The notes beneath the pieces are model-generated. The model did no database searches. It was given only the letters and a program-made list of their open reading frames with translations, and was not told the origin of the DNA. From the NCBI GenBank assembly GCA_965197745.1, contig CBDANS010000006.1:640001-704000 (forward strand): DNA of 64,000 bases. The letters run 5' to 3'. Position numbers and translations under genes: made by a program. Shown here piece after piece: positions 1-64,000 of this stretch. Positions within the stretch are counted from its first letter, which is position 1. The number at the start of each line of letters is the position of its first letter. Source of the DNA: Opitutales bacterium. GTDB taxonomy: Bacteria; Verrucomicrobiota; Verrucomicrobiia; Opitutales; PNEW01.

Positions 1-3000
1 GACTTAAAATTGTTCTGCGAAATCAGGGTATCGAATCCAGGTGCTGTCGATCCGCTCGGTGCGATCACGATCGAGGCACCGTTAGACTGAGAAAGATCAC
101 CCCCCGTGATGCGCATCCCGGGATTACCCGCGGGTATGGTAAAGGACCCATCACTAAATAAAAGGTAGGGGACTGCATCGCCACTGGCATCGATGTCACC
201 TACGGTTAACCGCACGGCTATCGGGATTCCACTGGCATCAAATCCAATCTTACCTGAACTGCCACTAAATACCGCGTTCGAGAGTTGTACGCCACCCAAG
301 CCTGTAGAGTTGATCACCTCTACGAGCGTGACATCAGCTTCAGCATCATAGACCTGTCCCTCGGGGAACAATGCCTGGTTCACGGCATTGATCCTTCCCA
401 CCGTGAAGATACTGAAGAAGGTACTCGCGTCGGCTTCTTCGATCAACACGCTCGGTTTGCCTGTAACATACATTACCTCCTGGTTGTAGCGAGGCGGCGG
501 GGCGGGGGGCAGGTAGGTGTCCGGATCTAATGTAATCGTAAATGTACCGCTGCCCGAAAATTCTACCTGTACAATGTCCTCGTCTTCATCCATGAACGAG
601 ACCCGTGTGATCTGCCCTGGCTTGGCCTGAAGTCGGATGGACTCCCCGGTTAACAAGACCTGGTCGAACACGTTCCCGTTAGGATGCTGGATGTCCTCAC
701 CGGCAATATCTCCCGAGCCGTCAAGCACGAGGGGTAGAGGCGGAGCCGATACGGTAATCACCGCGGTATCACTATTGGTGCTCCCTCCAGCATTGGTTAC
801 CTCTACCCAGAAGTTGGTGCTATGGGTAAGAGCACTGATGGTGAAAGTGTTGCTCGTAGCACCGGCGATGGGACTGGCGGTATTACCGCTGTTGCCGGTA
901 TACCATTGGTAGGTGAGATCATCGCCAATTGCTGTCACTGATAGGACAACCGCGGTACCGGACTCTACTTCCTGGCTCGCAGGTTGGGATGTGATCGAGG
1001 GAGTACTGGGACCTTCCCCGTTAATAGAATCGGTAGTGAGACTGAAGACATAAGCTGAGCCGGAATCCTCACCGTTGTCATCGTCTAACCACGCTCCGAC
1101 TACCACGGTGTCACCGCTTATATCTACCGACCCAAAAGAGTTAAAACGCGCGCCATCGCTGGCTAATAGCTTAGTTACTTGGCCCCAGTTGTCAGCACCG
1201 CCTGTGTTGCGCTCAAAAATATAAGCTGAACCGGAATCAGTTCCGTTGTCATTGTCTCCGGTAGCTCCAACCACCACCGAGTCGCCGCTGATTTCGACCC
1301 ACCCCCCAAAAATGTCACCCTCTCCGCCATCGATGGCAAGCAGTTTGGCAACCTGACCCCAGTTGTCAGCACCGCCCGCGTTTCGTTCAAAAATGTAGGC
1401 AGAGCCGGAATCAGTTCCATTGTCATCGTCCAAATCTGCGCCCACGATCAAAGTATCTCCGCTGATCACAACATGATTGCCAAACACGTCTTCTATTGCG
1501 CTGTCATTTGCAGTTAGTTTTGTAATCTGTCCCCAATTGTTATCACCCCCTAAATCGCGTTCAAATACGTAAGCAGAGCCGGAATCGAGGCCGTTGTCAT
1601 CGTCATAGAGAGCACCTACTACTGCCGTGTTGCCGCTGATCGCTACTTCCCAGCCAAATAAGTCACCTTCTGCGCCATCGCTGGCCAATAGCTTAGCGAC
1701 TTGGCCCCAATTATCGATCCCCCCTGGTCGCGTTCAAAAATGTAAGCCGAGCCAGAATCACTGCCTTTGTCATCGTTACTGTCAGCCCCGACTACTAACG
1801 TATTCCCGCTGATCGCAGTGGATTTACCAAACAAGTCACCCGGCGCACCGTCACTGGCAGTTAATTTGGTTAATTCAAGGTCAACTATATTTTCTAATAT
1901 CTCGATCACCAGGTTGTAGGAAGTGCGAGTCGCTCCATTAAAACCTAAGATACGGAGGAAGTAGATCTCACTCGTCCCCACAACCAGAGATATGTGCTCG
2001 TTGTCAGTATCAGTCCCCGAAAAAGTTACCTCGTTTAAGTCCCCATCGTAAAGAAGTAGATCTAAGTCACCTTTTTCCTGGCTGAACAAGATGCTTACAT
2101 TTAGCCTACCCTTTGCGCTTGTTGTGAGGCGGTAGTAATCTTCCTCACCATGAACATGAATCGACAGATCATTCTCTGTATATTCATTAATTATCCCCAG
2201 TTCTGTCGCTGTTTCAAAGCTGTTATTGGGTTCGAATTGATCACCTGAACCTACTAAGTTTACACCAATATCTCCCAATATTGCCAAATCCAGATCTGAT
2301 ATTTTTTCACGTCTATCAGAGAAGGCAAATTGAGCCATTAAATCAGAAAGTAGAACTTCACCAGGACGAGGTGATGAATTCCCAACGTGAGAAATAGATC
2401 CAAAAGTTAAAGGAACCGGTCCACCGTAGACCATCATTGCCATAGGCCCCGTAAAAAAGAAATTTGTCCCATCAAAGTTTATTAACTCGTCATATGTCGT
2501 TATTATGTTGTGAGCAGGGAGTTCGCCAGTGGTTTCATTTATAAAAACTGCAATTCCAAATATATGCCCAAACTCATGCAAGATAGTCGAATAAGCATCA
2601 AATGAGCCAAACGGAATGCTATCCGTGCGTTCAGTAGGATTTGGATCAAACCATAATTCTCCATTGGTTAATGAATTTATACTAATTGTAATAAACCCGT
2701 CTGGTCTAGTTTCATTAAGGTCAATCCCAGTTCTTATTTCAAAGATCGAATTTGGTTCAACATTGATACGCGTGCCATCATTGCGAACAAAAGCGCTATT
2801 GGCAGCACCACCTGTTGCTAACAGGTCTGTCTCAAATTTATTGAATGCAACTTCAATTTCAATTGAGGGTTCCCCTTCAACCTCAAAATACTGAACCCAA
2901 TCATTCGCAGCAGCTAGAGTATGGGATTCGATAACTGAATAAAATGCAGAAAATTCTGCTCCCGGATCATTAAAGGAGACCGAGAATGTTACCTGTCCTT

Positions 3001-3097
3001 TAGCATTTTGAGGAAATGAAATTAATAAGAAAGCTAATGAGCAGATAAAAAGAATACCGGCTAAATGGGCTTTTTTATTATTCTGACAACACCCCAT
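1..3097 (-). CDS. Large secreted multidomain protein: zinc-metalloprotease-like domain (HEFGH), PPC-like domain, 5 FG-GAP-type repeats, Ig-like domain and conserved C-terminal module; 3' end off window; apparent frameshift at 1719-1724
   Basis: ORF 1643..3097 has a signal peptide and an HExxH motif. One extra G in the G6 run gives ...FERDQGGIDNWGQVAKLLASDG, continuing through GSAY(I/V)F repeats and PSITSQPASQEV...QNNFKS to base 1. Confidence 0.8.
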
Positions 3098-3333
3098 CTT
3101 GTCACTCTAGTTATTTCGGTAATGAAGATAATGGGGATGTGTTAAAATGTTTCCATTCTCTATTATTAGAGAACGCATTAAGATTTATTAATGCACCTTC
3201 GAATAAAAAAATAAAGACCCTAACCATACTAACGACTTATATATATTATTAGTATTGCTAAAATGTTAAATTGCAACCCATACTAGATTAACAAACGTTA
3301 AGACATTAAATTTATACTTGAAACGCACATAAA

Positions 3334-3882
3334 ATGAGCCGCTGGTGGGTTGTCATTGTTGTATTATTTTTTGTTGGCACTGTATTGGGGAAAGAAAATG
3401 ACCCACTATTCGATTTAAAAGTGCGCGCTGAAAAAGGAGATGCAGAAGCGCAATATAACCTTGGCGGGTGGTATTTAGAAAGACAGGGAGTAGCTAATTA
3501 TCCGGAAGCTTTCAAATGGATCAATAAAGCAGCTGAACAAGGGCATCCTGGAGCTCAAACTAACCTAGGTTTCATGTACGCCCAGGGTCTCGGAGTAAAA
3601 CGTGATAATATAGAGGCAAGCAACTGGTATAGCCAGTCAGCCGAGCAGGGATTACTTAAAGCACAGTACGGACTTGGTTTAATGTATGCTAACGGCCAAG
3701 GGGTAAAGCAGGATTACATCGAAGCTTATAAGTGGCTACGAATCGCAGCAACAGCGGGAGATAATTCAAGTTCAAGGGTTTTAAGTAACCTTAATTCCTC
3801 TATGACCACATCGCAAATTACCGAAGCTGAACAAAGAGCTGCGACATGGCTGGCTAAACAAAAAAAACAGTCGCTTAAGTAG
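3334..3882 (+). CDS. Sel1-like repeat secreted protein
   Basis: Signal peptide; repeated AQxxLGxMY...W..AAEQG units. Confidence 0.9.
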   Translation: MSRWWVVIVVLFFVGTVLGKENDPLFDLKVRAEKGDAEAQYNLGGWYLERQGVANYPEAFKWINKAAEQGHPGAQTNLGFMYAQGLGVKRDNIEASNWYSQSAEQGLLKAQYGLGLMYANGQGVKQDYIEAYKWLRIAATAGDNSSSRVLSNLNSSMTTSQITEAEQRAATWLAKQKKQSLK

Positions 3883-3930
3883 GAAAACTCCAATTTTTGT
3901 ATTAATTCAAATGTGAACACTATTTTAAGC

Positions 3931-5291
3931 ATGAAACATTGGCTATCGATTATTGTTTTTCTTACTCTGGTCATAGTTGGATGTGGAACAAAGGATGACC
4001 CCTTAAGGGAATTAAAAGCACAAGCAGAAAAGGGTGATGCCGAAGCCCAATTACTCCTGGGATTGAAATATGAATATGGGGATGGCGTAACCAAGAATTA
4101 TCCTGAAGCACTTAAGTGGGTTCGTGCGGCCGCTGAACAAGGATACGTTAAAGCCCAAAACGAACTTGATTTAAAATATTACCTGGGTCGTGGTGTAATG
4201 CTGGATTATGAAAAGGCCGTGATGTGGTATAAAAAGGCAGCCGAACAAGGGTACTCTGAAGCTCAATCCAACCTGGGCGTTATGTATTCCATGGGTGACG
4301 GTGTGAAGCAGGATTACGATGAAGCGAGTAAATGGTATCGCTGGGCGACCGGTCAAGGACCGGTTGAAGATCAGGACGTACTTGATGAGCGTTATGGTAT
4401 TGACCAGGGGGTAGTGCGAAATGATTCCGGGTATGTCAATCAACCCCGTAATTCGGATGATCAGGATTTTGATGAGTTGCTCGAGTCGGCTGAAAGCGGA
4501 AACGCTGTCGCACAATACGATGTTGGAGTAAAGTATTTAAAAGGCCAGGATGTAGATCAGGATTTTACCGAGGCTTTTAACTGGTTTAAAAATCGGCTCG
4601 GTTTAGAGCGGGCCAACCGCTGGTCAGACATGGGATTGAGGACGATGTATATCGGAGATTAACCGAAAAAGGATTCGCACCCGCTCAATTCAATCTCGGA
4701 TTGATGTATGCCAAAGGTCAGGGGGTGGAACAGGATGATGCCATGGCATTTAAATGGATTCAGAAAGCGGCCGAGCAGGAAATCGCTTTACCCCAGTATA
4801 AATATATACTTGGAAACATGTTTTATAGAGGCCAAGGAGTAAAACAAAATTACGCCAAGGCATTAAAGTGGTATCGCAGGGCAGCAGAGCATAGTGACAA
4901 GAGCATATACGACAATGTGTATGAAACAGATTTTACGCAAAATGATGCCAAACTGATCAGGAAGGATCGGAATAAAATAACTGTTAATCGAGGAGACGCC
5001 AGAGCTCAAAATAAACTGGGGGTGATGTATTATAAGGGTCAGGGGACCAGCCAGAATTTTAAAAAGGCCGCAAAGTGGTTTCGCGCCGCAGCTGAACAGG
5101 GGCACGTTGATGCACAATATTTTCTTGGATTAATGTATGATCACGGCCAAGGGGTTGAGAAAGACTTTGATGAAGCACACACGTGGATTCGTAAAGCAGC
5201 CAGGCAAGGACATGAAGCCGCACTGATTTGGACTAACAAGGTAAGTGAACAAAAAGAAGCCCAAACTCAAATGAACATTGAGAACAAGTAA
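3931..5291 (+). CDS. Sel1-like repeat lipoprotein, split by a single-base frameshift at A5 (4588-4592)
   Basis: Lipobox IVGC. Adding one A joins ORFs 3913..4662 and 4701..5291 (FKKSARF...AQFNLGLMY). N-terminus resembles the upstream Sel1 gene. Confidence 0.8.
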
Positions 5292-5430
5292 CAAAATATA
5301 AGCAAAAAATGGAGCAAAAATCTATAGAGTATAGCAGGTGACCCTGCAGTGATTGCACCGCGTCTGTCTCGAGAAGAGGATGAAGGAGCCGGTGTTACAA
5401 ATAGATAATAGGGGTATGTTACGTTTAATC

Positions 5431-6216
5431 CTAATGAACCAAGAATAATTGATTGCGCACCCCCGATTCCAGGTGTTGGGGACTCGAATAATGAAGGACG
5501 GGGTGCCTGGCCCCCTCAATCGTAACCGGCAATCGCATGGCGTACTCGGCGTAATCCCAACGGTTATAGACGATGTAGGCTTGCCTGAACAGCGCGACCT
5601 CAAGGTCATGTTCGATAGAAAAATCAGGGAGGAGGATGGGCCCGGTATCAATTTGCCAAGTATCGTGTTCGTGCCGCACATTCATCACGGTCACCGGGTA
5701 CTCGGCCACCACTTCCATTTCACTATCGCTCTTCAGGGCCGCAAAACGCGTCCTTCCGAGAATAGTCTTATTCCCGACCATGGCGTCATGGACTTCCTCA
5801 TAGCTTGTCATTTCCACCACATGGTTGAAATGGCGGAGGTAACCCTTCATTTCTGTGATCTTTGATCGTTTACCGTATTGAGATTTTACAGCGTCACCTA
5901 CAGTAAAGACCATTCGTTCAAAGCCGGGAGAATCTTCAAAATGCTTGATGTACATAAATTGCCCTTCATTACAAAAAACAGCGTGAAACTCCGCGGTGGG
6001 TTTATGTATTAAATTTCTTTCCACATACATCTGCTCGGCCGCGCAGGGATGAGTTAAAAAAAACTCCCTGAATTTTTCTCCCGGTCCACGAATTTTACAG
6101 CTGGCATGCAGCGCGCAGCGCGGGGTGTGGTCCATGTCGGGTCGCGTCCATTGAACAAATGAATTGACGTAATCGTAATTCAACAGGGTATCATAACTGG
6201 TGTCGAATGTACCCAT
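5431..6216 (-). CDS. Hypothetical protein
   Basis: 261-aa ORF with purine-rich upstream sequence; no family recognised. Confidence 0.7.
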   Translation of the reverse strand: MGTFDTSYDTLLNYDYVNSFVQWTRPDMDHTPRCALHASCKIRGPGEKFREFFLTHPCAAEQMYVERNLIHKPTAEFHAVFCNEGQFMYIKHFEDSPGFERMVFTVGDAVKSQYGKRSKITEMKGYLRHFNHVVEMTSYEEVHDAMVGNKTILGRTRFAALKSDSEMEVVAEYPVTVMNVRHEHDTWQIDTGPILLPDFSIEHDLEVALFRQAYIVYNRWDYAEYAMRLPVTIEGARHPVLHYSSPQHLESGVRNQLFLVH

Positions 6217-6304
6217 GGTCTTACTCTCTTTTTTGCCCGGTTCAGGATCAGTTAATAATAGAATTTAGGACGATGACGAAGAGATAGACGAATATTATCA
6301 TATG

Positions 6305-7114
6305 TCAGCGAGGATAACCCTGCCACCATACTTCGGTATAGGCGATTTGCAGACCGGACCGTAGCATATTACGAAAACTGGGTGTTCCGAAGTCCGCGGC
6401 ACCAACGATGTACTGGCATCCCATTTCCTCCGCCAGTCTTATGCGCCGATTGATCAGCGCGGCATGACAACCCTTACCTCTAAATGACGGTCGGGTTTGA
6501 GCGCCGGATAAAAGGGCGAACTTATCACTGACATACAGATTTCCCGTCGCTGCCGGTTTCCCCTTCAAGGTCGCGAGATACCAGTGCGTGTCAGGTAAAT
6601 CGAGATATATCCGCAGGCGAGGTTGCAAACGTTTCCACCCTTTTTCAGGAACACCCGAACCTTCAAGGGAGGTTTCAACAGCCCGGTCCAGGGTGTTCAC
6701 ACTGACCCGGTAGACTTTTACCCCGGGCGTTTTCGTTAAACGCGCGCGCGAGGGACGACCAATGAACTTCGTGTGGTACCCCGCAGGTTGTAATCCATGT
6801 TTGAGAAGGTACTGTGAGACTTTATCTGAAAAATCCCGGGGGTTTAAGGTGATCCAAAAATAAGCATTATAACGCTTATAGAAGTTATGGATTCGCGGCA
6901 GACAATCTATGGATTCCGTTCTCAGATTGAAGACGTGATTAAAGTGGGCATCTTCGGGATAGAGAGTAGCGGTAACATCACCGAAAGTCTTAACATGAAT
7001 GTTATAGGGGTTGCCAGGCAAAGCCTCGCAGGCCGTCAGGTAAGAGACATAATCTTCTGTGTAGATCGTGTCGATGGCCCTAAATAACGTATCATTCAAG
7101 ACCACGGTGCTCAT
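6305..7114 (-). CDS. GNAT family N-acetyltransferase
   Basis: Acetyl-CoA motif A: QTRPSFRGKGCHAALI. Confidence 0.85.
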   Translation of the reverse strand: MSTVVLNDTLFRAIDTIYTEDYVSYLTACEALPGNPYNIHVKTFGDVTATLYPEDAHFNHVFNLRTESIDCLPRIHNFYKRYNAYFWITLNPRDFSDKVSQYLLKHGLQPAGYHTKFIGRPSRARLTKTPGVKVYRVSVNTLDRAVETSLEGSGVPEKGWKRLQPRLRIYLDLPDTHWYLATLKGKPAATGNLYVSDKFALLSGAQTRPSFRGKGCHAALINRRIRLAEEMGCQYIVGAADFGTPSFRNMLRSGLQIAYTEVWWQGYPR

Positions 7115-7502
7115 AATTCATTCATTAATAGGCATACGGTTAATACGGTGCAATATTAATTCATAGAAGGAGCAAAAGAGGTCATGCAGTTTGACTGAGG
7201 CAACCCTTTGGCTTGAGGTCATCAGTAGCTCCTCGCCTGGAATGAAAGATGTCCATCCGTCGTCCCGCAAGAGCGGGACTATGGACGACAGGCGGACTCT
7301 GCCCTCAGTATCTTCGTCACCCGCAATTGCGGGTTTCTCGCCATGAACAAGAGAAGGAGGTAACACGGACACGGGCTAACGGCGCTTCCTGATTACCTGA
7401 TATATCTTGCTCACGATCAGCCCGTGCTTAAATAAATAAAAAATAGGGTCGTATAATTCTGGATTAATTACTATATTATACCCTTAACCCAAGGATATTA
7501 TT

Positions 7503-8534
7503 ATGGCTATAAAACAAATTCCAGCACTTGATCAAATACTACAGGAGGGCGTCGATAATCACGCTCAAAACATTTATCTTATTCCCGATGAACCCGTGAC
7601 ATACCGTGTAAGTGGTAAAATCACCCGGTCTGATTCTAAACCCATTACGGCCACGCATATAGAAAGCATTGCCACAGCTGCGGTCGGTGAAGCGGCCATG
7701 GCTTCAATAGGAACGAAATCCAGCGAAGCTCAAACCTTCTGTTCCTTGCCGGGTGATATCGATGGACGGTTGACCGTAGGTCGAGCGGGTGGCGATTACA
7801 CGGTAACGATAGTGACGCATTCCGGATCGCTTCCTTCTCAACAGGACGCGCGAATCCCGGCCGCATTACTCCAGGCAACTGAGAATTCCATGGATGGAAT
7901 CATCATCATCTCGGGGCCGACAGGATCCGCGAAACATACTATTGGAAAATGCCTGCTTGACCACGTCAACGCCACAAAGGGTATACACATTTATACGGTC
8001 GAAGAGGAGACTCTTTTCTTTCGCCTGACTCCCAAAAAATCCATTGTCCAGCAGCGTGAAGTTGGGCTCGATGTTCCGGATATAATTTCCGGCGTCAGAG
8101 CAGCTTTGCCTTTAGACGCTGATATTATATACATTCAATCGGTCAAAACCGCGGATGAAATAGACGTGGCGCTTACCGCTGCTGAAATGGGTTTACTCGT
8201 CATAATCGTAATGCACGGGACATCAGCCCATGACGTCATTCAGGATTTGAATGATTTTCATGACAGCGAAACCCAAAAGATATTTCGTAAACGGTTCGCG
8301 CGCGCCTTACGCGCTATTTCCAATAATCGCCTCATACCGGAAAAAGCGGCAAATAGGAGGACCCCCGACGATGAACTTCGGCGCTCTATAATTAATGGTG
8401 ACGATCTGACTAAACGCACCTCAGCACTCCCGGAGGGCACTCAGAAAATGTCTGACGATATCAATAAATTGCTCGATGAGGGTATTGTTTCCAAAGAAGC
8501 TGCCAGCGAAGTATTAAAAAATATTAAGGAATAG
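7503..8534 (+). CDS. PilT/PilU-like ATPase with degenerate catalytic motifs
   Basis: PilT architecture (IVQQREVGLD, AAEMG..V..MH). Walker A is GPTGSAKH; the Walker B region is IIYIQSVKT. Confidence 0.75.
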   Translation: MAIKQIPALDQILQEGVDNHAQNIYLIPDEPVTYRVSGKITRSDSKPITATHIESIATAAVGEAAMASIGTKSSEAQTFCSLPGDIDGRLTVGRAGGDYTVTIVTHSGSLPSQQDARIPAALLQATENSMDGIIIISGPTGSAKHTIGKCLLDHVNATKGIHIYTVEEETLFFRLTPKKSIVQQREVGLDVPDIISGVRAALPLDADIIYIQSVKTADEIDVALTAAEMGLLVIIVMHGTSAHDVIQDLNDFHDSETQKIFRKRFARALRAISNNRLIPEKAANRRTPDDELRRSIINGDDLTKRTSALPEGTQKMSDDINKLLDEGIVSKEAASEVLKNIKE

Positions 8535-8925
8535 ATGCGGTAACGCGGGGATGCGTTAATGTGTCAATGTGTGTATGTGTAAACGCGGAAATGCTGAGGT
8601 GAAATAATGGTGGGATGCGACGGAGCGCGTTTCATCTATTCATTACCGAACACCTAGCGGCTATGATCTGCCTTTGTCCCGTACCGCAGTCGCGGAAGGA
8701 CTACGGCATGACAGGCATCGCATGGCCCTCCATTATTTTTTATTTATAATATTTCTTTGGTATATAAAATAAAAGATTAAGAAGCGTGCTTGGGACGGCC
8801 CGCTCCACCACTTATTTATATTTATACTATGGTGAGGTGGAACGCGGTGTCCCTACCGCGTTATCGGTTATTCATTAATATATGTAGAGATGCGTGAATG
8901 CGTGAATGTTGTAACGCCATTCGTG
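8535..8925. repeat. Intergenic cluster of REP-like palindromes and degenerate 8-mer (AATGCGTG-like) repeats
   Basis: GAAGCGTGCTTGGGACGGCCCGCTCCACC (8781-8809) and GGTGGAACGCGGTGTCCCTACCGCGTT (8836-8862) recur near 48.8-48.9 kb and 61.5-61.6 kb. Confidence 0.75.
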
Positions 8926-8928
8926 CGG

Positions 8929-9267
8929 CTATTCCTTCAGGGCGAGATGAACCATGAGTTTGATCCGGGGATTAACTCCATCGAGCACACAACGCAATCG
9001 CAGCCAGCTTCCAAAATTGTTTAATTCACAGGCATATAGCGTCTCTTCAGAAACAGCTATGGGCTCAGTCTCACCCTTGTCGCACCAGAAGAGGCCGTCG
9101 GGTGAAATCTGAGGAAAAATTTTCATCGTCGGCCCCGCCTCCAGGTCGATTACGCGAACGAACCATGTCACCTCACTCGCCCATCCACATTCATACGGTT
9201 CCGTATCGAAACTTTCCGTATAAGTTTCGTTCTGCTCCAGGGTAGCGGTATGCGAGCGTCTAAGCAT
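8929..9267 (-). CDS. Conserved hypothetical protein
   Basis: 112-aa ORF (TEPYECGWASE, QISPDG) directly downstream of the co-oriented gene at 9331..10235. Confidence 0.7.
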   Translation of the reverse strand: MLRRSHTATLEQNETYTESFDTEPYECGWASEVTWFVRVIDLEAGPTMKIFPQISPDGLFWCDKGETEPIAVSEETLYACELNNFGSWLRLRCVLDGVNPRIKLMVHLALKE

Positions 9268-9330
9268 GGTAATCGGGATAAGGGGTAATTACATGAAGTG
9301 AAATTTATTAAAGATCAATGTGCCGGCGAG

Positions 9331-10235
9331 TTACCAGTCCACCGATACGAGCACTGAATCAAAATAAAGGAAATTGCGCACAGGTAAGTGGGTTCTCACG
9401 TCGAAGAAGAAATTGAGGAGACGGTCGCATGAGTAATAAGTCTCATCATAAGCGGGGACCGGAATGTCCCTCAGATCCATCACGCGATCATTTATCTGAA
9501 GCTCGACGTTCCGTCGTTTTTCCAGGTCGAACTGCCAGCGGAGGTAATGCCAGTTTATTTTGGTCGGCACTTCATTATTACAGAGCGCGAAATCACCACC
9601 CAGGACTTCCTTCCAATCATCGGGACTCTGGGCGTGAAGGTCTTTCGGAACAGGAGCGCCATCAATCTGCATTTTCGTGGTAACCTGAACGGATGTCTTG
9701 TAGAACCACTTGCGCACATAGTTACCCTCGGGGTCTGTATTGACATAGCGGAGTGAACAGAAGTAGCGCTTCCCATCGGGGCCTTCGTTTATATCATTGC
9801 CGAGGGTGAAATCACCGAACATCGCCTCGGTTGGATGGTAATTTCCGTCAAACGGTAAGGATCCCTTCAAGGTATCGTCAAGTACCGCTTCTGCTTTATA
9901 AGTGAAATAAGTTTCCAGTTGGACGAGTCTTCGCCTGGCAAAAGTCATCCGTTTGATTAAAACACAGGAGTGGTTGGGCCGCGGCCGTGTGGCTAATTTA
10001 AGAGCGTACTCACCGCCTACACTCCCATGGGTGCCAATGTCAAAAAAGTGCAGTTACTCAACTGTGCCGGTCGCAAGTCGCGAAACATCGGTTTAATATC
10101 ATCGAGACTGTTCTCGTAATTACCGATCAATGTGCACCATCCATTAATTCCCTCATCGAAGTCATCAAAAAAGAGAATCCTTTTAAGCGGATTGTACTTG
10201 CTCAGTCGCGGATCGGCATAGGCGTGACTGTTCAT
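9331..10235 (-). CDS. Conserved hypothetical protein (DUF6772-like), frameshifted at A6 (10042-10047)
   Basis: Adding one T joins ORFs 10017..10235 and 9331..9948 (…SNCTFFDIGTHGSVGGEYALKLATRP…). Family name is from recall only. Confidence 0.65.
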
Positions 10236-10460
10236 ATAAATGAGATTGTTATTTATTCAGTATAATTGTGCAAGCAATTATGCGTGGCTCGCAACCGGAC
10301 ATGTATAATGGGGCTCTCCTTTTGACTTCTGTCACCCCTCTTAAACGCTTACATGCATTTTCACATAAATCCTCGGCGGACGCGACGACGCGCGTCCCTC
10401 CATTATTTTACGCGTTTATAACCTTAACACAAGACAACAACCATTAATTATGAAACATAA

Positions 10461-10868
10461 GTGGTTAAAAGACTTAGAAACTGTTTCCTGTTTGGCTTTG
10501 GAGTCGGGATTGGTCTTATTATCGAGTTCTACATCCACCAGGAGTCCACAATGATATTGTTTGGCTTTGCAAGTTTGATGCTTTTGTGTGTTCTTTTATG
10601 TGCTATTCCTGAATTAAAAACGTGGCTTTTTGTTTTCAAACAAAACTATGTGATATATGTTTTGAGAGTTGAGAATATTGATGGTCTCGATCACTTTTTT
10701 GCTCGAGATATGCAAGGCGAATTTTTATACGACATTCAATGCTCTACAAAAGATTATAAACGCCCTCCATACGATGTTGGAACTGTAGTATATGTACGTG
10801 GTAAACGTGGCTGTAAGAGGAAAGGAGCTTATCAATTACTCGTTGATTGCTTTGTTACCATACCATGA
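10461..10868 (+). CDS. Small membrane protein, passenger in IS1595
   Basis: Two N-terminal hydrophobic helices; lies between the TIRs, convergent with the transposase. Confidence 0.55.
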   Translation: MVKRLRNCFLFGFGVGIGLIIEFYIHQESTMILFGFASLMLLCVLLCAIPELKTWLFVFKQNYVIYVLRVENIDGLDHFFARDMQGEFLYDIQCSTKDYKRPPYDVGTVVYVRGKRGCKRKGAYQLLVDCFVTIP

Positions 10869-10948
10869 TCAGAAATAGAACGCTTAATGACTCAAAATGA
10901 CAACTAAATCACAGGCGAGGTTTAATGCACTGATCAAAGCAGCGTGCT

Positions 10949-11803
10949 CTAAAGATTTGCGACCAAATCCCCAAAAATCGCGTTCGGCCAATCCCGACGA
11001 TTGTAGCGATATTCAAACTCCTTCACATATTTCTGGAGATGCTTCTTCGAAACGTGGACGTGCGTCCCGCGTATCGAAAGCTTCAAGCGCGCCCAGAACC
11101 CCTCAATCCCGTTAACATGAATATCTCCCCGACTATATTCGCCATCCCCGTGATTAACAGTTCTATGCCTATAACCAATTTTATTAATCCCATTATAAGA
11201 TCGGAGTTCATCAGTATGCATTATGCTTCCTTGTTTCACGTTTTCTTTAACAATGGGTTGAAGGACGTGTTTGCGAACATTAGGAACAATTTTAGTCATT
11301 ATTTCGCCGTTACGTTCAAGCATCCCAAAGACCACCGTTTTATTAGATGCACCACGTCCACGCTTGCCCCCAGAATGTCTCCCCCAAATATAGATTTCGT
11401 CGGCTTCTACAATACCTTTCAAAGTATTTTCACCGTCAACGTCCGCCATATATTTGCGAATTTCGTGCGCCATACGCCATGCGGTTTTGTATGGCACGTC
11501 AAGTTGCCGACTCAGTTCCATTGCTGCAACACCATGCCGAGAAGTAGAAAACAAATACATGGCGTAGAACCACTTATGGAGAGGAAGGTGGGTATTCCCC
11601 ATAAGTGTTCCAACACATGGGTAAAGATGATGACCACAGTGTTGGCATACATATCCACGATCTCTTGTCATGCGATAAAACTTACTAAAAGCGTCACATT
11701 TTGGGCAGTCAAGCTCTGTGCCACCATAGCGCTCAACCATAATACGTTGCAAACATGCTTCATCGTTAGGGAATTGCTTTTGGAATTCATAGAAACTTTT
11801 CAT
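10949..11803 (-). CDS. IS1595-family transposase
   Basis: Zn ribbon CPKC/CQHC; motifs EADE, KRGRG, HTDE, NGIEGFW, EFEYRYN. Confidence 0.95.
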   Translation of the reverse strand: MKSFYEFQKQFPNDEACLQRIMVERYGGTELDCPKCDAFSKFYRMTRDRGYVCQHCGHHLYPCVGTLMGNTHLPLHKWFYAMYLFSTSRHGVAAMELSRQLDVPYKTAWRMAHEIRKYMADVDGENTLKGIVEADEIYIWGRHSGGKRGRGASNKTVVFGMLERNGEIMTKIVPNVRKHVLQPIVKENVKQGSIMHTDELRSYNGINKIGYRHRTVNHGDGEYSRGDIHVNGIEGFWARLKLSIRGTHVHVSKKHLQKYVKEFEYRYNRRDWPNAIFGDLVANL

Positions 11804-12037
11804 ATTGTCCTTAATTTTGGTTTAATTAAGGGTAAATATAACACACAATTAAACTTGTGTAAAGGTTATAAACGCGTTAAGTAATCCAAGTTGCCACCCC
11901 CGATCGATCTCCGCCTATAGCTCTCTCCTATAATTAAATAATGATTAGGTTGGATTACTAACCAACCCGACAAATAATGCTTCATAAGCACAAATTCCTC
12001 ACCACATCTTTGACATCGCTATAATCGTTATAACAGT

Positions 12038-14269
12038 ATGAAAAGAAAACCTATAAAAATAATTCCGATTCTGATTCTCTTGCTCTATTTCCCGGTGCGC
12101 CTGTCAGCCTTGCCTCAAGACCTCGATACTTTTTTCGATTTCGAAAATGTCATAGGTGAAGAGGGAGAGTTCATAATCGGGGAAGCGCCTTTTACGATCC
12201 GGGTTATTGGCTTCATATTGCAAGATGTAGAAAACCCCTCCCTCACACACTCAGGCACTCGGGCCCTGGTTCTCGACCAGAATGCCCCGGATCATAAAAT
12301 CTTATTTGAACGGGGCGTCAACTTGCTTCAGTTTTACGCCGTCGACACCTTGGGCGGTAGTAGAATCGAGCTCAGGGATCTTAATTTTATAGTATTGTCT
12401 GATCAAGGCGTCGTCAACGGTTTACCGACTACTCCCGGTCTACAAAGTTTCGTCTCTTTCAGTGGAGATATCCAGGATTTAACGGATCTTAATTTTACGA
12501 ATGGGATAAAGGAAATTAAGATCGTCAATCCGGGAGGACAAGTCGCCATCGATGACCTGGGATTTACTTATGTCGAGGGGCCGGCGAATAATACGGTGTT
12601 TGAAGAATTTAGTTATTATACAGAGCGTGCTATCTTTTTACCCCCTGATGGCAGTCGAACTAATTTTACCATAGGTTTTCCGCCTTACACCGCCACCTTT
12701 ACCGGTGGTGTTGTCCCTGGGACGCCCAATTTTGGGCCTTTTAATCACTCGATACCTGGTGGGGGTGCGCATTGGGGAATTATAGCTTCAGAGCTCTCAG
12801 GTCAACCAGTTAAAGAGGTTACCGGAGTGATCGAATTTGAAACCCCGGTTGCTCAAGTACAGTTCTATGCCGCCGTATTTTTCGAAAAAGATGGCTTTAT
12901 CGAAATCTTCGATCCTGAAGGTAACTTGCTCACCTCGACCGACGACGTCGGATTGAATATAAGTATTAACTTTAGTCTACCTTTTACTTATTTCGACTTC
13001 AATGCGGTGGAATTAGGCGCCCCGGGTGGGATTGGCAGTGTCCACTATACGAACCGGACGATCACCTCGACAACGGGAGATGTCGATGGTATCAGTTTGG
13101 ACGACATCGGGTATACCCCGGTCGGTGCTCCCGGAAGTGGTTCCGAGGGACCACCCCCTGTAACCGGTCCCTCTATCACTACCCAACCTGCGAGCCAGGA
13201 AGTGCAGTCTGGTACCGCAGTTGTATTGTCCGTCGCAGCCAGCGGTGACGATCTTACTTACCAGTGGTATACCGGCAACAGCGGTAACATTGCCAGTCCC
13301 GTCGTCGGGGCCACCACCAGTAGCTTAACTACCGGTGCTCTAACAACGAGCACAAACTTCTGGGTGTTGTTAACAAATGCCGGAGGGACCGCCAATAGTG
13401 ATACTGCAGTCATTACCGTTTCAGCCCCCTCTGTCCCTCTCGTCCTCGACGGTTCAGGTGATATAGCAGGAGAGAACATCCAGCATCCCAACGGTAACAT
13501 ATTTGATCAGATTCTGCTTACCGGAGAAAGCATCCGGCTTCAGGCAAGACCGAATCAGATCACACGGGTCTCCTTCATGGACGAAAATGAGGACATTGTG
13601 CAGGTAGAGTTCTCGGGCGCAGGGACCTTTACTGTAATCTTGGACCCGGCCACCTTCCTGCCTCCGGCTCCACCCCTACGCTACAACCAGGCCGTCGAGT
13701 ACGTGACCGGTAAGCCGAGCGTAGTCATCGATGGAGCTGACTCCAGTACCTTCTTCAGTATCTTTACGGTGGGATCGATCAACGCGGTGAACCAGGCGCT
13801 CTTCCCCGAGGGACAGGTTTATGACGCGCAAGCCGACGTCACCTTGGTGGAAGTGATCAACTCCACGGGGATGGGAGGGATACAGTTGTCGAATACTGTC
13901 TTCAGTGGAGACACCGGCAAAGTAGGCGTCGATGCACGCGGAGTACCGATAGCAGTACGCTTAACCGTAGGTGACATCGATGCCAGTGACGATGCAGTAC
14001 CACATTTGCTGTTTGGAGAAGGTTCCTTCACGGTGCCGGCCGGCAACCCCGGGTTGCGGATCACTGGAGGAGACCTGGCACAGACAAATGGAGCTTCGAT
14101 CGTAGTCGCGGAGAGCGGATCGACGACGCGAGAATTTGATACCTTGATTACGCAGAACAATTTTAAATCTGACAACACTCCTCAACCGACTCAAAATATC
14201 AATGCAACCTTCGTTAATGAAGAGGGTGATGAGATCACCATTGCTGTCGATGAGGTAACGATCGAGTGA
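12038..14269 (+). CDS. Secreted protein: two tandem N-terminal domains, Ig-like domain and conserved C-terminal module
   Basis: Signal peptide; N-terminal units end IDDLGFT and LDDIGYTP; C-terminal ~370 aa highly similar to 40035..41756 and 1..~1005. Confidence 0.9.
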   Translation: MKRKPIKIIPILILLLYFPVRLSALPQDLDTFFDFENVIGEEGEFIIGEAPFTIRVIGFILQDVENPSLTHSGTRALVLDQNAPDHKILFERGVNLLQFYAVDTLGGSRIELRDLNFIVLSDQGVVNGLPTTPGLQSFVSFSGDIQDLTDLNFTNGIKEIKIVNPGGQVAIDDLGFTYVEGPANNTVFEEFSYYTERAIFLPPDGSRTNFTIGFPPYTATFTGGVVPGTPNFGPFNHSIPGGGAHWGIIASELSGQPVKEVTGVIEFETPVAQVQFYAAVFFEKDGFIEIFDPEGNLLTSTDDVGLNISINFSLPFTYFDFNAVELGAPGGIGSVHYTNRTITSTTGDVDGISLDDIGYTPVGAPGSGSEGPPPVTGPSITTQPASQEVQSGTAVVLSVAASGDDLTYQWYTGNSGNIASPVVGATTSSLTTGALTTSTNFWVLLTNAGGTANSDTAVITVSAPSVPLVLDGSGDIAGENIQHPNGNIFDQILLTGESIRLQARPNQITRVSFMDENEDIVQVEFSGAGTFTVILDPATFLPPAPPLRYNQAVEYVTGKPSVVIDGADSSTFFSIFTVGSINAVNQALFPEGQVYDAQADVTLVEVINSTGMGGIQLSNTVFSGDTGKVGVDARGVPIAVRLTVGDIDASDDAVPHLLFGEGSFTVPAGNPGLRITGGDLAQTNGASIVVAESGSTTREFDTLITQNNFKSDNTPQPTQNINATFVNEEGDEITIAVDEVTIE

Positions 14270-14403
14270 GACGATTGTGGATGTCGGTCTTCGCCCTCGG
14301 TACGGAATGCGGAATGAGGGATGTCGCGCTTAGCTCTCGGTACGGATTACGGATTGTGTCTAACGGTTATCGAATATAATTCTTATCTTCGTAATTATCC
14401 TCT

Positions 14404-14558
14404 TGTCATTGCGAGGAGCAATGCGACGAAGCTACCGAGCTCAGCGACATCTTCCACTCCAGGAGGATGTCGGTCACGTATTGACAGCCCCCTGGAATAG
14501 AAGATGTCGCGTTTCACGCTCGGTAGCCACAGTCAGCTACGCTTCCTTCGCGATGACA
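14404..14558. repeat. MITE-like palindromic element (TGTCATTGCGAGGAG...CTTCGCGATGACA)
   Basis: Terminal inverted repeats; related copy at 62547-62793 with shared interior. Confidence 0.75.
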
Positions 14559-14663
14559 AATGGAATCAATCCGCAATTGAGACGGCCTGATTGACACCCA
14601 GAGCGCGGAAGTAATATTCTGATCTGTTCTGAATTGTGCATGTAGCACACTAAACGGGTGCGC

Positions 14664-15716
14664 TCAGGCATATTGCACGAGAATCTCGACATGATCCAGC
14701 CGCGGAGTCACGCAAATCGCCGGGTTGAGGCATTCCACGTCGATCTTCAATTCATTCTGGCCGAGCCTCAAGACATCGGGCGGCACGGGATAAGTCATGC
14801 GGGTAAAATTGTCCATGATAAACTGCGCCCGAGTGCTCCGCGCATCTCCCGGCAATAGCCTTCCGTTAACTGAGACCTCATACTCATCCGGCTGCGTGAA
14901 GTTGTGTACCTGCAAGTGCAAGGTGACTCTCGGCGACAGCGCCCGTTGCCGCGCCGCTTCCAGATCATCGGCAATCCCGAACGGGATGACGTGTGACCCA
15001 ACCGACAGCTCCACAGGGAGCACGATCGCGTCGATACCCCGGTAGATCCTGTGGTTCTGTCCCGATTCAGCGCCCTGGTTTGGCGCGCGCGGATGTGAAT
15101 CGAGATCGTAATCGCAGTTGAGAAAGGCAATTGCGCCCGGATCGTGGATCTCGCGCAGCACACGATAATAATCCGGGTGCAGATCGTCGTACCAGACCGT
15201 CCCTGTTCGCTCGGATTGCGGTGGCGTATCTTTTCCGTGTCCGTAGAGCAAGTGCCCGTAGTTGAACAGTTGCAGACCATGCGCTCCCCGGTGATACATT
15301 AACTTGGCCCAGGCGCGGGTCACTTCCGTCCTTCTCCAGTGGTTCGCGCAGGGGAAAATCCAGCAGTCATGCCCTTCGACCAGTTCCAACCACGGACCGA
15401 GGTCCATATCGAATAACATGTATCCGGCGCCAGGCGCAACGGCGTCGACCAACCCCTCATTTACCCACGTGCGCACGTCCATTCCTCGTTGCCAGCACGT
15501 GTCGATATCTGCCACGACACGCACATGCAGGTACATGGGCCGACCACGTTCGCTGCTCACGCGGTCCAGAATCTCGCGCGTCTGCCGTACCATGTCCGTG
15601 ATAAGCGCAGCGTTTTCCGCCTTGCCGAACTCTTTGAAGTAGCGAGGATCGCGGTCGAAATAAAGCGCGACGCCGTCGTTGTCCCATCGGGTGATGAACT
15701 CCTCGATGATGGCCAT
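14664..15716 (-). pseudogene. 5'-truncated TIM-barrel glycoside-hydrolase-like (GHL10/DUF187-like) protein
   Basis: Motifs WDNDGVALYFDRDPRYF and GAHGLQLFN; N-terminus replaced by the IS3 left end at 15717. Confidence 0.6.
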
Positions 15717-17034
15717 TGGTCGTGACCACGAAAACTGGTACACTTGAAAAGTTAGTCTGGGTAACCTAGAAAGGACTCAGACAATGAAAGGCAAAAGATA
15801 CACAACTGAAGAGAAAATACGGATGCTGCGGCAGGCGGACAAAGGGAAAACGATCCTGGAAGCATGCCGCGAGAACAACATTAGCGAACAGACTTTCCAC
15901 CGCTGGAAGCGTGAGTTTGGGATGATTGATGTCGACCAGGCCAAGCGGATGAAGGAACTCTTTGAAGGAGAACGCGCGGTTAAAACGGATGCTGGCGGAC
16001 AAGATGCTGGGGATAGAGATCCTGCAGGAGACCCTCGAAAAAAAACTGTAAGCCCTGGGCACAAGCGGCAAGTGGCAGAGAGACTTGTGGCTCGGGGCCA
16101 GTGTTCGATGCGAGCGGGGTGCCGGTACTTTCGGCTGCACCGTTCCACCTATGCGTATAAGGCGAAGCATCCGGATGCCTGGTTAATGAAACTGAAGGCG
16201 GCAGTAAGGCGGTTATCACGGCAATATGCCAGGTGGGGCTATCCGAAGATCACGAAGCTGTTGAAAGACGAAGGCTGGGAGGTGGGTAAACGTCTCGTGC
16301 AAGGTCTACGACGCGAACTGGGCTTGGCGATCCCCCAACGCAAGCCAAGACGTCGGGGCAGGGGTGTTTCCACCGGGCTGCCGACCAAGGCCGAACATCC
16401 CGGCCATGTTTGGACCTGGGATTTTATCCACGATAAGACGGTCCGCGGTGGCAGTTTAAAAATGTTGACCGTGCTCGATGAGTACACCCGCGAGTGTCGA
16501 GTGATCCATGTTGATCGCCATATCAATGCGGAAACGGTGCGCGGTATCATGCAAAAACTGCTTGCCCGTCATGGGCCGCCACAATATATTCGCAGTGACA
16601 ACGGTTCCGTTCCGAGGAGCGAAGCGACGACATGCGAAGCCATTCATTGAAAAGGAATTGAGAGCCTGGCTAACTGCGATGAAAATCAAAACCCTCTATA
16701 TCGAACCAGGAAGCCCTTGGCAGAACGGATACATCGAATCGTTGCATGCCCGTTTTCGCGAGGAGTGTTTAAACCGTGAACAGCTATGGACTTTGACCGA
16801 AGCCCGCGTGGTGATCGAGGACTGGCGCTGGCTTTACAATAATGTCCGACCCCACCGCAGCCTCGGCAATATCACCCCACGGTGCTTCGCTGAAGACATT
16901 AATACCGAAGGCTTGGGCTCCATTCGGGCTACGCCCTCATTGCGCCCAAGCCTTGACTTCCTCTACCAACTTAACTTCAACATTAACCTCTCCAGACTAA
17001 CTCTCTCGGTGGACCAGTTTACGTAACCCGATCA
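15717..17034 (+). mobile_element. IS3-family element (type A), transposase disrupted
   Basis: Imperfect IRs TGGTCGTGACCACGAAAACTGG / CCAGTTTACGTAACCCGATCA. orfA HTH starts at 15784; A8 frameshift site 16038-16045; DDE motifs WTWDF, SDNG, NGYIES. Extra T near 15961; insert at 16610-16642. Confidence 0.9.
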
Positions 17035-17086
17035 GTACTAATATAGGTTGGGACTGATTTTAAAATAAAGTTAATCAATACTGAAA

Positions 17087-17887
17087 ATGATTATCAAAAG
17101 AAAGAATTTCGTATTCGCATCAATAACTTGGACGATCTCCGGTTTATGTCTTTTTACTAATGTTTTTTGTAATCAATTATCAGGAAGCTATGATAAGAAC
17201 TTTGAACCCTTTTTTAATTCTAAAATTAGTGAAATATCAGATTTGAATAAAAAGGAGGAATTAGAGAATCTTTTCAGTCAAATTGTATCATTACGTGACA
17301 TGCTTCGTGGCCGCGGCATAAATGATCGTGGCACTAGCATAAATAATGAATATGAAGATTTAACAGTTAGGCTTTCAGAAAAATTGAAGCAAGCAGTTAG
17401 GCAAACGGATATCCGAGCTGCATCGACATTTCTTTTTGACACAGTCGAAGATAATTACAACCGCCAGGCAGGACTATCTGCACTTCGTGAATATCAAGAA
17501 TTTAAAATCACTGATATTGAGTTACTCAGTAAGTTATATGTATCTTTAGACTACGAGGACAAAAATCACCACTCGGATAGACGATGGGTTGTACCTTCTA
17601 TTGCAAGAGCCCAACTATCACGTTGGATAGAATACGTGCTTGGTTTAGGAAATGTAGACTCTGCTCCAGCAAAAGAGAAGTATTCTAATCCAAGAAAGTG
17701 GTTAATAAGTAACTTGGAATTAGCGAAACAGTTAGATCAGAATAAAGATTTTTTACCTCTTATTGAGAGTAGCCTAGAGGCTGTACAAATAAACTATGGT
17801 ATTATCAATTCTGTTAAAATAAAAAAAGATAATGTTGATCGGACCCCGTTTACTGTACCAGAGCCCGTGTTAGATCCATCAGGATAG
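17087..17887 (+). pseudogene. Hypothetical exported protein, 3'-truncated by an IS3 end
   Basis: AT-rich ORF with N-terminal hydrophobic segment; last ~17 codons come from IS3 terminal sequence starting at 17836. Confidence 0.55.
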
Positions 17888-18800
17888 TAAGAGTTTTGAT
17901 TTGCTTAGATATGGCTCTCTGGACGTATTCGGCCGGAGGCCGATAGCCCAGAGAACTGTGGAGTCTTTGAGTATTACAATCAAGGCGTCCGGCTTCAGAT
18001 TTTCTATCACATTGGAGTGACCCTAAAAATCGCATCATTTTCAGAGAGAAGTTATGGGGATAGACAGTAAGCTCAATGAAAAGAAAAAGAGAGCCAACAA
18101 ACAGATTATAGCAATACTGGGGCGAGCAGATACAGGAAAGACGGTAGAGGAAGTCTGCTGTGGCAAACAAGGTTAGAGAAAAGATCTTACACTGATTGAA
18201 TCGGGAGTTGATGATGATCGATGGGGACCAGGCCAAGCGGATGATGGATTGGGAAGGGAAAACACACTTGAAGCGAATCCTAACGGATACGATGCCTGGT
18301 GCGGAGATTGTACAAGAGGCGCTGGGCACAAGCAAGAAGCGGTTGAAAAGTTTGTGTCTCGGGATCGCTGTTCGATGCGTGGGGGGGTCAATATTTTCGT
18401 TTTTACCGCTCTGCCTATTCCTATAAGGGGAAGTATCCTTATGCTTGGTTAACAAAGCTGAAAGCAGCGGTGAGATGTTTGTCACGACAATACACTGGAG
18501 ATAAGGCTACATCAAGATCACGAAGCTGTTGCAGGAGGAGGGGGGCGTTAAGGAACCGATGGTGCATGGGCTGCGCTGTCAACTGGGCTTGGCGATTGCG
18601 CTCCATAGACCGAAACATTGATGCAGGGGCACTTCCACTGGCTTGCCAACTGCGACCGAGCATCCCAGCCATCGTCCTTAGTTGGGACTTTATCCACGAC
18701 AAAACGATTCGCGGGGAGCGATCCAAAATAGCTGGCTATCCATAATGAATATACGCGTGAGGTTCTGCTTATCCACGTCGAGCGTCTCATTACCACCATG
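17836..18800. mobile_element. Degenerate IS3 remnants (inverted right end followed by a decayed left half)
   Basis: Minus-strand [12 protein letters not shown] matches 31212..32501; 18013 onward resembles the left end and orfA of the other IS3 copies; WDFIHDKT fragment. Confidence 0.75.
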
Positions 18801-19239
18801 AGCGTGCGATCATGCAAAAGCAGATCGACACAGTCACGGGGCTCCATGCTATTATAGCAGCGACAACTCAACGAGCGATAGCGAGAATAACAAACAGATC
18901 TATTGAAGTATTGTACTTGTTGCAACTTGATCTGACAGACACTGCTTGATCAAATCACAACTCGGTCAGGCAAAAACATTTATAGTTTTCTTCTCAACTT
19001 CTAATCAAATAATAAGTTATCGTCGTGGAGTGCCCCAAAAAAATCCACTCGAAAATTCTTGGCCGATTCCTGGCTGAAGATCAGCATAAAAGTATGATTC
19101 CTGCCCATTCCTGCCAAACATTTTGAGGCAAGGTCAGGAAATTAGAGGAAAATATAAATTATTATTGGGTCGTTATTTAAGTGTAACTAATTTTTAATAA
19201 GTATCTTATAAGGCATTATTGAGTCCCGTTCATAGTCGG

Positions 19240-19535
19240 TTTCATCGAGTCGTTTCACACCGTTTACGCGATGAGTGTTTGAACCGTGAAGTGTTGCTCA
19301 GCGTAGCTGAAGCCCAAGTTGTAATCGAACAATGGCGTCATAATTACAATAATGAACATCCCCACACTCGTTTAGGCTTTAAAAGCCCACTAGAGTTTGT
19401 CAGATTCCTTTCCGATCTTGGCCTCGTCGGGCTAGGCCCTCACTTCGCCAAGATCTCTCATATACATCAATCCTAAAACCATTAACACCCCGATACTCTC
19501 TCACTTAAAAATTGGTACGAATAACGGGGTCCGAC
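19240..19535 (+). mobile_element. IS3 (type B) 3' remnant with right IR
   Basis: RLRDECLNRE...HPHTRLG; ends GGTACGAATAACGGGGTCCGACCA, nearly identical to the end at 23871. Confidence 0.8.
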
Positions 19536-20449
19536 CACTTACCCTCCACAATCATCAAGTCCTCAATGGCGGAGAGAATAACATCCAATTCTCGATGATC
19601 GATTGTATCTAATGGCGATTGAAAATAATTTCGGATCGTCGCACTTCGAATAACGCCGCGACGTCTGAGTACTTCCTTGTAAAGCTGCAACGGGTAGAGA
19701 GATTGCATATTCAGGAGAGGAAGCAAGCGATCGAATAAACGCCGTGCTTTTGCAGCATCACCGCGCTCATAAGTATTCCATATCGCTGCATGCACATCCG
19801 GAATATCGCAAGCCGGCATCGTCCCGCACACTCCCCTGGCCATCTCGTTCATCATGTGCCGGCCGGCCAATCCACCGAATATCCCGTGCAGCTTTTCTTT
19901 ACGCTGAACAAGCTCGAAAAGTTTCGAAACCACATGCGTGCAGAAAAGAGATTCCTCCTTGATATAATGAATATGTTCAATCTCATCGATGAGACGCGCC
20001 ATAAATTCCGGACTCATCGGTGAGCCGACGAAGATGGAGTTTTGAACAATAACGGGAACTTCGGTTGCTGCACCAATGGCTTCAAAATAGCGATATATCC
20101 CCTCACTGTGCAGAGGCTTGATTGGTGGTGACATTGCCATGATCCCATCGGCGCCCAATCCGTTCATCGCCTTCGTCAACTCTGCGGCTGCGTGCGCAGA
20201 CACTCCGCTAGCGACGAGGACTACGGGGATTCGTCCATTCGCCTGTTCACAAACAATGCGGCTGACAAGTAGTCGCTCTTCATCCGAGAGTGCGAAAAAT
20301 TCACTGACATTCGCAGGAACTACCAACCCATGCGCACCCACATCAATGCTAAAATTAACAACCGAGCGAAGAGACTCTTCATCAATACTGCCATCTTCAT
20401 AAAAAGGTGCGACAAGAATAACGTATACACCGCGAAATTTATTTCCCAT
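19505..20449 (-). CDS. Dihydrodipicolinate synthase (DapA/NanA) family aldolase-like protein
   Basis: GAHGLVVPANVSEFFALS, YIKEES (Schiff-base Lys); extreme 3' end overlaps the IS3 IR. Confidence 0.9.
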   Translation of the reverse strand: MGNKFRGVYVILVAPFYEDGSIDEESLRSVVNFSIDVGAHGLVVPANVSEFFALSDEERLLVSRIVCEQANGRIPVVLVASGVSAHAAAELTKAMNGLGADGIMAMSPPIKPLHSEGIYRYFEAIGAATEVPVIVQNSIFVGSPMSPEFMARLIDEIEHIHYIKEESLFCTHVVSKLFELVQRKEKLHGIFGGLAGRHMMNEMARGVCGTMPACDIPDVHAAIWNTYERGDAAKARRLFDRLLPLLNMQSLYPLQLYKEVLRRRGVIRSATIRNYFQSPLDTIDHRELDVILSAIEDLMIVEGKWSDPVIRTNF

Positions 20450-20493
20450 ATTATGGACGAGTCAAAAGATCAAAACGTCAAAAAGAATTAACC

Positions 20494-21534
20494 ATGTACA
20501 CTTTAGAAGAAGATCTCCAAGAGATAATTGAACAAAGCCGCGTTGAGCTTGGGTCTTCTGGGATTATAGCTCGTGTGGAGACTGATGACTTTTTCTGGTG
20601 TGGGACATCCGGAATATTAACTTCCACCGACATTGATAGAGGATTCTACATTTGCAGTCTTAGTAAAACATTCACCGCAATTCTGGTAATGAAGCTTCTT
20701 GAAAATGGTAAACTAAAATTAGATGACCGAATTTCAATTTATCTCAATAAGATTAGCCCGTTTCAGAATATTACTATTAGGCAATTGCTAAATCACTCAC
20801 ATCGTATTCCAGATTATACAAGCTTTGATAACTACGAAGATGAAGTAAATAAATCTCCACATAATCCATGGTCGCGGGAATACATCTCTTCAAGAGCGAA
20901 AAAGATCGGCCTTCTGGAATCTTCGGACGGGAACTGGTCGTACTCAAATACTGGATACATGTATTTATATCAAATAATTGAAATTGTCACTGGGCAAAGT
21001 TATGTCGATGCTATTGACGAACTGGTTATCAAGCCACTCGGGTTTCAATACACGTATGTTGCTACTAAGATCGATAAAGGCAAAATTCTGATTCCAGCCT
21101 ATGACCAATATTTCTCTAAATATGAAGGAGACATACGTTGTCAATATCACCCTGACTGGTGTGCTACGGGTGTACTTGTATCAAATGTTAAGGAAGTATG
21201 TTAACTTTACAGAAAACTGTTAGAGGGTTCCATCCTATCAGAAGAGTCAATGCAAGAAGTATTAGAAGGAGTCGAAACACCTTACTGGGTTGGAGGACGA
21301 GAAGCGTTATACAATGGCAAGTTGAGTTATGGCCTTGGCATAAGAATCTGTAGAAAATTCCCTCTTGGTCCCTTTTTTGGTCATGGAGGAGATTGCCCAG
21401 GCTATTCGATTTGGGCTGGATATATAGATATTTCTGGCGGTAAAAATATAACGAGCTGTGTAGTCTGTAATAGCAGCCTTAAATTTCCACCAGCCGAAGT
21501 TTGGATGAAACTGATCAATCGTGTAGTGGAGTAA
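20494..21534 (+). pseudogene. Serine hydrolase (beta-lactamase/DD-peptidase family) with in-frame stop at 21202-21204
   Basis: SLSK (SxxK), YSN and HGG motifs; the two ORFs are in the same frame. Confidence 0.8.
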
Positions 21535-21643
21535 TAGAGGGAGTGTAAATAGAAATCATATTTTCTTTAACTCTCTCTCAATTATTGAAGCAATACTTTC
21601 AGGTGTTGCTGTAATAGCGACCACCAGTGCATTTTGGGGCTCC

Positions 21644-22158
21644 TCAAGAGTATTGTTTGTTGAGCTCCCAGCCGCCTTTTGTCTTTAGCGTAACCCTGAT
21701 ATTTCCATGTATATCCGTTCGAAAGACTTTGTCTCCCTGTTTCGATCCAGCGCTGCCGGTTTCGTAGAACTCCAAGGCCTTCTCTTCCGGATGACCAAAC
21801 GAGTTGTCTCCGACAGACACGATCGTAACGTCAGGACTGATCTTACGCAGATGATCTAGATAGTAATGTTTCTTGTCTCTTGGATCGTCGAAAAAGGTCA
21901 ACGATCCGTGATGGCTGGCGAGTAGCAGTGACGAACTGAGCGATTCTACATCGTAACTCCTCACTATACTGTACCTCCACGCAACTGCACTTGAATCGCC
22001 GGTGAGCATCATGCTTCCAAGAACTGCACCGTTCGCAGGTCGCCGTTGTTCTACTTTTATAACGATGCTTTGGGCATTCGCATCTGTATCCAAGGCATCA
22101 TTCTTGGAGTTCATTATTCTGAGTCGCGTGTTGCCGAAATCCCAGCGTTTCATTGCCT
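21644..22158 (-). pseudogene. C-terminal fragment of ComEC/Rec2-type MBL-fold hydrolase
   Basis: LTGD, SHHGS, SVGDNSFGHP, RTDIHG; 5' part replaced by an IS3 end at 22159. Confidence 0.75.
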
Positions 22159-22345
22159 CTGGAGTGACCCCAAAAAATCGTATCACTTACCGTGAGAGGT
22201 TATCGGGATAAACAGATAACCTCAATGAAAAGAAAAAGATACAGAACAGATCATAGCAATACTGCGGCAAGCCGATACAGGCAAGACGGGACAGGAAGTC
22301 TGCCGTGGTAACAACCTAAGCGAACCGCCCTTCTATCGGTGTGGT
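22159..22345 (+). mobile_element. IS3 (type B) left-end/orfA fragment
   Basis: Near copy of 22523-22710. Confidence 0.8.
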
Positions 22346-22359
22346 AAAAAGTCAATCAA

Positions 22360-22510
22360 TTAGGGGTTACCTATAAGTGTGCTTACAGGATGGGTAAACA
22401 AATACGGAAGCTACTTAATGATAATATTGATCCTCTCAATAGTGTAGTTGAACTTGATGAAACCTATTAAGGGGCTAAAGAAAGCAACAAACATTAGCAT
22501 AAAAGGACCC
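22360..22510 (+). pseudogene. IS1595 transposase remnant
   Basis: Translates LGVTYKCAYRMGKQIRKLL...VVELDETY*G, paralleling the HTH and EADE region of 10949..11803. Confidence 0.65.
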
Positions 22511-22522
22511 GGTATACACAAG

Positions 22523-23871
22523 TGGTGTGACTCCTAAAAATCGTATCATTTACCGAGAGAGGTTATGGGGATAAACAGATAACCTCAATGAAAAGAAAAC
22601 GATATACAACAGAACAGATCATAGCAATACTCCGGCAGACCGATACGGGCAAGACGGGACAGGAAGTCTGCCGCGGCAACAACCTAAGTGAACAGACCTT
22701 CTATCGCTGGGGCAAAAAGTATGGCAACTTGGAGCTGGCCGATGCTCTAGCGATTTAAAGAACTGGAAAAAGAGAATACCGAGTTGAAGAAGCTGCTCGC
22801 TGATCAAATGCTCAAGAATCAGGTGATGGAGGAAACGCTGTCAAAAAAGTGGTGAGCCCCAAGCAGAAGAAGCTAGCAGTAAAAGGTGCAGTTGAGAAAG
22901 GGCTGTGCTCGTTTTAGAGGGCTTTTGCCTATCTCAGTCTCAGAGTTTTGGTCAACGTTCAGCTACAGGTCTAAGCAGGCCAGCAGGAAAGCTCAGCGGT
23001 TGGCCGAGCGGATTGTAACCCTGTCCTGGGAACATCCCCGCTACGGTTACCGGCGCATCCGTGCCTTGCTGGTGAAGGAAGGTTGGGCGGCGAGCAGGAA
23101 ATTTGTACAGGCAGTGCGACGTTCTTCGGGCTTACAGGTAAAGCCACCGAAAAAGCGTAGACACCGTCAAGGAGTCTCTACAGGGTCGCCTACTAAAGCA
23201 ACCGGTCGCAATCACGTTTGGTCCTGGGACTTTGTCCATGATCGCACAGACAATGGCGGTCCATTAAAGATGATGACTCTGATCGATGAATATACGCGTG
23301 AATGTCTGGATATCCGGGTAGCTCGTCAACTCCCCTCATCGGATGTCCTCTCTGTGCTTAGCGAGGCCATTGAAAAGGAGGGAGCTCCCAGCTATATCCG
23401 CAGTGATAATGGCAGTGTTCCGAGGAGCGAAGCGACGACATGCGAAGCCATTTATCGCTCATCAAGTACAGCGGTGGTTGCGTGAAAAAAACATCAAGGC
23501 GATATATATCGATCCGGGCAGTCCCTGGCAAAACGGTTTCATCGAGTCGTTTCACAACCGCTTACGCGATGTACCGAGGAACGTAGTGACGACATAGCGA
23601 AGCGCTCATGTTTGAACCGTGAAGTGTTGCTCAGCGTGGCTGAAGCGCAAGTGCTAATAGAACAATGGCGTCAGACCTATAACAATGAACATCCCCACAG
23701 TCGATTAGGCTTTCAAAGCCCACAAGAGTTTGTCAGATTCCTTTCAGATCTTGGCCGCGTTCGGGCTACGCCCTCACTGCTCCATGATCTCTCATATACA
23801 TCAATCCTAAAACCATTAACACCCGGTAGTTCTCTCACTTAATAATTGGTACGAATAACGGGGTCCGATCA
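22523..23871 (+). mobile_element. IS3-family element (type B), transposase inactivated
   Basis: TG...CA ends; orfA from 22588 with a frameshift; A6G site near 22843; WSWDF, SDNG, NGFIESF; inserts at 23418-23450 and 23572-23608. Confidence 0.9.
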
Positions 23872-23999
23872 CTCTCACTATTCACTTCTAATTATCGTCC
23901 TTTTCCTGAACTTTCTTCACCGACATCAGCCACAGATGGTTGTTGACAAGATTTGGGGATCGGTAACGAACGCCATCCAGGAAATGATTCGGGCGTCGG

Positions 24000-25097
24000 C
24001 TACAGATCCAATCCGATACCAAATATGAACTGGAAATCGTTTTCCTCCGGTTCCTTACCGGTGGCGTCGGGAATAGGATTCGCTGTCCAGTCCCATACAA
24101 AGGAAACATTAAGGTTGAGCCTGTTTGTAATCTCGAACTCGATGCTTGTTATGGAATGTGAAATAACTCCCCCGGAAGCTTCGTCGGCATAGCGTAACTC
24201 ATAGATTCCGTTCAGATCCAGCCATTCTGTGATCTCCGTTACGAAATGGGATCCGACTGAGAACGAGAGCGCCTCATCGCTTGCCTGTTCTCCGACCTGC
24301 ACGGTGGAGAACCGTGTCAATTGATAACTGATTTCTGTCGTGGTATCCCATTCCGTTTTTGAGTTTCTCTTAATGTTGTAGCCGACCCCTGCGCCAAGAG
24401 AATAGCGGTTATCTATGTTTTGAAAGGGATTCGCGAAAGACTCAATGGCGAAGGGGCGAACGAAAAATTTCTTTGTAAAAGAAATATCGAAATATGAATT
24501 AGTGCGATGACTATTGGCCGTTTCTATTCCCTCGGTTTTACTGAAAGTTCCGATGTAATCGAAGTAGAAGCGGTTATTCGCGGTTCGATGCTGGATCGTC
24601 ACCAAGGTATTCCAGTCGGCTTGTTCGGTGTTTCCGCTCCCAATGTTCGCGCCGACGGTGGCTTTTGCGGACCACAAGTCCAGTTTCTTGGGGCTCCCAG
24701 CAGCGATTGAAAAAACGTCTGAGCGATTTATTACTAGGTCTTTCTCCGACTCCGTAACCACGAGTTCATCTCCTTTCATAAAGAGTTTGCCAGTTGCAGT
24801 TTGTCGATCTCCATAACGGACCATTTGCGATCGTGCCGAGTGCATCTGCGCTACATCGTCCCAATCGATGTCGAGGAGGCCGAGTTTGTCGCTGTCAAAC
24901 TCGACGGTGTAATCATACATCTCTTTAATTTCACCCTTTAGCCACTCTCCCGAGGTCAACTGGATCCAGTCGAACTCATCGGGTGGTGGTGGTAGTGGAC
25001 TCCATGCGGCGTAGTTCCCCATTGGAACGCCGAGAGAAAGGAGAGAAATGGAACTGACGAGTCGAATAAGGTACATTTTCTGTCCGAGACTTCTCAT
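24000..25097 (-). CDS. DUF481-like outer-membrane beta-barrel protein
   Basis: Signal peptide; DWIQLTSGEWLKG N-domain; GNT motif; alternating beta strands. Confidence 0.75.
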   Translation of the reverse strand: MRSLGQKMYLIRLVSSISLLSLGVPMGNYAAWSPLPPPPDEFDWIQLTSGEWLKGEIKEMYDYTVEFDSDKLGLLDIDWDDVAQMHSARSQMVRYGDRQTATGKLFMKGDELVVTESEKDLVINRSDVFSIAAGSPKKLDLWSAKATVGANIGSGNTEQADWNTLVTIQHRTANNRFYFDYIGTFSKTEGIETANSHRTNSYFDISFTKKFFVRPFAIESFANPFQNIDNRYSLGAGVGYNIKRNSKTEWDTTTEISYQLTRFSTVQVGEQASDEALSFSVGSHFVTEITEWLDLNGIYELRYADEASGGVISHSITSIEFEITNRLNLNVSFVWDWTANPIPDATGKEPEENDFQFIFGIGLDL

Positions 25098-25144
25098 ATG
25101 ATTTGTTAGAAAGGTTGGATTTATCGATTTTTCGATATGTTACG

Positions 25145-25730
25145 TGACCTGCACCCTTATGCTGTACCAGAGTCAGTTTTAAATCCAGCAGGGTGGCAAG
25201 GGTTTTGATTTGCTTAGATATGGCGCTCTGGGCGTATTCGGCCGAAGGCCGATAGCCCAAAGAACAGTGTCGTCTTTGAATATTATAATCAAACCTCCAG
25301 GATTCAAGTTACTCTTTCACTTCAGCTAGCGTACAAAATATCTTGGGGTTAAGAAGTTCATCTTGTAAGCGTCCATTGAAGCTCTCAATATAACCATTTT
25401 CTACGGGTCTGCCTGGCTGGATGAAATACAGATGGATACCTTGGGTGTAAGCCCACTCATCCAATACTTTGCCGGCAAACTCGGGGTCATTATCGACGGT
25501 AATGGTTTGAGCAAGACCGATTCCTTCAGCGGCTTTCGCCAGTGCAACGGTAACTTTACGTCCACCGATGGAGGTATCGGCCAGAAGCAGTGAGCAAGCT
25601 CGGGTATCCTGACCGACAACGTTGAAAATGCGCAAAGGGGTGGCCGTTAGCCAACTGACCTGCTCCCGATTACTGTACCAGAGCCAGTGTTAGATCCGGC
25701 AGAGTGGTAAGGTTTTTGATTTGCTTATCT
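25145..25730 (-). mobile_element. IS3 (type C) remnants with two right ends
   Basis: TGACCTGC... IRs at 25145 and ~25656; TITVDNDPEF...NGYIESFNG similar to 31603..32487. Confidence 0.8.
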
Positions 25731-25744
25731 TAGCCTCAGTGGGA

Positions 25745-26273
25745 CAAGGTTCAGCTACCGGCCCAAGCAGGTCAGTAGGAAAGCTCAGCGATTGGCCGAA
25801 CGGATAGTGACGTTGTCCTGGGAACATCACCGCTACGGTTAGCGGCGCATCCGTGCCTTACTGGTAAAAGAGGGCTGGACAACAAGCAGGAAGTTTGTCC
25901 AGGCAGTACGACGTGCAGAGGGCTTACAGGTAAAGCGAACGAAAAAGCGCAGACCCCGTCAAGGGGTCTCAACATGGCTCCCCACTAAAGCAAAAGGACA
26001 CAATCACGTTTGGTCTTGGGACTTTGTCCATGATCGCACAGACAATGGCGGTCCATTAAAGATGATGACTCTGATCGATGAATATACGCGTAAATGTTTA
26101 AGCCACCGGGTAGATAGACAGCTCACCTCAACCGATGTCCTCTCGCTACTCAGCGAAACCACCGATGAAGAGGGAGTTCCAAGCTATATCCGCAGTGATA
26201 ATGGCAGTGAGTTTATCGCTAATCAAGTAGAGCGGTGGTTGCCCGAAAAAGACATCAAGGCGATCTATATCGA
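25745..26273 (+). mobile_element. IS3 (type B) internal fragment
   Basis: Similar to 22955-23510, with an intact SDNGSEFIA. Confidence 0.8.
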
Positions 26274-26372
26274 CGTGTTTAAGGACAGCCTCCAATATGG
26301 CGCCCGGTTCCCTGTGTTCCAGCCCTATCACAACGGGGTTTTATCGCAGTTGCACAGGACCAGGAACGCCCT

Positions 26373-26891
26373 TCAGTCAAAGAGTTTCTCATCCCCGCTT
26401 GCGGCCGAGTGCGCTTGCGATCCTCCTCTTAGCAATTCCAGGGGTAAAGGGTGATCGTCACTAACGCGGCCCTTTTGGATCGACTCGACATAAGCCTTGC
26501 CCAAGTCGGCCAGTATGAACCAACGCTTGCCGCAAACAACGCTACCCCTGGCCCCCAGGAACTCCCACTTTAAGAATCCCTTGAGTGCCCCCACATGATC
26601 ACCAAACCAGAACAAGAACCCGTTGCCTGCGCTCCGAGAGATGCAAAGCGGATCGTATCCCAACAGGGCATTGAAAACCACACTCGACTCTTTGCCAGAG
26701 ACTTTCATCACGGCTATGCTATCGGGGCCAGGGATCATGCCGATCAGGCCTCCCTTCCTGACGTGTTGGTGCAGTTGGATCAAACTCGGAAGGTATTTCG
26801 AGTCTCCCTTGAAAGGCAGGAATGGGGCAGAGTTTATCCTCAAAAGGTGAACGCCCCTACGGCGGAGTTGAGCTAAAGCGGATGTATTCAT
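26373..26891 (-). CDS. Hypothetical protein
   Basis: 172-aa ORF downstream of the terminase-like gene. Confidence 0.5.
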   Translation of the reverse strand: MNTSALAQLRRRGVHLLRINSAPFLPFKGDSKYLPSLIQLHQHVRKGGLIGMIPGPDSIAVMKVSGKESSVVFNALLGYDPLCISRSAGNGFLFWFGDHVGALKGFLKWEFLGARGSVVCGKRWFILADLGKAYVESIQKGRVSDDHPLPLELLRGGSQAHSAASGDEKLFD

Positions 26892-26926
26892 ACTTTTGAC
26901 AACAGAATTGAGAGGGATTTACCTTA

Positions 26927-27952
26927 TCAGTTGGATTGTAGACTCGGCTCATTTGCGTAATGTGCATTGTGAGGCGTGTTTGCCTGATGCGTGTGATGTG
27001 AAAGGGAGGGGTTTATGCTCCAAACTGAGCTTCCTTTCTGGGACTCTATCCCGGTCGTTTCTCCCGCGATAACGCAGGCCACGACCGCGGCGCGGCGCAG
27101 GTTGTCCGAAATATCATCCCTGAATTCGCCCAGGTACTCACTTCTGGCTGAGTTCTTGTCTTCTCTCAAAGCATCATCAACCACCGATTGGAGCAACGTG
27201 GGGTTCATTGTCCTTGAGGCAGCATTCCAAACCAAAACACCACTTGGTTTATTTTCGAAATGCGAACAGTACTGCTCATAGCACCATCCCTTTTTAGCGT
27301 ATGGACTGGAGATTACGATCATGCGTCCTCCGAGCGTGAAGAGCCCCGGCCGGACTGCTCGGATCAACTCGGTGTCGGATCTGATCTTGGCTTCCTCCTC
27401 CACACCGAAAAAACAAGCCTCATCAATTATTGAGCATACCAAAGTGAATCCCCGAACGGTTCTGAAATCGCCTGCCATGACCCTCACAGAGATGTTGTTT
27501 TTCAGGTCAAATCCGTCTCTTGTCTCCTCCGCAATTTCATTCTTGAGGATGTCGGTTTCAAAGATCGAGCGCAGGTAATTCTTGATGATTCCGGCCTGTG
27601 CCTTGGTCGGGGCTATGATCGGTAAAATCGCTTTCTCACCTTTAGCCAATTTCTCATGATGTCCGGCCAAGGTGGCCTCGTATGCTCCAACAATGGAAAT
27701 GACACGTGACTTCCCTCCTCTTCTACCGATCAGAAACAAAGCTGTTTTAAAACCTCCAGGTTCAAACTGGGGTTTTCGCTCCCAGCCGGTGTAAAGGCGG
27801 ATGAGTTTGGCTTTGTCCTTCGTTGGCTTCATATCCAATCCGCAAAGCACCTGCATGGCGGTCAACCAAGCCTGCCATGAATCCAAATCGCCCAGGAAGG
27901 GTTTAAAAATGTTCTCATCCTCAATGGCCTCGATGATGTTGTTAATCCGCAT
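26927..27952 (-). pseudogene. Phage terminase large-subunit-like ATPase, probably C-terminally truncated
   Basis: Walker A IGRRGGKS, IAPTKAQA, Walker B IIDEA, motif III ISSP, EYLGEF; no nuclease domain evident. Confidence 0.7.
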
Positions 27953-28316
27953 TCTGGCAAGCCTTCAAAGTTATTTCAGTGGCTGCCTTATCAAGTCCCA
28001 GCGTCTTGAGAAGCCCTAAGTAAGCATTGACCGCCTGCACATAAGATCCGCTCTCAAGTTCACTCGTCTCAACGGCAATCACTTCCAGCGTTTCGATGTA
28101 GACAGATAGAAATGCAGCACGGTCACAAAGTGATTTTTTCATTACTGACACCGCATTGGAATCACTGACGAATTCTTCATATCGACTCCTAATCGTTCGG
28201 ACCGAAGCCATTCTCAAATCTGCCTGTTTCCATAGCTTAGGCACATAGGTTACTGGCAGCCGTCTCCTTGGTGTGGCTTTGCTTCGCTTCTTCGATTCCT
28301 GTTGTGATTTCTCCAT
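27942..28316 (-). CDS. Putative terminase small-subunit-like helical protein
   Basis: Overlaps the start of the TerL-like gene; C-terminal LLKTLGL motif. Confidence 0.45.
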   Translation of the reverse strand: MEKSQQESKKRSKATPRRRLPVTYVPKLWKQADLRMASVRTIRSRYEEFVSDSNAVSVMKKSLCDRAAFLSVYIETLEVIAVETSELESGSYVQAVNAYLGLLKTLGLDKAATEITLKACQNAD

Positions 28317-28378
28317 AGTTGGCCCTTACGGGCCCCAGGGCGGTGTACCAAAATACCGCCTTTCAGTCACACACCGTT

Positions 28379-28771
28379 TCAACCCTCCTCGTTACAGGAA
28401 TACAAAATACCAGGCCTCTCCGGAGGAGGAGGTTCGGGTTCAAAGACCACCACTTTGAGCTCAGGCCATATCAACTGGAGATGGTCCAACACCAATCCCT
28501 CATTTCCACCTTCTGAAAATACTATAGCAGGATTCCCATAATCCTCTGGAATCATGACATTAAGAGCATCTGCCAATACCTTGTCCGAACTCACCCATTC
28601 CCCCACGGGGTTAAAGGTGATCACCTCATCGCGGATCTTAATTACCAGCACTACTATTCCCTTTCTTTCTGGCCGGGGTTTTCTTAACGAGCCTCGTCCC
28701 TCTGCCGTCCTCAACAAACTGCCTTCCAGCTTTATCTCTTTTTCTTCTAGGCTCTTTAGGCTTGGAAACAC
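28379..28771 (-). CDS. Hypothetical protein
   Basis: 130-aa ORF directly after the recombinase. Confidence 0.45.
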   Translation of the reverse strand: MFPSLKSLEEKEIKLEGSLLRTAEGRGSLRKPRPERKGIVVLVIKIRDEVITFNPVGEWVSSDKVLADALNVMIPEDYGNPAIVFSEGGNEGLVLDHLQLIWPELKVVVFEPEPPPPERPGILYSCNEEG

Positions 28772-28774
28772 GCT

Positions 28775-29428
28775 TCACGATGCATCCCCTTTGATAATCC
28801 ACTTACCCTTGGCAGTACGATTTTCTCGAATCCATGTCGAAAGTGTATTCGGTGAGCAATCGAGTTCCTCAGCAACGCGATATTGTTTCACACCTTGGTC
28901 AATCTTGTCCCGGATCTCATCGCCACGGCCGTTCAAAATCCGACTACCCCTTCTACGACCGAGAACCACGCCATGAGCCTTTCGTGCAGCCAAAGCTTCA
29001 CGCGTTCGCTCACTAATCAAATCACGCTCAATCTCCGCGAGCATCGAGAACATAAAGAAGGTAACCTTAGTCCCTACATCACGCTTGCCGTCCTCCAATA
29101 CCAAACCCTCCTTAATGAAGTGGAGAGATGCCCCACTGTCTTTGACAAAGAACTCAACTAAGCGGCATATCTGACCGACACTCCGGGCAAGCCTCGATAA
29201 TTCACTGAAGATTATCACATCGACCTTACCCTCCCGGACCGCATCCTTTAGAACATCAATACCGCGTTCCTTCTCACCCTTGCGACTACTCACCGTCGTT
29301 TGCACAACGCGGTCTATTTGCCAGCCCTGCTTATTGGCGTATTCATAGATTGAAGCCTTTTGCCCCTGGTAATCCTGGCCCGTTGTCGATACCCGGCAAT
29401 AGCCCCACACGATCTTTTCATCCTTCAT
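28775..29428 (-). CDS. Serine recombinase (resolvase/invertase) with C-terminal HTH
   Basis: YCRVST, SRLARS, EIERDLISERT, LGRR. Confidence 0.92.
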   Translation of the reverse strand: MKDEKIVWGYCRVSTTGQDYQGQKASIYEYANKQGWQIDRVVQTTVSSRKGEKERGIDVLKDAVREGKVDVIIFSELSRLARSVGQICRLVEFFVKDSGASLHFIKEGLVLEDGKRDVGTKVTFFMFSMLAEIERDLISERTREALAARKAHGVVLGRRRGSRILNGRGDEIRDKIDQGVKQYRVAEELDCSPNTLSTWIRENRTAKGKWIIKGDAS

Positions 29429-30176
29429 TTTAATTTTTCCTTATTTTTAAATAATTAGATTTGTGCTTCTTGGTCGTTGTTTTTCAGTCCAGCGATAATC
29501 GCTTCGGTGTATCTGGTTGCGTCTTCTTCTTTGAGGCAACTTAAGCTCTCTACCATCTGGCGGTAGCAAAATCTCAGGTCGGCCCTTATTTCAATTTTTT
29601 CTTCTGCGTATTCGCTTGGGGTTCTCGCTTGTCTTGCTTTTTCTAAAAAGTCTATTTTGGTTTATCCTTTCTTTGAGGCGCATCTGCATGAGCCCTTGTT
29701 TTATCTCATTTCTTAAATAATTGTAGTTCTGCACTGTATTGTGATAAAAATATCAATTAAGTCAACCCTTTAAATCAATTTTTTTTCTATCTAAACGGTC
29801 GTTTATTTGCGTTAAGCACTCGGTGGTAAATCGATGCCCCCGTCGATCCTTTTAAAGCATTCTCGATCCAAACAGGTATTTGGAGTAGCATGGGGTATCC
29901 AAATAATTTCTTTTAAAAAATCAGCCTTTCCTCTGTTTCCTCTAGCTTTTCCTAAAGCTTGGGATCTAGTCCTCCCTACATCAGCCTTTATTCTGGTCCT
30001 ACCTACATGCCCTAATCCATGTGGTGTTATGCTTTCTTCTCGACCAAATCGGTGCTGTTGAAAACTCCCTCCATACGATAGATGAGTCTGTCTTCAATCC
30101 CTTCGGTGCATCATTACCTCAGTTGCTTTGGTGTAAATTATCCTTGGCTTCTGTTGTAACGATAACTCACACCGTT

Positions 30177-30419
30177 TCAACTGACCTCGTCCTCATAATC
30201 CTCTGCTAGCCAAGTTATAAGTTGGCGTGCACCAAATCTGGTCATGTGCGTAACGTGCCTTACATCATCTTCGAGATAATATTCGTCTGCTTTGGCACAG
30301 GTAATTGCTTCATCGAAATCGAACTCATGTTTTTTTAACAATCTCTCAATGTATTCGATTTGTCGTGGTGTTACCTCACGATGCCAGTTCTTTGGCTTTA
30401 GGTTCCAATCCTCATGCAT
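30177..30419 (-). CDS. Small hypothetical protein
   Basis: 80-aa ORF coupled (TAATG) to the upstream gene; TPRQIEYIERL motif. Confidence 0.55.
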   Translation of the reverse strand: MHEDWNLKPKNWHREVTPRQIEYIERLLKKHEFDFDEAITCAKADEYYLEDDVRHVTHMTRFGARQLITWLAEDYEDEVS

Positions 30420-30925
30420 TATGTATTGGAAAAAATACGTATTAGAGTTTGTTGATCTTCAGTCAGCATCAATCGTGCTTCCTCCCAATCCACATTTCTG
30501 ATGCTGGTGGGATCTCCCTGTCCTATTTTTGTACCACGGTCACGGAGTTTAAGGATTAATGGTACAGCCTCAAAGAGGTAAACGTCCTCAGTTACGATCC
30601 CATCCTCTGACCCCTTAAGCACCAAATAAAAATCGGGGTAGTTGTCAGCATTGATATCGAGGTAGGTTTTCCTCGGCCCGTACCATTTTACATTCACCGA
30701 TCTGTCCTTGTGCTCCCCCGACTTGAAGCGGCCATCGAAAGCGATGTTGCCGGGTCGCTCTAATGCGATGTCGAATACCACGCAGGCAATAAACTCACCT
30801 ACGCTCCCACGATCAAACTGCCTCCCTATCATCGTTTCAATTTCACCGATTAGCGAGGCCATCCTTTCCAAGTCGTTGAAGCGATTCACCAATCCACTCT
30901 GAAGCAAGTGCGGGATCGTTGACAA
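30419..30925 (-). CDS. Hypothetical protein, possible PD-(D/E)xK-like nuclease fold
   Basis: GEFIA...FDG...VNVKW pattern. Confidence 0.45.
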   Translation of the reverse strand: MSTIPHLLQSGLVNRFNDLERMASLIGEIETMIGRQFDRGSVGEFIACVVFDIALERPGNIAFDGRFKSGEHKDRSVNVKWYGPRKTYLDINADNYPDFYLVLKGSEDGIVTEDVYLFEAVPLILKLRDRGTKIGQGDPTSIRNVDWEEARLMLTEDQQTLIRIFSNT

Positions 30926-31073
30926 GGGGGAAAATGGTGAGCCCGCAGGATGGCCGAGGATTCATTTTCATCCCCCCCTACCTTTAGCTGACATCGCGAG
31001 AAATTAACCCCACAGTCCTCCAAATTCACGGCATCGTGTCACCGGGTCAGCAGGTTCCGTGGTCTCGACCACC

Positions 31074-31171
31074 TCACTTCGCCAAGATCTCTCCTATACA
31101 TCAATCCTAAAACCATTAACGCCCGGTTACACTCTCACTTAATTATTGGTACGAATAACGGGGTCCGATCA
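31074..31171 (+). mobile_element. Solo IS3 (type B) right end
   Basis: Matches 23775-23871, including the IR. Confidence 0.8.
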
Positions 31172-31211
31172 TCTGTTCGGTTGTGGATCTTTTTCTTTTC
31201 ATTGAGGTTAT

Positions 31212-32501
31212 TGACCTGTCCCCGTAAAACTGGACCAGGAAAGATTTAGTCTGGCGTGGGTGGAAAACCTAATAAAAATAGGAGAAAGAACCATCCATGA
31301 AAAGCAAAGGTTCACGAGGCGCAGCCGAGAAGGCCTGACAAACGATATAATAAAGAACAAATCATCTATGCCCTAAGGCAGGTTGAAGGTGGTCGAAGGA
31401 TCGCTGAAGTGTGCCGGGAGTTAGGCGTGAGCGAACAGACCTACCACCGTTGGAAGGGTAAATACGCGGGCATGGGAATAAGTGAATTAAGACGGCTGAA
31501 GCAACTTGACGAAGAGAACAGCAGTTTGAAGAAACTGGTAGCTGATCTGAGCCTGGACAAGCACATGCTGCAGGAAGTAATCGCAAAAAAGTTATAAAGC
31601 CAGTGGGCAAGAAGGCGATTGTTGAGTGGTTAGTGGAAGCTTATGCAGTGAGCAAACGCCGGGCGTGCAGGCTGATGCAGTTGTATTGGTCGAGTTATAA
31701 CTATCAGCCGGTGATGAGGGACGAACGCGCGCTGATTGTGCGCATACGAGACCTCGCCGCCGCGCGTGTGCGCTACGGGTATAGGCGAATCACGGTGTTA
31801 TTAAAGCGGGAGGGCTGGTTAAAGCGGGAGGGCTGGTCGGTAGGAAAGAAACGCGTCTATCGGATCTACAAGGCTGAAGGGCTGGAAGTGCGCACGAAGA
31901 AACGTAAGAAGCGTGCCGCGCAAAGGCGGGTCTCACTGCCCGCGGCTTCAGCTGCCCAGGAACGCTGGTCGATGGACTTTATGAGCGATCGGCTGGTCAA
32001 CGGCCGCCCTTTCCGCATTCTCACCGTTGTCGATCAGTATACCCGAGCTTGCCCACTGCTTCTGGCCGATACGTCCATCGGTGGTCATAAAGTCACTGCA
32101 GCACTTACGAAAGCCGCTGAACGAATCGGTCTTCCCGAAACCATTACCGTCGATAATGGTCCTGAGTTTGCCGGCAAAGTAATGGATCAGTGGGCTTATG
32201 GCCATGGCATCAAGCTGGATTTTATCCGGCCAGGTAAACCCGTAGAAAATGGCTATATAGAGAGCTTCAATGGACGCTTACGAGATGAACTTCTTAACAC
32301 GGAGATATTTTGTACGCTGGCTGAAGTGAAAGAAAAACTTGAAACCTGGCGGCTTGATTATAATACTCAAAGACCACACAGCTCTCTGGGCTATCGGCCT
32401 CCGGCCGAATACGCCCAAAGAGCCATGTCTAATCAAATCAAAACCCATACCACCCTGCCGGAACTAACACTGGCTCTGGTACAGTAATCGGGTGCAGGTC
32501 A
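31212..32501 (+). mobile_element. IS3-family element (type C)
   Basis: IRs TGACCTGTCCCCG.../...CGGGTGCAGGTCA. orfA 31297..31597 is interrupted by a 34-nt insert; A6G frameshift site near 31585; orfB 31603..32487 has WSMDF, DNGPEF, NGYIESF; 18-bp tandem duplication at 31801-31836. Confidence 0.92.
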
Positions 32502-32765
32502 AAACCACTCTGTCGATAGACTTCTAAGTTCATGTTGTTTGAGATATGACATATTTATCGACCGACTACTTGTGCAGCAAGAAACGACTTTAAATCACTG
32601 ATATCTCGCTCAAAGTCGATTTCATCTATAGTATACGACATTGCGGTCTTTCGTATAGCATACCGCTCATCGACTCATCTGCACAACACAATTTGTAAGA
32701 TAGTGTCATGGTCGTATGGTCATTTTAATTTCTTCCAAACCAATCATTCTGACAGGGAATTCTTA

Positions 32766-33407
32766 TTAAGAATTATCTTCAGACATTTTAGCAATTCTCT
32801 GGAAAGCTGTGGGGGGCGGACCTTTTATGAGGTGCTGTAAGATGACTTCTGCACATTGATCTGGACTCGTAGAAGAAGTGTCGACTTCAATGTCATATAT
32901 GCCTGGGGTATGAACTTCATGCTCCCACTTGTGAAGAATATCTGGCGGAGGAGCGTCTTCCGGAATTTCCTTTCCTTTAAGCCATGTATTTCGACGACGT
33001 TCCCATACGATTCCGATAGGACACCGAACACCCACCAATAGCACGGGTAGTCCTTTCAAACGTTGGGCACTATCGGCAAGGATCCCTAGGGGTTTCGAGT
33101 AAGCGTCATGATGTCCGACATCTACAGTCACGTTTAAACCCAATCTGCTATGTGCGGCTATAGATTCATACATCGCTGCGTATAGCACAGTGATGAGAGG
33201 TTCGAGATCCGGTCGCTCTCCGCCAGGCCGCAATCCGATTGAGGGACTATAACGCTTTGGTATAATGTGGTTCTTGAATGGATCGACCCCCATGTTCATC
33301 CAGGGGCCATCAAAAGTTTCCTGGATCACCGCAGCAATGCTGGACTTACCTGATCGAGGGGTCCCATTCAAAATAACAATTTGTCCAATATCATTTGCTT
33401 GTGTCAT
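32766..33407 (-). CDS. Chloramphenicol phosphotransferase (CPT)-like kinase
   Basis: LNGTPRSGKSSIA; VHTPGIYDIEVDTS. Confidence 0.85.
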   Translation of the reverse strand: MTQANDIGQIVILNGTPRSGKSSIAAVIQETFDGPWMNMGVDPFKNHIIPKRYSPSIGLRPGGERPDLEPLITVLYAAMYESIAAHSRLGLNVTVDVGHHDAYSKPLGILADSAQRLKGLPVLLVGVRCPIGIVWERRRNTWLKGKEIPEDAPPPDILHKWEHEVHTPGIYDIEVDTSSTSPDQCAEVILQHLIKGPPPTAFQRIAKMSEDNS

Positions 33408-33532
33408 TATACTTCCTTTCTACTGATAGTAGCGTTCTAATAATTGATAAACTTCAGACACTTATCAGAGAGTTCTTCAAAAGGGGATATCGCTTCCACG
33501 TCTATTGTAACTAACCCCAGCACTTGAAGTTT

Positions 33533-34219
33533 TCAAAAATCAACGAAGTACCGGTAGTCTCGTTTGTCGGTATCTTTGGCTGTGCGCAGAACAACCCAAT
33601 GGTGCTTATCGTTCAGCGTATCCATGTCCTCGATCGTCCAGTCTAGATTGGTCACGAAGAAGGACACTGCCCGTTTGATCCCCGGCAAGTTGTAGTCGTC
33701 CAGAATAATTATTCCTCCCTTGCGCACTAGACGCCCGAGGTAGAATAAGTCCAGGAAGACTGCGTCGAAGCGATGGTTGCCATCAATAAACCCTAGGTCA
33801 TAACTTCGATCTTCATTCAGAAACTGAGGAAGTGCAATTTGAGATTCTTGAGCATGGTATTCAACAAGCTGCTTGACTCCTGCTTCCTCAAGGTTCTGCA
33901 GTCCACAGTTGGCAAATCGCCCTGCTTGATTAGGGTCTAGCACAACATGCCGAGCAGTTTGATCTCCAATCATGAGTAAACCCATACAGATAAAAAGTGC
34001 AGAGATTCCATAGCCCAGACCAATCTCGATCGTCTGCGTTGAACCTTCTCGGGATACCCATTTCAGCAACGCTTCACCTTCCCCTGTGCTTACACCTACG
34101 GGGAAGACCCTATGCGTTGTGCCATTCGAATTCGCTACAACGGATCCATCCTTGGATAATCTTTCAATTACTTTACGTACCTGTTGAATCGCTATATCTT
34201 TATTCATTGTATCCTCCAT
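33533..34219 (-). CDS. Class I SAM-dependent methyltransferase (Methyltransf_24-like)
   Basis: IEIGLGYGIS, FIDGNH, GGIIILDD. Confidence 0.88.
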   Translation of the reverse strand: MEDTMNKDIAIQQVRKVIERLSKDGSVVANSNGTTHRVFPVGVSTGEGEALLKWVSREGSTQTIEIGLGYGISALFICMGLLMIGDQTARHVVLDPNQAGRFANCGLQNLEEAGVKQLVEYHAQESQIALPQFLNEDRSYDLGFIDGNHRFDAVFLDLFYLGRLVRKGGIIILDDYNLPGIKRAVSFFVTNLDWTIEDMDTLNDKHHWVVLRTAKDTDKRDYRYFVDF

Positions 34220-34233
34220 GCGATTGTCATGTA

Positions 34234-35489
34234 TTAATCCGAATACCCATGATAGTTTGCGATCGCCAAACCGGCTGCAATGCCGGTGAAGGCATCGAAC
34301 TCAATCAGCTTTCGGGGGAATATGCTCTGCAACAGGTCTTGAACGGGTGGTAGCTTCGAAGAGCCACCGGTACAGATCACTGAGTCGATTCCATTAACGT
34401 CGCACCCTGACGATGAAAGCAGTTTCTCAATCGCATCATAAATTTTCGACAACATCTCTTCCATATATTGGTGCAACGCCTTTCGGGTGATCGTCACTCG
34501 GAGCTCGAGCTCGGGTACCCAGATTACGGATTCATGATCCTTGGTGAGTCCAATCTTGGCCTCCTCAATTGCCTGAAAGACCCTGTAGGATAGATTCAGA
34601 GAGATCAATCGTAGCAATCGAACTAGTTTCTGCTTCGTCTTCCCTTTTTCACGCATACCATGGGTGATCAATTCACGGAGTTCACTCCGGTTGAGTTCGT
34701 GTGTATGCTGCCAGATGAGCAGCCGTTCGGCAAATTCCCCGAATCGAAACGTTACCTTTTTTTCATCGCCGATGCTTTTGCTCGTAATTAACGCTCGCTC
34801 GCCCAGTTCCGGGAATACGGCTCTCCGATAAATCAGCTTATCAATATCATCCCCGCCCAATTCGAGTCCCAGTGTGCCCAGAATCTTGAATGCCTTCGTG
34901 GTCGTCCTCAAAATGCAAAGGTCAAGCGTACCCCCGCCAAAGTCGAACGTCAGGTAGGTTCTGTCGGGGCGCGATTCGGCCCGATGCAGGAAGCTCAAAG
35001 ATGCAGCGACCGGCTCTGGATAAAAGGAAGCATTCGAGAAACCGGCAAAAGCACACGCAGGGACCGATCGAATACATTGATGTCGGTCAGCGAAGCATCC
35101 CCAAGCCAGGTCTTGATACTTCGAAAAAGGCGGCTCGGGAGGTGTGTATCGGTAAATGCGTGCACCTTAATCCAGTCCTCAAAGTAACCAGCCATTGTAC
35201 CTATGCTCAAAAGGAATTCGCCCGCCTCTTCCTTCTCTAATCGGATCCTCCTTCCCCTGTTGTCATCCAAGTAGGATTCTATCGCATGATGTCCAATACG
35301 GGGGAAAAAGTCGCGGTTTAGATACAGCGCACTCGGCAGTACTGCGGGAACGGCAGCGGCGGCGTCCAGATTGAGCATCCGGAGATTTTTCCCGTCGAAT
35401 ATGGCAACCGATGAATTTGTCGTACCGAAATCAACGCCCACCCCGATTCTGTTCGGACTGCGGTGAAGATAGGAGGGGCCTATGGGCAT
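34234..35489 (-). pseudogene. Hsp70-like (YegD-type) protein with internal deletion and frameshift near 35025
   Basis: GVDFGTTNS, FDFGGGTLD, TGGSS. FYPEPVAASL lies in the downstream frame directly after SRML; the intervening segment is missing. Confidence 0.8.
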
Positions 35490-35839
35490 GCGGGCAAAAG
35501 GTTTGGTGGCGTCAACTTTCCTGAAAACTGAGGAATTAGACTATACAACCTTTTGTCCGATATTATTCAAGCACAAATTTACATAAATACTTTATAGTAA
35601 ACCTCTTATAAATAAATACTAACAGCGAAAAACAATACTGTCAAGTTCTGATTCGTTCCTCTTCGTCTAATGCACTTCGAGTTAGAAGGGGTCAGGGCTT
35701 GTGGGTTTTTGAGAGGGTTGAGCGCAGCAAAATTCCCGTCCGGCTAAATGCCATTGTTATCTAAATTCTACACTTTCACGGACTATATAATATTTCTTGA
35801 AAGCCAATTGTATGCATACTCTCTTTCTTGATCCGTATG

Positions 35840-36655
35840 TTAGGTCGCAATTGAACTGCCCACAACTTCTGGACGATATGCAACCCAAAACTTAATCCAG
35901 GGTGGTATTACTGTGACGAGATGATCCCAGCTGCCTGGCTCAGCATCAAGATTATATTCCCCGAGTCCAAATTCCTTCACCTTTACTAAAACGAATCCAC
36001 AGCTAAGTAACCCATTGATAAGTGTGCTTAGGGTTTGACGGTATTCACGCGGACCTGGAATTTCTGGCTTATCCACGCCTGCCTGGAATACCCAGTCTTC
36101 GTCTCTATACGTAATCTCAGAACCATCCTGATAATATTGGCGGAGAGTATATCCATCGCCGTTCCAATCCCCTGTTCCTATACCAAGCGCGAATGGATTG
36201 GCTGCCATAAAATGGTATATTCCATCCTTTCGAAGAACCCGTGCGACTTCTCGAAAGACATCATACGAGGATGGAACGAAGTTTAGCGAGTAAGGATGCC
36301 ATACGAGGTCAAATGAATCGTCTTCGAACGTTGACAGGTCACGCATATCGCCCTGAACAGTTTTAATTTCAACATCGTAGTGTCGGGCTACTGCCTGGTC
36401 CTTTTCAAGCTGACCGTCAGATATATCAAGCACGGTCACCTTCGCTCCCAAGACAGAAAAAGCAGCCGACTGTTGGCCACCGCCACCACCCAGACAGAGG
36501 ACACTCTTTCTTGTGACGTCGCCGACAACATCATCCAGGTTTAGTTTTTCTCTAGCTGAACTATCGTCGAGATCGAGCCACGGCCTGGTAAACAAAGCGC
36601 CTGCCCTAACAAGAGCCTCCCACCGCTCTTTGTTGTATTTGTAAACGTTATCCAT
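35840..36655 (-). CDS. Class I SAM-dependent methyltransferase
   Basis: VLCLGGGGGQQS, VLDIS, QGDMRDL, FDLV. Confidence 0.9.
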   Translation of the reverse strand: MDNVYKYNKERWEALVRAGALFTRPWLDLDDSSAREKLNLDDVVGDVTRKSVLCLGGGGGQQSAAFSVLGAKVTVLDISDGQLEKDQAVARHYDVEIKTVQGDMRDLSTFEDDSFDLVWHPYSLNFVPSSYDVFREVARVLRKDGIYHFMAANPFALGIGTGDWNGDGYTLRQYYQDGSEITYRDEDWVFQAGVDKPEIPGPREYRQTLSTLINGLLSCGFVLVKVKEFGLGEYNLDAEPGSWDHLVTVIPPWIKFWVAYRPEVVGSSIAT

Positions 36656-36845
36656 TCGGGATTGTCTTAATGCGACCTAACATATTGTAGGCAGCGTCTA
36701 CGCATCTGCCGATTGGGTATCATATTCTTTGAAGCGATAGGAACAAGAGAATTTGTAAACTCCTATGCTGAGCTCACTAATCACTGTGGCTTGAGAATGC
36801 TAAGGAGCAGCATCTATCAGACATTCATCAAAGTTTATTCATCAT

Positions 36846-36888
36846 ATACCTTGACATTCGACATATAATATGTCGAATGTCAAGGTAT
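36846..36888 (+). promoter_or_regulatory. Perfect 20-bp inverted repeat overlapping a TTGACA and the PadR start codon; probable PadR operator
   Basis: ATACCTTGACATTCGACATA-TAA-TATGTCGAATGTCAAGGTAT. Confidence 0.7.
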
Positions 36889-37219
36889 GCCAAAAGATAA
36901 AATGGATTTACTACAAGGTACCCTCGATATGTTGATATTGAGGATTCTCGCTTCTGGTAGCCGTCATGGCTATGACATTGCTAAACGGATACAGATTATC
37001 TCTGGTGAAGTGTTACATGTTGGGCAGGGTTCTCTCTATCCCGCATTACATCGCCTAGAAAAGCGTGGATTCATTCGCGCTATATGGAGAGATTCGGAAA
37101 CAGGTCGCAGGGCAAAGTTTTACTCGCTGACAACTGACGGGAAGAGAAAAATCACCGAACAGGAAGCTTACTGGAATGATTTCAGTAACGCCGTAAATTT
37201 AATTCTTAAAAAGGGTTAG
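36887..37219 (+). CDS. PadR-family transcriptional regulator
   Basis: LLQGTLDMLIL, HGYDI, GSLYPALHRLE. Confidence 0.95.
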   Translation: MPKDKMDLLQGTLDMLILRILASGSRHGYDIAKRIQIISGEVLHVGQGSLYPALHRLEKRGFIRAIWRDSETGRRAKFYSLTTDGKRKITEQEAYWNDFSNAVNLILKKG

Positions 37220-37230
37220 TCCTACGCTAA

Positions 37231-39942
37231 ATGAATTTATTTAGACAGCTTCTTTTTTCCCTACGTGCACTCTTTCGCAGTAATGTGAAGCATGAAGAAC
37301 TGGATGATGAAGTTCAATTTCATCTGGAAATGTTAATTGAAGACTTTAAACGCGAGGGTATGAGCCAGGAGGAAGCGCGCAAAGCAGCCCTGCGAAGTTT
37401 TGGAAATAGAGAGCAAATCAAAGAAGAATGTCGTGAAGCTTGGGGAGTAAGCATTTTTAATAACTTCATACGTGATGTACGATATGGCTTTCGACAATTA
37501 TGGAAAAATAAAGGTTTTAGTATAGTCGTAGTGTTTGCTTTATCGATTGGTATTGGGCTGGTAGTTACCATATTTAGTATCGTAAACGGATATATCATTA
37601 GAGGTCTACCATTCGACGAATCAGACAGGCTTTTTCATTTGAAATGGAATAACGTCAATAGCCACGTGCAAAAATCCAGGCCCGAATTATTGATAAATGT
37701 CTATGACCTTAATGATTTCCAGGAACAACAGACGACCTTTGAAGGGCTTAGTTGCTCCGACAATTCCATTATAAATATAAAGGGTGATGATTACGCGCGT
37801 CGTTATAACGGTTGTTCAATCTCAACTAATTTCCTTGATATACTACGTGCCAAACCTCTATTAGGGCGCGGGTTTTTTAAGGGTGAAGACCTGCCGGGTG
37901 CCGAGAATGTAGTGATTATCAGCTATGGAATCTGGCAGAAAGACTTTAGCGGTGATCCTGACATTATTGGTCGATCTATGCTTTTAAACAGTGTACCACA
38001 CGCCATCGTAGGCGTGATGCCTCATGATTTTAATTTTCCCCGGAGGGCAGAACTTTGGTTTCCTTATCGTAAAAACTTAACTTTAGTAGAAAGAAAAGAT
38101 AGTGATAAGTTGACTGTTTTTGGTAGGTTGAAAGATGGCGTCACCGTTGACGAAGCATTAACAGAACTTAATGGAATAGCCAGTCGCTTAGAACAGGAAT
38201 ATCCTGATAGCAATAAGGGGTATAACTCCATCGAGATTAAACCTTATATTAAGGAACTAATTGGCGGAGGTAGAATGGCTACAAGATTAATAACCATGCT
38301 CGTTCTAGCATTTATGGTGCTGCTAATTGCCTACTCTAATGTAGCGAATTTGCTTTATGCCAGATCTATCTTACGCAGCAAGGAACTCGCTCTACAAAGT
38401 GCAATAGGTGCAACTAGAAAAAGAATTATCACTCAAATCCTAACCGAGAGTCTGTTAATAGCAATAATCGGTGCAGTTTGTGGCTTTCTTATAGCGAATA
38501 GGGCTTTAGATTTTTTATGGAAATATTATTTGGTCATGATTCAGGGACTAGAATGCCCATCATGGATTAATTTTGAAATGGATGGCGCCGTATTTTTCTT
38601 TGTCATCGGTCTAACTGTTCTGACCGTCTTTATCTCGGGAATGGTGCCGGCGCTTCAGGTATCTAAAACTGATGTAAATCAATTACTAAAGGAAAATGCC
38701 CGCACTTCCTCCAGTTTAAGTTCGGGTAGTTTTAATAAGTTTTTAGTCATTGTACAAATTGGCATATCCTGTGGGCTCCTAATAGGTTCAGGATTGCTTG
38801 TAAAATCATTATTAAAACAAACCGATATCGATTTACCCTATAATCCTAAAAACATATTCAAGGCGAGCACTTCATTATTCGACACCGACTATCCTAATGA
38901 TTTAGATAAAATCACATTTTTAAAAACCTTTCAAAATAATTTTAAAGCTATTCCAGGAATTGAGGCTGTCGCATTTACTACATCCCTTTTTGAACCGATG
39001 ACTTTGATCAGGTTTATTGCGATTGATGGAGTGAGTTATGCAACAGAGGATGTAACAAAGGATGATTACCCGCGTGTTCATTGTGCAGGTATTTCCAGCG
39101 ATTACTTCGATATCTTGGGAGTTTCTGTATTAGAAGGAAGGTCGTTTAATGATACCGACACTGCTGAATCGCAACAGGTAGCTATAGTTAACACTCTATT
39201 TGCCAATAAATATTGGCCGGATCAAAGTCCGATCGGTAAACGGTTTAAAGTAAAGCGACCTGTCGAGAAACCTTGGTTAACCGTTGTCGGTGTTGCTCCA
39301 GATTTAACAATGGAAGGTCTAAATACTGATACTAGCGATGGCGCAGGATTTTATGTCCCTATGGCTCAGGAGACCACTTTTGTTTTTAATATAGGCGCAC
39401 GCCATATGACTCTCCTTCTAAGAGGAATAGGTGGCGATCCTATGAATTGGTTACCAACTGTACGTGAAGAGCTGATAAAATTAAATCCTAATCAACCTCT
39501 TTATAAAATTAAAACCATTCAAGATTCTATCGATGATAATTTCCGATGGTTAAAATTTAACATAGGGCTTTTCATTACATTTGGTATCGCAGCATTTCTC
39601 CTCGCTGTCATTGGTGTATACGGAGTCATGACGTTTTCAGTAAATCAGCGCACTCATGAAATAGGAATCCGCAAAGCATTGGGTGCAGAACCTCAAAAAA
39701 TAATTGCGATGATAATTAAGCAAAGTAGTGCTCAAATAAGCATTGGAATATTTATTGGATTGCTATTCGCACTAGCACTATCCCAAGTATTAAACAGTGC
39801 ATTTATGGATTTTTCACCCAATGACATTACGGTCTATATAACTGTAATTGCATTAATTGCATTTGCCGGATTGTTTTCAGCCTGGTTACCAGCGCGAGTA
39901 GCTGCCCGTGTTGATCCAATAGTGGCAATTCGTTACGAGTAA
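37231..39942 (+). CDS. Duplicated orphan ABC permease (ADOP / MacB-FtsX type)
   Basis: ELDDEVQFHLEM prefix domain; two MacB-PCD plus FtsX halves; RTHEIGIRKALGA; DPIVAIRYE. Confidence 0.92.
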   Translation: MNLFRQLLFSLRALFRSNVKHEELDDEVQFHLEMLIEDFKREGMSQEEARKAALRSFGNREQIKEECREAWGVSIFNNFIRDVRYGFRQLWKNKGFSIVVVFALSIGIGLVVTIFSIVNGYIIRGLPFDESDRLFHLKWNNVNSHVQKSRPELLINVYDLNDFQEQQTTFEGLSCSDNSIINIKGDDYARRYNGCSISTNFLDILRAKPLLGRGFFKGEDLPGAENVVIISYGIWQKDFSGDPDIIGRSMLLNSVPHAIVGVMPHDFNFPRRAELWFPYRKNLTLVERKDSDKLTVFGRLKDGVTVDEALTELNGIASRLEQEYPDSNKGYNSIEIKPYIKELIGGGRMATRLITMLVLAFMVLLIAYSNVANLLYARSILRSKELALQSAIGATRKRIITQILTESLLIAIIGAVCGFLIANRALDFLWKYYLVMIQGLECPSWINFEMDGAVFFFVIGLTVLTVFISGMVPALQVSKTDVNQLLKENARTSSSLSSGSFNKFLVIVQIGISCGLLIGSGLLVKSLLKQTDIDLPYNPKNIFKASTSLFDTDYPNDLDKITFLKTFQNNFKAIPGIEAVAFTTSLFEPMTLIRFIAIDGVSYATEDVTKDDYPRVHCAGISSDYFDILGVSVLEGRSFNDTDTAESQQVAIVNTLFANKYWPDQSPIGKRFKVKRPVEKPWLTVVGVAPDLTMEGLNTDTSDGAGFYVPMAQETTFVFNIGARHMTLLLRGIGGDPMNWLPTVREELIKLNPNQPLYKIKTIQDSIDDNFRWLKFNIGLFITFGIAAFLLAVIGVYGVMTFSVNQRTHEIGIRKALGAEPQKIIAMIIKQSSAQISIGIFIGLLFALALSQVLNSAFMDFSPNDITVYITVIALIAFAGLFSAWLPARVAARVDPIVAIRYE

Positions 39943-40034
39943 CTTATTTTTTGGTTATTTTACTATGTCAATGGATGTTCAACTGCCAGATATTCCTAAA
40001 AAGAAGCACAGGTAACATATGAATTAATTATAAA

Positions 40035-41756
40035 ATGAATATTAAAAAAGAATTATTGGTCATATGGGCATTAGTTATATCTTCTGCATTGCTCAGAGCG
40101 GCACCACAAGATCAACAGGTATTTACCGATTGGGAGGATGTTCCTCTTAATGTAGAATTTCCCAATCCGGAGGATATTCCAGAAGATATTGTAATAGGCA
40201 TTTCACCTAATAGTGTAGAGTTTGATGGTGGATTGGTGATTGAATCTCTTTTTTTCTTCCCCATCACTTTCTCCCAAGAGAATATATGGTATATCTTAAA
40301 TGGTCAGACGGGAACAATCACTTTTGAAACGCCAGCTTTTGAGGTGCAATTCTACGCAGCGAATTTCATTGCGGAAGATGGTTCAATCGAAGTATTTGAT
40401 ACCGATAATAATTTACTTATCAGGGTAGAGGAACTACCGTCAAACATTAACCCAGTAGAAACTCCCAACCCTCAATTCTTTAGTTTCAATTCCAATGAAT
40501 TAGGTGCACCTGGAGGTATTGGAAAGATCCTATTAAAAGATAATGCAGAGATAATCGCCGATTTTTTTACGGGATTTGTGAATAGTTTTACTGCCATCGA
40601 CGATTTTGGATTTACCCCAATCGCGAATTTTGAACCACCACCGGTAGGCACGCCTTCAATCACTATCCAACCCGTTAGTCAGGAAGTGCAGTCCGGCGCT
40701 ACAGTAAGCTTGTCCGTTGACGCCAATGGCGACGATCTCACCTACCAGTGGTATATTGGCAACAGCGGCGATACTGCCAACCCCGTCGCCGCGGCCACCG
40801 GCAGCACCTTCACCACCGGTGCGCTCACCGCGAGCACAAGCTTCTGGGTGCAGATTACGAACGCCGGTGGTAGCACTGACAGCGATACCGCGGTCATTAC
40901 CGTAGCAGCTCCTTCGGTGCCACTCGTTCTCGACGGCTCGGGTGATATAGCTGGGGAAAACATCCAGCATCCCAACGGGAACATATTTGACCAGATCCTG
41001 CTTACCGGGGAAAGCATCAAGCTCCAGGCAAAACCGGGACAGATCACCCGCGTCTCTTTCATGGACGAAACCGAGGACATTGTACAGGTAGAGTTCTCAG
41101 GGGCAGGGACCTTTACCGTAACCCTGGACCCGGCCACCTTCCTGCCCCCGGCCATACCCCCGCGCTATAACCAGGCGGTGGAGTACGTGACCGGCAAACC
41201 GAGCGTGGTGATCGATGGAGCCGACTCCAGTACCTTTTTCAGTATCTTTACCGTGGGAAGGATCAACGCGGTGAACCAGGCGCTGTTCCCCGAGGGACAG
41301 GTCTATGACGCCCAAGCGGACGTAACCGTGGTGGAAGTGATCAACTCCACGGGAATGGGAGGGATGCAGTTATCGAACACGGTGTTCAGTGGAAGCACCG
41401 GCAAGGTGGGCGTCGATGCACGCGGGGTACCAATCGGGGTACGCTTAACCGTAGGCGACATCGATGCTGATGGCGATGCAGTACCGCACCTATTGTTCGG
41501 CACAGGATCGTTCACCGTGCCGGCGAACAATACCGGGCTGCGGATTACCGGAGGCGACCTGGCGCAGACAAATGGAGCATCAATCGTGGTCGCGGAGAGC
41601 GGATCGACGATAACCGGCTTTGATGAGACCTTGATCACCCAGAATAACTTTAAGTCCGACAACACCCCACAGCCGACACAGAGCATTAATGCGACGTTTG
41701 TGAATGAGGATGGTGAGGAAATCTCTGTCATTGTGGATGAGGTGACGATTGAGTGA
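40035..41756 (+). CDS. Secreted protein: one N-terminal domain, Ig-like domain and conserved C-terminal module
   Basis: Signal peptide; paralog of 12038..14269. Confidence 0.9.
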   Translation: MNIKKELLVIWALVISSALLRAAPQDQQVFTDWEDVPLNVEFPNPEDIPEDIVIGISPNSVEFDGGLVIESLFFFPITFSQENIWYILNGQTGTITFETPAFEVQFYAANFIAEDGSIEVFDTDNNLLIRVEELPSNINPVETPNPQFFSFNSNELGAPGGIGKILLKDNAEIIADFFTGFVNSFTAIDDFGFTPIANFEPPPVGTPSITIQPVSQEVQSGATVSLSVDANGDDLTYQWYIGNSGDTANPVAAATGSTFTTGALTASTSFWVQITNAGGSTDSDTAVITVAAPSVPLVLDGSGDIAGENIQHPNGNIFDQILLTGESIKLQAKPGQITRVSFMDETEDIVQVEFSGAGTFTVTLDPATFLPPAIPPRYNQAVEYVTGKPSVVIDGADSSTFFSIFTVGRINAVNQALFPEGQVYDAQADVTVVEVINSTGMGGMQLSNTVFSGSTGKVGVDARGVPIGVRLTVGDIDADGDAVPHLLFGTGSFTVPANNTGLRITGGDLAQTNGASIVVAESGSTITGFDETLITQNNFKSDNTPQPTQSINATFVNEDGEEISVIVDEVTIE

Positions 41757-41864
41757 ACAACCCTTCAAGGGGTAATCTCTAAGCATACCTTAGCTAATCA
41801 AAACGCTGTCAATGCTCACTAAAGCTTGTGCATGCCAAGATGTAGCATTAACTGGCGATGTCCT

Positions 41865-43130
41865 TCAGCCTTGTTTTCGTACGAAGTCTAGAATCTCTTT
41901 TCGAATCGAGTCAGGATCCTTCCGAGTCATCAATAAGATAATATTACCGTGATCACGGTTCTTGGCGTCCATAAATCGAATTGTGCTCTTTTCTGCATTT
42001 TTCGATGCCTCTTCAAAATGTTGTAGGTAATTCCGAAAACCAATTTGATGTCCATCTCCCGATCCAGTTCCAGTCATTACGAGGAAAGATACTTCATTAC
42101 CTGATAAATAGTTCGTTGGAGAAGCATCACCCCACTGTTCTTCAGTGGTTTCAAATACGGAGTGAATATGAGCATCTGCTTGTTCACGACCATTATATTC
42201 GATTAACAATCGGTGATATCCAACGATATCATAAGCACCTTCAATGGGAATAACACCTTTGATACTATTTAGTGAAATATTATACTCAGCAAGATACTTT
42301 GGGTCTGTCGCCACTAGAGAAGCTAAATGAGCACCTGATGAATGCCCGCTGATGAACAATCTTTTTGGATCTCCCCCATACCGCTCAATATTTTTAAGCA
42401 GCCATGAAAACGCTCTAGCACAGTCCTTCACATGTTCGGGGTGAACAACGCCGACGTTATGTGATTCTGGATCAAGCCATGTGGCGCTGCTCAGGCGACG
42501 GCTGATTGCAGCCACTGCAATTCCCCTCTCAGCAAATCGCATGGCTAACGCAGTTTCACCTTCTCTATCACCAATCGACCACCCACCCGCATGAATCCAC
42601 ATTATGACAGGAAAGGGAACCTTGGATTCAGGAAGAAAAAGATTTAGTTTATGTTTTTCGGGATGTGCATCTTCTCCATCGTAATAAGCAATATCTTTTA
42701 CAATTTTGACTTCATTCAATCCTGGTGAAGTATCTGGTTTCTCGGATTCTATAAATGGGTTCCTACTTAAAATTACTTCAAAAGAATGCAGCTTTCCATT
42801 TCTGAGTGCTAACAAGTCTACAGTCGTGCCCGCACCAGTTTCTATAATCTTCGTAGTTAAATCCTTTGGATCTTTTATTTCACTACCATTAACGGCCATG
42901 ATAAAATCATTTATCTGTATAGCTGCTTTCTCAGCTGGAGATTCGGGCATGATCCGTTCAACTTTGGCAGCTGTATGGAATCCCACTGACGTAAGCTTTT
43001 CACGCTCATCTTCGGTTAATTCAACGACTAAACATCCCAAAAAACCGGGTTCATATGTTCGCACTTCTTGAGAAGCTGTTAAACGATAAAATGACAATAA
43101 AATTAGTATAGAGATCGATAGTTTCTTCAT
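41865..43130 (-). CDS. Secreted PDZ plus alpha/beta-hydrolase (esterase) fusion
   Basis: PDZ (SPAEKAAIQINDFIMAVNG); HAGGW oxyanion motif; GHSSG nucleophile. Confidence 0.85.
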   Translation of the reverse strand: MKKLSISILILLSFYRLTASQEVRTYEPGFLGCLVVELTEDEREKLTSVGFHTAAKVERIMPESPAEKAAIQINDFIMAVNGSEIKDPKDLTTKIIETGAGTTVDLLALRNGKLHSFEVILSRNPFIESEKPDTSPGLNEVKIVKDIAYYDGEDAHPEKHKLNLFLPESKVPFPVIMWIHAGGWSIGDREGETALAMRFAERGIAVAAISRRLSSATWLDPESHNVGVVHPEHVKDCARAFSWLLKNIERYGGDPKRLFISGHSSGAHLASLVATDPKYLAEYNISLNSIKGVIPIEGAYDIVGYHRLLIEYNGREQADAHIHSVFETTEEQWGDASPTNYLSGNEVSFLVMTGTGSGDGHQIGFRNYLQHFEEASKNAEKSTIRFMDAKNRDHGNIILLMTRKDPDSIRKEILDFVRKQG

Positions 43131-43392
43131 TTTGTTTGTCCTTCGGTTCGAATGTAAAACTTATTGGTAAGCGAATTATTTGCAAGATATACAATAGACG
43201 CCAATGATGGGTGTGGACCTCCCGAGCCCTCATGGCTTTCAAGTAAGCCTGCTGCATTTTTTTGGGAATCCGCCTCAATTGGGATAACAGAGTTTATCTG
43301 TTATCCCAACAGAATTACGATAGCAACTTAGTATAATCGGGGTCATTACACCTTGACCTTGCTGCTGATGAAGCGAAAACTTTGAGAAACCA

Positions 43393-43824
43393 ATGCGCCG
43401 AAAAAAAGTATTTGTCAGCTTTGACTATGAAAATGACCGCAATTACAAGAATCTCTTGTCAGCTTGGGATGCAAATCCAAATTTCGATTTTGTGTTTAAA
43501 GATGAGACCCCAGGCGAAATTAACACTACCAATATTGGGCGAATAAAAGCGGGGTTAACGATAAAAATTAACGAAGCCACATATACGCTATTCATCGTCG
43601 GAGCTCACGCTAACCAGTTACACCCTCACGGCGCAGCAATAGGGTTTCGTAATTGGATTAATTACGAAGCCTACCAGAGCATCCAAAGCCGAAACTTTTT
43701 GGCCGTAATCAAGCTAAAAGATAGCTATTCTATTCCTGAGCAACTTACAGCCCGGTACTCAAGGATAACGGGTTTCTCTGAAGCAAACGTAATTAGCGTA
43801 TTAAATCATTCATCCCAAAAGTGA
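43393..43824 (+). CDS. TIR-like domain protein (MTH538/DUF1863, ThsB-like)
   Basis: KVFVSFDY N-terminus; WINYE with putative catalytic Glu. Confidence 0.85.
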   Translation: MRRKKVFVSFDYENDRNYKNLLSAWDANPNFDFVFKDETPGEINTTNIGRIKAGLTIKINEATYTLFIVGAHANQLHPHGAAIGFRNWINYEAYQSIQSRNFLAVIKLKDSYSIPEQLTARYSRITGFSEANVISVLNHSSQK

Positions 43825-43828
43825 GACG

Positions 43829-44461
43829 ATGAGCCTCGACATAGAAAAACTAAAGCTATTGTCCGAACACTATGCGCATACGTTCGATTTTTTGCAGACC
43901 CATATCTCTAAACGAGATCGGTTGTTTCTAGCCCTGCTGGTGTTGGTTGCTCTACTTCTGTTCCAGCTATATACCCCGGACATATCTTCCAAAGTAGTGA
44001 GCCAGCTGGCTACCAACCAGCTCGGTTTAACAACGCCTTTAGACTTCCTATACGTACAAAGCATAATTTGGTTCGTTTTGCTGGCGGTCGTTGTTAAGTA
44101 TTTTCAAGCGGTAGTATTTATTGAGCGCCAGTACGGATACCTCCACTCGTTGGAGCGCACGCTGAACAACGAGTACGGCGGAACAGCGTTTACACGCGAA
44201 GGTGAATCTTATCTAAAAAAATACCCCGCATTTCTAAGTTGGGCATCCTTCCTCTATACAGTTCTTTTTCCTGTAATTCTAGTAATTGTGTCAACCGGCA
44301 AGATAATTTCTGAGCACCAGCGTGTTGATTGTTTCGAAATTCTGCTTTGGTTCAATACCGTAGTCTACCTGCTAATCGTTGTGTCCATCGGTCTGTATCT
44401 ATATGTCATCCACCGAAAAGACAAAGGCGCACATAACAATGCAATCACCTCGGACGCTTGA
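43829..44461 (+). CDS. Four-TM membrane protein, operonic with the TIR gene
   Basis: 4-bp gap after the TIR stop; four hydrophobic segments. Confidence 0.8.
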   Translation: MSLDIEKLKLLSEHYAHTFDFLQTHISKRDRLFLALLVLVALLLFQLYTPDISSKVVSQLATNQLGLTTPLDFLYVQSIIWFVLLAVVVKYFQAVVFIERQYGYLHSLERTLNNEYGGTAFTREGESYLKKYPAFLSWASFLYTVLFPVILVIVSTGKIISEHQRVDCFEILLWFNTVVYLLIVVSIGLYLYVIHRKDKGAHNNAITSDA

Positions 44462-44527
44462 CAGCACCCTTCCGTCGCTGCCGCTCCGGTCAGTCGTCGT
44501 CAAGCGCCTGATATCGCTGCGTTCGCC
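44431..44527 (+). other. attC-like integron recombination site
   Basis: R'' ACATAAC (44431-37), inner IR CGCTTGAC/GTCAAGCG, R' GTTCGCC (44521-27); ~97 bp. Confidence 0.65.
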
Positions 44528-44871
44528 GGAGTGGTGATCTATGACTTCTAAGAGACCGAATGTTGTCGTTTTGATATGGCATGATCCGGGTGACTGGTTG
44601 GATTGCTAGGAGTCATTACACCTGCAACATCCACCATTTGATGTATACCTTTAATCCTTTTCACCAATACATCACTTATCGGATCCAACATCATACTTAA
44701 TCTATCCAAAAAACTATTACATCTAACTTACACACTACTATACATTATATATAAGTACTCTGCATATAACGCTTTCTTTCAAATTATAGCAGCTAACATA
44801 GTAATGCATCCATTTAGAACTCAACATGATAAAAATATTAAATATCTTAACGGACATAAAAAAATAAAGAT

Positions 44872-45597
44872 TTAAGAAAATTTCACAATCCAGCTATACA
44901 CAGTGTCGTATTTTAAATTCACACTCCTAGCAATGGCTGCAATATTCTTGTTCTGTTTATACCGTTCTAAGACTATTGGCAAATACATCTGTCTTTCCCT
45001 TTTTTTGTATCCAGGATCACATTTCTTAGGACGACCACCTGGATTGCCTTTTGATTTCTTACCTCGCTTAGTCTCATAAGATCTTATCTCCTCTGGGGTG
45101 GCATCAGGATTAATTAAGGTCGCAAGCTCCACACCATCTGTTTCAAGCTGTAATCGATTATAATCTGCAACGGTGGGCTTCGCATTCCAGTTTGTCACAC
45201 TGTTGTAATCCCTGCTTCGAATAAATCGCGTTACAGATTCCGCGACTACAATAGCCTTTTTTTCGCGAGCAATTTTTGCGGCAAGCGCAAGACGTTCGCG
45301 ATCTCCCTTCCAGCCAGCCCCAACTTCTCCAAGGGATTCAATTACATTAAATCCCAGCTTCTCTAACTCACGCTCTAAATTCTTACCCTGATCGCTGAGG
45401 TTTTGAGAACGTTCTTGATCGCTCGCAGAGACCCGGCAGTAAATAACCACCCGTTGACCTCGTTTTAGTCTCCTAATGTCACTTATGTAGTCACTGGCAA
45501 TACCTGTCTTATCAGCACCCGGTTCAAATAGCTCTGGATCCCTTTTCCTAAGACTTTCCTTTGCTGAAGCAACTTTATGATTGCTCTTTTTATTCAT
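44872..45597 (-). CDS. Divergent serine recombinase with C-terminal HTH
   Basis: IYCRVS..DQ, ESVTRFIRS, GGRP, HTH-like tail. Confidence 0.8.
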   Translation of the reverse strand: MNKKSNHKVASAKESLRKRDPELFEPGADKTGIASDYISDIRRLKRGQRVVIYCRVSASDQERSQNLSDQGKNLERELEKLGFNVIESLGEVGAGWKGDRERLALAAKIAREKKAIVVAESVTRFIRSRDYNSVTNWNAKPTVADYNRLQLETDGVELATLINPDATPEEIRSYETKRGKKSKGNPGGRPKKCDPGYKKRERQMYLPIVLERYKQNKNIAAIARSVNLKYDTVYSWIVKFS

Positions 45598-45770
45598 TTC
45601 TCGTGCAGGTAACTCCCGATTTAAAGATTTGGGACATGCAGATCGGGAGACGTAACTTTTCGTCCCGTCAGTTTAGTCCCATATTTATTATCTTTATTTA
45701 CTATATAAACTGCTTAGATTTTAAGAGTGGCTTGTTTATTAAACAGATATTTACTTAAACCGCTTATAAC

Positions 45771-46391
45771 ATGCTGGTCCTGTGTTACCCCGGCGAAACT
45801 ATGGGCTACGGCATGTGGTCAACTGGGATGAGTCTCTATCGCAATAATCTCTATTCCACTGAAGGTAGAACGGGAGGCATGGATCACAAAGTGTGGGGCA
45901 TGCTGACTCTGGCGGGGAAATCAATCGATGAATCGATAGAACTGGTGAATCGCTTTGGTATACCGGGCAGCGGGAATAGCCTGATCATGGACGACGCAGG
46001 CAACAGCGCCTCCATAGAATGGAATGCCGGAGGCATCAATGTCCTCCATGCCGAGGACGGTATTTGCACGCATGCCAATCACCCGATCGGTCCTGAAACC
46101 AGTCAATACCTTGGAGTGGATGGCACGGAGTTGCGTTGCTCGGAGTACCGCACTTTCGGCTTGCGGAAAAAGTTGAAGGCAGAACAAGGACGCCTGACCC
46201 CTCAACTTGCTTTTTCAATTTTATGCGATCATACGGACTTTCCAAATGGAGGAATCTGCCGGCACCGGGACGAAGAAGGATTCACAGACGGTATTACGAC
46301 TGCGGCAGTCATTACTGAACCTACCCGCGGGAAACTGCATGTGGTTCGAGGCAATCCATGCAGTAATTGGCCTGTGACCTACACCTTATAA
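45771..46391 (+). pseudogene. C-terminal fragment of C45-family Ntn-hydrolase/peptidase
   Basis: THANH, ICRH, RGNPC; N-terminal half with nucleophile Cys absent. Confidence 0.65.
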
Positions 46392-46399
46392 TATTTCAT

Positions 46400-48481
46400 A
46401 TGTCTTATCCCCTTAGGGTCATTAGTGCTGTGAGAATTAATCGCCTGGATTATTATAACTTTTGCGTTGTTCACCTGTTGGCTGCTGTCCTCATAGTATC
46501 GTTCGGCTGTTCCAGAAATAACGAAACGAAGACCCCATCCAAAGAAAGCATAAACGAACGGGTTACTGTCAGCACCGAAGGCTTCAGCTTCGTTTACAAG
46601 GGTCCTGTTCCAACGACCTTCAACGAAGCTCCCGAGCTGACAAAAGGTGTTGAAGCGGGGCAATTACCACCAGTCGAAGAACGTATACCTGAAGAACCAT
46701 TGATTGTCCCTACGATCGAGCGGATCGGACAATACGGTGGGACCTGGAGACGTGGATTCACGGGTCCCATGGATCGCCAAACGATCGATCGAATCCTGCA
46801 CGATCATTTGATATACTATGACTTTGATGGCCACACCTTGGTCCCTCACATCGCAAAAGGTTGGGAAATCAGTGAAGACGGGACCACCTTTACCTTTCAT
46901 TTACGCAAAGGCATGAAATGGTCTGATGGTATGCCATTCACCGCTGATGATTTTGTTTTCGCCTACGAAGAGATAACCTCAAACGACGAACTCAACCTGA
47001 GTAAACCCAGTTACCTGAAAGCGGATGGAGAATTATGTCGCATGAAGAAGATCGATGATCACACCGTAGCATACACTTTTTCTATTCCCAATTTCGTATT
47101 TATCGAGAACGTCGCAAGTCTGGCTGCAGGTGGCCAATCCTTTCGCCGATGGGCAGGGCCCTTGTACGCGCCCCGTCATTATTTAATGCAGTTTCTGCCA
47201 AAATACGCTGATCAGGATGAACTGAAGCGTAAAGTTAAAGCCGCCGGTTTAGAAAACTGGGGTCAGCTATTCCAACGCATGTGCGCGGTTCCCGAAAATC
47301 CGGATTTACCCGTTGTCGGACCGTGGAAAACGGTCTCTCCTATCACCGGCGAATTATTTACTCTCGAACGCAACCCCTACTACTTCGCTCTCGATCCAAT
47401 GGGGAACCAGTTACCCTATATCGATAAAATAGCGATGCATTTGGTTGAGGATATTGAAGCTTTTAACACCAGGGTCATTGCCGGTGAAGTCGATATGCAA
47501 CATCGCCATATTCGTATCGATAAAGTGCCTGTATTAATGCGGGAGTCAAAAAGAGGGAATTACCGAGTCCTTTTCTGGCCTGCCCTGGGAGGGTCTGAAG
47601 CGGCCATTTTTTTTAACCAGACTTGGGAGAGTGATCCTGAAATTGAAAAATGGATACGCAACCGTAACTTTCGCATTGCTCTCTCACTTGCTATCGACCG
47701 TGAAGAAATAAAAGAATCTATATTTTTAGGAATTGGCCAGCCACGAGCGTTTGTCACACTCCCCGATAATCCCTACTACCCGGGACCGGAATACGAAAAT
47801 AAGTACGCAGTGCGCGATCTGAAGAAAGCCAACGCTCTATTAGATCAAATCGGTTTGGACAAAAAGAATAAAGATGGATACCGTTTACGCACGGATTCTG
47901 ATAACCCTCTGACTATTACCCTCGCACTTCCAACCCGAACATTTCTGAACTTCGAGGGCATTGCTGAACTTGTCGTAAATTACTTTAATGCTGTCGGTAT
48001 AAATCTTCATTTACAGGTTGAAGAGCGCAGTCTGTTTTCAAAGCGAAGGGGTAAAAATGAACACCAGCTTTTGATGTGGGGGACAGGTGGCAGCGAAAAT
48101 CCCTGGATCTACCCGGATATACCCTTCCCACTAACACGAGGTTCAGCGTTCGCATCGCTCGTCGGAAATTGGTATGAATCGGATGGTCGAAACGGCATTT
48201 CGCCCTACGATAATTTTAAACGGATGATTGAAATATTTGAACAGGGCAACCAACTTCCAAAAGCTGAGCGTATTGAGCTGGGCAAGGAGCTGTGGCGCAT
48301 TCATGCTGACAATGTCTATGCCATCGGCACCGTGGGAAACTCCCCAGCCTGGAACGGCGTGGTCGTAGTAAAGAATCATTTCCGAAATGTCCCCGATGTC
48401 GCGCCCAATAGCGCTGCCTTGCAGAACCCCGGCATTGCCCGGACCGAACAGTTCTTTTTTGATAAGAGAGAAGAAGAATAA
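46400..48481 (+). CDS. ABC transporter solute-binding protein, family 5 (lipoprotein)
   Basis: SFGC lipobox; LPPVEERIP, FHLRKGMKWSDG.PFTADD, GNQLPYID. Confidence 0.92.
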   Translation: MSYPLRVISAVRINRLDYYNFCVVHLLAAVLIVSFGCSRNNETKTPSKESINERVTVSTEGFSFVYKGPVPTTFNEAPELTKGVEAGQLPPVEERIPEEPLIVPTIERIGQYGGTWRRGFTGPMDRQTIDRILHDHLIYYDFDGHTLVPHIAKGWEISEDGTTFTFHLRKGMKWSDGMPFTADDFVFAYEEITSNDELNLSKPSYLKADGELCRMKKIDDHTVAYTFSIPNFVFIENVASLAAGGQSFRRWAGPLYAPRHYLMQFLPKYADQDELKRKVKAAGLENWGQLFQRMCAVPENPDLPVVGPWKTVSPITGELFTLERNPYYFALDPMGNQLPYIDKIAMHLVEDIEAFNTRVIAGEVDMQHRHIRIDKVPVLMRESKRGNYRVLFWPALGGSEAAIFFNQTWESDPEIEKWIRNRNFRIALSLAIDREEIKESIFLGIGQPRAFVTLPDNPYYPGPEYENKYAVRDLKKANALLDQIGLDKKNKDGYRLRTDSDNPLTITLALPTRTFLNFEGIAELVVNYFNAVGINLHLQVEERSLFSKRRGKNEHQLLMWGTGGSENPWIYPDIPFPLTRGSAFASLVGNWYESDGRNGISPYDNFKRMIEIFEQGNQLPKAERIELGKELWRIHADNVYAIGTVGNSPAWNGVVVVKNHFRNVPDVAPNSAALQNPGIARTEQFFFDKREEE

Positions 48482-48499
48482 ATGCTACCGATCTACTCC

Positions 48500-48945
48500 C
48501 AATAACTTCGTCTGCGCTTGCCATTTCGTAGACTACTGGCGAGGACAGGTCTGCTTCTTCGTCTTCGTCTGGAAAATAATATTAATATAATGGTTAATAT
48601 ATTTAGGAGATAGACGAAGATGCAGACGAGGACGAAGATTTAATGCCTATCGTATAGATGAATATTTCTAACAAATTAATGGAGGGACGCGCGGTTGCCT
48701 GTCGGCCATAGCTCCGCTTCTGCGAGGCGACGGCTGATCGCGTCCGTGGGTTGTCCATGAATGCCGTACCCCAATACGGCCATGACGGAGCATGGCCCTC
48801 CAAGAAATCATCATAGCCAGGTGGAACACAGTACCTGCCAGCCATAGTCCCGCCATTGCGGGACGACGGCTGGTCCCTACCGCGTTTTATTACGTCATAA
48901 TCGAAGAAGCGTGCTGAGACAGCCCGCTCCACCTCGGGTTCCAAG
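48500..48945. repeat. Intergenic cluster of REP-like palindromes and GACGA(A/G) hexamer repeats
   Basis: GGAGGGACGCGC.../...CATGGCCCTCC and GGTGGAAC.../...CCCGCTCCACC pairs, also seen at 8.6-8.9, 10.4 and 61.5-61.8 kb. Confidence 0.75.
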
Positions 48946-49095
48946 ATGCAAGATATAAAATAGTCAATATATCAACCAGGGGGCACAGACGAAGATTATT
49001 GCCTAACCAACTTAAGCTGATAACTAATAATGGCTTTATAAATTTTATTAACCCAAAACCCGTAGCGGCTAAATAAATCTGATAGGATAAAAGTC

Positions 49096-51141
49096 ATGGA
49101 TACCAAGAAAACCGGATGTTATAAAATGCTGGTCATACTCTTTATAGCTATAACCACGACATTAACTTTGGGTTGTTCCAGGAGCAGTGACTCCACGGCT
49201 TTATCCGTTACAGATAACCCTGAACAGACAAGGGTTGACACCGATAAATTCAGCTTCGTTTACAACGGCCCGAAACCTGCGGAATACCATGAAGCGCCCG
49301 AACTGGCGAAACTTGTCAGTGAAGGAAAGTTACCGCCGGTCGAAGATCGATTACCGGAAGAACCATTGATCGTCCCACCGATCGAGCGCATCGGACAATA
49401 CGGTGGCACCTGGCGACGCGGATTCACGGGACGCGCGGATGTTCAGAATTTTCAGCGAATACAACATGATCACTTACTCTACTATGATCTGGACGGGCAA
49501 ACAATGGTACCACATATCGCAAAAGGATGGGAGGTGAGCGATGACGGGACTACCTTCACCTTCCATCTGCGCAAGGGTATGAAATGGTCCGACGGCGCAC
49601 CGTTCACCGCTGATGACTTTGCTTTCGCTTTCGAAGACGTGACTAAAAATGAAATTATAAACGCAGTCATAAGCTATTGGTTTCAAGCGGATGGGCAAAT
49701 ATGCCAATTTGAAAAAATCGATGACTACACGGTTCGTTACACCTTTCATAAACCTAACTTCGTGTTCATCGAGAGAATCGCTTCGTATACAATAGGGGGA
49801 CAAAGTTCTAAAGGCTGGATATGTCCCCTCTATGCTCCCGCGCATTACATGAAGCAGTTTCACCCGAAATACACGCCTGTGAGTGAACTGAATAAAATAG
49901 CTGAAGAAGAAGGAATTGAGGCTGCAAATTGGCAGTTATTATTTAAATGCAAAGCGGTGTTTACCGACAACCCCGAGCTGCCAATTGTCGGGCCATGGAA
50001 GCCGGTTACCCTGATCACCGGCGATGTGTTTTTACTGGTGCGCAATCCCTATTACTTTGCTGTCGATCCCAATGGAAACCAGCTCCCCTATATCGACAGG
50101 ATCAGGGGCCAACTGGTTGAGGATCTGGAGGTATTTAACGCGCGGGTTATTGCCGGTGAGATTGATATGCAGCACCGTCATGTCCTCATCGACAAAGTCC
50201 CTGTGCTCAAGTTCAACCAGGTTAAAGGGAACTACCGTATTCTCTTCTGGCCCAATCTGGGAGGATCAGAGGCAGCGATATTCATAAATCAAAGCTGGGA
50301 GGGGGATCTGGAAATTGAAAAGTGGCTAAGAAATCGCGATTTTCGCATTGCCCTCTCGCTGGCCATCGACCGTGAGGAGATTAACGAGTCGGTATTCCTG
50401 GGTATTGGCAAGCCAAGGGCTTTTGTTCCGCTGCCTGATAATATGTATTATCCCGGTCCGGAATTTGAGAAAAAACACGCGGTGCGCGACCTGGATAAAG
50501 CCAATGAGATCCTGGACACACTCGGCCTGAGTAATAGAGATAATGATGGGTATCGCCTGCGCACAGACAGTAAAGAAAGACTGATCATTACTTTATCAGT
50601 GACCAAGGGTGCGTTTGTAAACTTTGAGTGTGTGGCAGAACTTCTGGTTAACCACTGGAAGGCCATCGGGCTAAATATACATTTATATGTTGAGGAGCGC
50701 AGTTTTTTTTCGCGGCGTACTACGACTAATAAACACCAGATGAACATGTGGGTTACGGGCGGGTCAGAGAACCCGTGGACTTATCCTCTTTTCACCCTTC
50801 CTGCTGAGGGGTCTCGTTTCGCGCCTTATGTCGGATTATGGTATAGTAATAAAGGAGAAAAGGGTGTGGCCCCGACCGGTGATTTAATTCGGATGCTGGA
50901 GATTTTTAAAGAAGGCAGCAGTCTCCCTCAAATTATGAGAACCGATATTGGTAAAGAGCTTTGGCGCATTCATAGTGATAACCTGTATGTTATTGGTACT
51001 GTCGGACAATCGCCGGCGAATAATGGTATTGTCGTGGTTAAGAATAACTTCCGTAATATTCCTGATATTGCTCCCAACAGCGCGACACTGCAGACCCCGG
51101 GTATCGCACGCCCGGATCAATTCTTTTTTGATCGTAACTAA
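49096..51141 (+). CDS. ABC transporter solute-binding protein, family 5 (paralog of the upstream gene)
   Basis: TLGC lipobox; same motifs, colinear with 46400..48481. Confidence 0.93.
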   Translation: MDTKKTGCYKMLVILFIAITTTLTLGCSRSSDSTALSVTDNPEQTRVDTDKFSFVYNGPKPAEYHEAPELAKLVSEGKLPPVEDRLPEEPLIVPPIERIGQYGGTWRRGFTGRADVQNFQRIQHDHLLYYDLDGQTMVPHIAKGWEVSDDGTTFTFHLRKGMKWSDGAPFTADDFAFAFEDVTKNEIINAVISYWFQADGQICQFEKIDDYTVRYTFHKPNFVFIERIASYTIGGQSSKGWICPLYAPAHYMKQFHPKYTPVSELNKIAEEEGIEAANWQLLFKCKAVFTDNPELPIVGPWKPVTLITGDVFLLVRNPYYFAVDPNGNQLPYIDRIRGQLVEDLEVFNARVIAGEIDMQHRHVLIDKVPVLKFNQVKGNYRILFWPNLGGSEAAIFINQSWEGDLEIEKWLRNRDFRIALSLAIDREEINESVFLGIGKPRAFVPLPDNMYYPGPEFEKKHAVRDLDKANEILDTLGLSNRDNDGYRLRTDSKERLIITLSVTKGAFVNFECVAELLVNHWKAIGLNIHLYVEERSFFSRRTTTNKHQMNMWVTGGSENPWTYPLFTLPAEGSRFAPYVGLWYSNKGEKGVAPTGDLIRMLEIFKEGSSLPQIMRTDIGKELWRIHSDNLYVIGTVGQSPANNGIVVVKNNFRNIPDIAPNSATLQTPGIARPDQFFFDRN

Positions 51142-51428
51142 TAGGAGTGAGAAGATTTACTGAATGCTGCAAGCGCCCGTGAAGCACGAGATTGCAAAAC
51201 GCGTGAGGGATCTGTCGGAAATTTATTAATATTCATTATTCTTCTTCCCCGGGCTTGAAATATGGCTTATCCCCGATTAAGTGCCATTTTATCAGCGATT
51301 TCGCGCTGAACAACCTATCGTAGAAGAAGCTCAAGAGATTGATATTGCTTCGTTCTACAGTTTAGTAATAAATTGCAAAAGTGCTATTGAATATTTTCCG
51401 TTAAGAAAGATACAAAAGGATTAAGAAC

Positions 51429-52310
51429 ATGAAAAATGCCACGATACCAAATATCGACCCTGAAGAACTAATCGATTTCATGAACGTCGATGAGACGGAT
51501 TTCGATTCGTTAAACCTTGCACAGCGTATCCGCCATTTAGAGGTAGAAGGCTATGTTGTCATGCCCGATATGCTGGATGATGAGCATATCGCAAGACTCA
51601 AGTCAGAACTCGCCGATTTTCCCATGACCCATAAATCCTACAGCGAATATCAAAAAGTCGGGACCTTACAACCTCAGTGGTACAGCAGCGAGGTGGCCAA
51701 GTTGATTGGGCATCCTCCGATGATCGAATTTCTCACCAAAGTGATGGGCCCGGATATAGTATTTACTCGAGGCTTTTATCAGCGGACAACGCCCGGCTCT
51801 CCTGGAATCTCAATGCACACTGACGGCCAGCCATTCGGATCATCCATCTTCGATTTCGAAGGCAGTTCACCTAAATTACTTCGCGTCCTTTATTACCTCG
51901 ATGATCTCATTCCCGAAAGGGCGCCTTTTCGTGTGATCCCGCGCACGCACATTTCTTTCCACGCGCAAGCCAACCCCTATGTGCGCTACAAGTCTCATCC
52001 TGAGGAGGTTACCCTTTGCGTCAGGGCCGGTTCGGCTGTGATCATACCGATCAATCTTTTCCATGGCACACACCCGAATACAGACCCTCACAACCGCGAG
52101 CTCATTCAGTTTGGCTATCGCCCGGCCTGGGCGGGACCGATCAAACCCATGGAAGAGTGGGATCCTGAATTTGTCGGCGCCGCGCCCGATGAGGCCAAAC
52201 CTTATTTGCAAAGCCTCAATACGACCGGTTCTGATTGGCACCAGGAGCATAAGCCAAAGGGAATGAAGAGCGATGCGCCGGGGATCAATCCAAGCCGTTG
52301 GGGCGATTGA
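51429..52310 (+). CDS. Phytanoyl-CoA dioxygenase (PhyH)-family Fe/2OG oxygenase
   Basis: HTD...H facial triad (MHTDG, LFHG). Confidence 0.88.
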   Translation: MKNATIPNIDPEELIDFMNVDETDFDSLNLAQRIRHLEVEGYVVMPDMLDDEHIARLKSELADFPMTHKSYSEYQKVGTLQPQWYSSEVAKLIGHPPMIEFLTKVMGPDIVFTRGFYQRTTPGSPGISMHTDGQPFGSSIFDFEGSSPKLLRVLYYLDDLIPERAPFRVIPRTHISFHAQANPYVRYKSHPEEVTLCVRAGSAVIIPINLFHGTHPNTDPHNRELIQFGYRPAWAGPIKPMEEWDPEFVGAAPDEAKPYLQSLNTTGSDWHQEHKPKGMKSDAPGINPSRWGD

Positions 52311-52390
52311 GAGCGCTGGTGGAATGTTGCCATTTTAAAAACCGAATCCACCCCACACCCGATTCGGCATGACCGCCATACGGTAATAAT

Positions 52391-53317
52391 ATGGAGTTGT
52401 CTGATATTAAAAAAATTGGCGTTGTGGGAAGCGGGACCATGGGTTTTGGCATCGCTATTAACTTTGCTCTCTATGGATACCCGACAACAATAAGCGACAT
52501 GAGTGATGAGATCCTCGCTCAGTCGATGAAAAATATTAAGTCGGCCCTGGATCTCTTTATCGAGTATGAACTGATAGCCCAAGAGCAGGCGGATGACACC
52601 GTAAGCAGAATAACCACGACTACAGATTTGAATGAAGTGGCTTCCAATAGTGACTTCATAACTGAAGCCATTGTCGACAGGTCTAAAGATAAGCGCGAAC
52701 TGTTTAACAAGCTTGATGAACTCTGCCCGCCTCATACTATTTTTGCCAGCAATACCTCCTCCCTCGTTCTCAGTGATTTTGGATCGGATGTTAAACGGCA
52801 GGATAAAATAACGCTGACGCATTATTTCGCGCCTCCGCATATCGTGCCCGGTGTTGAAGTGGCCAAAGGTCCCGGGACCTCAGATGAAACCTTTGAGATA
52901 GTTATGGGGCTGATGAAAAAAGTAAAGCGAGTCCCCATCCGGTTGCTCGAAGAGGAACCTGGTTACCTCATAAACCGAATACAGGCCGTGATGTTCAGGG
53001 AAGCCGCGCGTTTGTGGGCTAAAGGTATGGCGAGCGCTGAAGACATCGAGCTCGCGATAACCTCTACCTTTGGCTTTCGTATGCCGCATGAAGGGCCCTT
53101 CATGCATCACGACCTCGCGGGTATTTGGAAATGGCCCGATGATATACGTTATCCCCCTCCCGATCCCACCGACGAAGTCGCAGCAAAAGTCAGAAAGCAC
53201 CAGGGACCTAATAAAACCTGGTTCGTCGACCCGGAAAAATTTGACGAGGCCGTTGAGAAAAGAGATAGAGAATATATACGTCGGTATAAAGAGTTATACT
53301 GGTCAAAAAAAAGGTAA
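52391..53317 (+). CDS. 3-hydroxyacyl-CoA dehydrogenase family protein
   Basis: GSGTMGFGIA, ASNTSSL, HYFAPP..V..VE, PGYLINR. Confidence 0.93.
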   Translation: MELSDIKKIGVVGSGTMGFGIAINFALYGYPTTISDMSDEILAQSMKNIKSALDLFIEYELIAQEQADDTVSRITTTTDLNEVASNSDFITEAIVDRSKDKRELFNKLDELCPPHTIFASNTSSLVLSDFGSDVKRQDKITLTHYFAPPHIVPGVEVAKGPGTSDETFEIVMGLMKKVKRVPIRLLEEEPGYLINRIQAVMFREAARLWAKGMASAEDIELAITSTFGFRMPHEGPFMHHDLAGIWKWPDDIRYPPPDPTDEVAAKVRKHQGPNKTWFVDPEKFDEAVEKRDREYIRRYKELYWSKKR

Positions 53318-53464
53318 CCCTTGTGCCTTTTCAGTCAGGAGTTTATTTTTGGGTGCCTGTCATATATTTCTCTGCTCAGGCTTTAAAGTTTCGACGAAGC
53401 TTTCGATTTTTTCACACGATCAACTTATACTTTAACCAATAAATCAATTGAAGAAACCAAGTTC

Positions 53465-55354
53465 ATGAGCAGCATTCAAATTCGAGATGATCTCGCAAAC
53501 GTTTATAGCGACATCTATACACCGGAAGTCTTATCCGCTTTGTCCGTTTTGTCCTGGTTTAATGAAGAGCAAAAAAAGGTCATGGATAAAAGGATGCTTA
53601 GAAGAGCAGAGCGATTAGGAAATAAAACCCCCATAACCTTTCTCGATGCTGATGATACCATTCCACGTACTGAGATTAAGGTAGAAGACGCGAGAACGGG
53701 AAAATTTATTGGTTCAGAAATTCCAGCGGATCTTCAACGCCAATGGATTCAGGGAACAGGTCCCGCGGCAAAACCCAAAACTACTATTGAAAGAAGTATC
53801 CGTAATGCAGCCTACGCCCTGCTTTCCGGCGCCGATGGCTGGATGTTTGATGGGGAGGATGCCCTGGGGCAAATTACAACGATGTCACTGGATAATCAGA
53901 GAAATCTTAAATTAGCGATCAAGAAAGATCCTGTTTTTATGAAAGCGGCTGAACAGGTTGCTCGTGAAATGAACCAGTGGGCATCGGGATTTTTAGGAAG
54001 AGAAATTATCGATGATTGGGAGAAGCAATTGGATTTTACCACGAAAATTTTTCGCGCGCGAGGGTTACATCTGGATGACCGACACATACGCGATGAAAAT
54101 GGCCTGGCCCTTTCAGCGTCCATCGCCGATATGACACTTTATGTCGTGAACAACTATCAATCATTACAGGAATCGGATTCTTCCATTGTTCTTTATCTCC
54201 CTAAGATTCAGACCGCCGAAGAGGCGGCACTGTGGAATGAAATGCTCTCTGCGCTGGAAGCTCATCTTAACCTCTCAACGGGGACAATCAAAGTTTACGT
54301 CCTTGTTGAACAACTAGAAGCAACCTTTCAGTTGATGGAAATCCGCGCCGCATTAGGCAGACATTTTGTTGGATTTAATACAGGTCGGTGGGATTACATC
54401 AATAGTGTGGCTGATGCCACGGCCTGGAATCAATCGTTCATCAATCCCAATATTGAAGCGATAACGATGACTTATGGTTACATGAGAAATTATGAAGACC
54501 GTGTACGACGCGCCGTAAACACCGCTGATATTAATGGTAATTTCGCCCTATGGCAGGGAGGGATGGAACCGAATATTCCTGTAGGCTCTGAAGAAGGTGT
54601 GGCCACCAGCATGGAGAAAGCCGGCGCCGGCGCCGCGCGCGAACAGAGTGAAGGAGCGAGCGGTAAATGGGTGGCCCATTGGAAGATGGTCCACATTGTG
54701 CGACCGGTATGGGAAACGGTCGGCGAAGTTAACCAGTTGGGAAGAAAATTTCCACCGCTCACCTACACACAGGAGGACGCGGATGGCCTGACACTGCTCG
54801 AACCTTCTCCCCGCTCGATCAGGGGCGCGCGAAATCTTCTTAGTGTCGGTTTGCAATATGGCAATGCCTTTGGACAGGGATTTCAAGCGGCTGCTTTAAA
54901 GCCCGCCGACTTTTTCGATGATGATAATATATTATACCTGATGGAAGACATGGCAACGGGAGAAATTCGTCTGAGCATCCTCTGGGAATGGATTCACAAG
55001 GACGCACAAATGAATGAAGATGATCCAGAAACCGGTGTTAAATCCGGAGATGTTTTTACCATCGAATTATTTCAAAAGTTATTGGAGGAAGAGTATGATA
55101 AACTGCTCCAGGCAAAAGACAAAGATGTGCACAATGATTCCAAGGAAACCACATTACCGATTGCTAAACAGATCGTTGATACCTACGTCTTGGACGATGC
55201 TAAATCACCCTGGTACATCGATTTGTTAAATATAAATCTAAATAATTATGATTTATCGACAGCCAATGAAAGGATCCACCTCTATGTGGATACACTTAAG
55301 AAAAAAGGCACCAGAATAACTGAAAACCTGGATTTTGTGCCCACTGCTTCATAG
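53465..55354 (+). CDS. aceB: Malate synthase
   Basis: MFDGEDA, YLPKIQ..EEA.LWN, GFNTGRWDYINS, GGM, WVAH, LMEDMATGEI. Confidence 0.85.
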   Translation: MSSIQIRDDLANVYSDIYTPEVLSALSVLSWFNEEQKKVMDKRMLRRAERLGNKTPITFLDADDTIPRTEIKVEDARTGKFIGSEIPADLQRQWIQGTGPAAKPKTTIERSIRNAAYALLSGADGWMFDGEDALGQITTMSLDNQRNLKLAIKKDPVFMKAAEQVAREMNQWASGFLGREIIDDWEKQLDFTTKIFRARGLHLDDRHIRDENGLALSASIADMTLYVVNNYQSLQESDSSIVLYLPKIQTAEEAALWNEMLSALEAHLNLSTGTIKVYVLVEQLEATFQLMEIRAALGRHFVGFNTGRWDYINSVADATAWNQSFINPNIEAITMTYGYMRNYEDRVRRAVNTADINGNFALWQGGMEPNIPVGSEEGVATSMEKAGAGAAREQSEGASGKWVAHWKMVHIVRPVWETVGEVNQLGRKFPPLTYTQEDADGLTLLEPSPRSIRGARNLLSVGLQYGNAFGQGFQAAALKPADFFDDDNILYLMEDMATGEIRLSILWEWIHKDAQMNEDDPETGVKSGDVFTIELFQKLLEEEYDKLLQAKDKDVHNDSKETTLPIAKQIVDTYVLDDAKSPWYIDLLNINLNNYDLSTANERIHLYVDTLKKKGTRITENLDFVPTAS

Positions 55355-55458
55355 TGACCGCGGATTACACGGATACGACGGATTAATTTGGATAGGATAT
55401 CGTACTGAATACGAAGCCTGACATCTCCCAAATCGAAAATCGACATTCGGCAATGGCA

Positions 55459-57378
55459 TCACTCCGATTCCATGGGCATCGGTTTGAATTGGCATGCTTC
55501 GACGAATACATCAAAGAAGTCGGGTGTTGTTTCCAGTTCTATATGTTCGATCCCTTTGACTAAATTTTCTATTGATTGACGCTTGCTCTTCGAGAGAAGC
55601 ACCTCTCTGGCCCCTTGCACTGCTGCGTTGCCAACTTTGACAATACGCTCTTCAGCAACGGGAGCTAAAAAGCCGATTTCAATAGCGTTGCGCACATTTA
55701 CATAGTTGGCAAACCCACCCGCAAGGTAAAGTTTGCCCACGTCGCGGGGGTTAATCCCGTAATTACGCAAGACGATAAATTGCCCGCAGTAATTGGCCGC
55801 TTTTGCTTGAGCCAGGTTGCTGGCATCTTCCCGGGAAAAGGTGATACCATAATCAGGGACAATTGCCCACTCGTATTGTTTTTTGTCCGTGAAAACACCC
55901 TTTGGCGTCATCAATTCGTGGCGACGGAATTCAGCCAGGAGGTCGATCAAACCGGACCCGCAAATTCCCTGGGGTTCAATACCTCCGATAGTTTTGTATT
56001 CCATATGGTTCTTATTCCATCGCATGGATTCAATAGCGCCTTCGTAGCCGGGCATCCCGTACTTAATACCTCCCCCTTCAAAGGCAGGTCCGGCAGGACA
56101 GGAAGCTGAGACCAGCCGTCCTTTACCTCCCACCACCACTTCGGTGTTAGTTCCTACGTCAACGAGCATAATGACTCCCTCCTGAGATTCTATATCGATA
56201 GACACCAGGTCGGCTGCCACATCTCCGCCGACATGACTGGCGATTAAAGGCATCCCGTAGACTCTGGCTTTAGCGTTTGCCCGAAGTCCCACTTGCCGCG
56301 TGCTTGTAATAAGGGAGGTAGTCTGGCGTTCTCCAGCCAGGTATTCATGTTCAGTAGTAGACTTATAAGGTTTTTGTCCAATGCCCTGTACGTCCAGCTT
56401 GAAGAAAATATCACGCATTGTGGAATTCCCAACCACTACGACTTCATAAATTTCCTGGCGAACAAAGTTCAGATGCTTACACATCTCCATAATTTCGTGA
56501 TTCAGCGTATTAACTACTGCTTTTTGTAATTCCCCACGGAATTCCCCGTCGTAAGAAATTCTATACATAACATCGCTGCCACCAAAACGCTGTGGATTCT
56601 CAAAGGAACTGACATGAACGCTCTTGCCGGTTTCCAGATCGACAAGATCCATTACTACCGTCGTCGTTCCAAGATCGACTGCCAATCCGAAGAGGTGCCC
56701 GCGATAGCTGTCGATCAATTCATCTTCATAATAAATTTCGTCACCTTTACGGGTGACTATGGGATCCAGGGAGACCGTTTTCTCCTGGGTGACGGTGAGG
56801 ATTTTGGGCTCACGACGTAGCGGCGCAAACTGTATGGGGACATCCGCATTTTCAACCGTCGCCTGGCAGGCAAGACGGTAGTTGTCACGTAAAAACGATT
56901 CCGCTTCAGTACGAGGCTGCAACGCTTCCATACCTTGATTAATCTCCACAACACATTCATGACAGTGACCGGTACGCCCACAGGAAGTCGGGACTTGAAC
57001 CGTAAGTTCATCGGCATAGTCGAATATAGTCTTGCCAGTCATCAGTTTACTTTTTCTCCCGTCATGGGTAATACTCCCTTTCCCGTAATTGGCATCCTCG
57101 CTCCTGGAATTACTTTCACCAATGTCCTCTTGGGTCCCCTCGGTTTCCCAGGCACTGCGATAGTCCAGCTTGTCATCTCCACCACATATCTGCAGTCCCC
57201 CTTTGACACGCGGTTTGAGTTGGTTTCGGCACCCAAATTTAGCCGTACACTCATCATAGCGGTTTTTATAAGGACACCGATAGGTAGATTGTTCATCGGC
57301 ATGAACCATCATGCTCGAAAACAACTCTGTAATCTTGTCCAGGCGCTTCTGGTATTCGGCTTTATCAATCTTCTTCAT
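55459..57378 (-). CDS. ASKHA-domain [2Fe-2S] reductive activator of corrinoid proteins (RACo/RamA-like, DUF4445)
   Basis: CGRTGHCHEC...RLAC ferredoxin; AVDLGTTT, DVGTNTE, AGPAFEG, GICGSG, LAGGF; extra Cys-rich N-terminus. Confidence 0.92.
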   Translation of the reverse strand: MKKIDKAEYQKRLDKITELFSSMMVHADEQSTYRCPYKNRYDECTAKFGCRNQLKPRVKGGLQICGGDDKLDYRSAWETEGTQEDIGESNSRSEDANYGKGSITHDGRKSKLMTGKTIFDYADELTVQVPTSCGRTGHCHECVVEINQGMEALQPRTEAESFLRDNYRLACQATVENADVPIQFAPLRREPKILTVTQEKTVSLDPIVTRKGDEIYYEDELIDSYRGHLFGLAVDLGTTTVVMDLVDLETGKSVHVSSFENPQRFGGSDVMYRISYDGEFRGELQKAVVNTLNHEIMEMCKHLNFVRQEIYEVVVVGNSTMRDIFFKLDVQGIGQKPYKSTTEHEYLAGERQTTSLITSTRQVGLRANAKARVYGMPLIASHVGGDVAADLVSIDIESQEGVIMLVDVGTNTEVVVGGKGRLVSASCPAGPAFEGGGIKYGMPGYEGAIESMRWNKNHMEYKTIGGIEPQGICGSGLIDLLAEFRRHELMTPKGVFTDKKQYEWAIVPDYGITFSREDASNLAQAKAANYCGQFIVLRNYGINPRDVGKLYLAGGFANYVNVRNAIEIGFLAPVAEERIVKVGNAAVQGAREVLLSKSKRQSIENLVKGIEHIELETTPDFFDVFVEACQFKPMPMESE

Positions 57379-57438
57379 CTCGAGTTCAATTGATGGAATC
57401 CTTCCACTACAGAAGGGTAATTTAAAGTTGAACCAATA

Positions 57439-58203
57439 TCAGACTTTACTTTCTTCTTTAAGCTCTTCAAGCAGACGTTTGGCCAATTCTACGCATGCCA
57501 CGGCATCTTTGCCTGTCCCATCAGCGCCCATATCATCGGCAAATTCCTGGGTAACAGAAGCACCCCCTACCATAATTTTGACGTCCTCACGAAGGTCTGC
57601 ATCGATGAAGGCTTCAATCGTCTTGCCCATGTTTGGCATGGTTGTCGTCAACAGAGCTGACATCCCCAGCAGGGGTGCATTATGCTCCTCCACGGCCTCG
57701 ATAAATTCATCTTCTGAAGTATCCACTCCCAGATCATGCACAACAAATCCTGATCCCCTCAGCATCATAATGCAGAGATTCTTTCCAATATCATGTAAGT
57801 CTCCTTTTACTGTTCCCATGACTGCGACGCCCACCGGCTCGATCCCTGAGGCAGAGAGTATCGGTTCGATATAAGCCATGCCCGCTTTCATTGCCCGCGC
57901 GCAAGCCAGAACCTCAGGGACGAAAATAAAGTTTTCACGAAATTTAATGCCGACGATACCCATTCCGGCAATGAGGCCATCGTCCATAATCTCCAGCGCT
58001 TCGGTACCCGAGTCCAATGCCTCCTTTGTTAATTTGTCTACCGTCAGGTGAGCCCCATCAATGAGCGAGGCTGAAATTTCCTGCATTTCAGATGAAGTTT
58101 TAGCGAAAGCACGAATAAGGTGATCTCGTTCATCAGGGCGCTCGATATATTCTTCGATCTCATCTCTGATAAATTCATTTTTAATATCCGCTATTTCTGC
58201 CAT
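57439..58203 (-). CDS. Corrinoid (B12)-binding methyltransferase protein (MtaC/MttC-like)
   Basis: Cap domain FVPEVL; DLHDIG (DxHxxG); SALLTTT; MVGGA. Confidence 0.95.
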   Translation of the reverse strand: MAEIADIKNEFIRDEIEEYIERPDERDHLIRAFAKTSSEMQEISASLIDGAHLTVDKLTKEALDSGTEALEIMDDGLIAGMGIVGIKFRENFIFVPEVLACARAMKAGMAYIEPILSASGIEPVGVAVMGTVKGDLHDIGKNLCIMMLRGSGFVVHDLGVDTSEDEFIEAVEEHNAPLLGMSALLTTTMPNMGKTIEAFIDADLREDVKIMVGGASVTQEFADDMGADGTGKDAVACVELAKRLLEELKEESKV

Positions 58204-58219
58204 TCTTTACTTCAGTCTA

Positions 58220-59269
58220 TTAATGCTCGGTCACATGGCTCTTGTGCCAGTCACACACAGCATGGGGTATTGCTTTCAAGTTTTCGATAGAGGTCTGTAG
58301 CGGGATAGCACACTCCGGCCCCACCAGCTGTATGCCGACATCGAGGTTTTTATAAACCTCTTCGCAGACTACATCCGGTCCCCTGGCAAACAGGGTTTCA
58401 GGATTGTTGATGTTTCCGACAAGAGATATACGATCTTTCATTACTTCCTTGGATTCTCCCGGTTGGTTTTTTGAATCATAATGAAAAGCAGCGAAACCCG
58501 TTTGTGCGATGTACTCCATCCTATCCACGGTGCGCCCGCAAATGTGCATAATAAGGGGAATAGGTATCCGCTCGACCATCTCGATATGCAGATCACGCAG
58601 GAACCGCTTGTAATACTCACCACTGACGAGATCACCGGTTGCGTGGTCTGGGAGGGTCAGCGCATCGGCTCCCGCTTCTATCTGGGCAATCCCAAACTGC
58701 ACGGTCGATTCCTTCATCCTGTCGAGCGCGAGCTTTGTCTTACCCGGGTCATCCAATGACATGAGGAGGAAAGGTTCCACGCCGAAACAGTGGTATCCCA
58801 AGGACCATGGCCCCATCGTCTTTCCAATTATTGCTACATCATCGCCGTACTCTTTTTTTAGAATTTTAATAGCATCGAGAACACACTTGGTATCCTGATG
58901 GGTTAAAAAATCGGATGGGATTTTAATGTCATCGACATCCTCCCAGATAGGTTCCTTCATTTTAACCGTTGGCCAGTTATCTTTTTGTTCCCATTGTATT
59001 TTACAACCCAGTGCCGAAGACTCCTGGATAATGGTAAAAACCGGCATGATACTATCAAAGCCCAGCTCCGTGTAACTGGTAGCAGCCAAACGGGCCATTA
59101 ACTCGGGGTTTCTATTGGCGTCCGGAAATGGCGCGTCCACCAGGTCCATAAGTTCCACGGTGGCAACGGATGTCGGATTACATACCGGGGTGCGATCTAC
59201 CGGTTTTCTAGCGAGCGCTGCGAGAACCCGTTCCTTACCTGTCATCGGGCCGACAGTTTGTGTTTCCAT
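58220..59269 (-). CDS. MtaA/CmuA-family methylcobamide methyltransferase (UROD fold)
   Basis: MTGKERVLAAL; Zn ligands HIC and GPEC; LVGNIN. Confidence 0.88.
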   Translation of the reverse strand: METQTVGPMTGKERVLAALARKPVDRTPVCNPTSVATVELMDLVDAPFPDANRNPELMARLAATSYTELGFDSIMPVFTIIQESSALGCKIQWEQKDNWPTVKMKEPIWEDVDDIKIPSDFLTHQDTKCVLDAIKILKKEYGDDVAIIGKTMGPWSLGYHCFGVEPFLLMSLDDPGKTKLALDRMKESTVQFGIAQIEAGADALTLPDHATGDLVSGEYYKRFLRDLHIEMVERIPIPLIMHICGRTVDRMEYIAQTGFAAFHYDSKNQPGESKEVMKDRISLVGNINNPETLFARGPDVVCEEVYKNLDVGIQLVGPECAIPLQTSIENLKAIPHAVCDWHKSHVTEH

Positions 59270-59356
59270 ATCTATTCTCCTTAATTGTTAGCTCTATTTT
59301 ATTTATTGGAACAGGGTGCTCCGTCATCGTGGGTGGGTAATTAAATTCTACAAACA

Positions 59357-59992
59357 TTATCTTTGTTGGCTCGGTGCTGATAAAACACCGCGTGATGCAG
59401 CCATATCCTGCTCACGAATAACGGCTCGCACATTCGGTGCGCGAACAAGCAGCAGGCCGACCAACGCATCATGGGATTGTCCACAGGGAAAATTAACTTC
59501 ATCCAGCCTTCCTTTCACTTCACTCATCTGCCCCAGTTTCATTAAACCCCCGGCAATGAATGAAGCGCGCTTCTCCTTGTCTTTCCCCTCCCCCTCAGCC
59601 GTAACCTGATATAAGCCGTCACCGTGACTGAGGACTATGATATCAAGACGGGTTTTTTTGTCCAGAATCTTGAAGGGGCGTGGCTCGACATCAGCATTAG
59701 AAGCAAGTTTACAGGCTTCGAGAAACACGCGCTTACAAGCCAGTTCATGCTCATCCCAGCAGGGAAAATGAAGTAACCCGTCTGCGGTTAACTCCATACC
59801 GCCCAGGATTTGCATCGCGTTCACGACAGCGGCAATGCGATCCTGCGCCCCTTCATGTTGGCTGTATGTATAAACCTGAAACGCGGGCCCTTTATCCTGC
59901 TGCTGGCAATAGAGGGCGATCGATATATCTTGAAAATGGGAATCCATTGGGACCAATTCAAGTCGCCTGCCAATATCTACTGTTTTACCCAT
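59357..59992 (-). CDS. Conserved hypothetical protein in the corrinoid operon
   Basis: Internal repeated FPCxxxH motif (HFPCWDEH, NFPCGQSH). Confidence 0.75.
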   Translation of the reverse strand: MGKTVDIGRRLELVPMDSHFQDISIALYCQQQDKGPAFQVYTYSQHEGAQDRIAAVVNAMQILGGMELTADGLLHFPCWDEHELACKRVFLEACKLASNADVEPRPFKILDKKTRLDIIVLSHGDGLYQVTAEGEGKDKEKRASFIAGGLMKLGQMSEVKGRLDEVNFPCGQSHDALVGLLLVRAPNVRAVIREQDMAASRGVLSAPSQQR

Positions 59993-60058
59993 GGTCCTTA
60001 CTTATTTGAAAATTCTAACCGTTCTTGAATATGCCACCATTTAAAATTTTATCAATGG

Positions 60059-60334
60059 TTAAACTTGCACGTCTCTATCGTCATATTTGTTTTCAAGTTC
60101 CTGCAAAAGGTTATTTAATACCTCCTCGCCCTCGCCGGGGCGTTCCTCTTTTTCCGTCCATTGCCACTGGTTCAGGTATTCGTCACTCTCAGTTAGTCCC
60201 TCCGCCATCGCGATGCGATCAATTTCAACCTGAAAGCGCTCGGGCATCGGAAGTGAAATCGGTTTTTTACCTTTAAAGACTCTAACTTGTGCCGGGATAT
60301 CGCGCCAATATAGAACTTGATAGGTGGTAGTCAT
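60059..60334 (-). CDS. 'Virulence factor' (CvfA-like) small protein
   Basis: YWRDIPAQV...RFQ.EIDR.AM..G...DEYL..W. Confidence 0.8.
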   Translation of the reverse strand: MTTTYQVLYWRDIPAQVRVFKGKKPISLPMPERFQVEIDRIAMAEGLTESDEYLNQWQWTEKEERPGEGEEVLNNLLQELENKYDDRDVQV

Positions 60335-60349
60335 GCGATAACAGCAATT

Positions 60350-61357
60350 TTACGTCACGATATTAATGCTTTCATTCAACGCCTTACGATAGGCCCTGAT
60401 ATGGTCACGGCCCGTTCCACAACATCCTCCAACAATATAGGCACCTGCTTCGAGAAGCTCCGGTAAGTATTGAACCATCTCTTCGGGAGTCTGTGAATAA
60501 TAGGTCTTGTGATTTTTATCCAACCGCGCCTTACCTGCATTGGGATAGGACATCATTTTTTTTGGTTGAATACCTTTTTTCTCCATCGCCGCGCTCAGTT
60601 GTTTTATTCCGGTTATGGCATATGGCATTCCGGTGTGCTCATCGCGTCTGGATTCGGCACCGCAGTTCAGACCCAATATCTGTACGGCATCTAAAAGATT
60701 ATAACCATTGGAATATTCACCGGCAGATAATATCTCCAATAAATCTTCAGCCGAATGCCCCCAGTCCGTTCGATAGATAACAATACCGGTACTTTTATCT
60801 TTAGTATACTTATAAGTCAGATTAACGGCAATCGGGAGACCGAATTGCCTGACAACATCAGCGGCGATGGCAGCCTCATTGGCAGAGAACATCGTTTCAA
60901 TGCAGAAAAAATCTACCCCTCCTTCAGCCATTACCGTCGCAACTTTTTCATGCGCATCTCTAACCACCTGGTTAGGTATACCGAAATCAGTTCCGCCATC
61001 AGCTTCAATAGCCCCGGGTGAAGGGCCTATTGAACCCGCGAGGTAAATCTCTTTTCCACTTTTTTCAATTGCCGCCTTAGCGTGCTCGACCGCAAGTCTA
61101 ACCAGTTTTTCAGACTCTGAGGCGTCTTTTCCCGCCATCTCAAGATGAGGTATGGACGCCACAAAAGTGTTGGTTCCTATCACTTCAGCTCCCGCTTTTA
61201 TATATTCTAAATGGATGTCGACAACATCATCAGGATGCAATTCGTTGGCCAGGGTACTGTTCGTTAATTCTATCCCTCTGGCAAAAAGTTCGGAACCAAA
61301 ACCCCCATCGTAAATCAGGGGTCTCGGATCTTCTAATCTTTCCAGGAAAGTTTTCAT
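60350..61357 (-). CDS. Homocysteine S-methyltransferase domain protein (stand-alone MetH N-terminal domain)
   Basis: YDGGFG, TNTF, IETM, GLNC, PNAG, GGCCGT. Confidence 0.92.
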   Translation of the reverse strand: MKTFLERLEDPRPLIYDGGFGSELFARGIELTNSTLANELHPDDVVDIHLEYIKAGAEVIGTNTFVASIPHLEMAGKDASESEKLVRLAVEHAKAAIEKSGKEIYLAGSIGPSPGAIEADGGTDFGIPNQVVRDAHEKVATVMAEGGVDFFCIETMFSANEAAIAADVVRQFGLPIAVNLTYKYTKDKSTGIVIYRTDWGHSAEDLLEILSAGEYSNGYNLLDAVQILGLNCGAESRRDEHTGMPYAITGIKQLSAAMEKKGIQPKKMMSYPNAGKARLDKNHKTYYSQTPEEMVQYLPELLEAGAYIVGGCCGTGRDHIRAYRKALNESINIVT

Positions 61358-61529
61358 AAAATAATTAAGGAGTAGAATCACCGCAGTTCAGGGCGGGAGT
61401 AACCACTTTCCTCATTTTTTACTGTGCATAGAAGCCCTGACATAAGATGTCAATGGCTTATGATTGGGCGTTAAAACTTCGACTGCGCCTAATCTTAATC
61501 AATAATGTGTAATGAAATTTACAACCCAA

Positions 61530-61762
61530 GGTGGAACGCGCTGTCCCTAGCGCGTTTGATTATTCCGTAATTGAAGAAGCGTGCTAGGGACAGCCCGCTC
61601 CACCATGATAATGTAATTAATAACAGAGGACGTAGAGGCAGACCCGTCTTCATCTTTAATCTACGACGTGTCAAACGTAGACGAAGATTATTGCATGAGA
61701 CCCAGCAAGCTATATTTAAATATTGAATAACCGATAACGCGGTGAGTAACGCACGTCCCTCC
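61530..61762. repeat. REP-like palindrome pair and related repeats
   Basis: 61530-61556 and 61576-61604 form an inverted pair matching the 8.8 kb and 48.9 kb copies. Confidence 0.75.
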
Positions 61763-61783
61763 ATCATTCTGGAATAATTTATA

Positions 61784-62464
61784 ATGAAACCCATTAACTA
61801 CGTAAAAGATCGGGCTCATGACCTGATCGAGAGCTGTGAAGAAAAGCTCGAATCAGGAGTCATTGACGAGGAAACCTGGCACCGTGAGATGGCCGCAGTC
61901 TTTACCCCATCCTACCTCGCCGGTGATAACCCGCGCAGTCAATCCGGCCACAGTGGTGACGAAGCACGCTGGACTCAGGCCAGAGGATTGATCGTCGATG
62001 CGATTGACAGGGACGGGACCTTTTTAGATGTAGGCTGTGCGAATGGTTACCTCATGGAGTCGATACATCGCTGGAGCCTGGATAAAGGCTATAAAATAGA
62101 AACCCATGGGGTCGACATCTCCCCTGAGCTCGCTGACTTCGCCAGGGAGCGATTGCCCCATTGGGCAGAGAGAATTCACACCGGAAACGCACTTTATTGG
62201 AATCCCCCAGTGCCATTCACATTCGTTCGGACGGGATTGAATTATGTACCGCGACAGCGCCAAAAAGAGTATGTTCAAATATTACTCGATTGCGCAGTAT
62301 CACCCGGAGGTCGATTGATCATTGGCACCATTAATGAAGAAAAAGAGATTCATTACATCGAAGATCAATTGACACGTTGGGGCTTCACCATAAATGGCCG
62401 ATCCAATCGCCCCCATAGTGACAAGCGTATCGAATATAAGATCGTCTGGATAGATAATCCTTAA
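61784..62464 (+). CDS. Class I SAM-dependent methyltransferase
   Basis: FLDVGCANG, GVDIS, PGGRLI. Confidence 0.88.
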   Translation: MKPINYVKDRAHDLIESCEEKLESGVIDEETWHREMAAVFTPSYLAGDNPRSQSGHSGDEARWTQARGLIVDAIDRDGTFLDVGCANGYLMESIHRWSLDKGYKIETHGVDISPELADFARERLPHWAERIHTGNALYWNPPVPFTFVRTGLNYVPRQRQKEYVQILLDCAVSPGGRLIIGTINEEKEIHYIEDQLTRWGFTINGRSNRPHSDKRIEYKIVWIDNP

Positions 62465-62546
62465 ATTGTGTCGCCCCACTGGGGCATAGAGAATGGGTTA
62501 TAAATCCCTTACCGAAATCTTCGTCTTCGCTTGCCTCCCTTTCCCT

Positions 62547-62793
62547 TATTGTCATTGCGAGGAGTTAAGCGACGAAGCAATCCAGGGGAATGTCCGTTAC
62601 GTAATCACAGTCCCTGGACGTAATGTTTCAATCAGAAGTTCGATTGCCGTTCTAAAGTATATATAGAGCTACTCATGTTTCTTAGCGGTGATTTGTATCC
62701 GTAACCACAATGACTATTCGCCTGGATTGGAAGATGTCGGACTTCGTCCTCGGTAGCCGCGGTCGGCTGGTAGCCTTCCTCGCAATGACAATA
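62547..62793. repeat. MITE-like palindromic element
   Basis: 17-bp TIR TATTGTCATTGCGAGGA / TCCTCGCAATGACAATA; related to 14404-14558. Confidence 0.8.
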
Positions 62794-62945
62794 GGGGCGA
62801 ATACAACAATTTGTACTTATCTTCATTCTAAACCGGAACAACCCCGTTAAATAGTTTGATCCTTACAATCCACATGAATAAGGTGAAGTAAAAGTCTAAG
62901 CAGTTTCGCATACTGCTCCTATTAAAATCCAAAACTATAAATACA

Positions 62946-63359
62946 ATGAGTAATACATTCCCGCGAAGTTCATACGATAAAGTTGGCGGTATCGTTTTTT
63001 TTGGGAGGATGTTGGACAAGATCCGCCTCCACGCTCAGGGTACCTTACCCGATGATTATAATCTCGGGGTCGGGTTCGACGAACGGTGTCTTAAATTTCT
63101 TAATATCAAATACGATGAAATCACAGAAAAAGTCCTGCAAGGGGAAACTGATGAGGACCTTCTCGAATGGTGTTTTGAGAACGGACGTAAACCTTCTGAT
63201 GATGAAATTGAAATCTGGAATGGATTCATGACTAAAGTTGGATGGAGGGATGATAACTCGGAAAAGCTGGTTGAAAGAAAGCGTTTAGGCGGTTTCACTG
63301 ACCGTGACGATATACAGACCAACTTTGATTTTCATGATGCTGATGAAGGAAGGACTTAA
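62946..63359 (+). CDS. DUF5069-like protein
   Basis: PRS..DKVGG...GRMLDKIR...G.LP.DY...FD...DADEGR. Confidence 0.8.
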   Translation: MSNTFPRSSYDKVGGIVFFGRMLDKIRLHAQGTLPDDYNLGVGFDERCLKFLNIKYDEITEKVLQGETDEDLLEWCFENGRKPSDDEIEIWNGFMTKVGWRDDNSEKLVERKRLGGFTDRDDIQTNFDFHDADEGRT

Positions 63360-63378
63360 AATAATTAAATCATAGCTT

Positions 63379-64000
63379 ATGGCTGACCCAATAATAACGA
63401 GCTTGGAGATTCATCAATATGAATACTCGCTGAATGATTTAGGTAAAGATTACAATGGCTTTAACCTCGTTTACACCCCGGGTAATTCCCTGAAAATGGG
63501 CGGATGTGTCATCCGGATTCTAACCGATAAGGGAATTACAGGTGAGTATGCTACGGGTAACTATGCGGACTTATCAACCATACCCATGTTCTGGCACTAC
63601 TTGAAAGGGAAGCCTGCGCTCCAGCGCGAGCGTATTTATGACGATGTCAAAAGAGCTTTACGTCAAATGGCAAGAATGGGTCTTGCCCAGGTTGACAATG
63701 CCCTATGGGACATCGCAGGGAAATACTACAACGCTCCGGTTTATGAACTATTAGGTGGCTATAAAACGAGCTTACCCTGTTATGCCAGCACCTATCACGG
63801 TGATGAAAACGGTGGCTTGGACTGCCCTGAAGCATTTGCGGAATTCGCGGTCAGGTGCAAAGAGATCGGCTACCCTGCTTTTAAAATTCACGGTTGGGGG
63901 AATGCCCCGGTAAAAAAGGAAATTGCCAATGTTCTCGCCGTTCGCGAAGCGGTGGGGGCCGATATGGATTTAATGATGGACCCGGCATGTGAGCTTACCA
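63379..64000 (+). CDS. Mandelate racemase/muconate lactonizing enzyme (enolase superfamily) protein, 3' end off window
   Basis: Own translation from ATG 63379: VDNALWDIAGK...PVYELLGG, FKIH, LMMD; open to the window end. Confidence 0.9.
   Translation, partial: MADPIITSLEIHQYEYSLNDLGKDYNGFNLVYTPGNSLKMGGCVIRILTDKGITGEYATGNYADLSTIPMFWHYLKGKPALQRERIYDDVKRALRQMARMGLAQVDNALWDIAGKYYNAPVYELLGGYKTSLPCYASTYHGDENGGLDCPEAFAEFAVRCKEIGYPAFKIHGWGNAPVKKEIANVLAVREAVGADMDLMMDPACELT

Follow-up and report, generated by a model that had tools for sequence, protein, structure and literature searches.

What are the short hairpin-centred sequences that recur in the window, i.e., the whole 64,000-nt stretch of DNA analysed here, and how did they come to interrupt repeats and transposase genes? 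An earlier note on this DNA had listed eight copies, and all of them were found where it placed them, on the strands it gave. Searching the window with the pattern CCGAG-N3-13-CGACAT yielded nine matches, against a mean of 0.36 and a maximum of 1 in 100 dinucleotide-preserving shuffles. The ninth match (Table 1) is, by its sequence, probably due to chance. No Rfam families were found in the window. The copies, collectively called family A, constitute a genuine micro-insertion family with constant flanks and a covarying centre.

In the family-A unit, T(A/T)CCGAG is followed by a variable hairpin, then by CGACA(T/C), and finally by a tail with terminal CA. The previously given size of 19-25 bp refers to the core; the full unit is longer, because the tail (at least 6 nt, ending in CA) belongs to it. 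The basic form comprises 24-28 nt and the composite forms, which carry a second small hairpin, 33-44 nt, such that all inserts span 24-44 bases with fixed ends and a changeable mini-hairpin. The three copies in insertion sequences (IS) of the window are composites; they measure 33 or 37 nt and have GCGAAGC as the second hairpin. A comparison of the head T(A/T)CCGAG with the tail ...CA revealed no terminal inverted repeats. The contexts agree with the first description: heptamer-like repeats 12 nt past the stop codon of a gene harbour two copies, MITE arms three, and two IS3-type genes another three. The three MITE-arm copies share one arm position, which is empty in the arm at 62578.

Table 1. 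Family-A elements and associated features in the window.
Feature	Position	Strand	Remarks
Family-A element TACCGAG-GGCGAAGAC-CGACAT-tail	14275..14302	-	imperfect stem; in heptamer-like repeats; in DNA contigs of X1 and X3
Family-A element, centre AGCTAAGCG, tail CCCTCA	14315..14342	-	in heptamer-like repeats
Family-A element, short form, centre CTCAG, tail CTTCCA	14433..14456	+	in MITE left arm
Family-A element, centre CGTGAAACG	14498..14525	-	in right arm of the same MITE as the 14433..14456 copy
IS3-type element isA (HTH_Tnp_1, HTH_21, rve/rve_3)	15717..17034	+	transposase frame broken by site-1 insert
Site-1 composite insert, 33 nt, TTCCGAG...GCGAAGCCA	16610..16642	+	in isA; RNA contig has AG instead
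Pattern match	17413..17429	+	lacks T(A/T) prefix and tail; within a 266-aa open frame
IS3-type element isB2	22523..23871	+	filled at sites 1 and 2, empty at sites 3 and 4
Site-1 insert in isB2	23418..23450	+	33 nt, identical to the isA site-1 insert
Empty site-4 target CCCTGGC|AA|AACGG	23520..23521	+	codon CAA of SPWQNG; 44 nt in other isB copies
Site-2 composite insert, 37 nt, TACCGAG-GAACGTAGTGA-CGACAT-AGCGAAGCGCTCA	23572..23608	+	in isB2
MITE, inverted ends CCCTTATTGTCATTGCGAGGA	62543..62797		left arm empty at GAAGC|AATCC (62578/62579)
Family-A element, centre GACGAAGTC, tail CTTCCA	62728..62755	-	in right arm of MITE 62543..62797

An assembly or sequencing artefact is a practically negligible explanation, and nothing was found in its favour. 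The region 14093-14690 is spanned by a single contig in each of the DNA-type runs X1 and X3, which belong to two studies and differ from the window by 1 and 5 letters, respectively; X1 may be the source sample. These contigs contain the inserts of the four copies at 14281-14526, which refutes an artefact; furthermore, the family occurs in several independent assemblies.

Filled and empty sites, as proposed before, were confirmed by aligned pairs in repeats and in IS3 genes. At eight target types the pairs reveal one junction rule: (G/C)|A(A/G)| is converted to T...CA, i.e., the element replaces the dinucleotide after a G or C, in a single orientation. The rule holds at site 1 of isA and isB, at sites 2, 3, and 4, at site 5 (33 empty versus 7 filled copies), in a second MITE type (ATAGCCAC|AA|AAGGCAC), in the heptamer array (CCCTG|AA|CCCTGAA), and in tRNA T-loop copies (GGTTCG|AA|TCC). 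An exception by one base is given by the main MITE arm, where AATCC becomes ...CTTCCATTCC. The four bases preceding the inserts vary (AGTG, TCCG, GATG, TGGC, TTAC, CCAC, CCTG, TTCG). The filled and empty sites show no target duplication; the target dinucleotide is lost instead. Since the codons at the empty IS sites specify canonical residues (E, E, Q, and E), the empty state is the ancestral one. The replacement of two target bases is not known from IS200/IS605, REP/RAYT, or DDE chemistry.

We interpret family A, with a probability of about 0.6, as lineage-specific, non-autonomous, ultra-short insertion modules in which two constant boxes surround a hairpin whose sequence may vary provided that its stem still pairs. 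A putative enzyme supplied in trans would recognise the boxes and the strand-specific GNA mini-hairpin on single-stranded DNA. After entry, the module would be a mostly passive passenger of its host repeat or IS, insertions into working genes would be purged by selection, and each of the five IS transposase sites would have received a separate variant. The inserts would have spread among IS copies and lineages site by site, without any change to the flanks.

The hairpin centres correspond to their first description. GAC-GAA-GTC (62734) and CGT-GAA-ACG (14504) form clean 3-bp stems with a G-C closing pair, GC-GAA-GC (16609, 23417) and AC-GTA-GT (23571) form 2-bp stems, and the copies at 14281 (GGCGAAGAC), 14321 (AGCTAAGCG), and 14432 (CTCAG) have imperfect centres. 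Among 25 distinct 9-nt centres, 15 pair completely versus 9.4 in shuffles, where the observed value was reached by 4 of 2000; in a 140-kb portion of G032, the paired centres amount to 11 of 13 versus 7.1. A stem is kept in centres of 5, 7, 9, and 16 nt alike. Stem covariation is modest, and related copies can inflate the signal. The triloops are of the GNA type in 29 of 42 cases and are strand-specific, and mini-hairpin motifs occur in 28/83 elements on the element strand versus 0/83 on the complement. In nearest-neighbour DNA folding, seven window copies showed no advantage over shuffles (z from -1.27 to +1.13); the case for the hairpin is therefore made by covariation and motif content. No replication-strand bias of the elements was observed (28:23 and 12:20). 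According to a published study, d(GCGNAGC) is far more stable as DNA than its RNA counterpart (PMC13037366). Along with this stability, the strand-specific GNA loops and mini-hairpin motifs lend partial support to the earlier suggestion of a single-stranded DNA structure.

The source genome contains 236 strict family-A matches, and four related genomes contain 147, 217, 481, and 73, versus 0-2 for a reversed-pattern control; the range across related Opitutales is 0 to 481. We also scanned 185,579 species, represented by one genome each, with at least 69 stretches listed. Among the matches listed, clustered matches are restricted to Opitutales-type assemblies and none is cyanobacterial. The search across genome and relatives suggested in the earlier note thus shows a family that is lineage-limited among the matches listed. 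The boxes of the element are conserved in two families of the order. The hosts are a group of marine bacteria.

The claimed nesting in repetitive or mobile DNA is borne out by the flanks, which are repeated at least three times for 44 of 83 elements versus 86 of 400 random non-coding positions. The settings comprise MITE arms, heptamer arrays, REP-like palindromes, tRNA 3'-end remnants, and IS3-type transposase genes; in favour of an origin outside IS, the site-4 composite is also present in G126 and G107, where it forms a non-coding repeat. Of 83 non-IS elements, 11 fall into a crude coding mask covering 82% of the genome, and elements within long open frames occupy the first 8-36 codons, ahead of the probable starts. 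In the functional tRNA-Asn and tRNA-Gln genes the target GGTTCG|AA|TCC is empty, while adjoining partial copies are filled. The rarity in ordinary genes is as purifying selection predicts.

The location of nearly all copies within repeats also fits a different origin, in which the modules are not self-mobile but by-products of template-switching and recombination among hairpin-rich repeats. Quasi-palindrome correction would then yield the "compensatory" stems, and the insertions would be patches exchanged between repeats. Along this line, G038 contains modules in tandem at repeat ends, and a MITE end of like build (GCGAGGA-hairpin-GACGAAGC) has hairpin types and an 18-nt stretch in common with family A and the site-1 insert. 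We nevertheless regard this origin as quite unlikely, given the sharp rule that recurs at eight targets unrelated to one another, among them coding motifs and a tRNA T-loop without similarity to any donor flank, the orientation fixed relative to the target, and the conservation of the boxes across two families.

The IS3-type transposase genes have five insert sites, four in sense and one in antisense orientation, and the four sense sites strike the most conserved motifs of the DDE catalytic domain. In isA, the site-1 insert takes the place of the AG in the GAG codon of SDNGSEF, which causes a frameshift; in isB2, the site-2 insert replaces AG in RLRD|E|CLNRE and brings in an in-frame TAG. Most IS inserts shift the frame or carry stops; the site-4 insert, read by eye, is in frame and free of stop codons. 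At each site only the variant specific to it is found, and the IS copies are mosaics of filled and empty sites. Between lineages sharing the site-1 insert, 29-33 of its 33 nt are identical (88-100%), while the 150-nt coding flanks are 54-70% identical and dS amounts to 0.8-1.5. Site-exclusive variants that are far better conserved than their flanks would not be expected under free transposition with a loose target, a point against the insertion-module reading. At least three lineages combine filled and empty states at near-zero divergence, one filled and one empty copy being separated by a single synonymous change over 260 codons, and identical variants are present in another genus.

All these features, from the near-identity of the site-1 insert across diverged flanks, the confinement of every variant to its site, and the choice of catalytic motifs to the mosaic states, the near-zero-divergence pairs, and the sharing with another genus, also favour a second reading of the IS variants as homing-like or functionally maintained, site-specific interrupters of transposase genes. 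They would then either copy themselves into the matching empty sites of any IS3-type lineage or be retained by selection, and would restrain transposition to the benefit of the IS or under the control of the host. We hold this to be rather unlikely. Neither an endonuclease nor a reverse transcriptase or guide came to light, and the head box is constant across targets, thus giving no sign of base-pair guiding. Recombination among IS copies, one of which is an isB/isA chimera, could spread the inserts, and horizontal IS exchange between co-resident genomes could explain the sharing across genera. A reversible switch for silencing and re-arming IS seems distinctly improbable; in it, the variants would be site-specific "homing" micro-elements (25-44 nt) that recognise conserved stretches of IS3-type transposase genes, replace two bases, can be removed again, and depend on a type of enzyme so far without a known role in mobile DNA.

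Returning to the insertion-module reading, broken IS copies may have multiplied because, as we propose, transposase can be provided by insert-free copies whose ends are almost identical. Four of 77 IS copies are insert-free, two of them with intact orfA and orfB, and the ends of the filled isA of the window differ from these two at 1 and 3 positions. No insert-free isB copy was identified in the 92%-complete assembly, and trans-mobilisation of isB is thus unsupported there. The disabling of catalytic motifs of IS by such tiny elements represents a layer of conflict among mobile elements. For annotation this is a warning: many "frameshifted" transposase genes in such genomes reflect one recurrent insert rather than random decay.

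At both site-1 copies, contigs of the metatranscriptomic RNA library X17 show AG where the window has the 33-nt insert (depth 22 and 16.4; shorter side 75 and 73 letters), and the DNA runs X1 and X3 yielded no insert-free site-1 contig, although contigs drop rare variants. Together with the many near-identical interrupted copies, this could mean that the message loses the inserts or that the ribosome passes over them, such that interrupted genes still yield transposase. We consider this very unlikely. As the insert-free form holds AG, no single excision from the filled sequence can produce it, as reasoned from the longest shared prefix and suffix, and inspection of the IS inserts revealed no matching take-off and landing codons. 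Moreover, X17 stems from another study and a separate, approximately 98%-identical population (5/358 and 7/282 differing letters in unique genes), and empty copies are present as DNA in the source genome. Empty DNA copies in the X17 population are the simpler reading. Were the silencing switch real, the insert-free transcripts would come from cells with filled or currently restored DNA copies.

The earlier note had also suggested looking for a co-occurring nuclease, reverse transcriptase, or HUH gene, and no cognate enzyme emerged. As to HUH genes, Y1_Tnp (PF01797) matches occur in 5/5 element-rich genomes, and also in 3/5 element-poor genomes tested. The data do not point to Y1_Tnp as the cognate enzyme: the single Y1 gene of the source genome has no family-A element within 6 kb, match and element counts do not track each other (13 versus 8 in G107), and the multi-copy Y1 unit of G038 has ends differing from family A.

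In kind, family A belongs to the small dispersed repeats (SDRs) and REP elements. Its description as an unprecedented kind could not be upheld, since mobile SDRs of Nostocaceae and REP-like elements precede it; no family-A sequences were found in the searchable literature, and the idea of a DNA-tagging system gained no support. SDRs are nested in heptamer repeats and other mobile DNA and have constant flanks round a variable hairpin; Elhai et al. (Genome Res 2008) reportedly described 21-27-nt mobile SDRs in Nostocaceae.

SDR4, SDR5, and SDR6 are dispersed, 21-27 nt long, and enter short targets precisely at a set position, which for SDR5 falls between bases 3 and 4 of GCGATCGC (PMC5861425, PMC4390886, PMC13756078). 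SDRs are reported as not found outside Nostocaceae (PMC5861425), and their enzyme and function were still undetermined in 2026. Mobile DNA below approximately 30 bases has essentially one published precedent, with a mechanism unsolved after 18 years (PMC13756078). Compared by description rather than by SDR consensus sequences, family A resembles SDRs in its precise insertion relative to empty homologous sites, its nesting in other repeats, and the size class of its 24-28-nt basic form; the 33-44-nt composites exceed the range. It differs in phylum, with no cyanobacterial match among those listed, in the replacement of two target bases, in having composites, and in hitting transposase genes and tRNA remnants. 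Family A thus adds a second, independent, and richer case, with hundreds of copies in several assemblies, some on single contigs, and the junction rule, strand-specific mini-hairpins, and near-zero-divergence pairs render its mechanism testable.

Like REP/REPIN elements, family A consists of short, extragenic repeats in which a conserved box adjoins the covarying stem of a hairpin, present in hundreds of copies, depleted from genes, and carried by genomes with Y1_Tnp genes. In contrast, it has no GTAG-type head, a stem of merely 2-4 bp, no inverted pairs except via MITE arms, no elements flanking the Y1 gene as in REP/RAYT systems, and insertions within other repeats and IS genes. The lack of inverted ends and target duplication, the oriented insertion at a dinucleotide, and a small hairpin about a dozen bases ahead of the 3' end recall IS91 and Helitrons, which are kilobase elements with Rep/helicase or Y2 enzymes that insert between two bases and remove none. 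Unlike IS200/IS605-derived palindromic elements, the basic form has one hairpin rather than one at both ends, follows no fixed tetra- or pentanucleotide, and costs two target bases. Rickettsia palindromic elements and yeast-mitochondrial "byps" are short selfish inserts inside protein-coding genes, as is the in-frame, stop-free site-4 insert; however, most family-A IS inserts break the frame, the genes hit are transposases only, and no take-off/landing codon pair was found. Finally, family A is non-autonomous, multi-copy, and nested as MITEs are, yet without terminal inverted repeats or target duplication and 5-10 times shorter, and it occurs as a passenger within MITE arms.

Family A, the micro-insertion T(A/T)CCGAG-hairpin-CGACA(T/C) with a tail ending in CA, occurs in the window in all eight copies which an earlier note, made from the sequence alone, had listed, and their positions and strands were given correctly there. 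The pattern CCGAG-N3-13-CGACAT yielded nine matches versus 0.36 expected (maximum 1 in 100 shuffles), of which the ninth, at 17413, is probably due to chance. X1 and X3, DNA-type runs belonging to separate studies, each have one contig that reproduces the inserts over the region with four copies (see the table), with 1 and 5 other letters; thus, these copies are not assembly artefacts, whereby X1 may be the source sample of the assembly. No Rfam family matched anywhere in the window.

Based on a comparison of many copies, the unit begins with T(A/T)CCGAG, followed by a centre that is 5, 6, 7, 9, 10 or 16 nt long and forms a 2-7-bp stem with flanking G and C, then CGACA(T/C) and a tail that mostly reads CNNNCA; inverted ends are absent. 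The 19-25 bp core proposed earlier is present, but the full unit is longer: the basic form comprises 24-28 nt, and the window's three IS copies are composites, measuring 33 and 37 nt and having a second GCGAAGC hairpin within the tail. Searches of the literature with family-A sequences matched only unrelated primers or genes.

Filled and empty homologous sites were compared at eight target types. These are sites 1, 2, 3 and 4 in the transposase genes of two IS3-type families (isA and isB), each both filled and empty, IS site 5 (33 empty versus 7 filled), a second MITE type (ATAGCCAC/AA/AAGGCAC, slashes enclosing the replaced bases), the heptamer array CCCTG/AA/CCCTGAA, and T-loop copies of tRNAs (GGTTCG/AA/TCC). 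A single rule holds for all eight: the element sits behind a G or C and replaces the dinucleotide that came next, AA or AG, and there is no target duplication at any of them. Alignment of filled with empty sites confirmed precise insertion. The main MITE arm deviates by one base from the two-base count; both an empty (GC/AATCC) and a filled (GC/...CTTCCATTCC) version exist for each of four arm subtypes. A 20-kb query for orthologous filled/empty pairs between the related genomes G032 and G060 landed in a large paralogous gene family whose repeat-rich spacers are rearranged, and gave no clean case.

Empty IS sites encode the canonical IS3-type residues SDNGSEF, LIDEYT, SPWQNG and RLRDECLNRE, including the AA or AG required by the codons, and consequently the empty state is ancestral. 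Excision leaving a constant footprint, as an alternative source of empty sites, is ruled out, since the bases retained in them follow the codon, being AA for sites 3 and 4 but AG for sites 1 and 2. Insert-free forms were also found in RNA. Contigs of X17, an RNA library from another study, carry the canonical insert-free form across two inserts of the window, while none of the X1 or X3 contigs does; RNA cover from X17 and X19 comprises parts of the window. Programmed removal of the inserts is a less likely source of the X17 contigs. Splicing or bypass as a simple reading was rejected, since a single excision of the filled sequence cannot yield this form: the longest shared prefix and suffix omit the AG. 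In unique genes, the divergence between X17 and the window is about 1.4-2.5% (5/358 and 7/282 other letters). The simplest reading is a sister population that has empty DNA copies, the intact messages of which survive better.

The two IS3-type elements of the window show HTH_Tnp_1, HTH_21 and rve domains, with the rve profile ending at 76/102, exactly at site 1, and rve_3 coming next. The site-1 insert shifts the frame and the site-2 insert contains TAG; by eye, the site-3 insert (+42 nt) contains TGA and the site-4 insert (+42 nt) is in frame and open, and the site-5 insert is in antisense orientation, at the A-run that separates orfA from orfB. Among 77 IS copies of at least 1100 nt, scored in the order of sites 3, 1, 4, 2 as empty (E) or filled (F), EFEE accounts for 30, FFEE for 23, FFFF for 5, EEEE for 4 and EEFF for 2, with 13 mixed or unclear. 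OrfA (100 aa) and orfB (354 aa) are intact in two of the four copies without inserts, and the ends of these two reveal 1 and 3 differences to the filled isA of the window; such near-identical ends make trans-mobilisation of isA plausible. The assembly of G000, the genome containing the window (92% complete), holds no insert-free isB. A chimeric IS copy shows directly that the IS families recombine with each other. In two of the four insert-free isA copies, orfA and orfB form a single 415-aa frame owing to small changes in length close to the frameshift region; the usual -1 arrangement persists in the other two.

Each IS site is occupied by its own variant only, and the same four IS-site variants were found in another genus. 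Between lineages the site-1 insert is identical at 29-33 of 33 nt versus only 54-70% in the neighbouring 150 nt, with dS of 0.8-1.5 and dN/dS of 0.10-0.15 on both sides; in one filled/empty pair, one synonymous change is the only difference over 260 codons. Furthermore, the site-4 composite exists as a non-coding repeat within REP-like palindromes in the related genomes G126 and G107; the inserts therefore entered the IS from outside. These data point to site-faithful spread without flank drag, or to a strong constraint on the insert. The behaviour of family A in transposase genes is homing-like and is not explained by simple models. The palindromes hosting the site-4-type composite, CTGTAGGAGCGG...CCGCTCCTACAG, resemble Pseudomonas REPs.

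Locations of family-A hosts and associated features (window positions unless a genome is named)
Feature	Location	Details
Contigs of two DNA-type runs spanning four copies	14093-14690	
Insert-free junctions in X17	16609 to 16643; 23417 to 23451	AG between; depth 22 and 16.4; shorter side 75 and 73 letters
Insert-free isA, two forms	G000 C4:136859-138146 and C7:1901266-1902555 vs C7:406740-408026 and C7:1352654-1353939	
Chimeric IS copy	G000 C7:1673277-1674708	isB to site 1, about 90 nt isA-like, isB again
Fragments of further IS3-type copies	17850-19480	degenerate, many frame breaks
Small length differences in X1, X3 contigs	19037; 19258	
MITE ends built like family A	14397-14560; 62543-62797	also in genome-wide list
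93-nt skip in one X3 contig	14432-14526	base before left-arm element joined to base after right-arm element
Secreted Ig-like proteins, large family	12038-14269	and paralogues
tRNA-Asn and two tandem remnants	G000 C6:355392-355720	outside the window
tRNA-Gln and one remnant	G000 C5:236400-236620	outside the window
tRNA-Ser-like D-loop repeat	G126 L109	carries tRNA-remnant insert subtype
REP-like palindromes	G126 L110-L118; G107 L120	
Y1_Tnp unit	G038 L024-L028	

The hairpin mostly keeps its pairing while its letters change. Distinct 9-nt centres are fully paired in 15 of 25 cases in G000 versus 9.4 with shuffled 3' halves (15 or more in 4 of 2000 shuffles), and in 11 of 13 cases versus 7.1 expected in 140 kb of G032, figures which kinship among copies can inflate. 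Stems include GGC/GCC, GAC/GTC, AGC/GCT, CGT/ACG, GTT/AAC and TGT/ACA, and 29 of 42 triloops are GNA. Of 83 elements, 28 contain a GCGNAGC, GCGNNAGC or CCGNAGG motif on the element strand, and none has one on the complementary strand. These motifs, among them the extra-stable GCGAAGC hairpin invoked by the earlier note, are the 'mini-hairpin DNA' motifs for which the relevant passages of PMC13037366 give a melting point of 70-76 °C as DNA, and a far lower one as RNA. Nearest-neighbour DNA folding of seven window copies gave energies no better than those of shuffles, and a replication-strand bias of the elements was not found.

The 236 strict matches in G000 comprise 124 of IS type, 36 in MITE arms and 76 others. 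About 15 of the latter are chance-like; the remainder lies in heptamer-like arrays, the second MITE type, IS site 5 and tRNA remnants. Of 83 non-IS elements, 11 fall inside a crude coding mask covering 82% of the genome, and where a long open frame contains one, it is within the first 8-36 codons, upstream of likely starts. The suspected association with repeats is borne out: flanks are repeated at least three times for 44 of 83 elements versus 86 of 400 random non-coding positions, and visual inspection placed most of the 21 'unique-flank' elements within short CAATCG-like arrays as well. Heptamer arrays, family-A elements and MITEs cluster immediately 3' of the stop codons of the Ig-like proteins. 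For tRNA-Asn and tRNA-Gln, the T-loop is empty in the working gene and filled in the gene's own 3'-end partial copies downstream. The remnant T-loops contain a family-A composite insert together with 13 nt more (ATGAGAAYC...), which may represent another micro-insert family.

MITE ends are composed of GCGAGGA, a variable hairpin (GCGAAGC, TCCCGCAACTGCGGGA, GGCTATCAGCC and others) and GACG(A/C)(A/G)GC, and this type of end has 18 nt (CGAGGAGCGAAGCGACGA) in common with the site-1 insert. Hairpin 'cassettes' seem interchangeable between the MITE-end and family-A modules. The 93-nt skip in X3 may stem from a different copy of the MITE, or the inverted elements may have undergone a deletion between them.

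Among relatives, strict counts range from 0 to 481, with 147 and 217 in another genus of the same family, and 481, 73, 38, 12, 8 and 5 in another family, where a single genus, g39, accounts for the counts of 481, 73, 12 and 8. The remaining genomes have 1 and 0, and the reversed pattern, as a control, gave 0-2. A looser order-wide pattern hit coding sequence in GC-rich genomes, and the stricter one was used instead. Scanning one genome per species for TACCGAG-N5-9-CGACATCTTCCA returned at least 69 stretches, compared to about 20 chance hits estimated for the whole collection under equal base frequencies. Among the 69 matches listed, 55 belong to eight Opitutales, Puniceicoccaceae or Opitutaceae assemblies, 14 are lone hits in unrelated taxa, and none is cyanobacterial. 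The site-1 31-mer had no match in JGI metagenome contigs and one in 401 sampled Verrucomicrobiota genomes, namely G000 itself, in a sample that left out G032, G060 and G126, all of which contain this variant's initial 24 nt or a similar form.

Small dispersed repeats (SDRs) were reportedly described in Nostocaceae by Elhai et al. in 2008. In the relevant passages of PMC4390886, PMC5861425 and PMC13756078, SDRs measure 21-27 nt, SDR5 enters precisely between GCG and ATCGC, and SDRs are said to be absent outside Nostocaceae and their function to be still unknown. Likened by these partial descriptions rather than by consensus sequences, they are the nearest published kind to family A, and the label 'undescribed' was therefore dropped. 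Family A lacks a defining feature of REP/RAYT, of MITEs, of IS200/IS605-type elements and of introns or bypass elements alike. We filed it as a variant of the SDR/REP kind in a phylum new to that kind, with an unusual junction rule.

A search for Y1_Tnp as a candidate co-occurring enzyme found it in all five element-rich genomes (1, 6, 4, 46 and 7 matches), but also in three of five element-poor ones (7, 13, 5, 0 and 0), and family-A elements bound neither the Y1 gene of G000, at C6:163380-163706, nor the multi-copy Y1 unit of the related genome G038. The latter unit, of about 1335 nt with inverted ends AAATGGGGACGGACCT, encodes a Y1_Tnp-domain protein of about 330 aa and is present in at least 12 copies, some of which are interrupted by a repeat of about 200 nt whose end is a family-A module.

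Follow-up and report, generated by a model that had tools for sequence, protein, structure and literature searches.

The analysed window, a 64,000-nucleotide stretch of an Opitutales genome, contains two full-length insertion sequences (IS), hereafter elements A and B, that are interrupted at the same codon by the same 33-nucleotide insert (Table 1). The broken frame of element A ends with ...YIRSDNGS followed by the insert-coded VPRSEATTCEAIH and a stop. In element B, the frame at 22886-23485 encodes the rve and HTH_21 domains, and the element as a whole carries two related inserts, inserts 1 and 2. The window also includes a truncated B-like IS fragment, recovered as tblastn match C6:665726-666355, and a hairpin repeat of the Ssn type.

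Table 1. Features of the window (coordinates are window positions)
Feature	Position	Strand	Details
Ssn-type hairpin repeat	14405..14530	+	GTCATTGCGAGGAGC..GCGACGAAGC, with a nested TACCGAG mini insert inside
Element A, IS3 family, lineage A (sublineage A1)	15717..17034	+	1318 bp, ends TGG...TCA
Element A, open frame to the break	15784..16650	+	HTH_Tnp_1, HTH_21 and first three quarters of the rve core (translation, Pfam)
Insert 1 in element A	16610..16642	+	33 nt, TTCCGAGG...GAAGCCA; AG of the GAG codon replaced, SDNGS-E-F
Element A, remainder of orfB	16643..17026	+	FIEKELRAW..., rve_3 (Pfam E 3.9e-26), now in the +1 frame
Element B, IS3 family, lineage B (low-copy sublineage B2)	22523..23871	+	1349 bp
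Insert 1 in element B, identical copy	23418..23450	+	same codon, AGT G-[33]-TTT
Insert 2 in element B	23572..23608	+	37 nt, TACCGAGGAACGTAGTGACGACATAGCGAAGCGCTCA; AG of GAG replaced, ...LRD-E-CLNRE, net +35
B-like IS fragment, truncated	25700..26275	+	two sites empty: GAT GAA TAT near 26078-26086; AGT GAG TTT at 26206-26214

The carriers belong to the IS3 family, as judged from a curated-model score over the cut-off and the DDE core of rve. An uninterrupted protein of the A1-type orfB (P0005) scored 213.7 bits on NF033516 (transpos_IS3; cut-off, 160) and contained the rve, rve_3 and HTH_21 domains; the broken window frame (P0001) scored 141.3 and, truncated by the insert, falls short of this threshold. 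A blastn search of the genome with the window piece yielded 40 full-length copies of lineage A with TGG...TCA ends. The layout is likewise that of IS3 elements, with TG...CA ends and 3-4 bp duplications: in sublineage B1, orfA ends in ...LSKKW and a stop codon over the slippery run A AAA AAG and is followed by orfB in the -1 frame, and a 4-bp target duplication flanks 14 of 71 copies (7/39 A, 7/32 B) and is lacking in the rest, the duplications of filled copies lying at distinct loci. In many A copies, a variant of the slippery run that is 1 nt longer fuses the HTH region to orfB.

The 33-mer, insert 1, lies directly 3' of ...SDNGS in both elements; the D of SDNG is, we presume, the second catalytic Asp. 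In this genome, sister copies without the insert have ...TCC G-AG-TTT and ...AGT G-AG-TTC, so that 33 nt stand in place of AG, a net gain of 31 nt that moves the downstream frame to +1. These comparisons bear out the anatomy in the original prediction, namely two bases of the Glu codon replaced and a frameshift caused by one 33-mer, which matches exactly at 16610-16642 and 23418-23450 on the + strand (0 matches in 100 shuffles) between neighbouring codons that do differ (GGT TCC versus GGC AGT); the sister fragment it had pointed to has intact Glu-Phe codons. Insert 1 can be read without a stop in both frames (VPRSEATTCEA / FRGAKRRHAKP) and contains a CCG-AGG ... CCA-TTC pair spaced by 28 nt, and the zero-frame stop that follows it differs between A and B.

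Each insert subtype occupies its own site

In the 4.45-Mb genome, the 28-nt core of insert 1 was matched 73 times with at most 3 mismatches (52 matches exact), on 5 contigs, and all 73 matches lie between SDNGS and F(I/N) of IS3-family elements. Among full-length copies, insert 1 is present in 35/40 A and 32/34 B, that is, in 67 of 74; the seven empty copies read G-AG-TTY in six cases and TCC-TAG-TTC in one. Related inserts are found at further fixed positions of the IS3 elements: LID-E-YTRE, GSPW-Q-NG, LRD-E-CLN and the frameshift site. Site 2 is filled in 8/34 B copies, site 3 in 2/40 A and 28/34 B, and site 4 in 1/40 A and 10/34 B, and site 5, the slippery run, holds an insert in reverse orientation in 6/40 A copies. 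Four of these five sites lie within the most conserved motifs of orfB. One subtype corresponds to one site without exception, a rule that for insert 2 holds in lineages C and D as well. Every IS3 insert opens with TWCCGAG, closes with CA and replaces an AA or AG dinucleotide preceded by G or C, the junctions always being of the form S-AR-W.

The inserts differ in their effect on the frame: inserts 1 and 2 shift it (net +31 and +35), insert 3 (+42) brings in an in-frame TGA, and insert 4 (+42) stays open and merely makes the protein longer. As a result of these shifts and of the TGA, most IS copies cannot make their own transposase. Intact empty copies exist in sublineage A2, alongside filled ones, and none of the 34 B copies in this genome is free of inserts. 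Sublineage B1 nonetheless comprises 23 near-identical copies. Another IS3 lineage with 11 copies offers the target CCN G-AG-TTT and was invaded in none of them; this fits a need for a related donor and shows that the local target is insufficient by itself.

The same architecture recurs beyond the IS elements. A pattern consisting of TWCCGAG, a small hairpin, GACGACAY or CGACAT and a short tail ending in CA (25-45 nt overall) produced 261 regex matches genome-wide compared with 9 for the reversed control; 32 of the matches are nested in Ssn-type repeats, and the family is also present outside IS elements. A terminal stem of at least 3 bp occurs in 35 of 103 distinct middles (3.2 on average, maximum 8, in 200 shuffles), and the first mini hairpin covaries (GCGAAGC / ACGTAGT / ACGAAGT). 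Nearest-neighbour DNA folding of the inserts with their flanks gave values no better than shuffles (z +1.36, +2.28, -0.69, -1.07). The inserts share their hairpin with the Ssn-type repeats of the genome, the core CGAGGAGC.AAGCGACGA being common to insert 1 and the repeat at 14405..14530. Judged by sequence, the 33-mer is best classified as one subtype of a family of tiny, nested hairpin repeats. An Rfam search of 15600-24100 at E values up to 1 found nothing.

Distribution among copies, lineages and species

Lineages A and B are approximately 1 substitution per site apart, and their divergence amounts to 36.7 % in the 33 nt to the left of insert 1 and 52.5 % in the 33 nt to the right, compared with 2.05 % within the insert. 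The letters of the recipient lineage are kept in the flanks up to 1 nt on the left of the insert, so ordinary gene conversion is a poor fit, and one has to postulate either that the DNA is broken at this very position or that insertion itself is precise. Branch lengths within the A2 clade, which comprises 9 filled and 4 empty copies, are 0-0.002, and insert state is combined there in all four possible ways with a TTT/GA marker approximately 650 nt away. Recombination beside the insert is evident: the copy at C7:1674708-1673277 is of the B type, but insert 1 is directly followed by a patch of ~60-100 nt whose likeness is 98 % to A and 58 % to B, and the related genome G001 contains chimeras, A upstream and B downstream, that are joined at the insert (L042, L044, L049). 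The contrast between insert and flank divergence, the coexistence of filled and empty A2 copies, and the patch and chimeras support the original proposal of a recent site-specific insertion or conversion. At least 122 metagenome stretches, from many different contexts, carry the 21-nt core without a change, so core identity alone is weaker proof of recency than it might seem.

The genome also contains large clades of near-identical filled copies (A1, 17 copies; B1a, 9; B1b, 14), and variants of insert 1 follow the sublineages, for example, GCAAAGCC in A2. Riding on such amplification cannot explain the element at C7:1062032-1060604, a deep A lineage represented by a single copy that carries four inserts.

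The same inserts are found letter for letter, at different frequencies, in G001 and G002 (two other species; another genus); in G001, the insert is identical at 10 of 11 loci with flanks 90-99 % identical. Public proteins from ENA/NCBI contain the insert too, and one of them, P0012, reads in frame through a variant that is one base shorter. Other public assemblies contain A1-type orfB genes without interruption (P0005, a cluster of 15; P0006, one of 51). The existence of these copies as DNA probably explains why contigs of the RNA run X15 (contigs only, one run) pass over precisely 16610-16642 and have AG at that point. Contigs of run X1 skip 23572-23608 with AG between, as in the common B copies without insert 2, and contig pieces of runs X1 and X2 reach into insert 1, ending at 16638. 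The empty GAG form cannot be derived from the filled sequence by any single deletion or excision.

Comparison with known small elements

The inserts resemble the small dispersed repeats (SDRs) of Nostoc and other cyanobacteria, reportedly described by Elhai and colleagues in 2008, in that both are tens of bases long, have hairpin potential, are nested in repeats or mobile elements and lack terminal inverted repeats, target duplication and coding capacity, with mobility deduced from filled and empty sites. The differences are the phylum and the sequence, as well as the fixed site per subtype, the lost dinucleotide and the location mostly inside IS3 orfB. Being shorter than ~50 nt, nested and hairpin-forming, with filled and empty sites and no duplication, the inserts may be regarded as SDR-like in kind, not by shared sequence. 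The palindromic elements said by Ogata and colleagues (2000) to lie inside Rickettsia genes are also selfish repeats within ORFs of a host-associated bacterium, but they are 100-150 bp long, in frame and spread over many proteins, in contrast to the fixed sites, single gene family and mostly frame-breaking nature of the inserts described here. The 'byps' elements that Lang and colleagues reportedly found in Magnusiomyces mitochondria in 2014, comparable to the bypassing in phage T4 gene 60, are short (27-55 nt) inserts in coding sequence as well, some of them out of frame, multi-copy and apparently mobile; unlike these, inserts 2 and 3 lack matched take-off and landing codons, and a full-length product is hypothetical here. 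As for the homing of group I introns and inteins, the parallels are a heterology copied precisely into an empty allele at a conserved motif, near fixation, and recombination with co-conversion beside the insert; here, however, there is no splicing and no encoded endonuclease, the insert measures only 33-45 nt and the host gene is destroyed.

The Ssn-related motif (SRM) type of repeat in this genome (GTCATTG-CGAGGAGC-loop-GCGACGA-AGCAATCCAGG) shares the hairpin core with insert 1. According to the search string in the accessible part of Chenal et al. (2025; PMC11893778), an SRM is a hairpin preceded by an oriented, conserved 5' tag (HGTCWY) and followed by RNCYNB as its 3' tag; the same portion of the article links NTS/SRM to GIY-YIG SsnA single-strand nucleases, places NTS rarely inside genes (2 %) and does not give an insertion mechanism. 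Neither of the defining tags, oriented GTCWY on the 5' side and AATCC on the 3' side, is present in the IS3 inserts. We rejected the identification of insert 1 as an SRM: its flanks are GTTC... and ...CATGCGAAGCCA, with neither a GTCAT nor an AATCC tag. Eight small GIY-YIG matches were detected in the genome, four of them flanked by GTCATTGCGAGG repeats in an SRM-gene-SRM layout; none of the eight is flanked by IS3-type inserts, and three upstream SRMs hold a nested TACCGAG element. A MITE or other non-autonomous DDE transposon was rejected as well, given that the ends (TWCCGAG.../...CA) form no inverted repeat and that two target bases are lost, not duplicated. A translational bypass or frameshift site finds no support either, the CCG...CCA pair being present in insert 1 alone and the net lengths being +31, +35, +42 (with TGA) and +42.

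Explanations for the origin and spread of the inserts

Little is understood about mobile repeats of such a small size, and we know of none for which the mechanism has been established. To account for the observed anatomy, copy numbers, empty/filled polymorphism, subtype-site correspondence and recombination beside the insert, we favor the view that the insert is an allele at the DNA level, disrupting the transposase and probably copied between IS copies in a homing-like manner. The distribution suggests that the allele of a filled IS copy would be transferred precisely to an empty one, also across diverged lineages, by homology-guided repair or template switching at the site, and would then multiply along with its carrier IS. 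Neither ribosome read-through nor RNA removal is likely to be involved. Most likely, the insert is a DNA parasite that disables the enzyme of a jumping gene rather than a switch that is read through by the cell.

A dedicated drive or defence system is an unlikely alternative. Here, a trans-encoded nuclease, possibly a small Ssn-like GIY-YIG enzyme, would cut empty conserved-motif sites and repair would copy the insert from a filled copy, so that the transposase genes are knocked out one after another, the system being either a homing parasite of a parasite or a host device that silences IS3 elements, perhaps with tRNA T-loop-like sites as additional targets. The location of four of the five IS sites in the most conserved orfB motifs, the precise junctions with recipient flanks kept, the near fixation of the filled state (67/74 at site 1, no insert-free copy among 34 B), the rare single-copy lineage with four inserts and the eight small GIY-YIG matches are all compatible with such a system, and the missing AR could reflect the removal of a 2-nt overhang. 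Against it, no nuclease or recombinase linked to the inserts was found (the single Y1 transposase gene lacks flanking inserts), four different targets sharing S-AR-W alone would have to be recognized, the family occurs in non-IS contexts and the 11-copy IS3 lineage is untouched. Furthermore, the Ssn enzymes, as far as the accessible part of the publication goes, cut single-stranded DNA beside their own hairpin, not empty sites (PMC11893778). The original prediction of a targeted transposase inactivation fits as regards the effect, the frame being broken; targeting in a defensive sense does not follow, since the general repeat family of which the insert is a member is found outside IS elements too.

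A passive history, in which each insert entered once, was amplified along with the IS by a transposase acting in trans and crossed between lineages through rare ordinary recombination, appears even less likely. The large, near-identical filled clades, the filled copies with intact 4-bp duplications at distinct loci and the insert variants that track sublineages speak for it, and intact A2 copies could supply the enzyme. However, lineages that have diverged by 25-100 % carry identical inserts between flanks that show no co-conversion, the single-copy lineage has four of them, the A2 clade displays a four-gamete pattern and intact B copies are absent; moreover, IS3 transposases act mostly in cis. 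It seems improbable that the inserts serve the IS itself for recoding or regulation. Such a device would involve either a +1 shift or hop of the ribosome, which might, for example, leave at CCG ahead of the rare AGG and resume at CCA ahead of TTC, or a truncated product selected as an inhibitor of transposition. The two open frames of insert 1 and its codon pair, the numerous young filled copies and the in-frame reading of P0012 are in line with this possibility, but a matching landing codon is missing from inserts 2 and 3, insert 3 contains the TGA, B1 copies would need two separate events, a slippery site is absent, the zero-frame stop is not conserved between A and B, and perfectly intact empty copies exist in the same sublineage. 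The removable or recoded switch envisaged originally finds no support: the frame changes disagree, so no single recoding rule fits, and one deletion does not lead to the empty form. An assembly or polishing artefact from cross-mapped reads, for which we found no supporting evidence, is practically negligible given the 73 copies on 5 contigs, the public ENA/NCBI proteins and the contigs from independent runs. Neither of the outcomes originally named as fatal, such an artefact or insertion at unrelated random sites, was encountered, with 73/73 copies at one site and the insert present in the assemblies of two other species.

The genome provides an unusually clean natural experiment, with five subtypes, nucleotide-precise sites in a multi-copy gene and filled and empty forms on identical backgrounds; the alleles themselves recur in three species. 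If the copying is nuclease-driven, it would represent a new way of disabling transposons from within and suggest a possible role for the widespread Ssn-type repeats; the insert would then be either a homing parasite of a transposon, smaller than any other known, or part of a host defence that silences insertion sequences, with a small GIY-YIG protein as the candidate cutter. If the history is passive, it still illustrates how, in a bacterium associated with a host, a 33-base insert can come to dominate entire families of IS. In both cases, gene prediction will list such IS copies as transposase genes broken into pieces.

Insert alleles in two diverged IS3 lineages

Two distinct IS3-family elements of the window, A and B, belonging to lineages separated by approximately 1 substitution per site, carry identical copies of the 33-nt sequence TTCCGAGGAGCGAAGCGACGACATGCGAAGCCA (insert 1) directly 3' of the codons for ...SDNGS, as the original prediction had stated; none of 100 shuffles gave such a match. 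The intact GAG TTT that it had reported in a sister fragment is present as well (see the table). The domains HTH_Tnp_1, HTH_21, rve and rve_3 are recognizable in the broken frames, and orfB of A in the empty form, i.e., devoid of the insert, scores 213.7 bits with the curated IS3 model (cut-off 160). The frame 5' of the break ends with ...YIRSDNGSVPRSEATTCEAIH*, and the remainder of orfB (FIEKELRAW...) lies in the +1 frame.

The window corresponds to C6:640001-704000 of a genome of 4.45 Mb in 7 contigs, in which the 28-nt core of insert 1 yielded 73 matches, 52 of them exact, in an identical context in all 73 cases. Blastn searches with both window elements identified 40 A-like and 34 B-like full-length copies, most of which carry insert 1. 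The seven copies that are empty at this site read ...G-AG-TTY in six cases and TCC-TAG-TTC in one; therefore, insert 1 replaces the AG of a GAG codon with a net gain of 31 nt, which bears out the replacement of two Glu-codon bases proposed from the window. Four of the 40 A copies and none of the 34 B copies are free of every insert, no intact B copy remains in the genome, and one deep, single-copy A lineage contains four inserts.

The A-lineage copies are polymorphic at 15961-15963, where TTT (the state of the window copy) alternates with the one base shorter GA. In the GA variant, the HTH and the leucine-zipper region make up a canonical orfA that ends in ...LEKKL*, and the A AAA AAA frameshift site comes next. 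Two empty copies of the A2 sublineage have this organization. The TTT variant places the HTH in the frame of orfB, such that an empty copy consists of a single 410-residue frame bypassing the zipper region; this frame is complete in A2 empty copies of the same genome. Genome-wide, the 4-bp target duplication is kept in just 14 of the 71 A/B copies having both ends, suggesting much IS-mediated rearrangement. Intact 4-bp duplications surround some filled copies, that is, those with an insert, at distinct loci.

Features discussed in the text; unprefixed positions are those of the window, C4 to C7 are contigs of the same genome
Feature	Position	Description	Effect	Full-length copies
Element A	15717-17034	IS3 family		
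Element B	22523-23871	IS3 family		
Insert 1	16610-16642, 23418-23450	33 nt for AG of GAG in SDNGS-E-F	net +31	35/40 A, 32/34 B
Insert 2	23572-23608 (element B)	37 nt for AG of GAG in LRD-E-CLNRE	net +35	8/34 B
Insert 3		44 nt for AA of GAA in LID-E-YTRE, abundant B1 sublineage	net +42, in-frame TGA	28/34 B, 2/40 A
Insert 4		44 nt for AA or AG in GSPW-Q-NG	in frame reads LPSEATPQRAIARIT	10/34 B, 1/40 A
Site 5 insert		25 nt, reverse orientation, for AG (CT on coding strand), directly 3' of A AAA AAA slippery run		6/40 A
Sister fragment	26206-26214	intact AGT GAG TTT; GAT GAA TAT, empty, further upstream		
A2 empty copies with canonical orfA	C7:408026-406740, C7:1352654-1353939	leucine-zipper region and frameshift site		
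Patched copy	C7:1674708-1673277	B-type save a patch just 3' of insert 1		
Tyrosine-integrase genes	C4:136043-136489, C7:1352039-1352509, C7:1906203-1906739, C7:1065131-1065586	directly adjoining A-lineage copies		
Small GIY-YIG genes	C7:483646-483864, C7:1542004-1542222, C7:1545659-1545877, C6:787949-788140	~100 aa, YYVYIL...GVT; GTCATTGCGAGG repeat on both sides		
Ssn-type repeat clusters	14281-14530, 62551-62800	GTCATTGCGAGGAG...; TACCGAG mini inserts nested within, either orientation		
tRNA 3'-end copies	C6:355530-355700, C5:236540-236610	downstream of tRNA-Asn and tRNA-Gln		

Sister inserts and the wider mini-repeat family

All inserts in these elements start with TWCCGAG and end with CA, with G or C before and T or A after them. 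Each site harbors one subtype that was found at no other site, an observation that, for insert 2, extends to two more distant IS3 lineages. Another distant IS3 lineage shares the local target (CCN G-AG-TTT), yet none of its 11 copies is invaded, which is compatible with a requirement for a related donor. The inserts are DNA alleles located at nucleotide-precise sites.

The pattern T[TA]CCGAG, 3-30 nt, [CT]GACA[CT] has 261 matches in the genome, compared to 9 for the reversed control: 121 at IS3 sites (72 at site 1, 31 at site 3, 11 at site 2 and 7 at site 4), 32 inside a different repeat, and 108 in other places, with chance matches among this last group. Small hairpins are formed by the middles: a terminal stem of at least 3 bp is present in 35 of the 103 distinct middles, versus 3.2 (maximum 8) in shuffles. 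In the IS3 inserts, the first mini hairpin shows covariation (GCGAAGC, ACGTAGT, ACGAAGT), in line with the proposed mini hairpins of the GCGAAGC type, with sheared G-A pairs. Under nearest-neighbor DNA folding, both inserts were no more stable than shuffles on either strand, and a scan of 15600-24100 against Rfam (E up to 1) found no family.

Recombination at the insert and alternative readings

The difference between A and B amounts to 36.7% in the 33 nt to the left of insert 1, 2.05% within the insert, and 52.5% in the 33 nt to the right. Because the flanks stay lineage-specific up to the very junction (GGTTCCG versus GGCAGTG as the last letters on the left), the insert must have moved alone, whatever the mover. 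Within the A2 clade, nine filled and four empty copies are virtually identical, and insert state occurs in all four combinations with the TTT/GA polymorphism located approximately 650 nt away; therefore, the insert state changed more than once, and very recently. Recombination is apparent at the insert itself: in the patched B-type copy, the patch is 98% A-like and 58% B-like, and three of the 11 loci in G001, the genome of a relative, are chimeras, A upstream and B downstream, joined at the insert. The A2 mixture, the low divergence of the insert, the patch and the chimeras uphold the original proposal of recent insertion or conversion.

We propose that empty copies acquire the filled allele via repair or template switching that would begin exactly at the site; such site-exact copying could preserve the flanks of the recipient, even across diverged lineages, and the filled alleles are probably also amplified together with their carrier IS copies. 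Neither of two candidate mobilisers gained support. The Y1 (IS200/RAYT-type) transposase is encoded by one gene with no repeats within 2 kb. Tyrosine-integrase genes directly adjoin A-lineage copies, but the inserts have no flanking direct-repeat core. Most of the inserts do break the transposase, and filled and empty states coexist; of the original suggestion, targeted inactivation of the transposase, the inactivation is in line with this breakage, but a selfish-DNA reading suffices.

The alternative of a removable or recoded switch is not supported. Neither frame is closed within insert 1, whose CCG-AGG...CCA-TTC pair might be pictured as codons for take-off and landing, and this insert alone fits a gene-60-like hop; inserts 2 and 3 have no CCG/CCA-like pair, the net lengths differ between inserts, insert 3 includes a TGA, two events would be needed per B1 copy, and the zero-frame stop is not conserved. 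As for removal from RNA, metatranscriptome contigs of run X15 show both window sites empty, with AG between the flanks (depths 22 and 16.4). These joints are no evidence of splicing because removing one segment from the filled sequence cannot produce G-AG-T, the contigs come from a different sample, and uninterrupted A1-type orfB is recorded as DNA in other assemblies. The parts of the stretch that are uncovered in X15 and X16 carry no information, and no joint skipping insert 1 was found in the contigs of X1 and X2, two runs of unrecorded kind whose contigs drop rare forms.

Occurrence in other genomes and relation to known repeats

The inserts recur letter for letter in G001 and G002, which represent two species from another genus of the same family, with 14 and 24 matches to the insert 1 core, 3 and 46 to insert 3, and 5 and 12 to insert 4, respectively; none was found in a third, incomplete genome. 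Two further families of the order have the core as well, in non-IS contexts. Among species-representative genomes, the exact 30-mer was detected in the relative OY829953.1 only, and it has no matches in JGI metagenome contigs; the 21-nt core is widespread in these contigs, where at least 122 stretches carry it in diverse settings, including tRNA T-loops. At approximately 25 metagenome loci from many samples, in addition to L064, L067 and L072, a longer conserved hairpin (GGCGCGATTCTTG-core-CAAGAATCGTGAC...GTTGAAGCAGTTGTTAG) has this core at its tip. The start of metagenome contig L131 holds an insert-1-like element, with a further hairpin nested in it, in a non-IS3 reading frame, between TATG and TTTGG; this site would again be a Glu-Phe codon pair. 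In a public protein (P0012, ENA), a variant of insert 1 one base shorter is read through in frame (SDNGS-VPRAKRRLAKP-FIESELRAW); this copy is otherwise decayed and also bears insert 4.

A full-text literature search found no mention of the core sequence, and the titles listed for IS3 transposases and translational bypassing include nothing on these inserts. The inserts do not qualify as a MITE or a bypass element, nor, by the definition of these motifs, as SRM; their spread would resemble homing, minus an intron. The very small nested repeats of cyanobacteria are among the closest in kind. So are the Ssn-type hairpin repeats (PMC11893778). What sets the inserts apart as unusual and experimentally tractable is the occupation of fixed motif-level sites within one transposase family by approximately 150 copies in one genome.

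A second repeat of this genome, GTCATTGCGAGGAGC-loop-GCGACGAAGCAATCCAGG (approximately 85 copies), agrees in type with the Ssn-related motifs (SRM) of Chenal et al. 2025 (PMC11893778). Insert 1 has the hairpin core in common with this repeat and lacks its defining tags. A TACCGAG element nested in Ssn-type repeats also replaces AA, in GAAGC-AA-TCCAGG, and the window has two clusters of such repeats with nested mini inserts. Four repeat-flanked small GIY-YIG genes, two of which contain stops, have the SRM-ssn-SRM layout described in the same paper (Chenal et al. 2025; PMC11893778).

Repeated copies of tRNA 3' ends include, in their T-arm-like part, a module, TTCCGAGGAGC-loop-GCGACGACAC-AAGCGAAGCG, much like inserts 1 and 3, and similar modules occur within tRNA T-loops on many metagenome contigs (e.g., L069, L086, L126). 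The sequence ATCGAATCG of the A element (I-E-S codons, ~16734-16742) resembles a tRNA T-loop as well.
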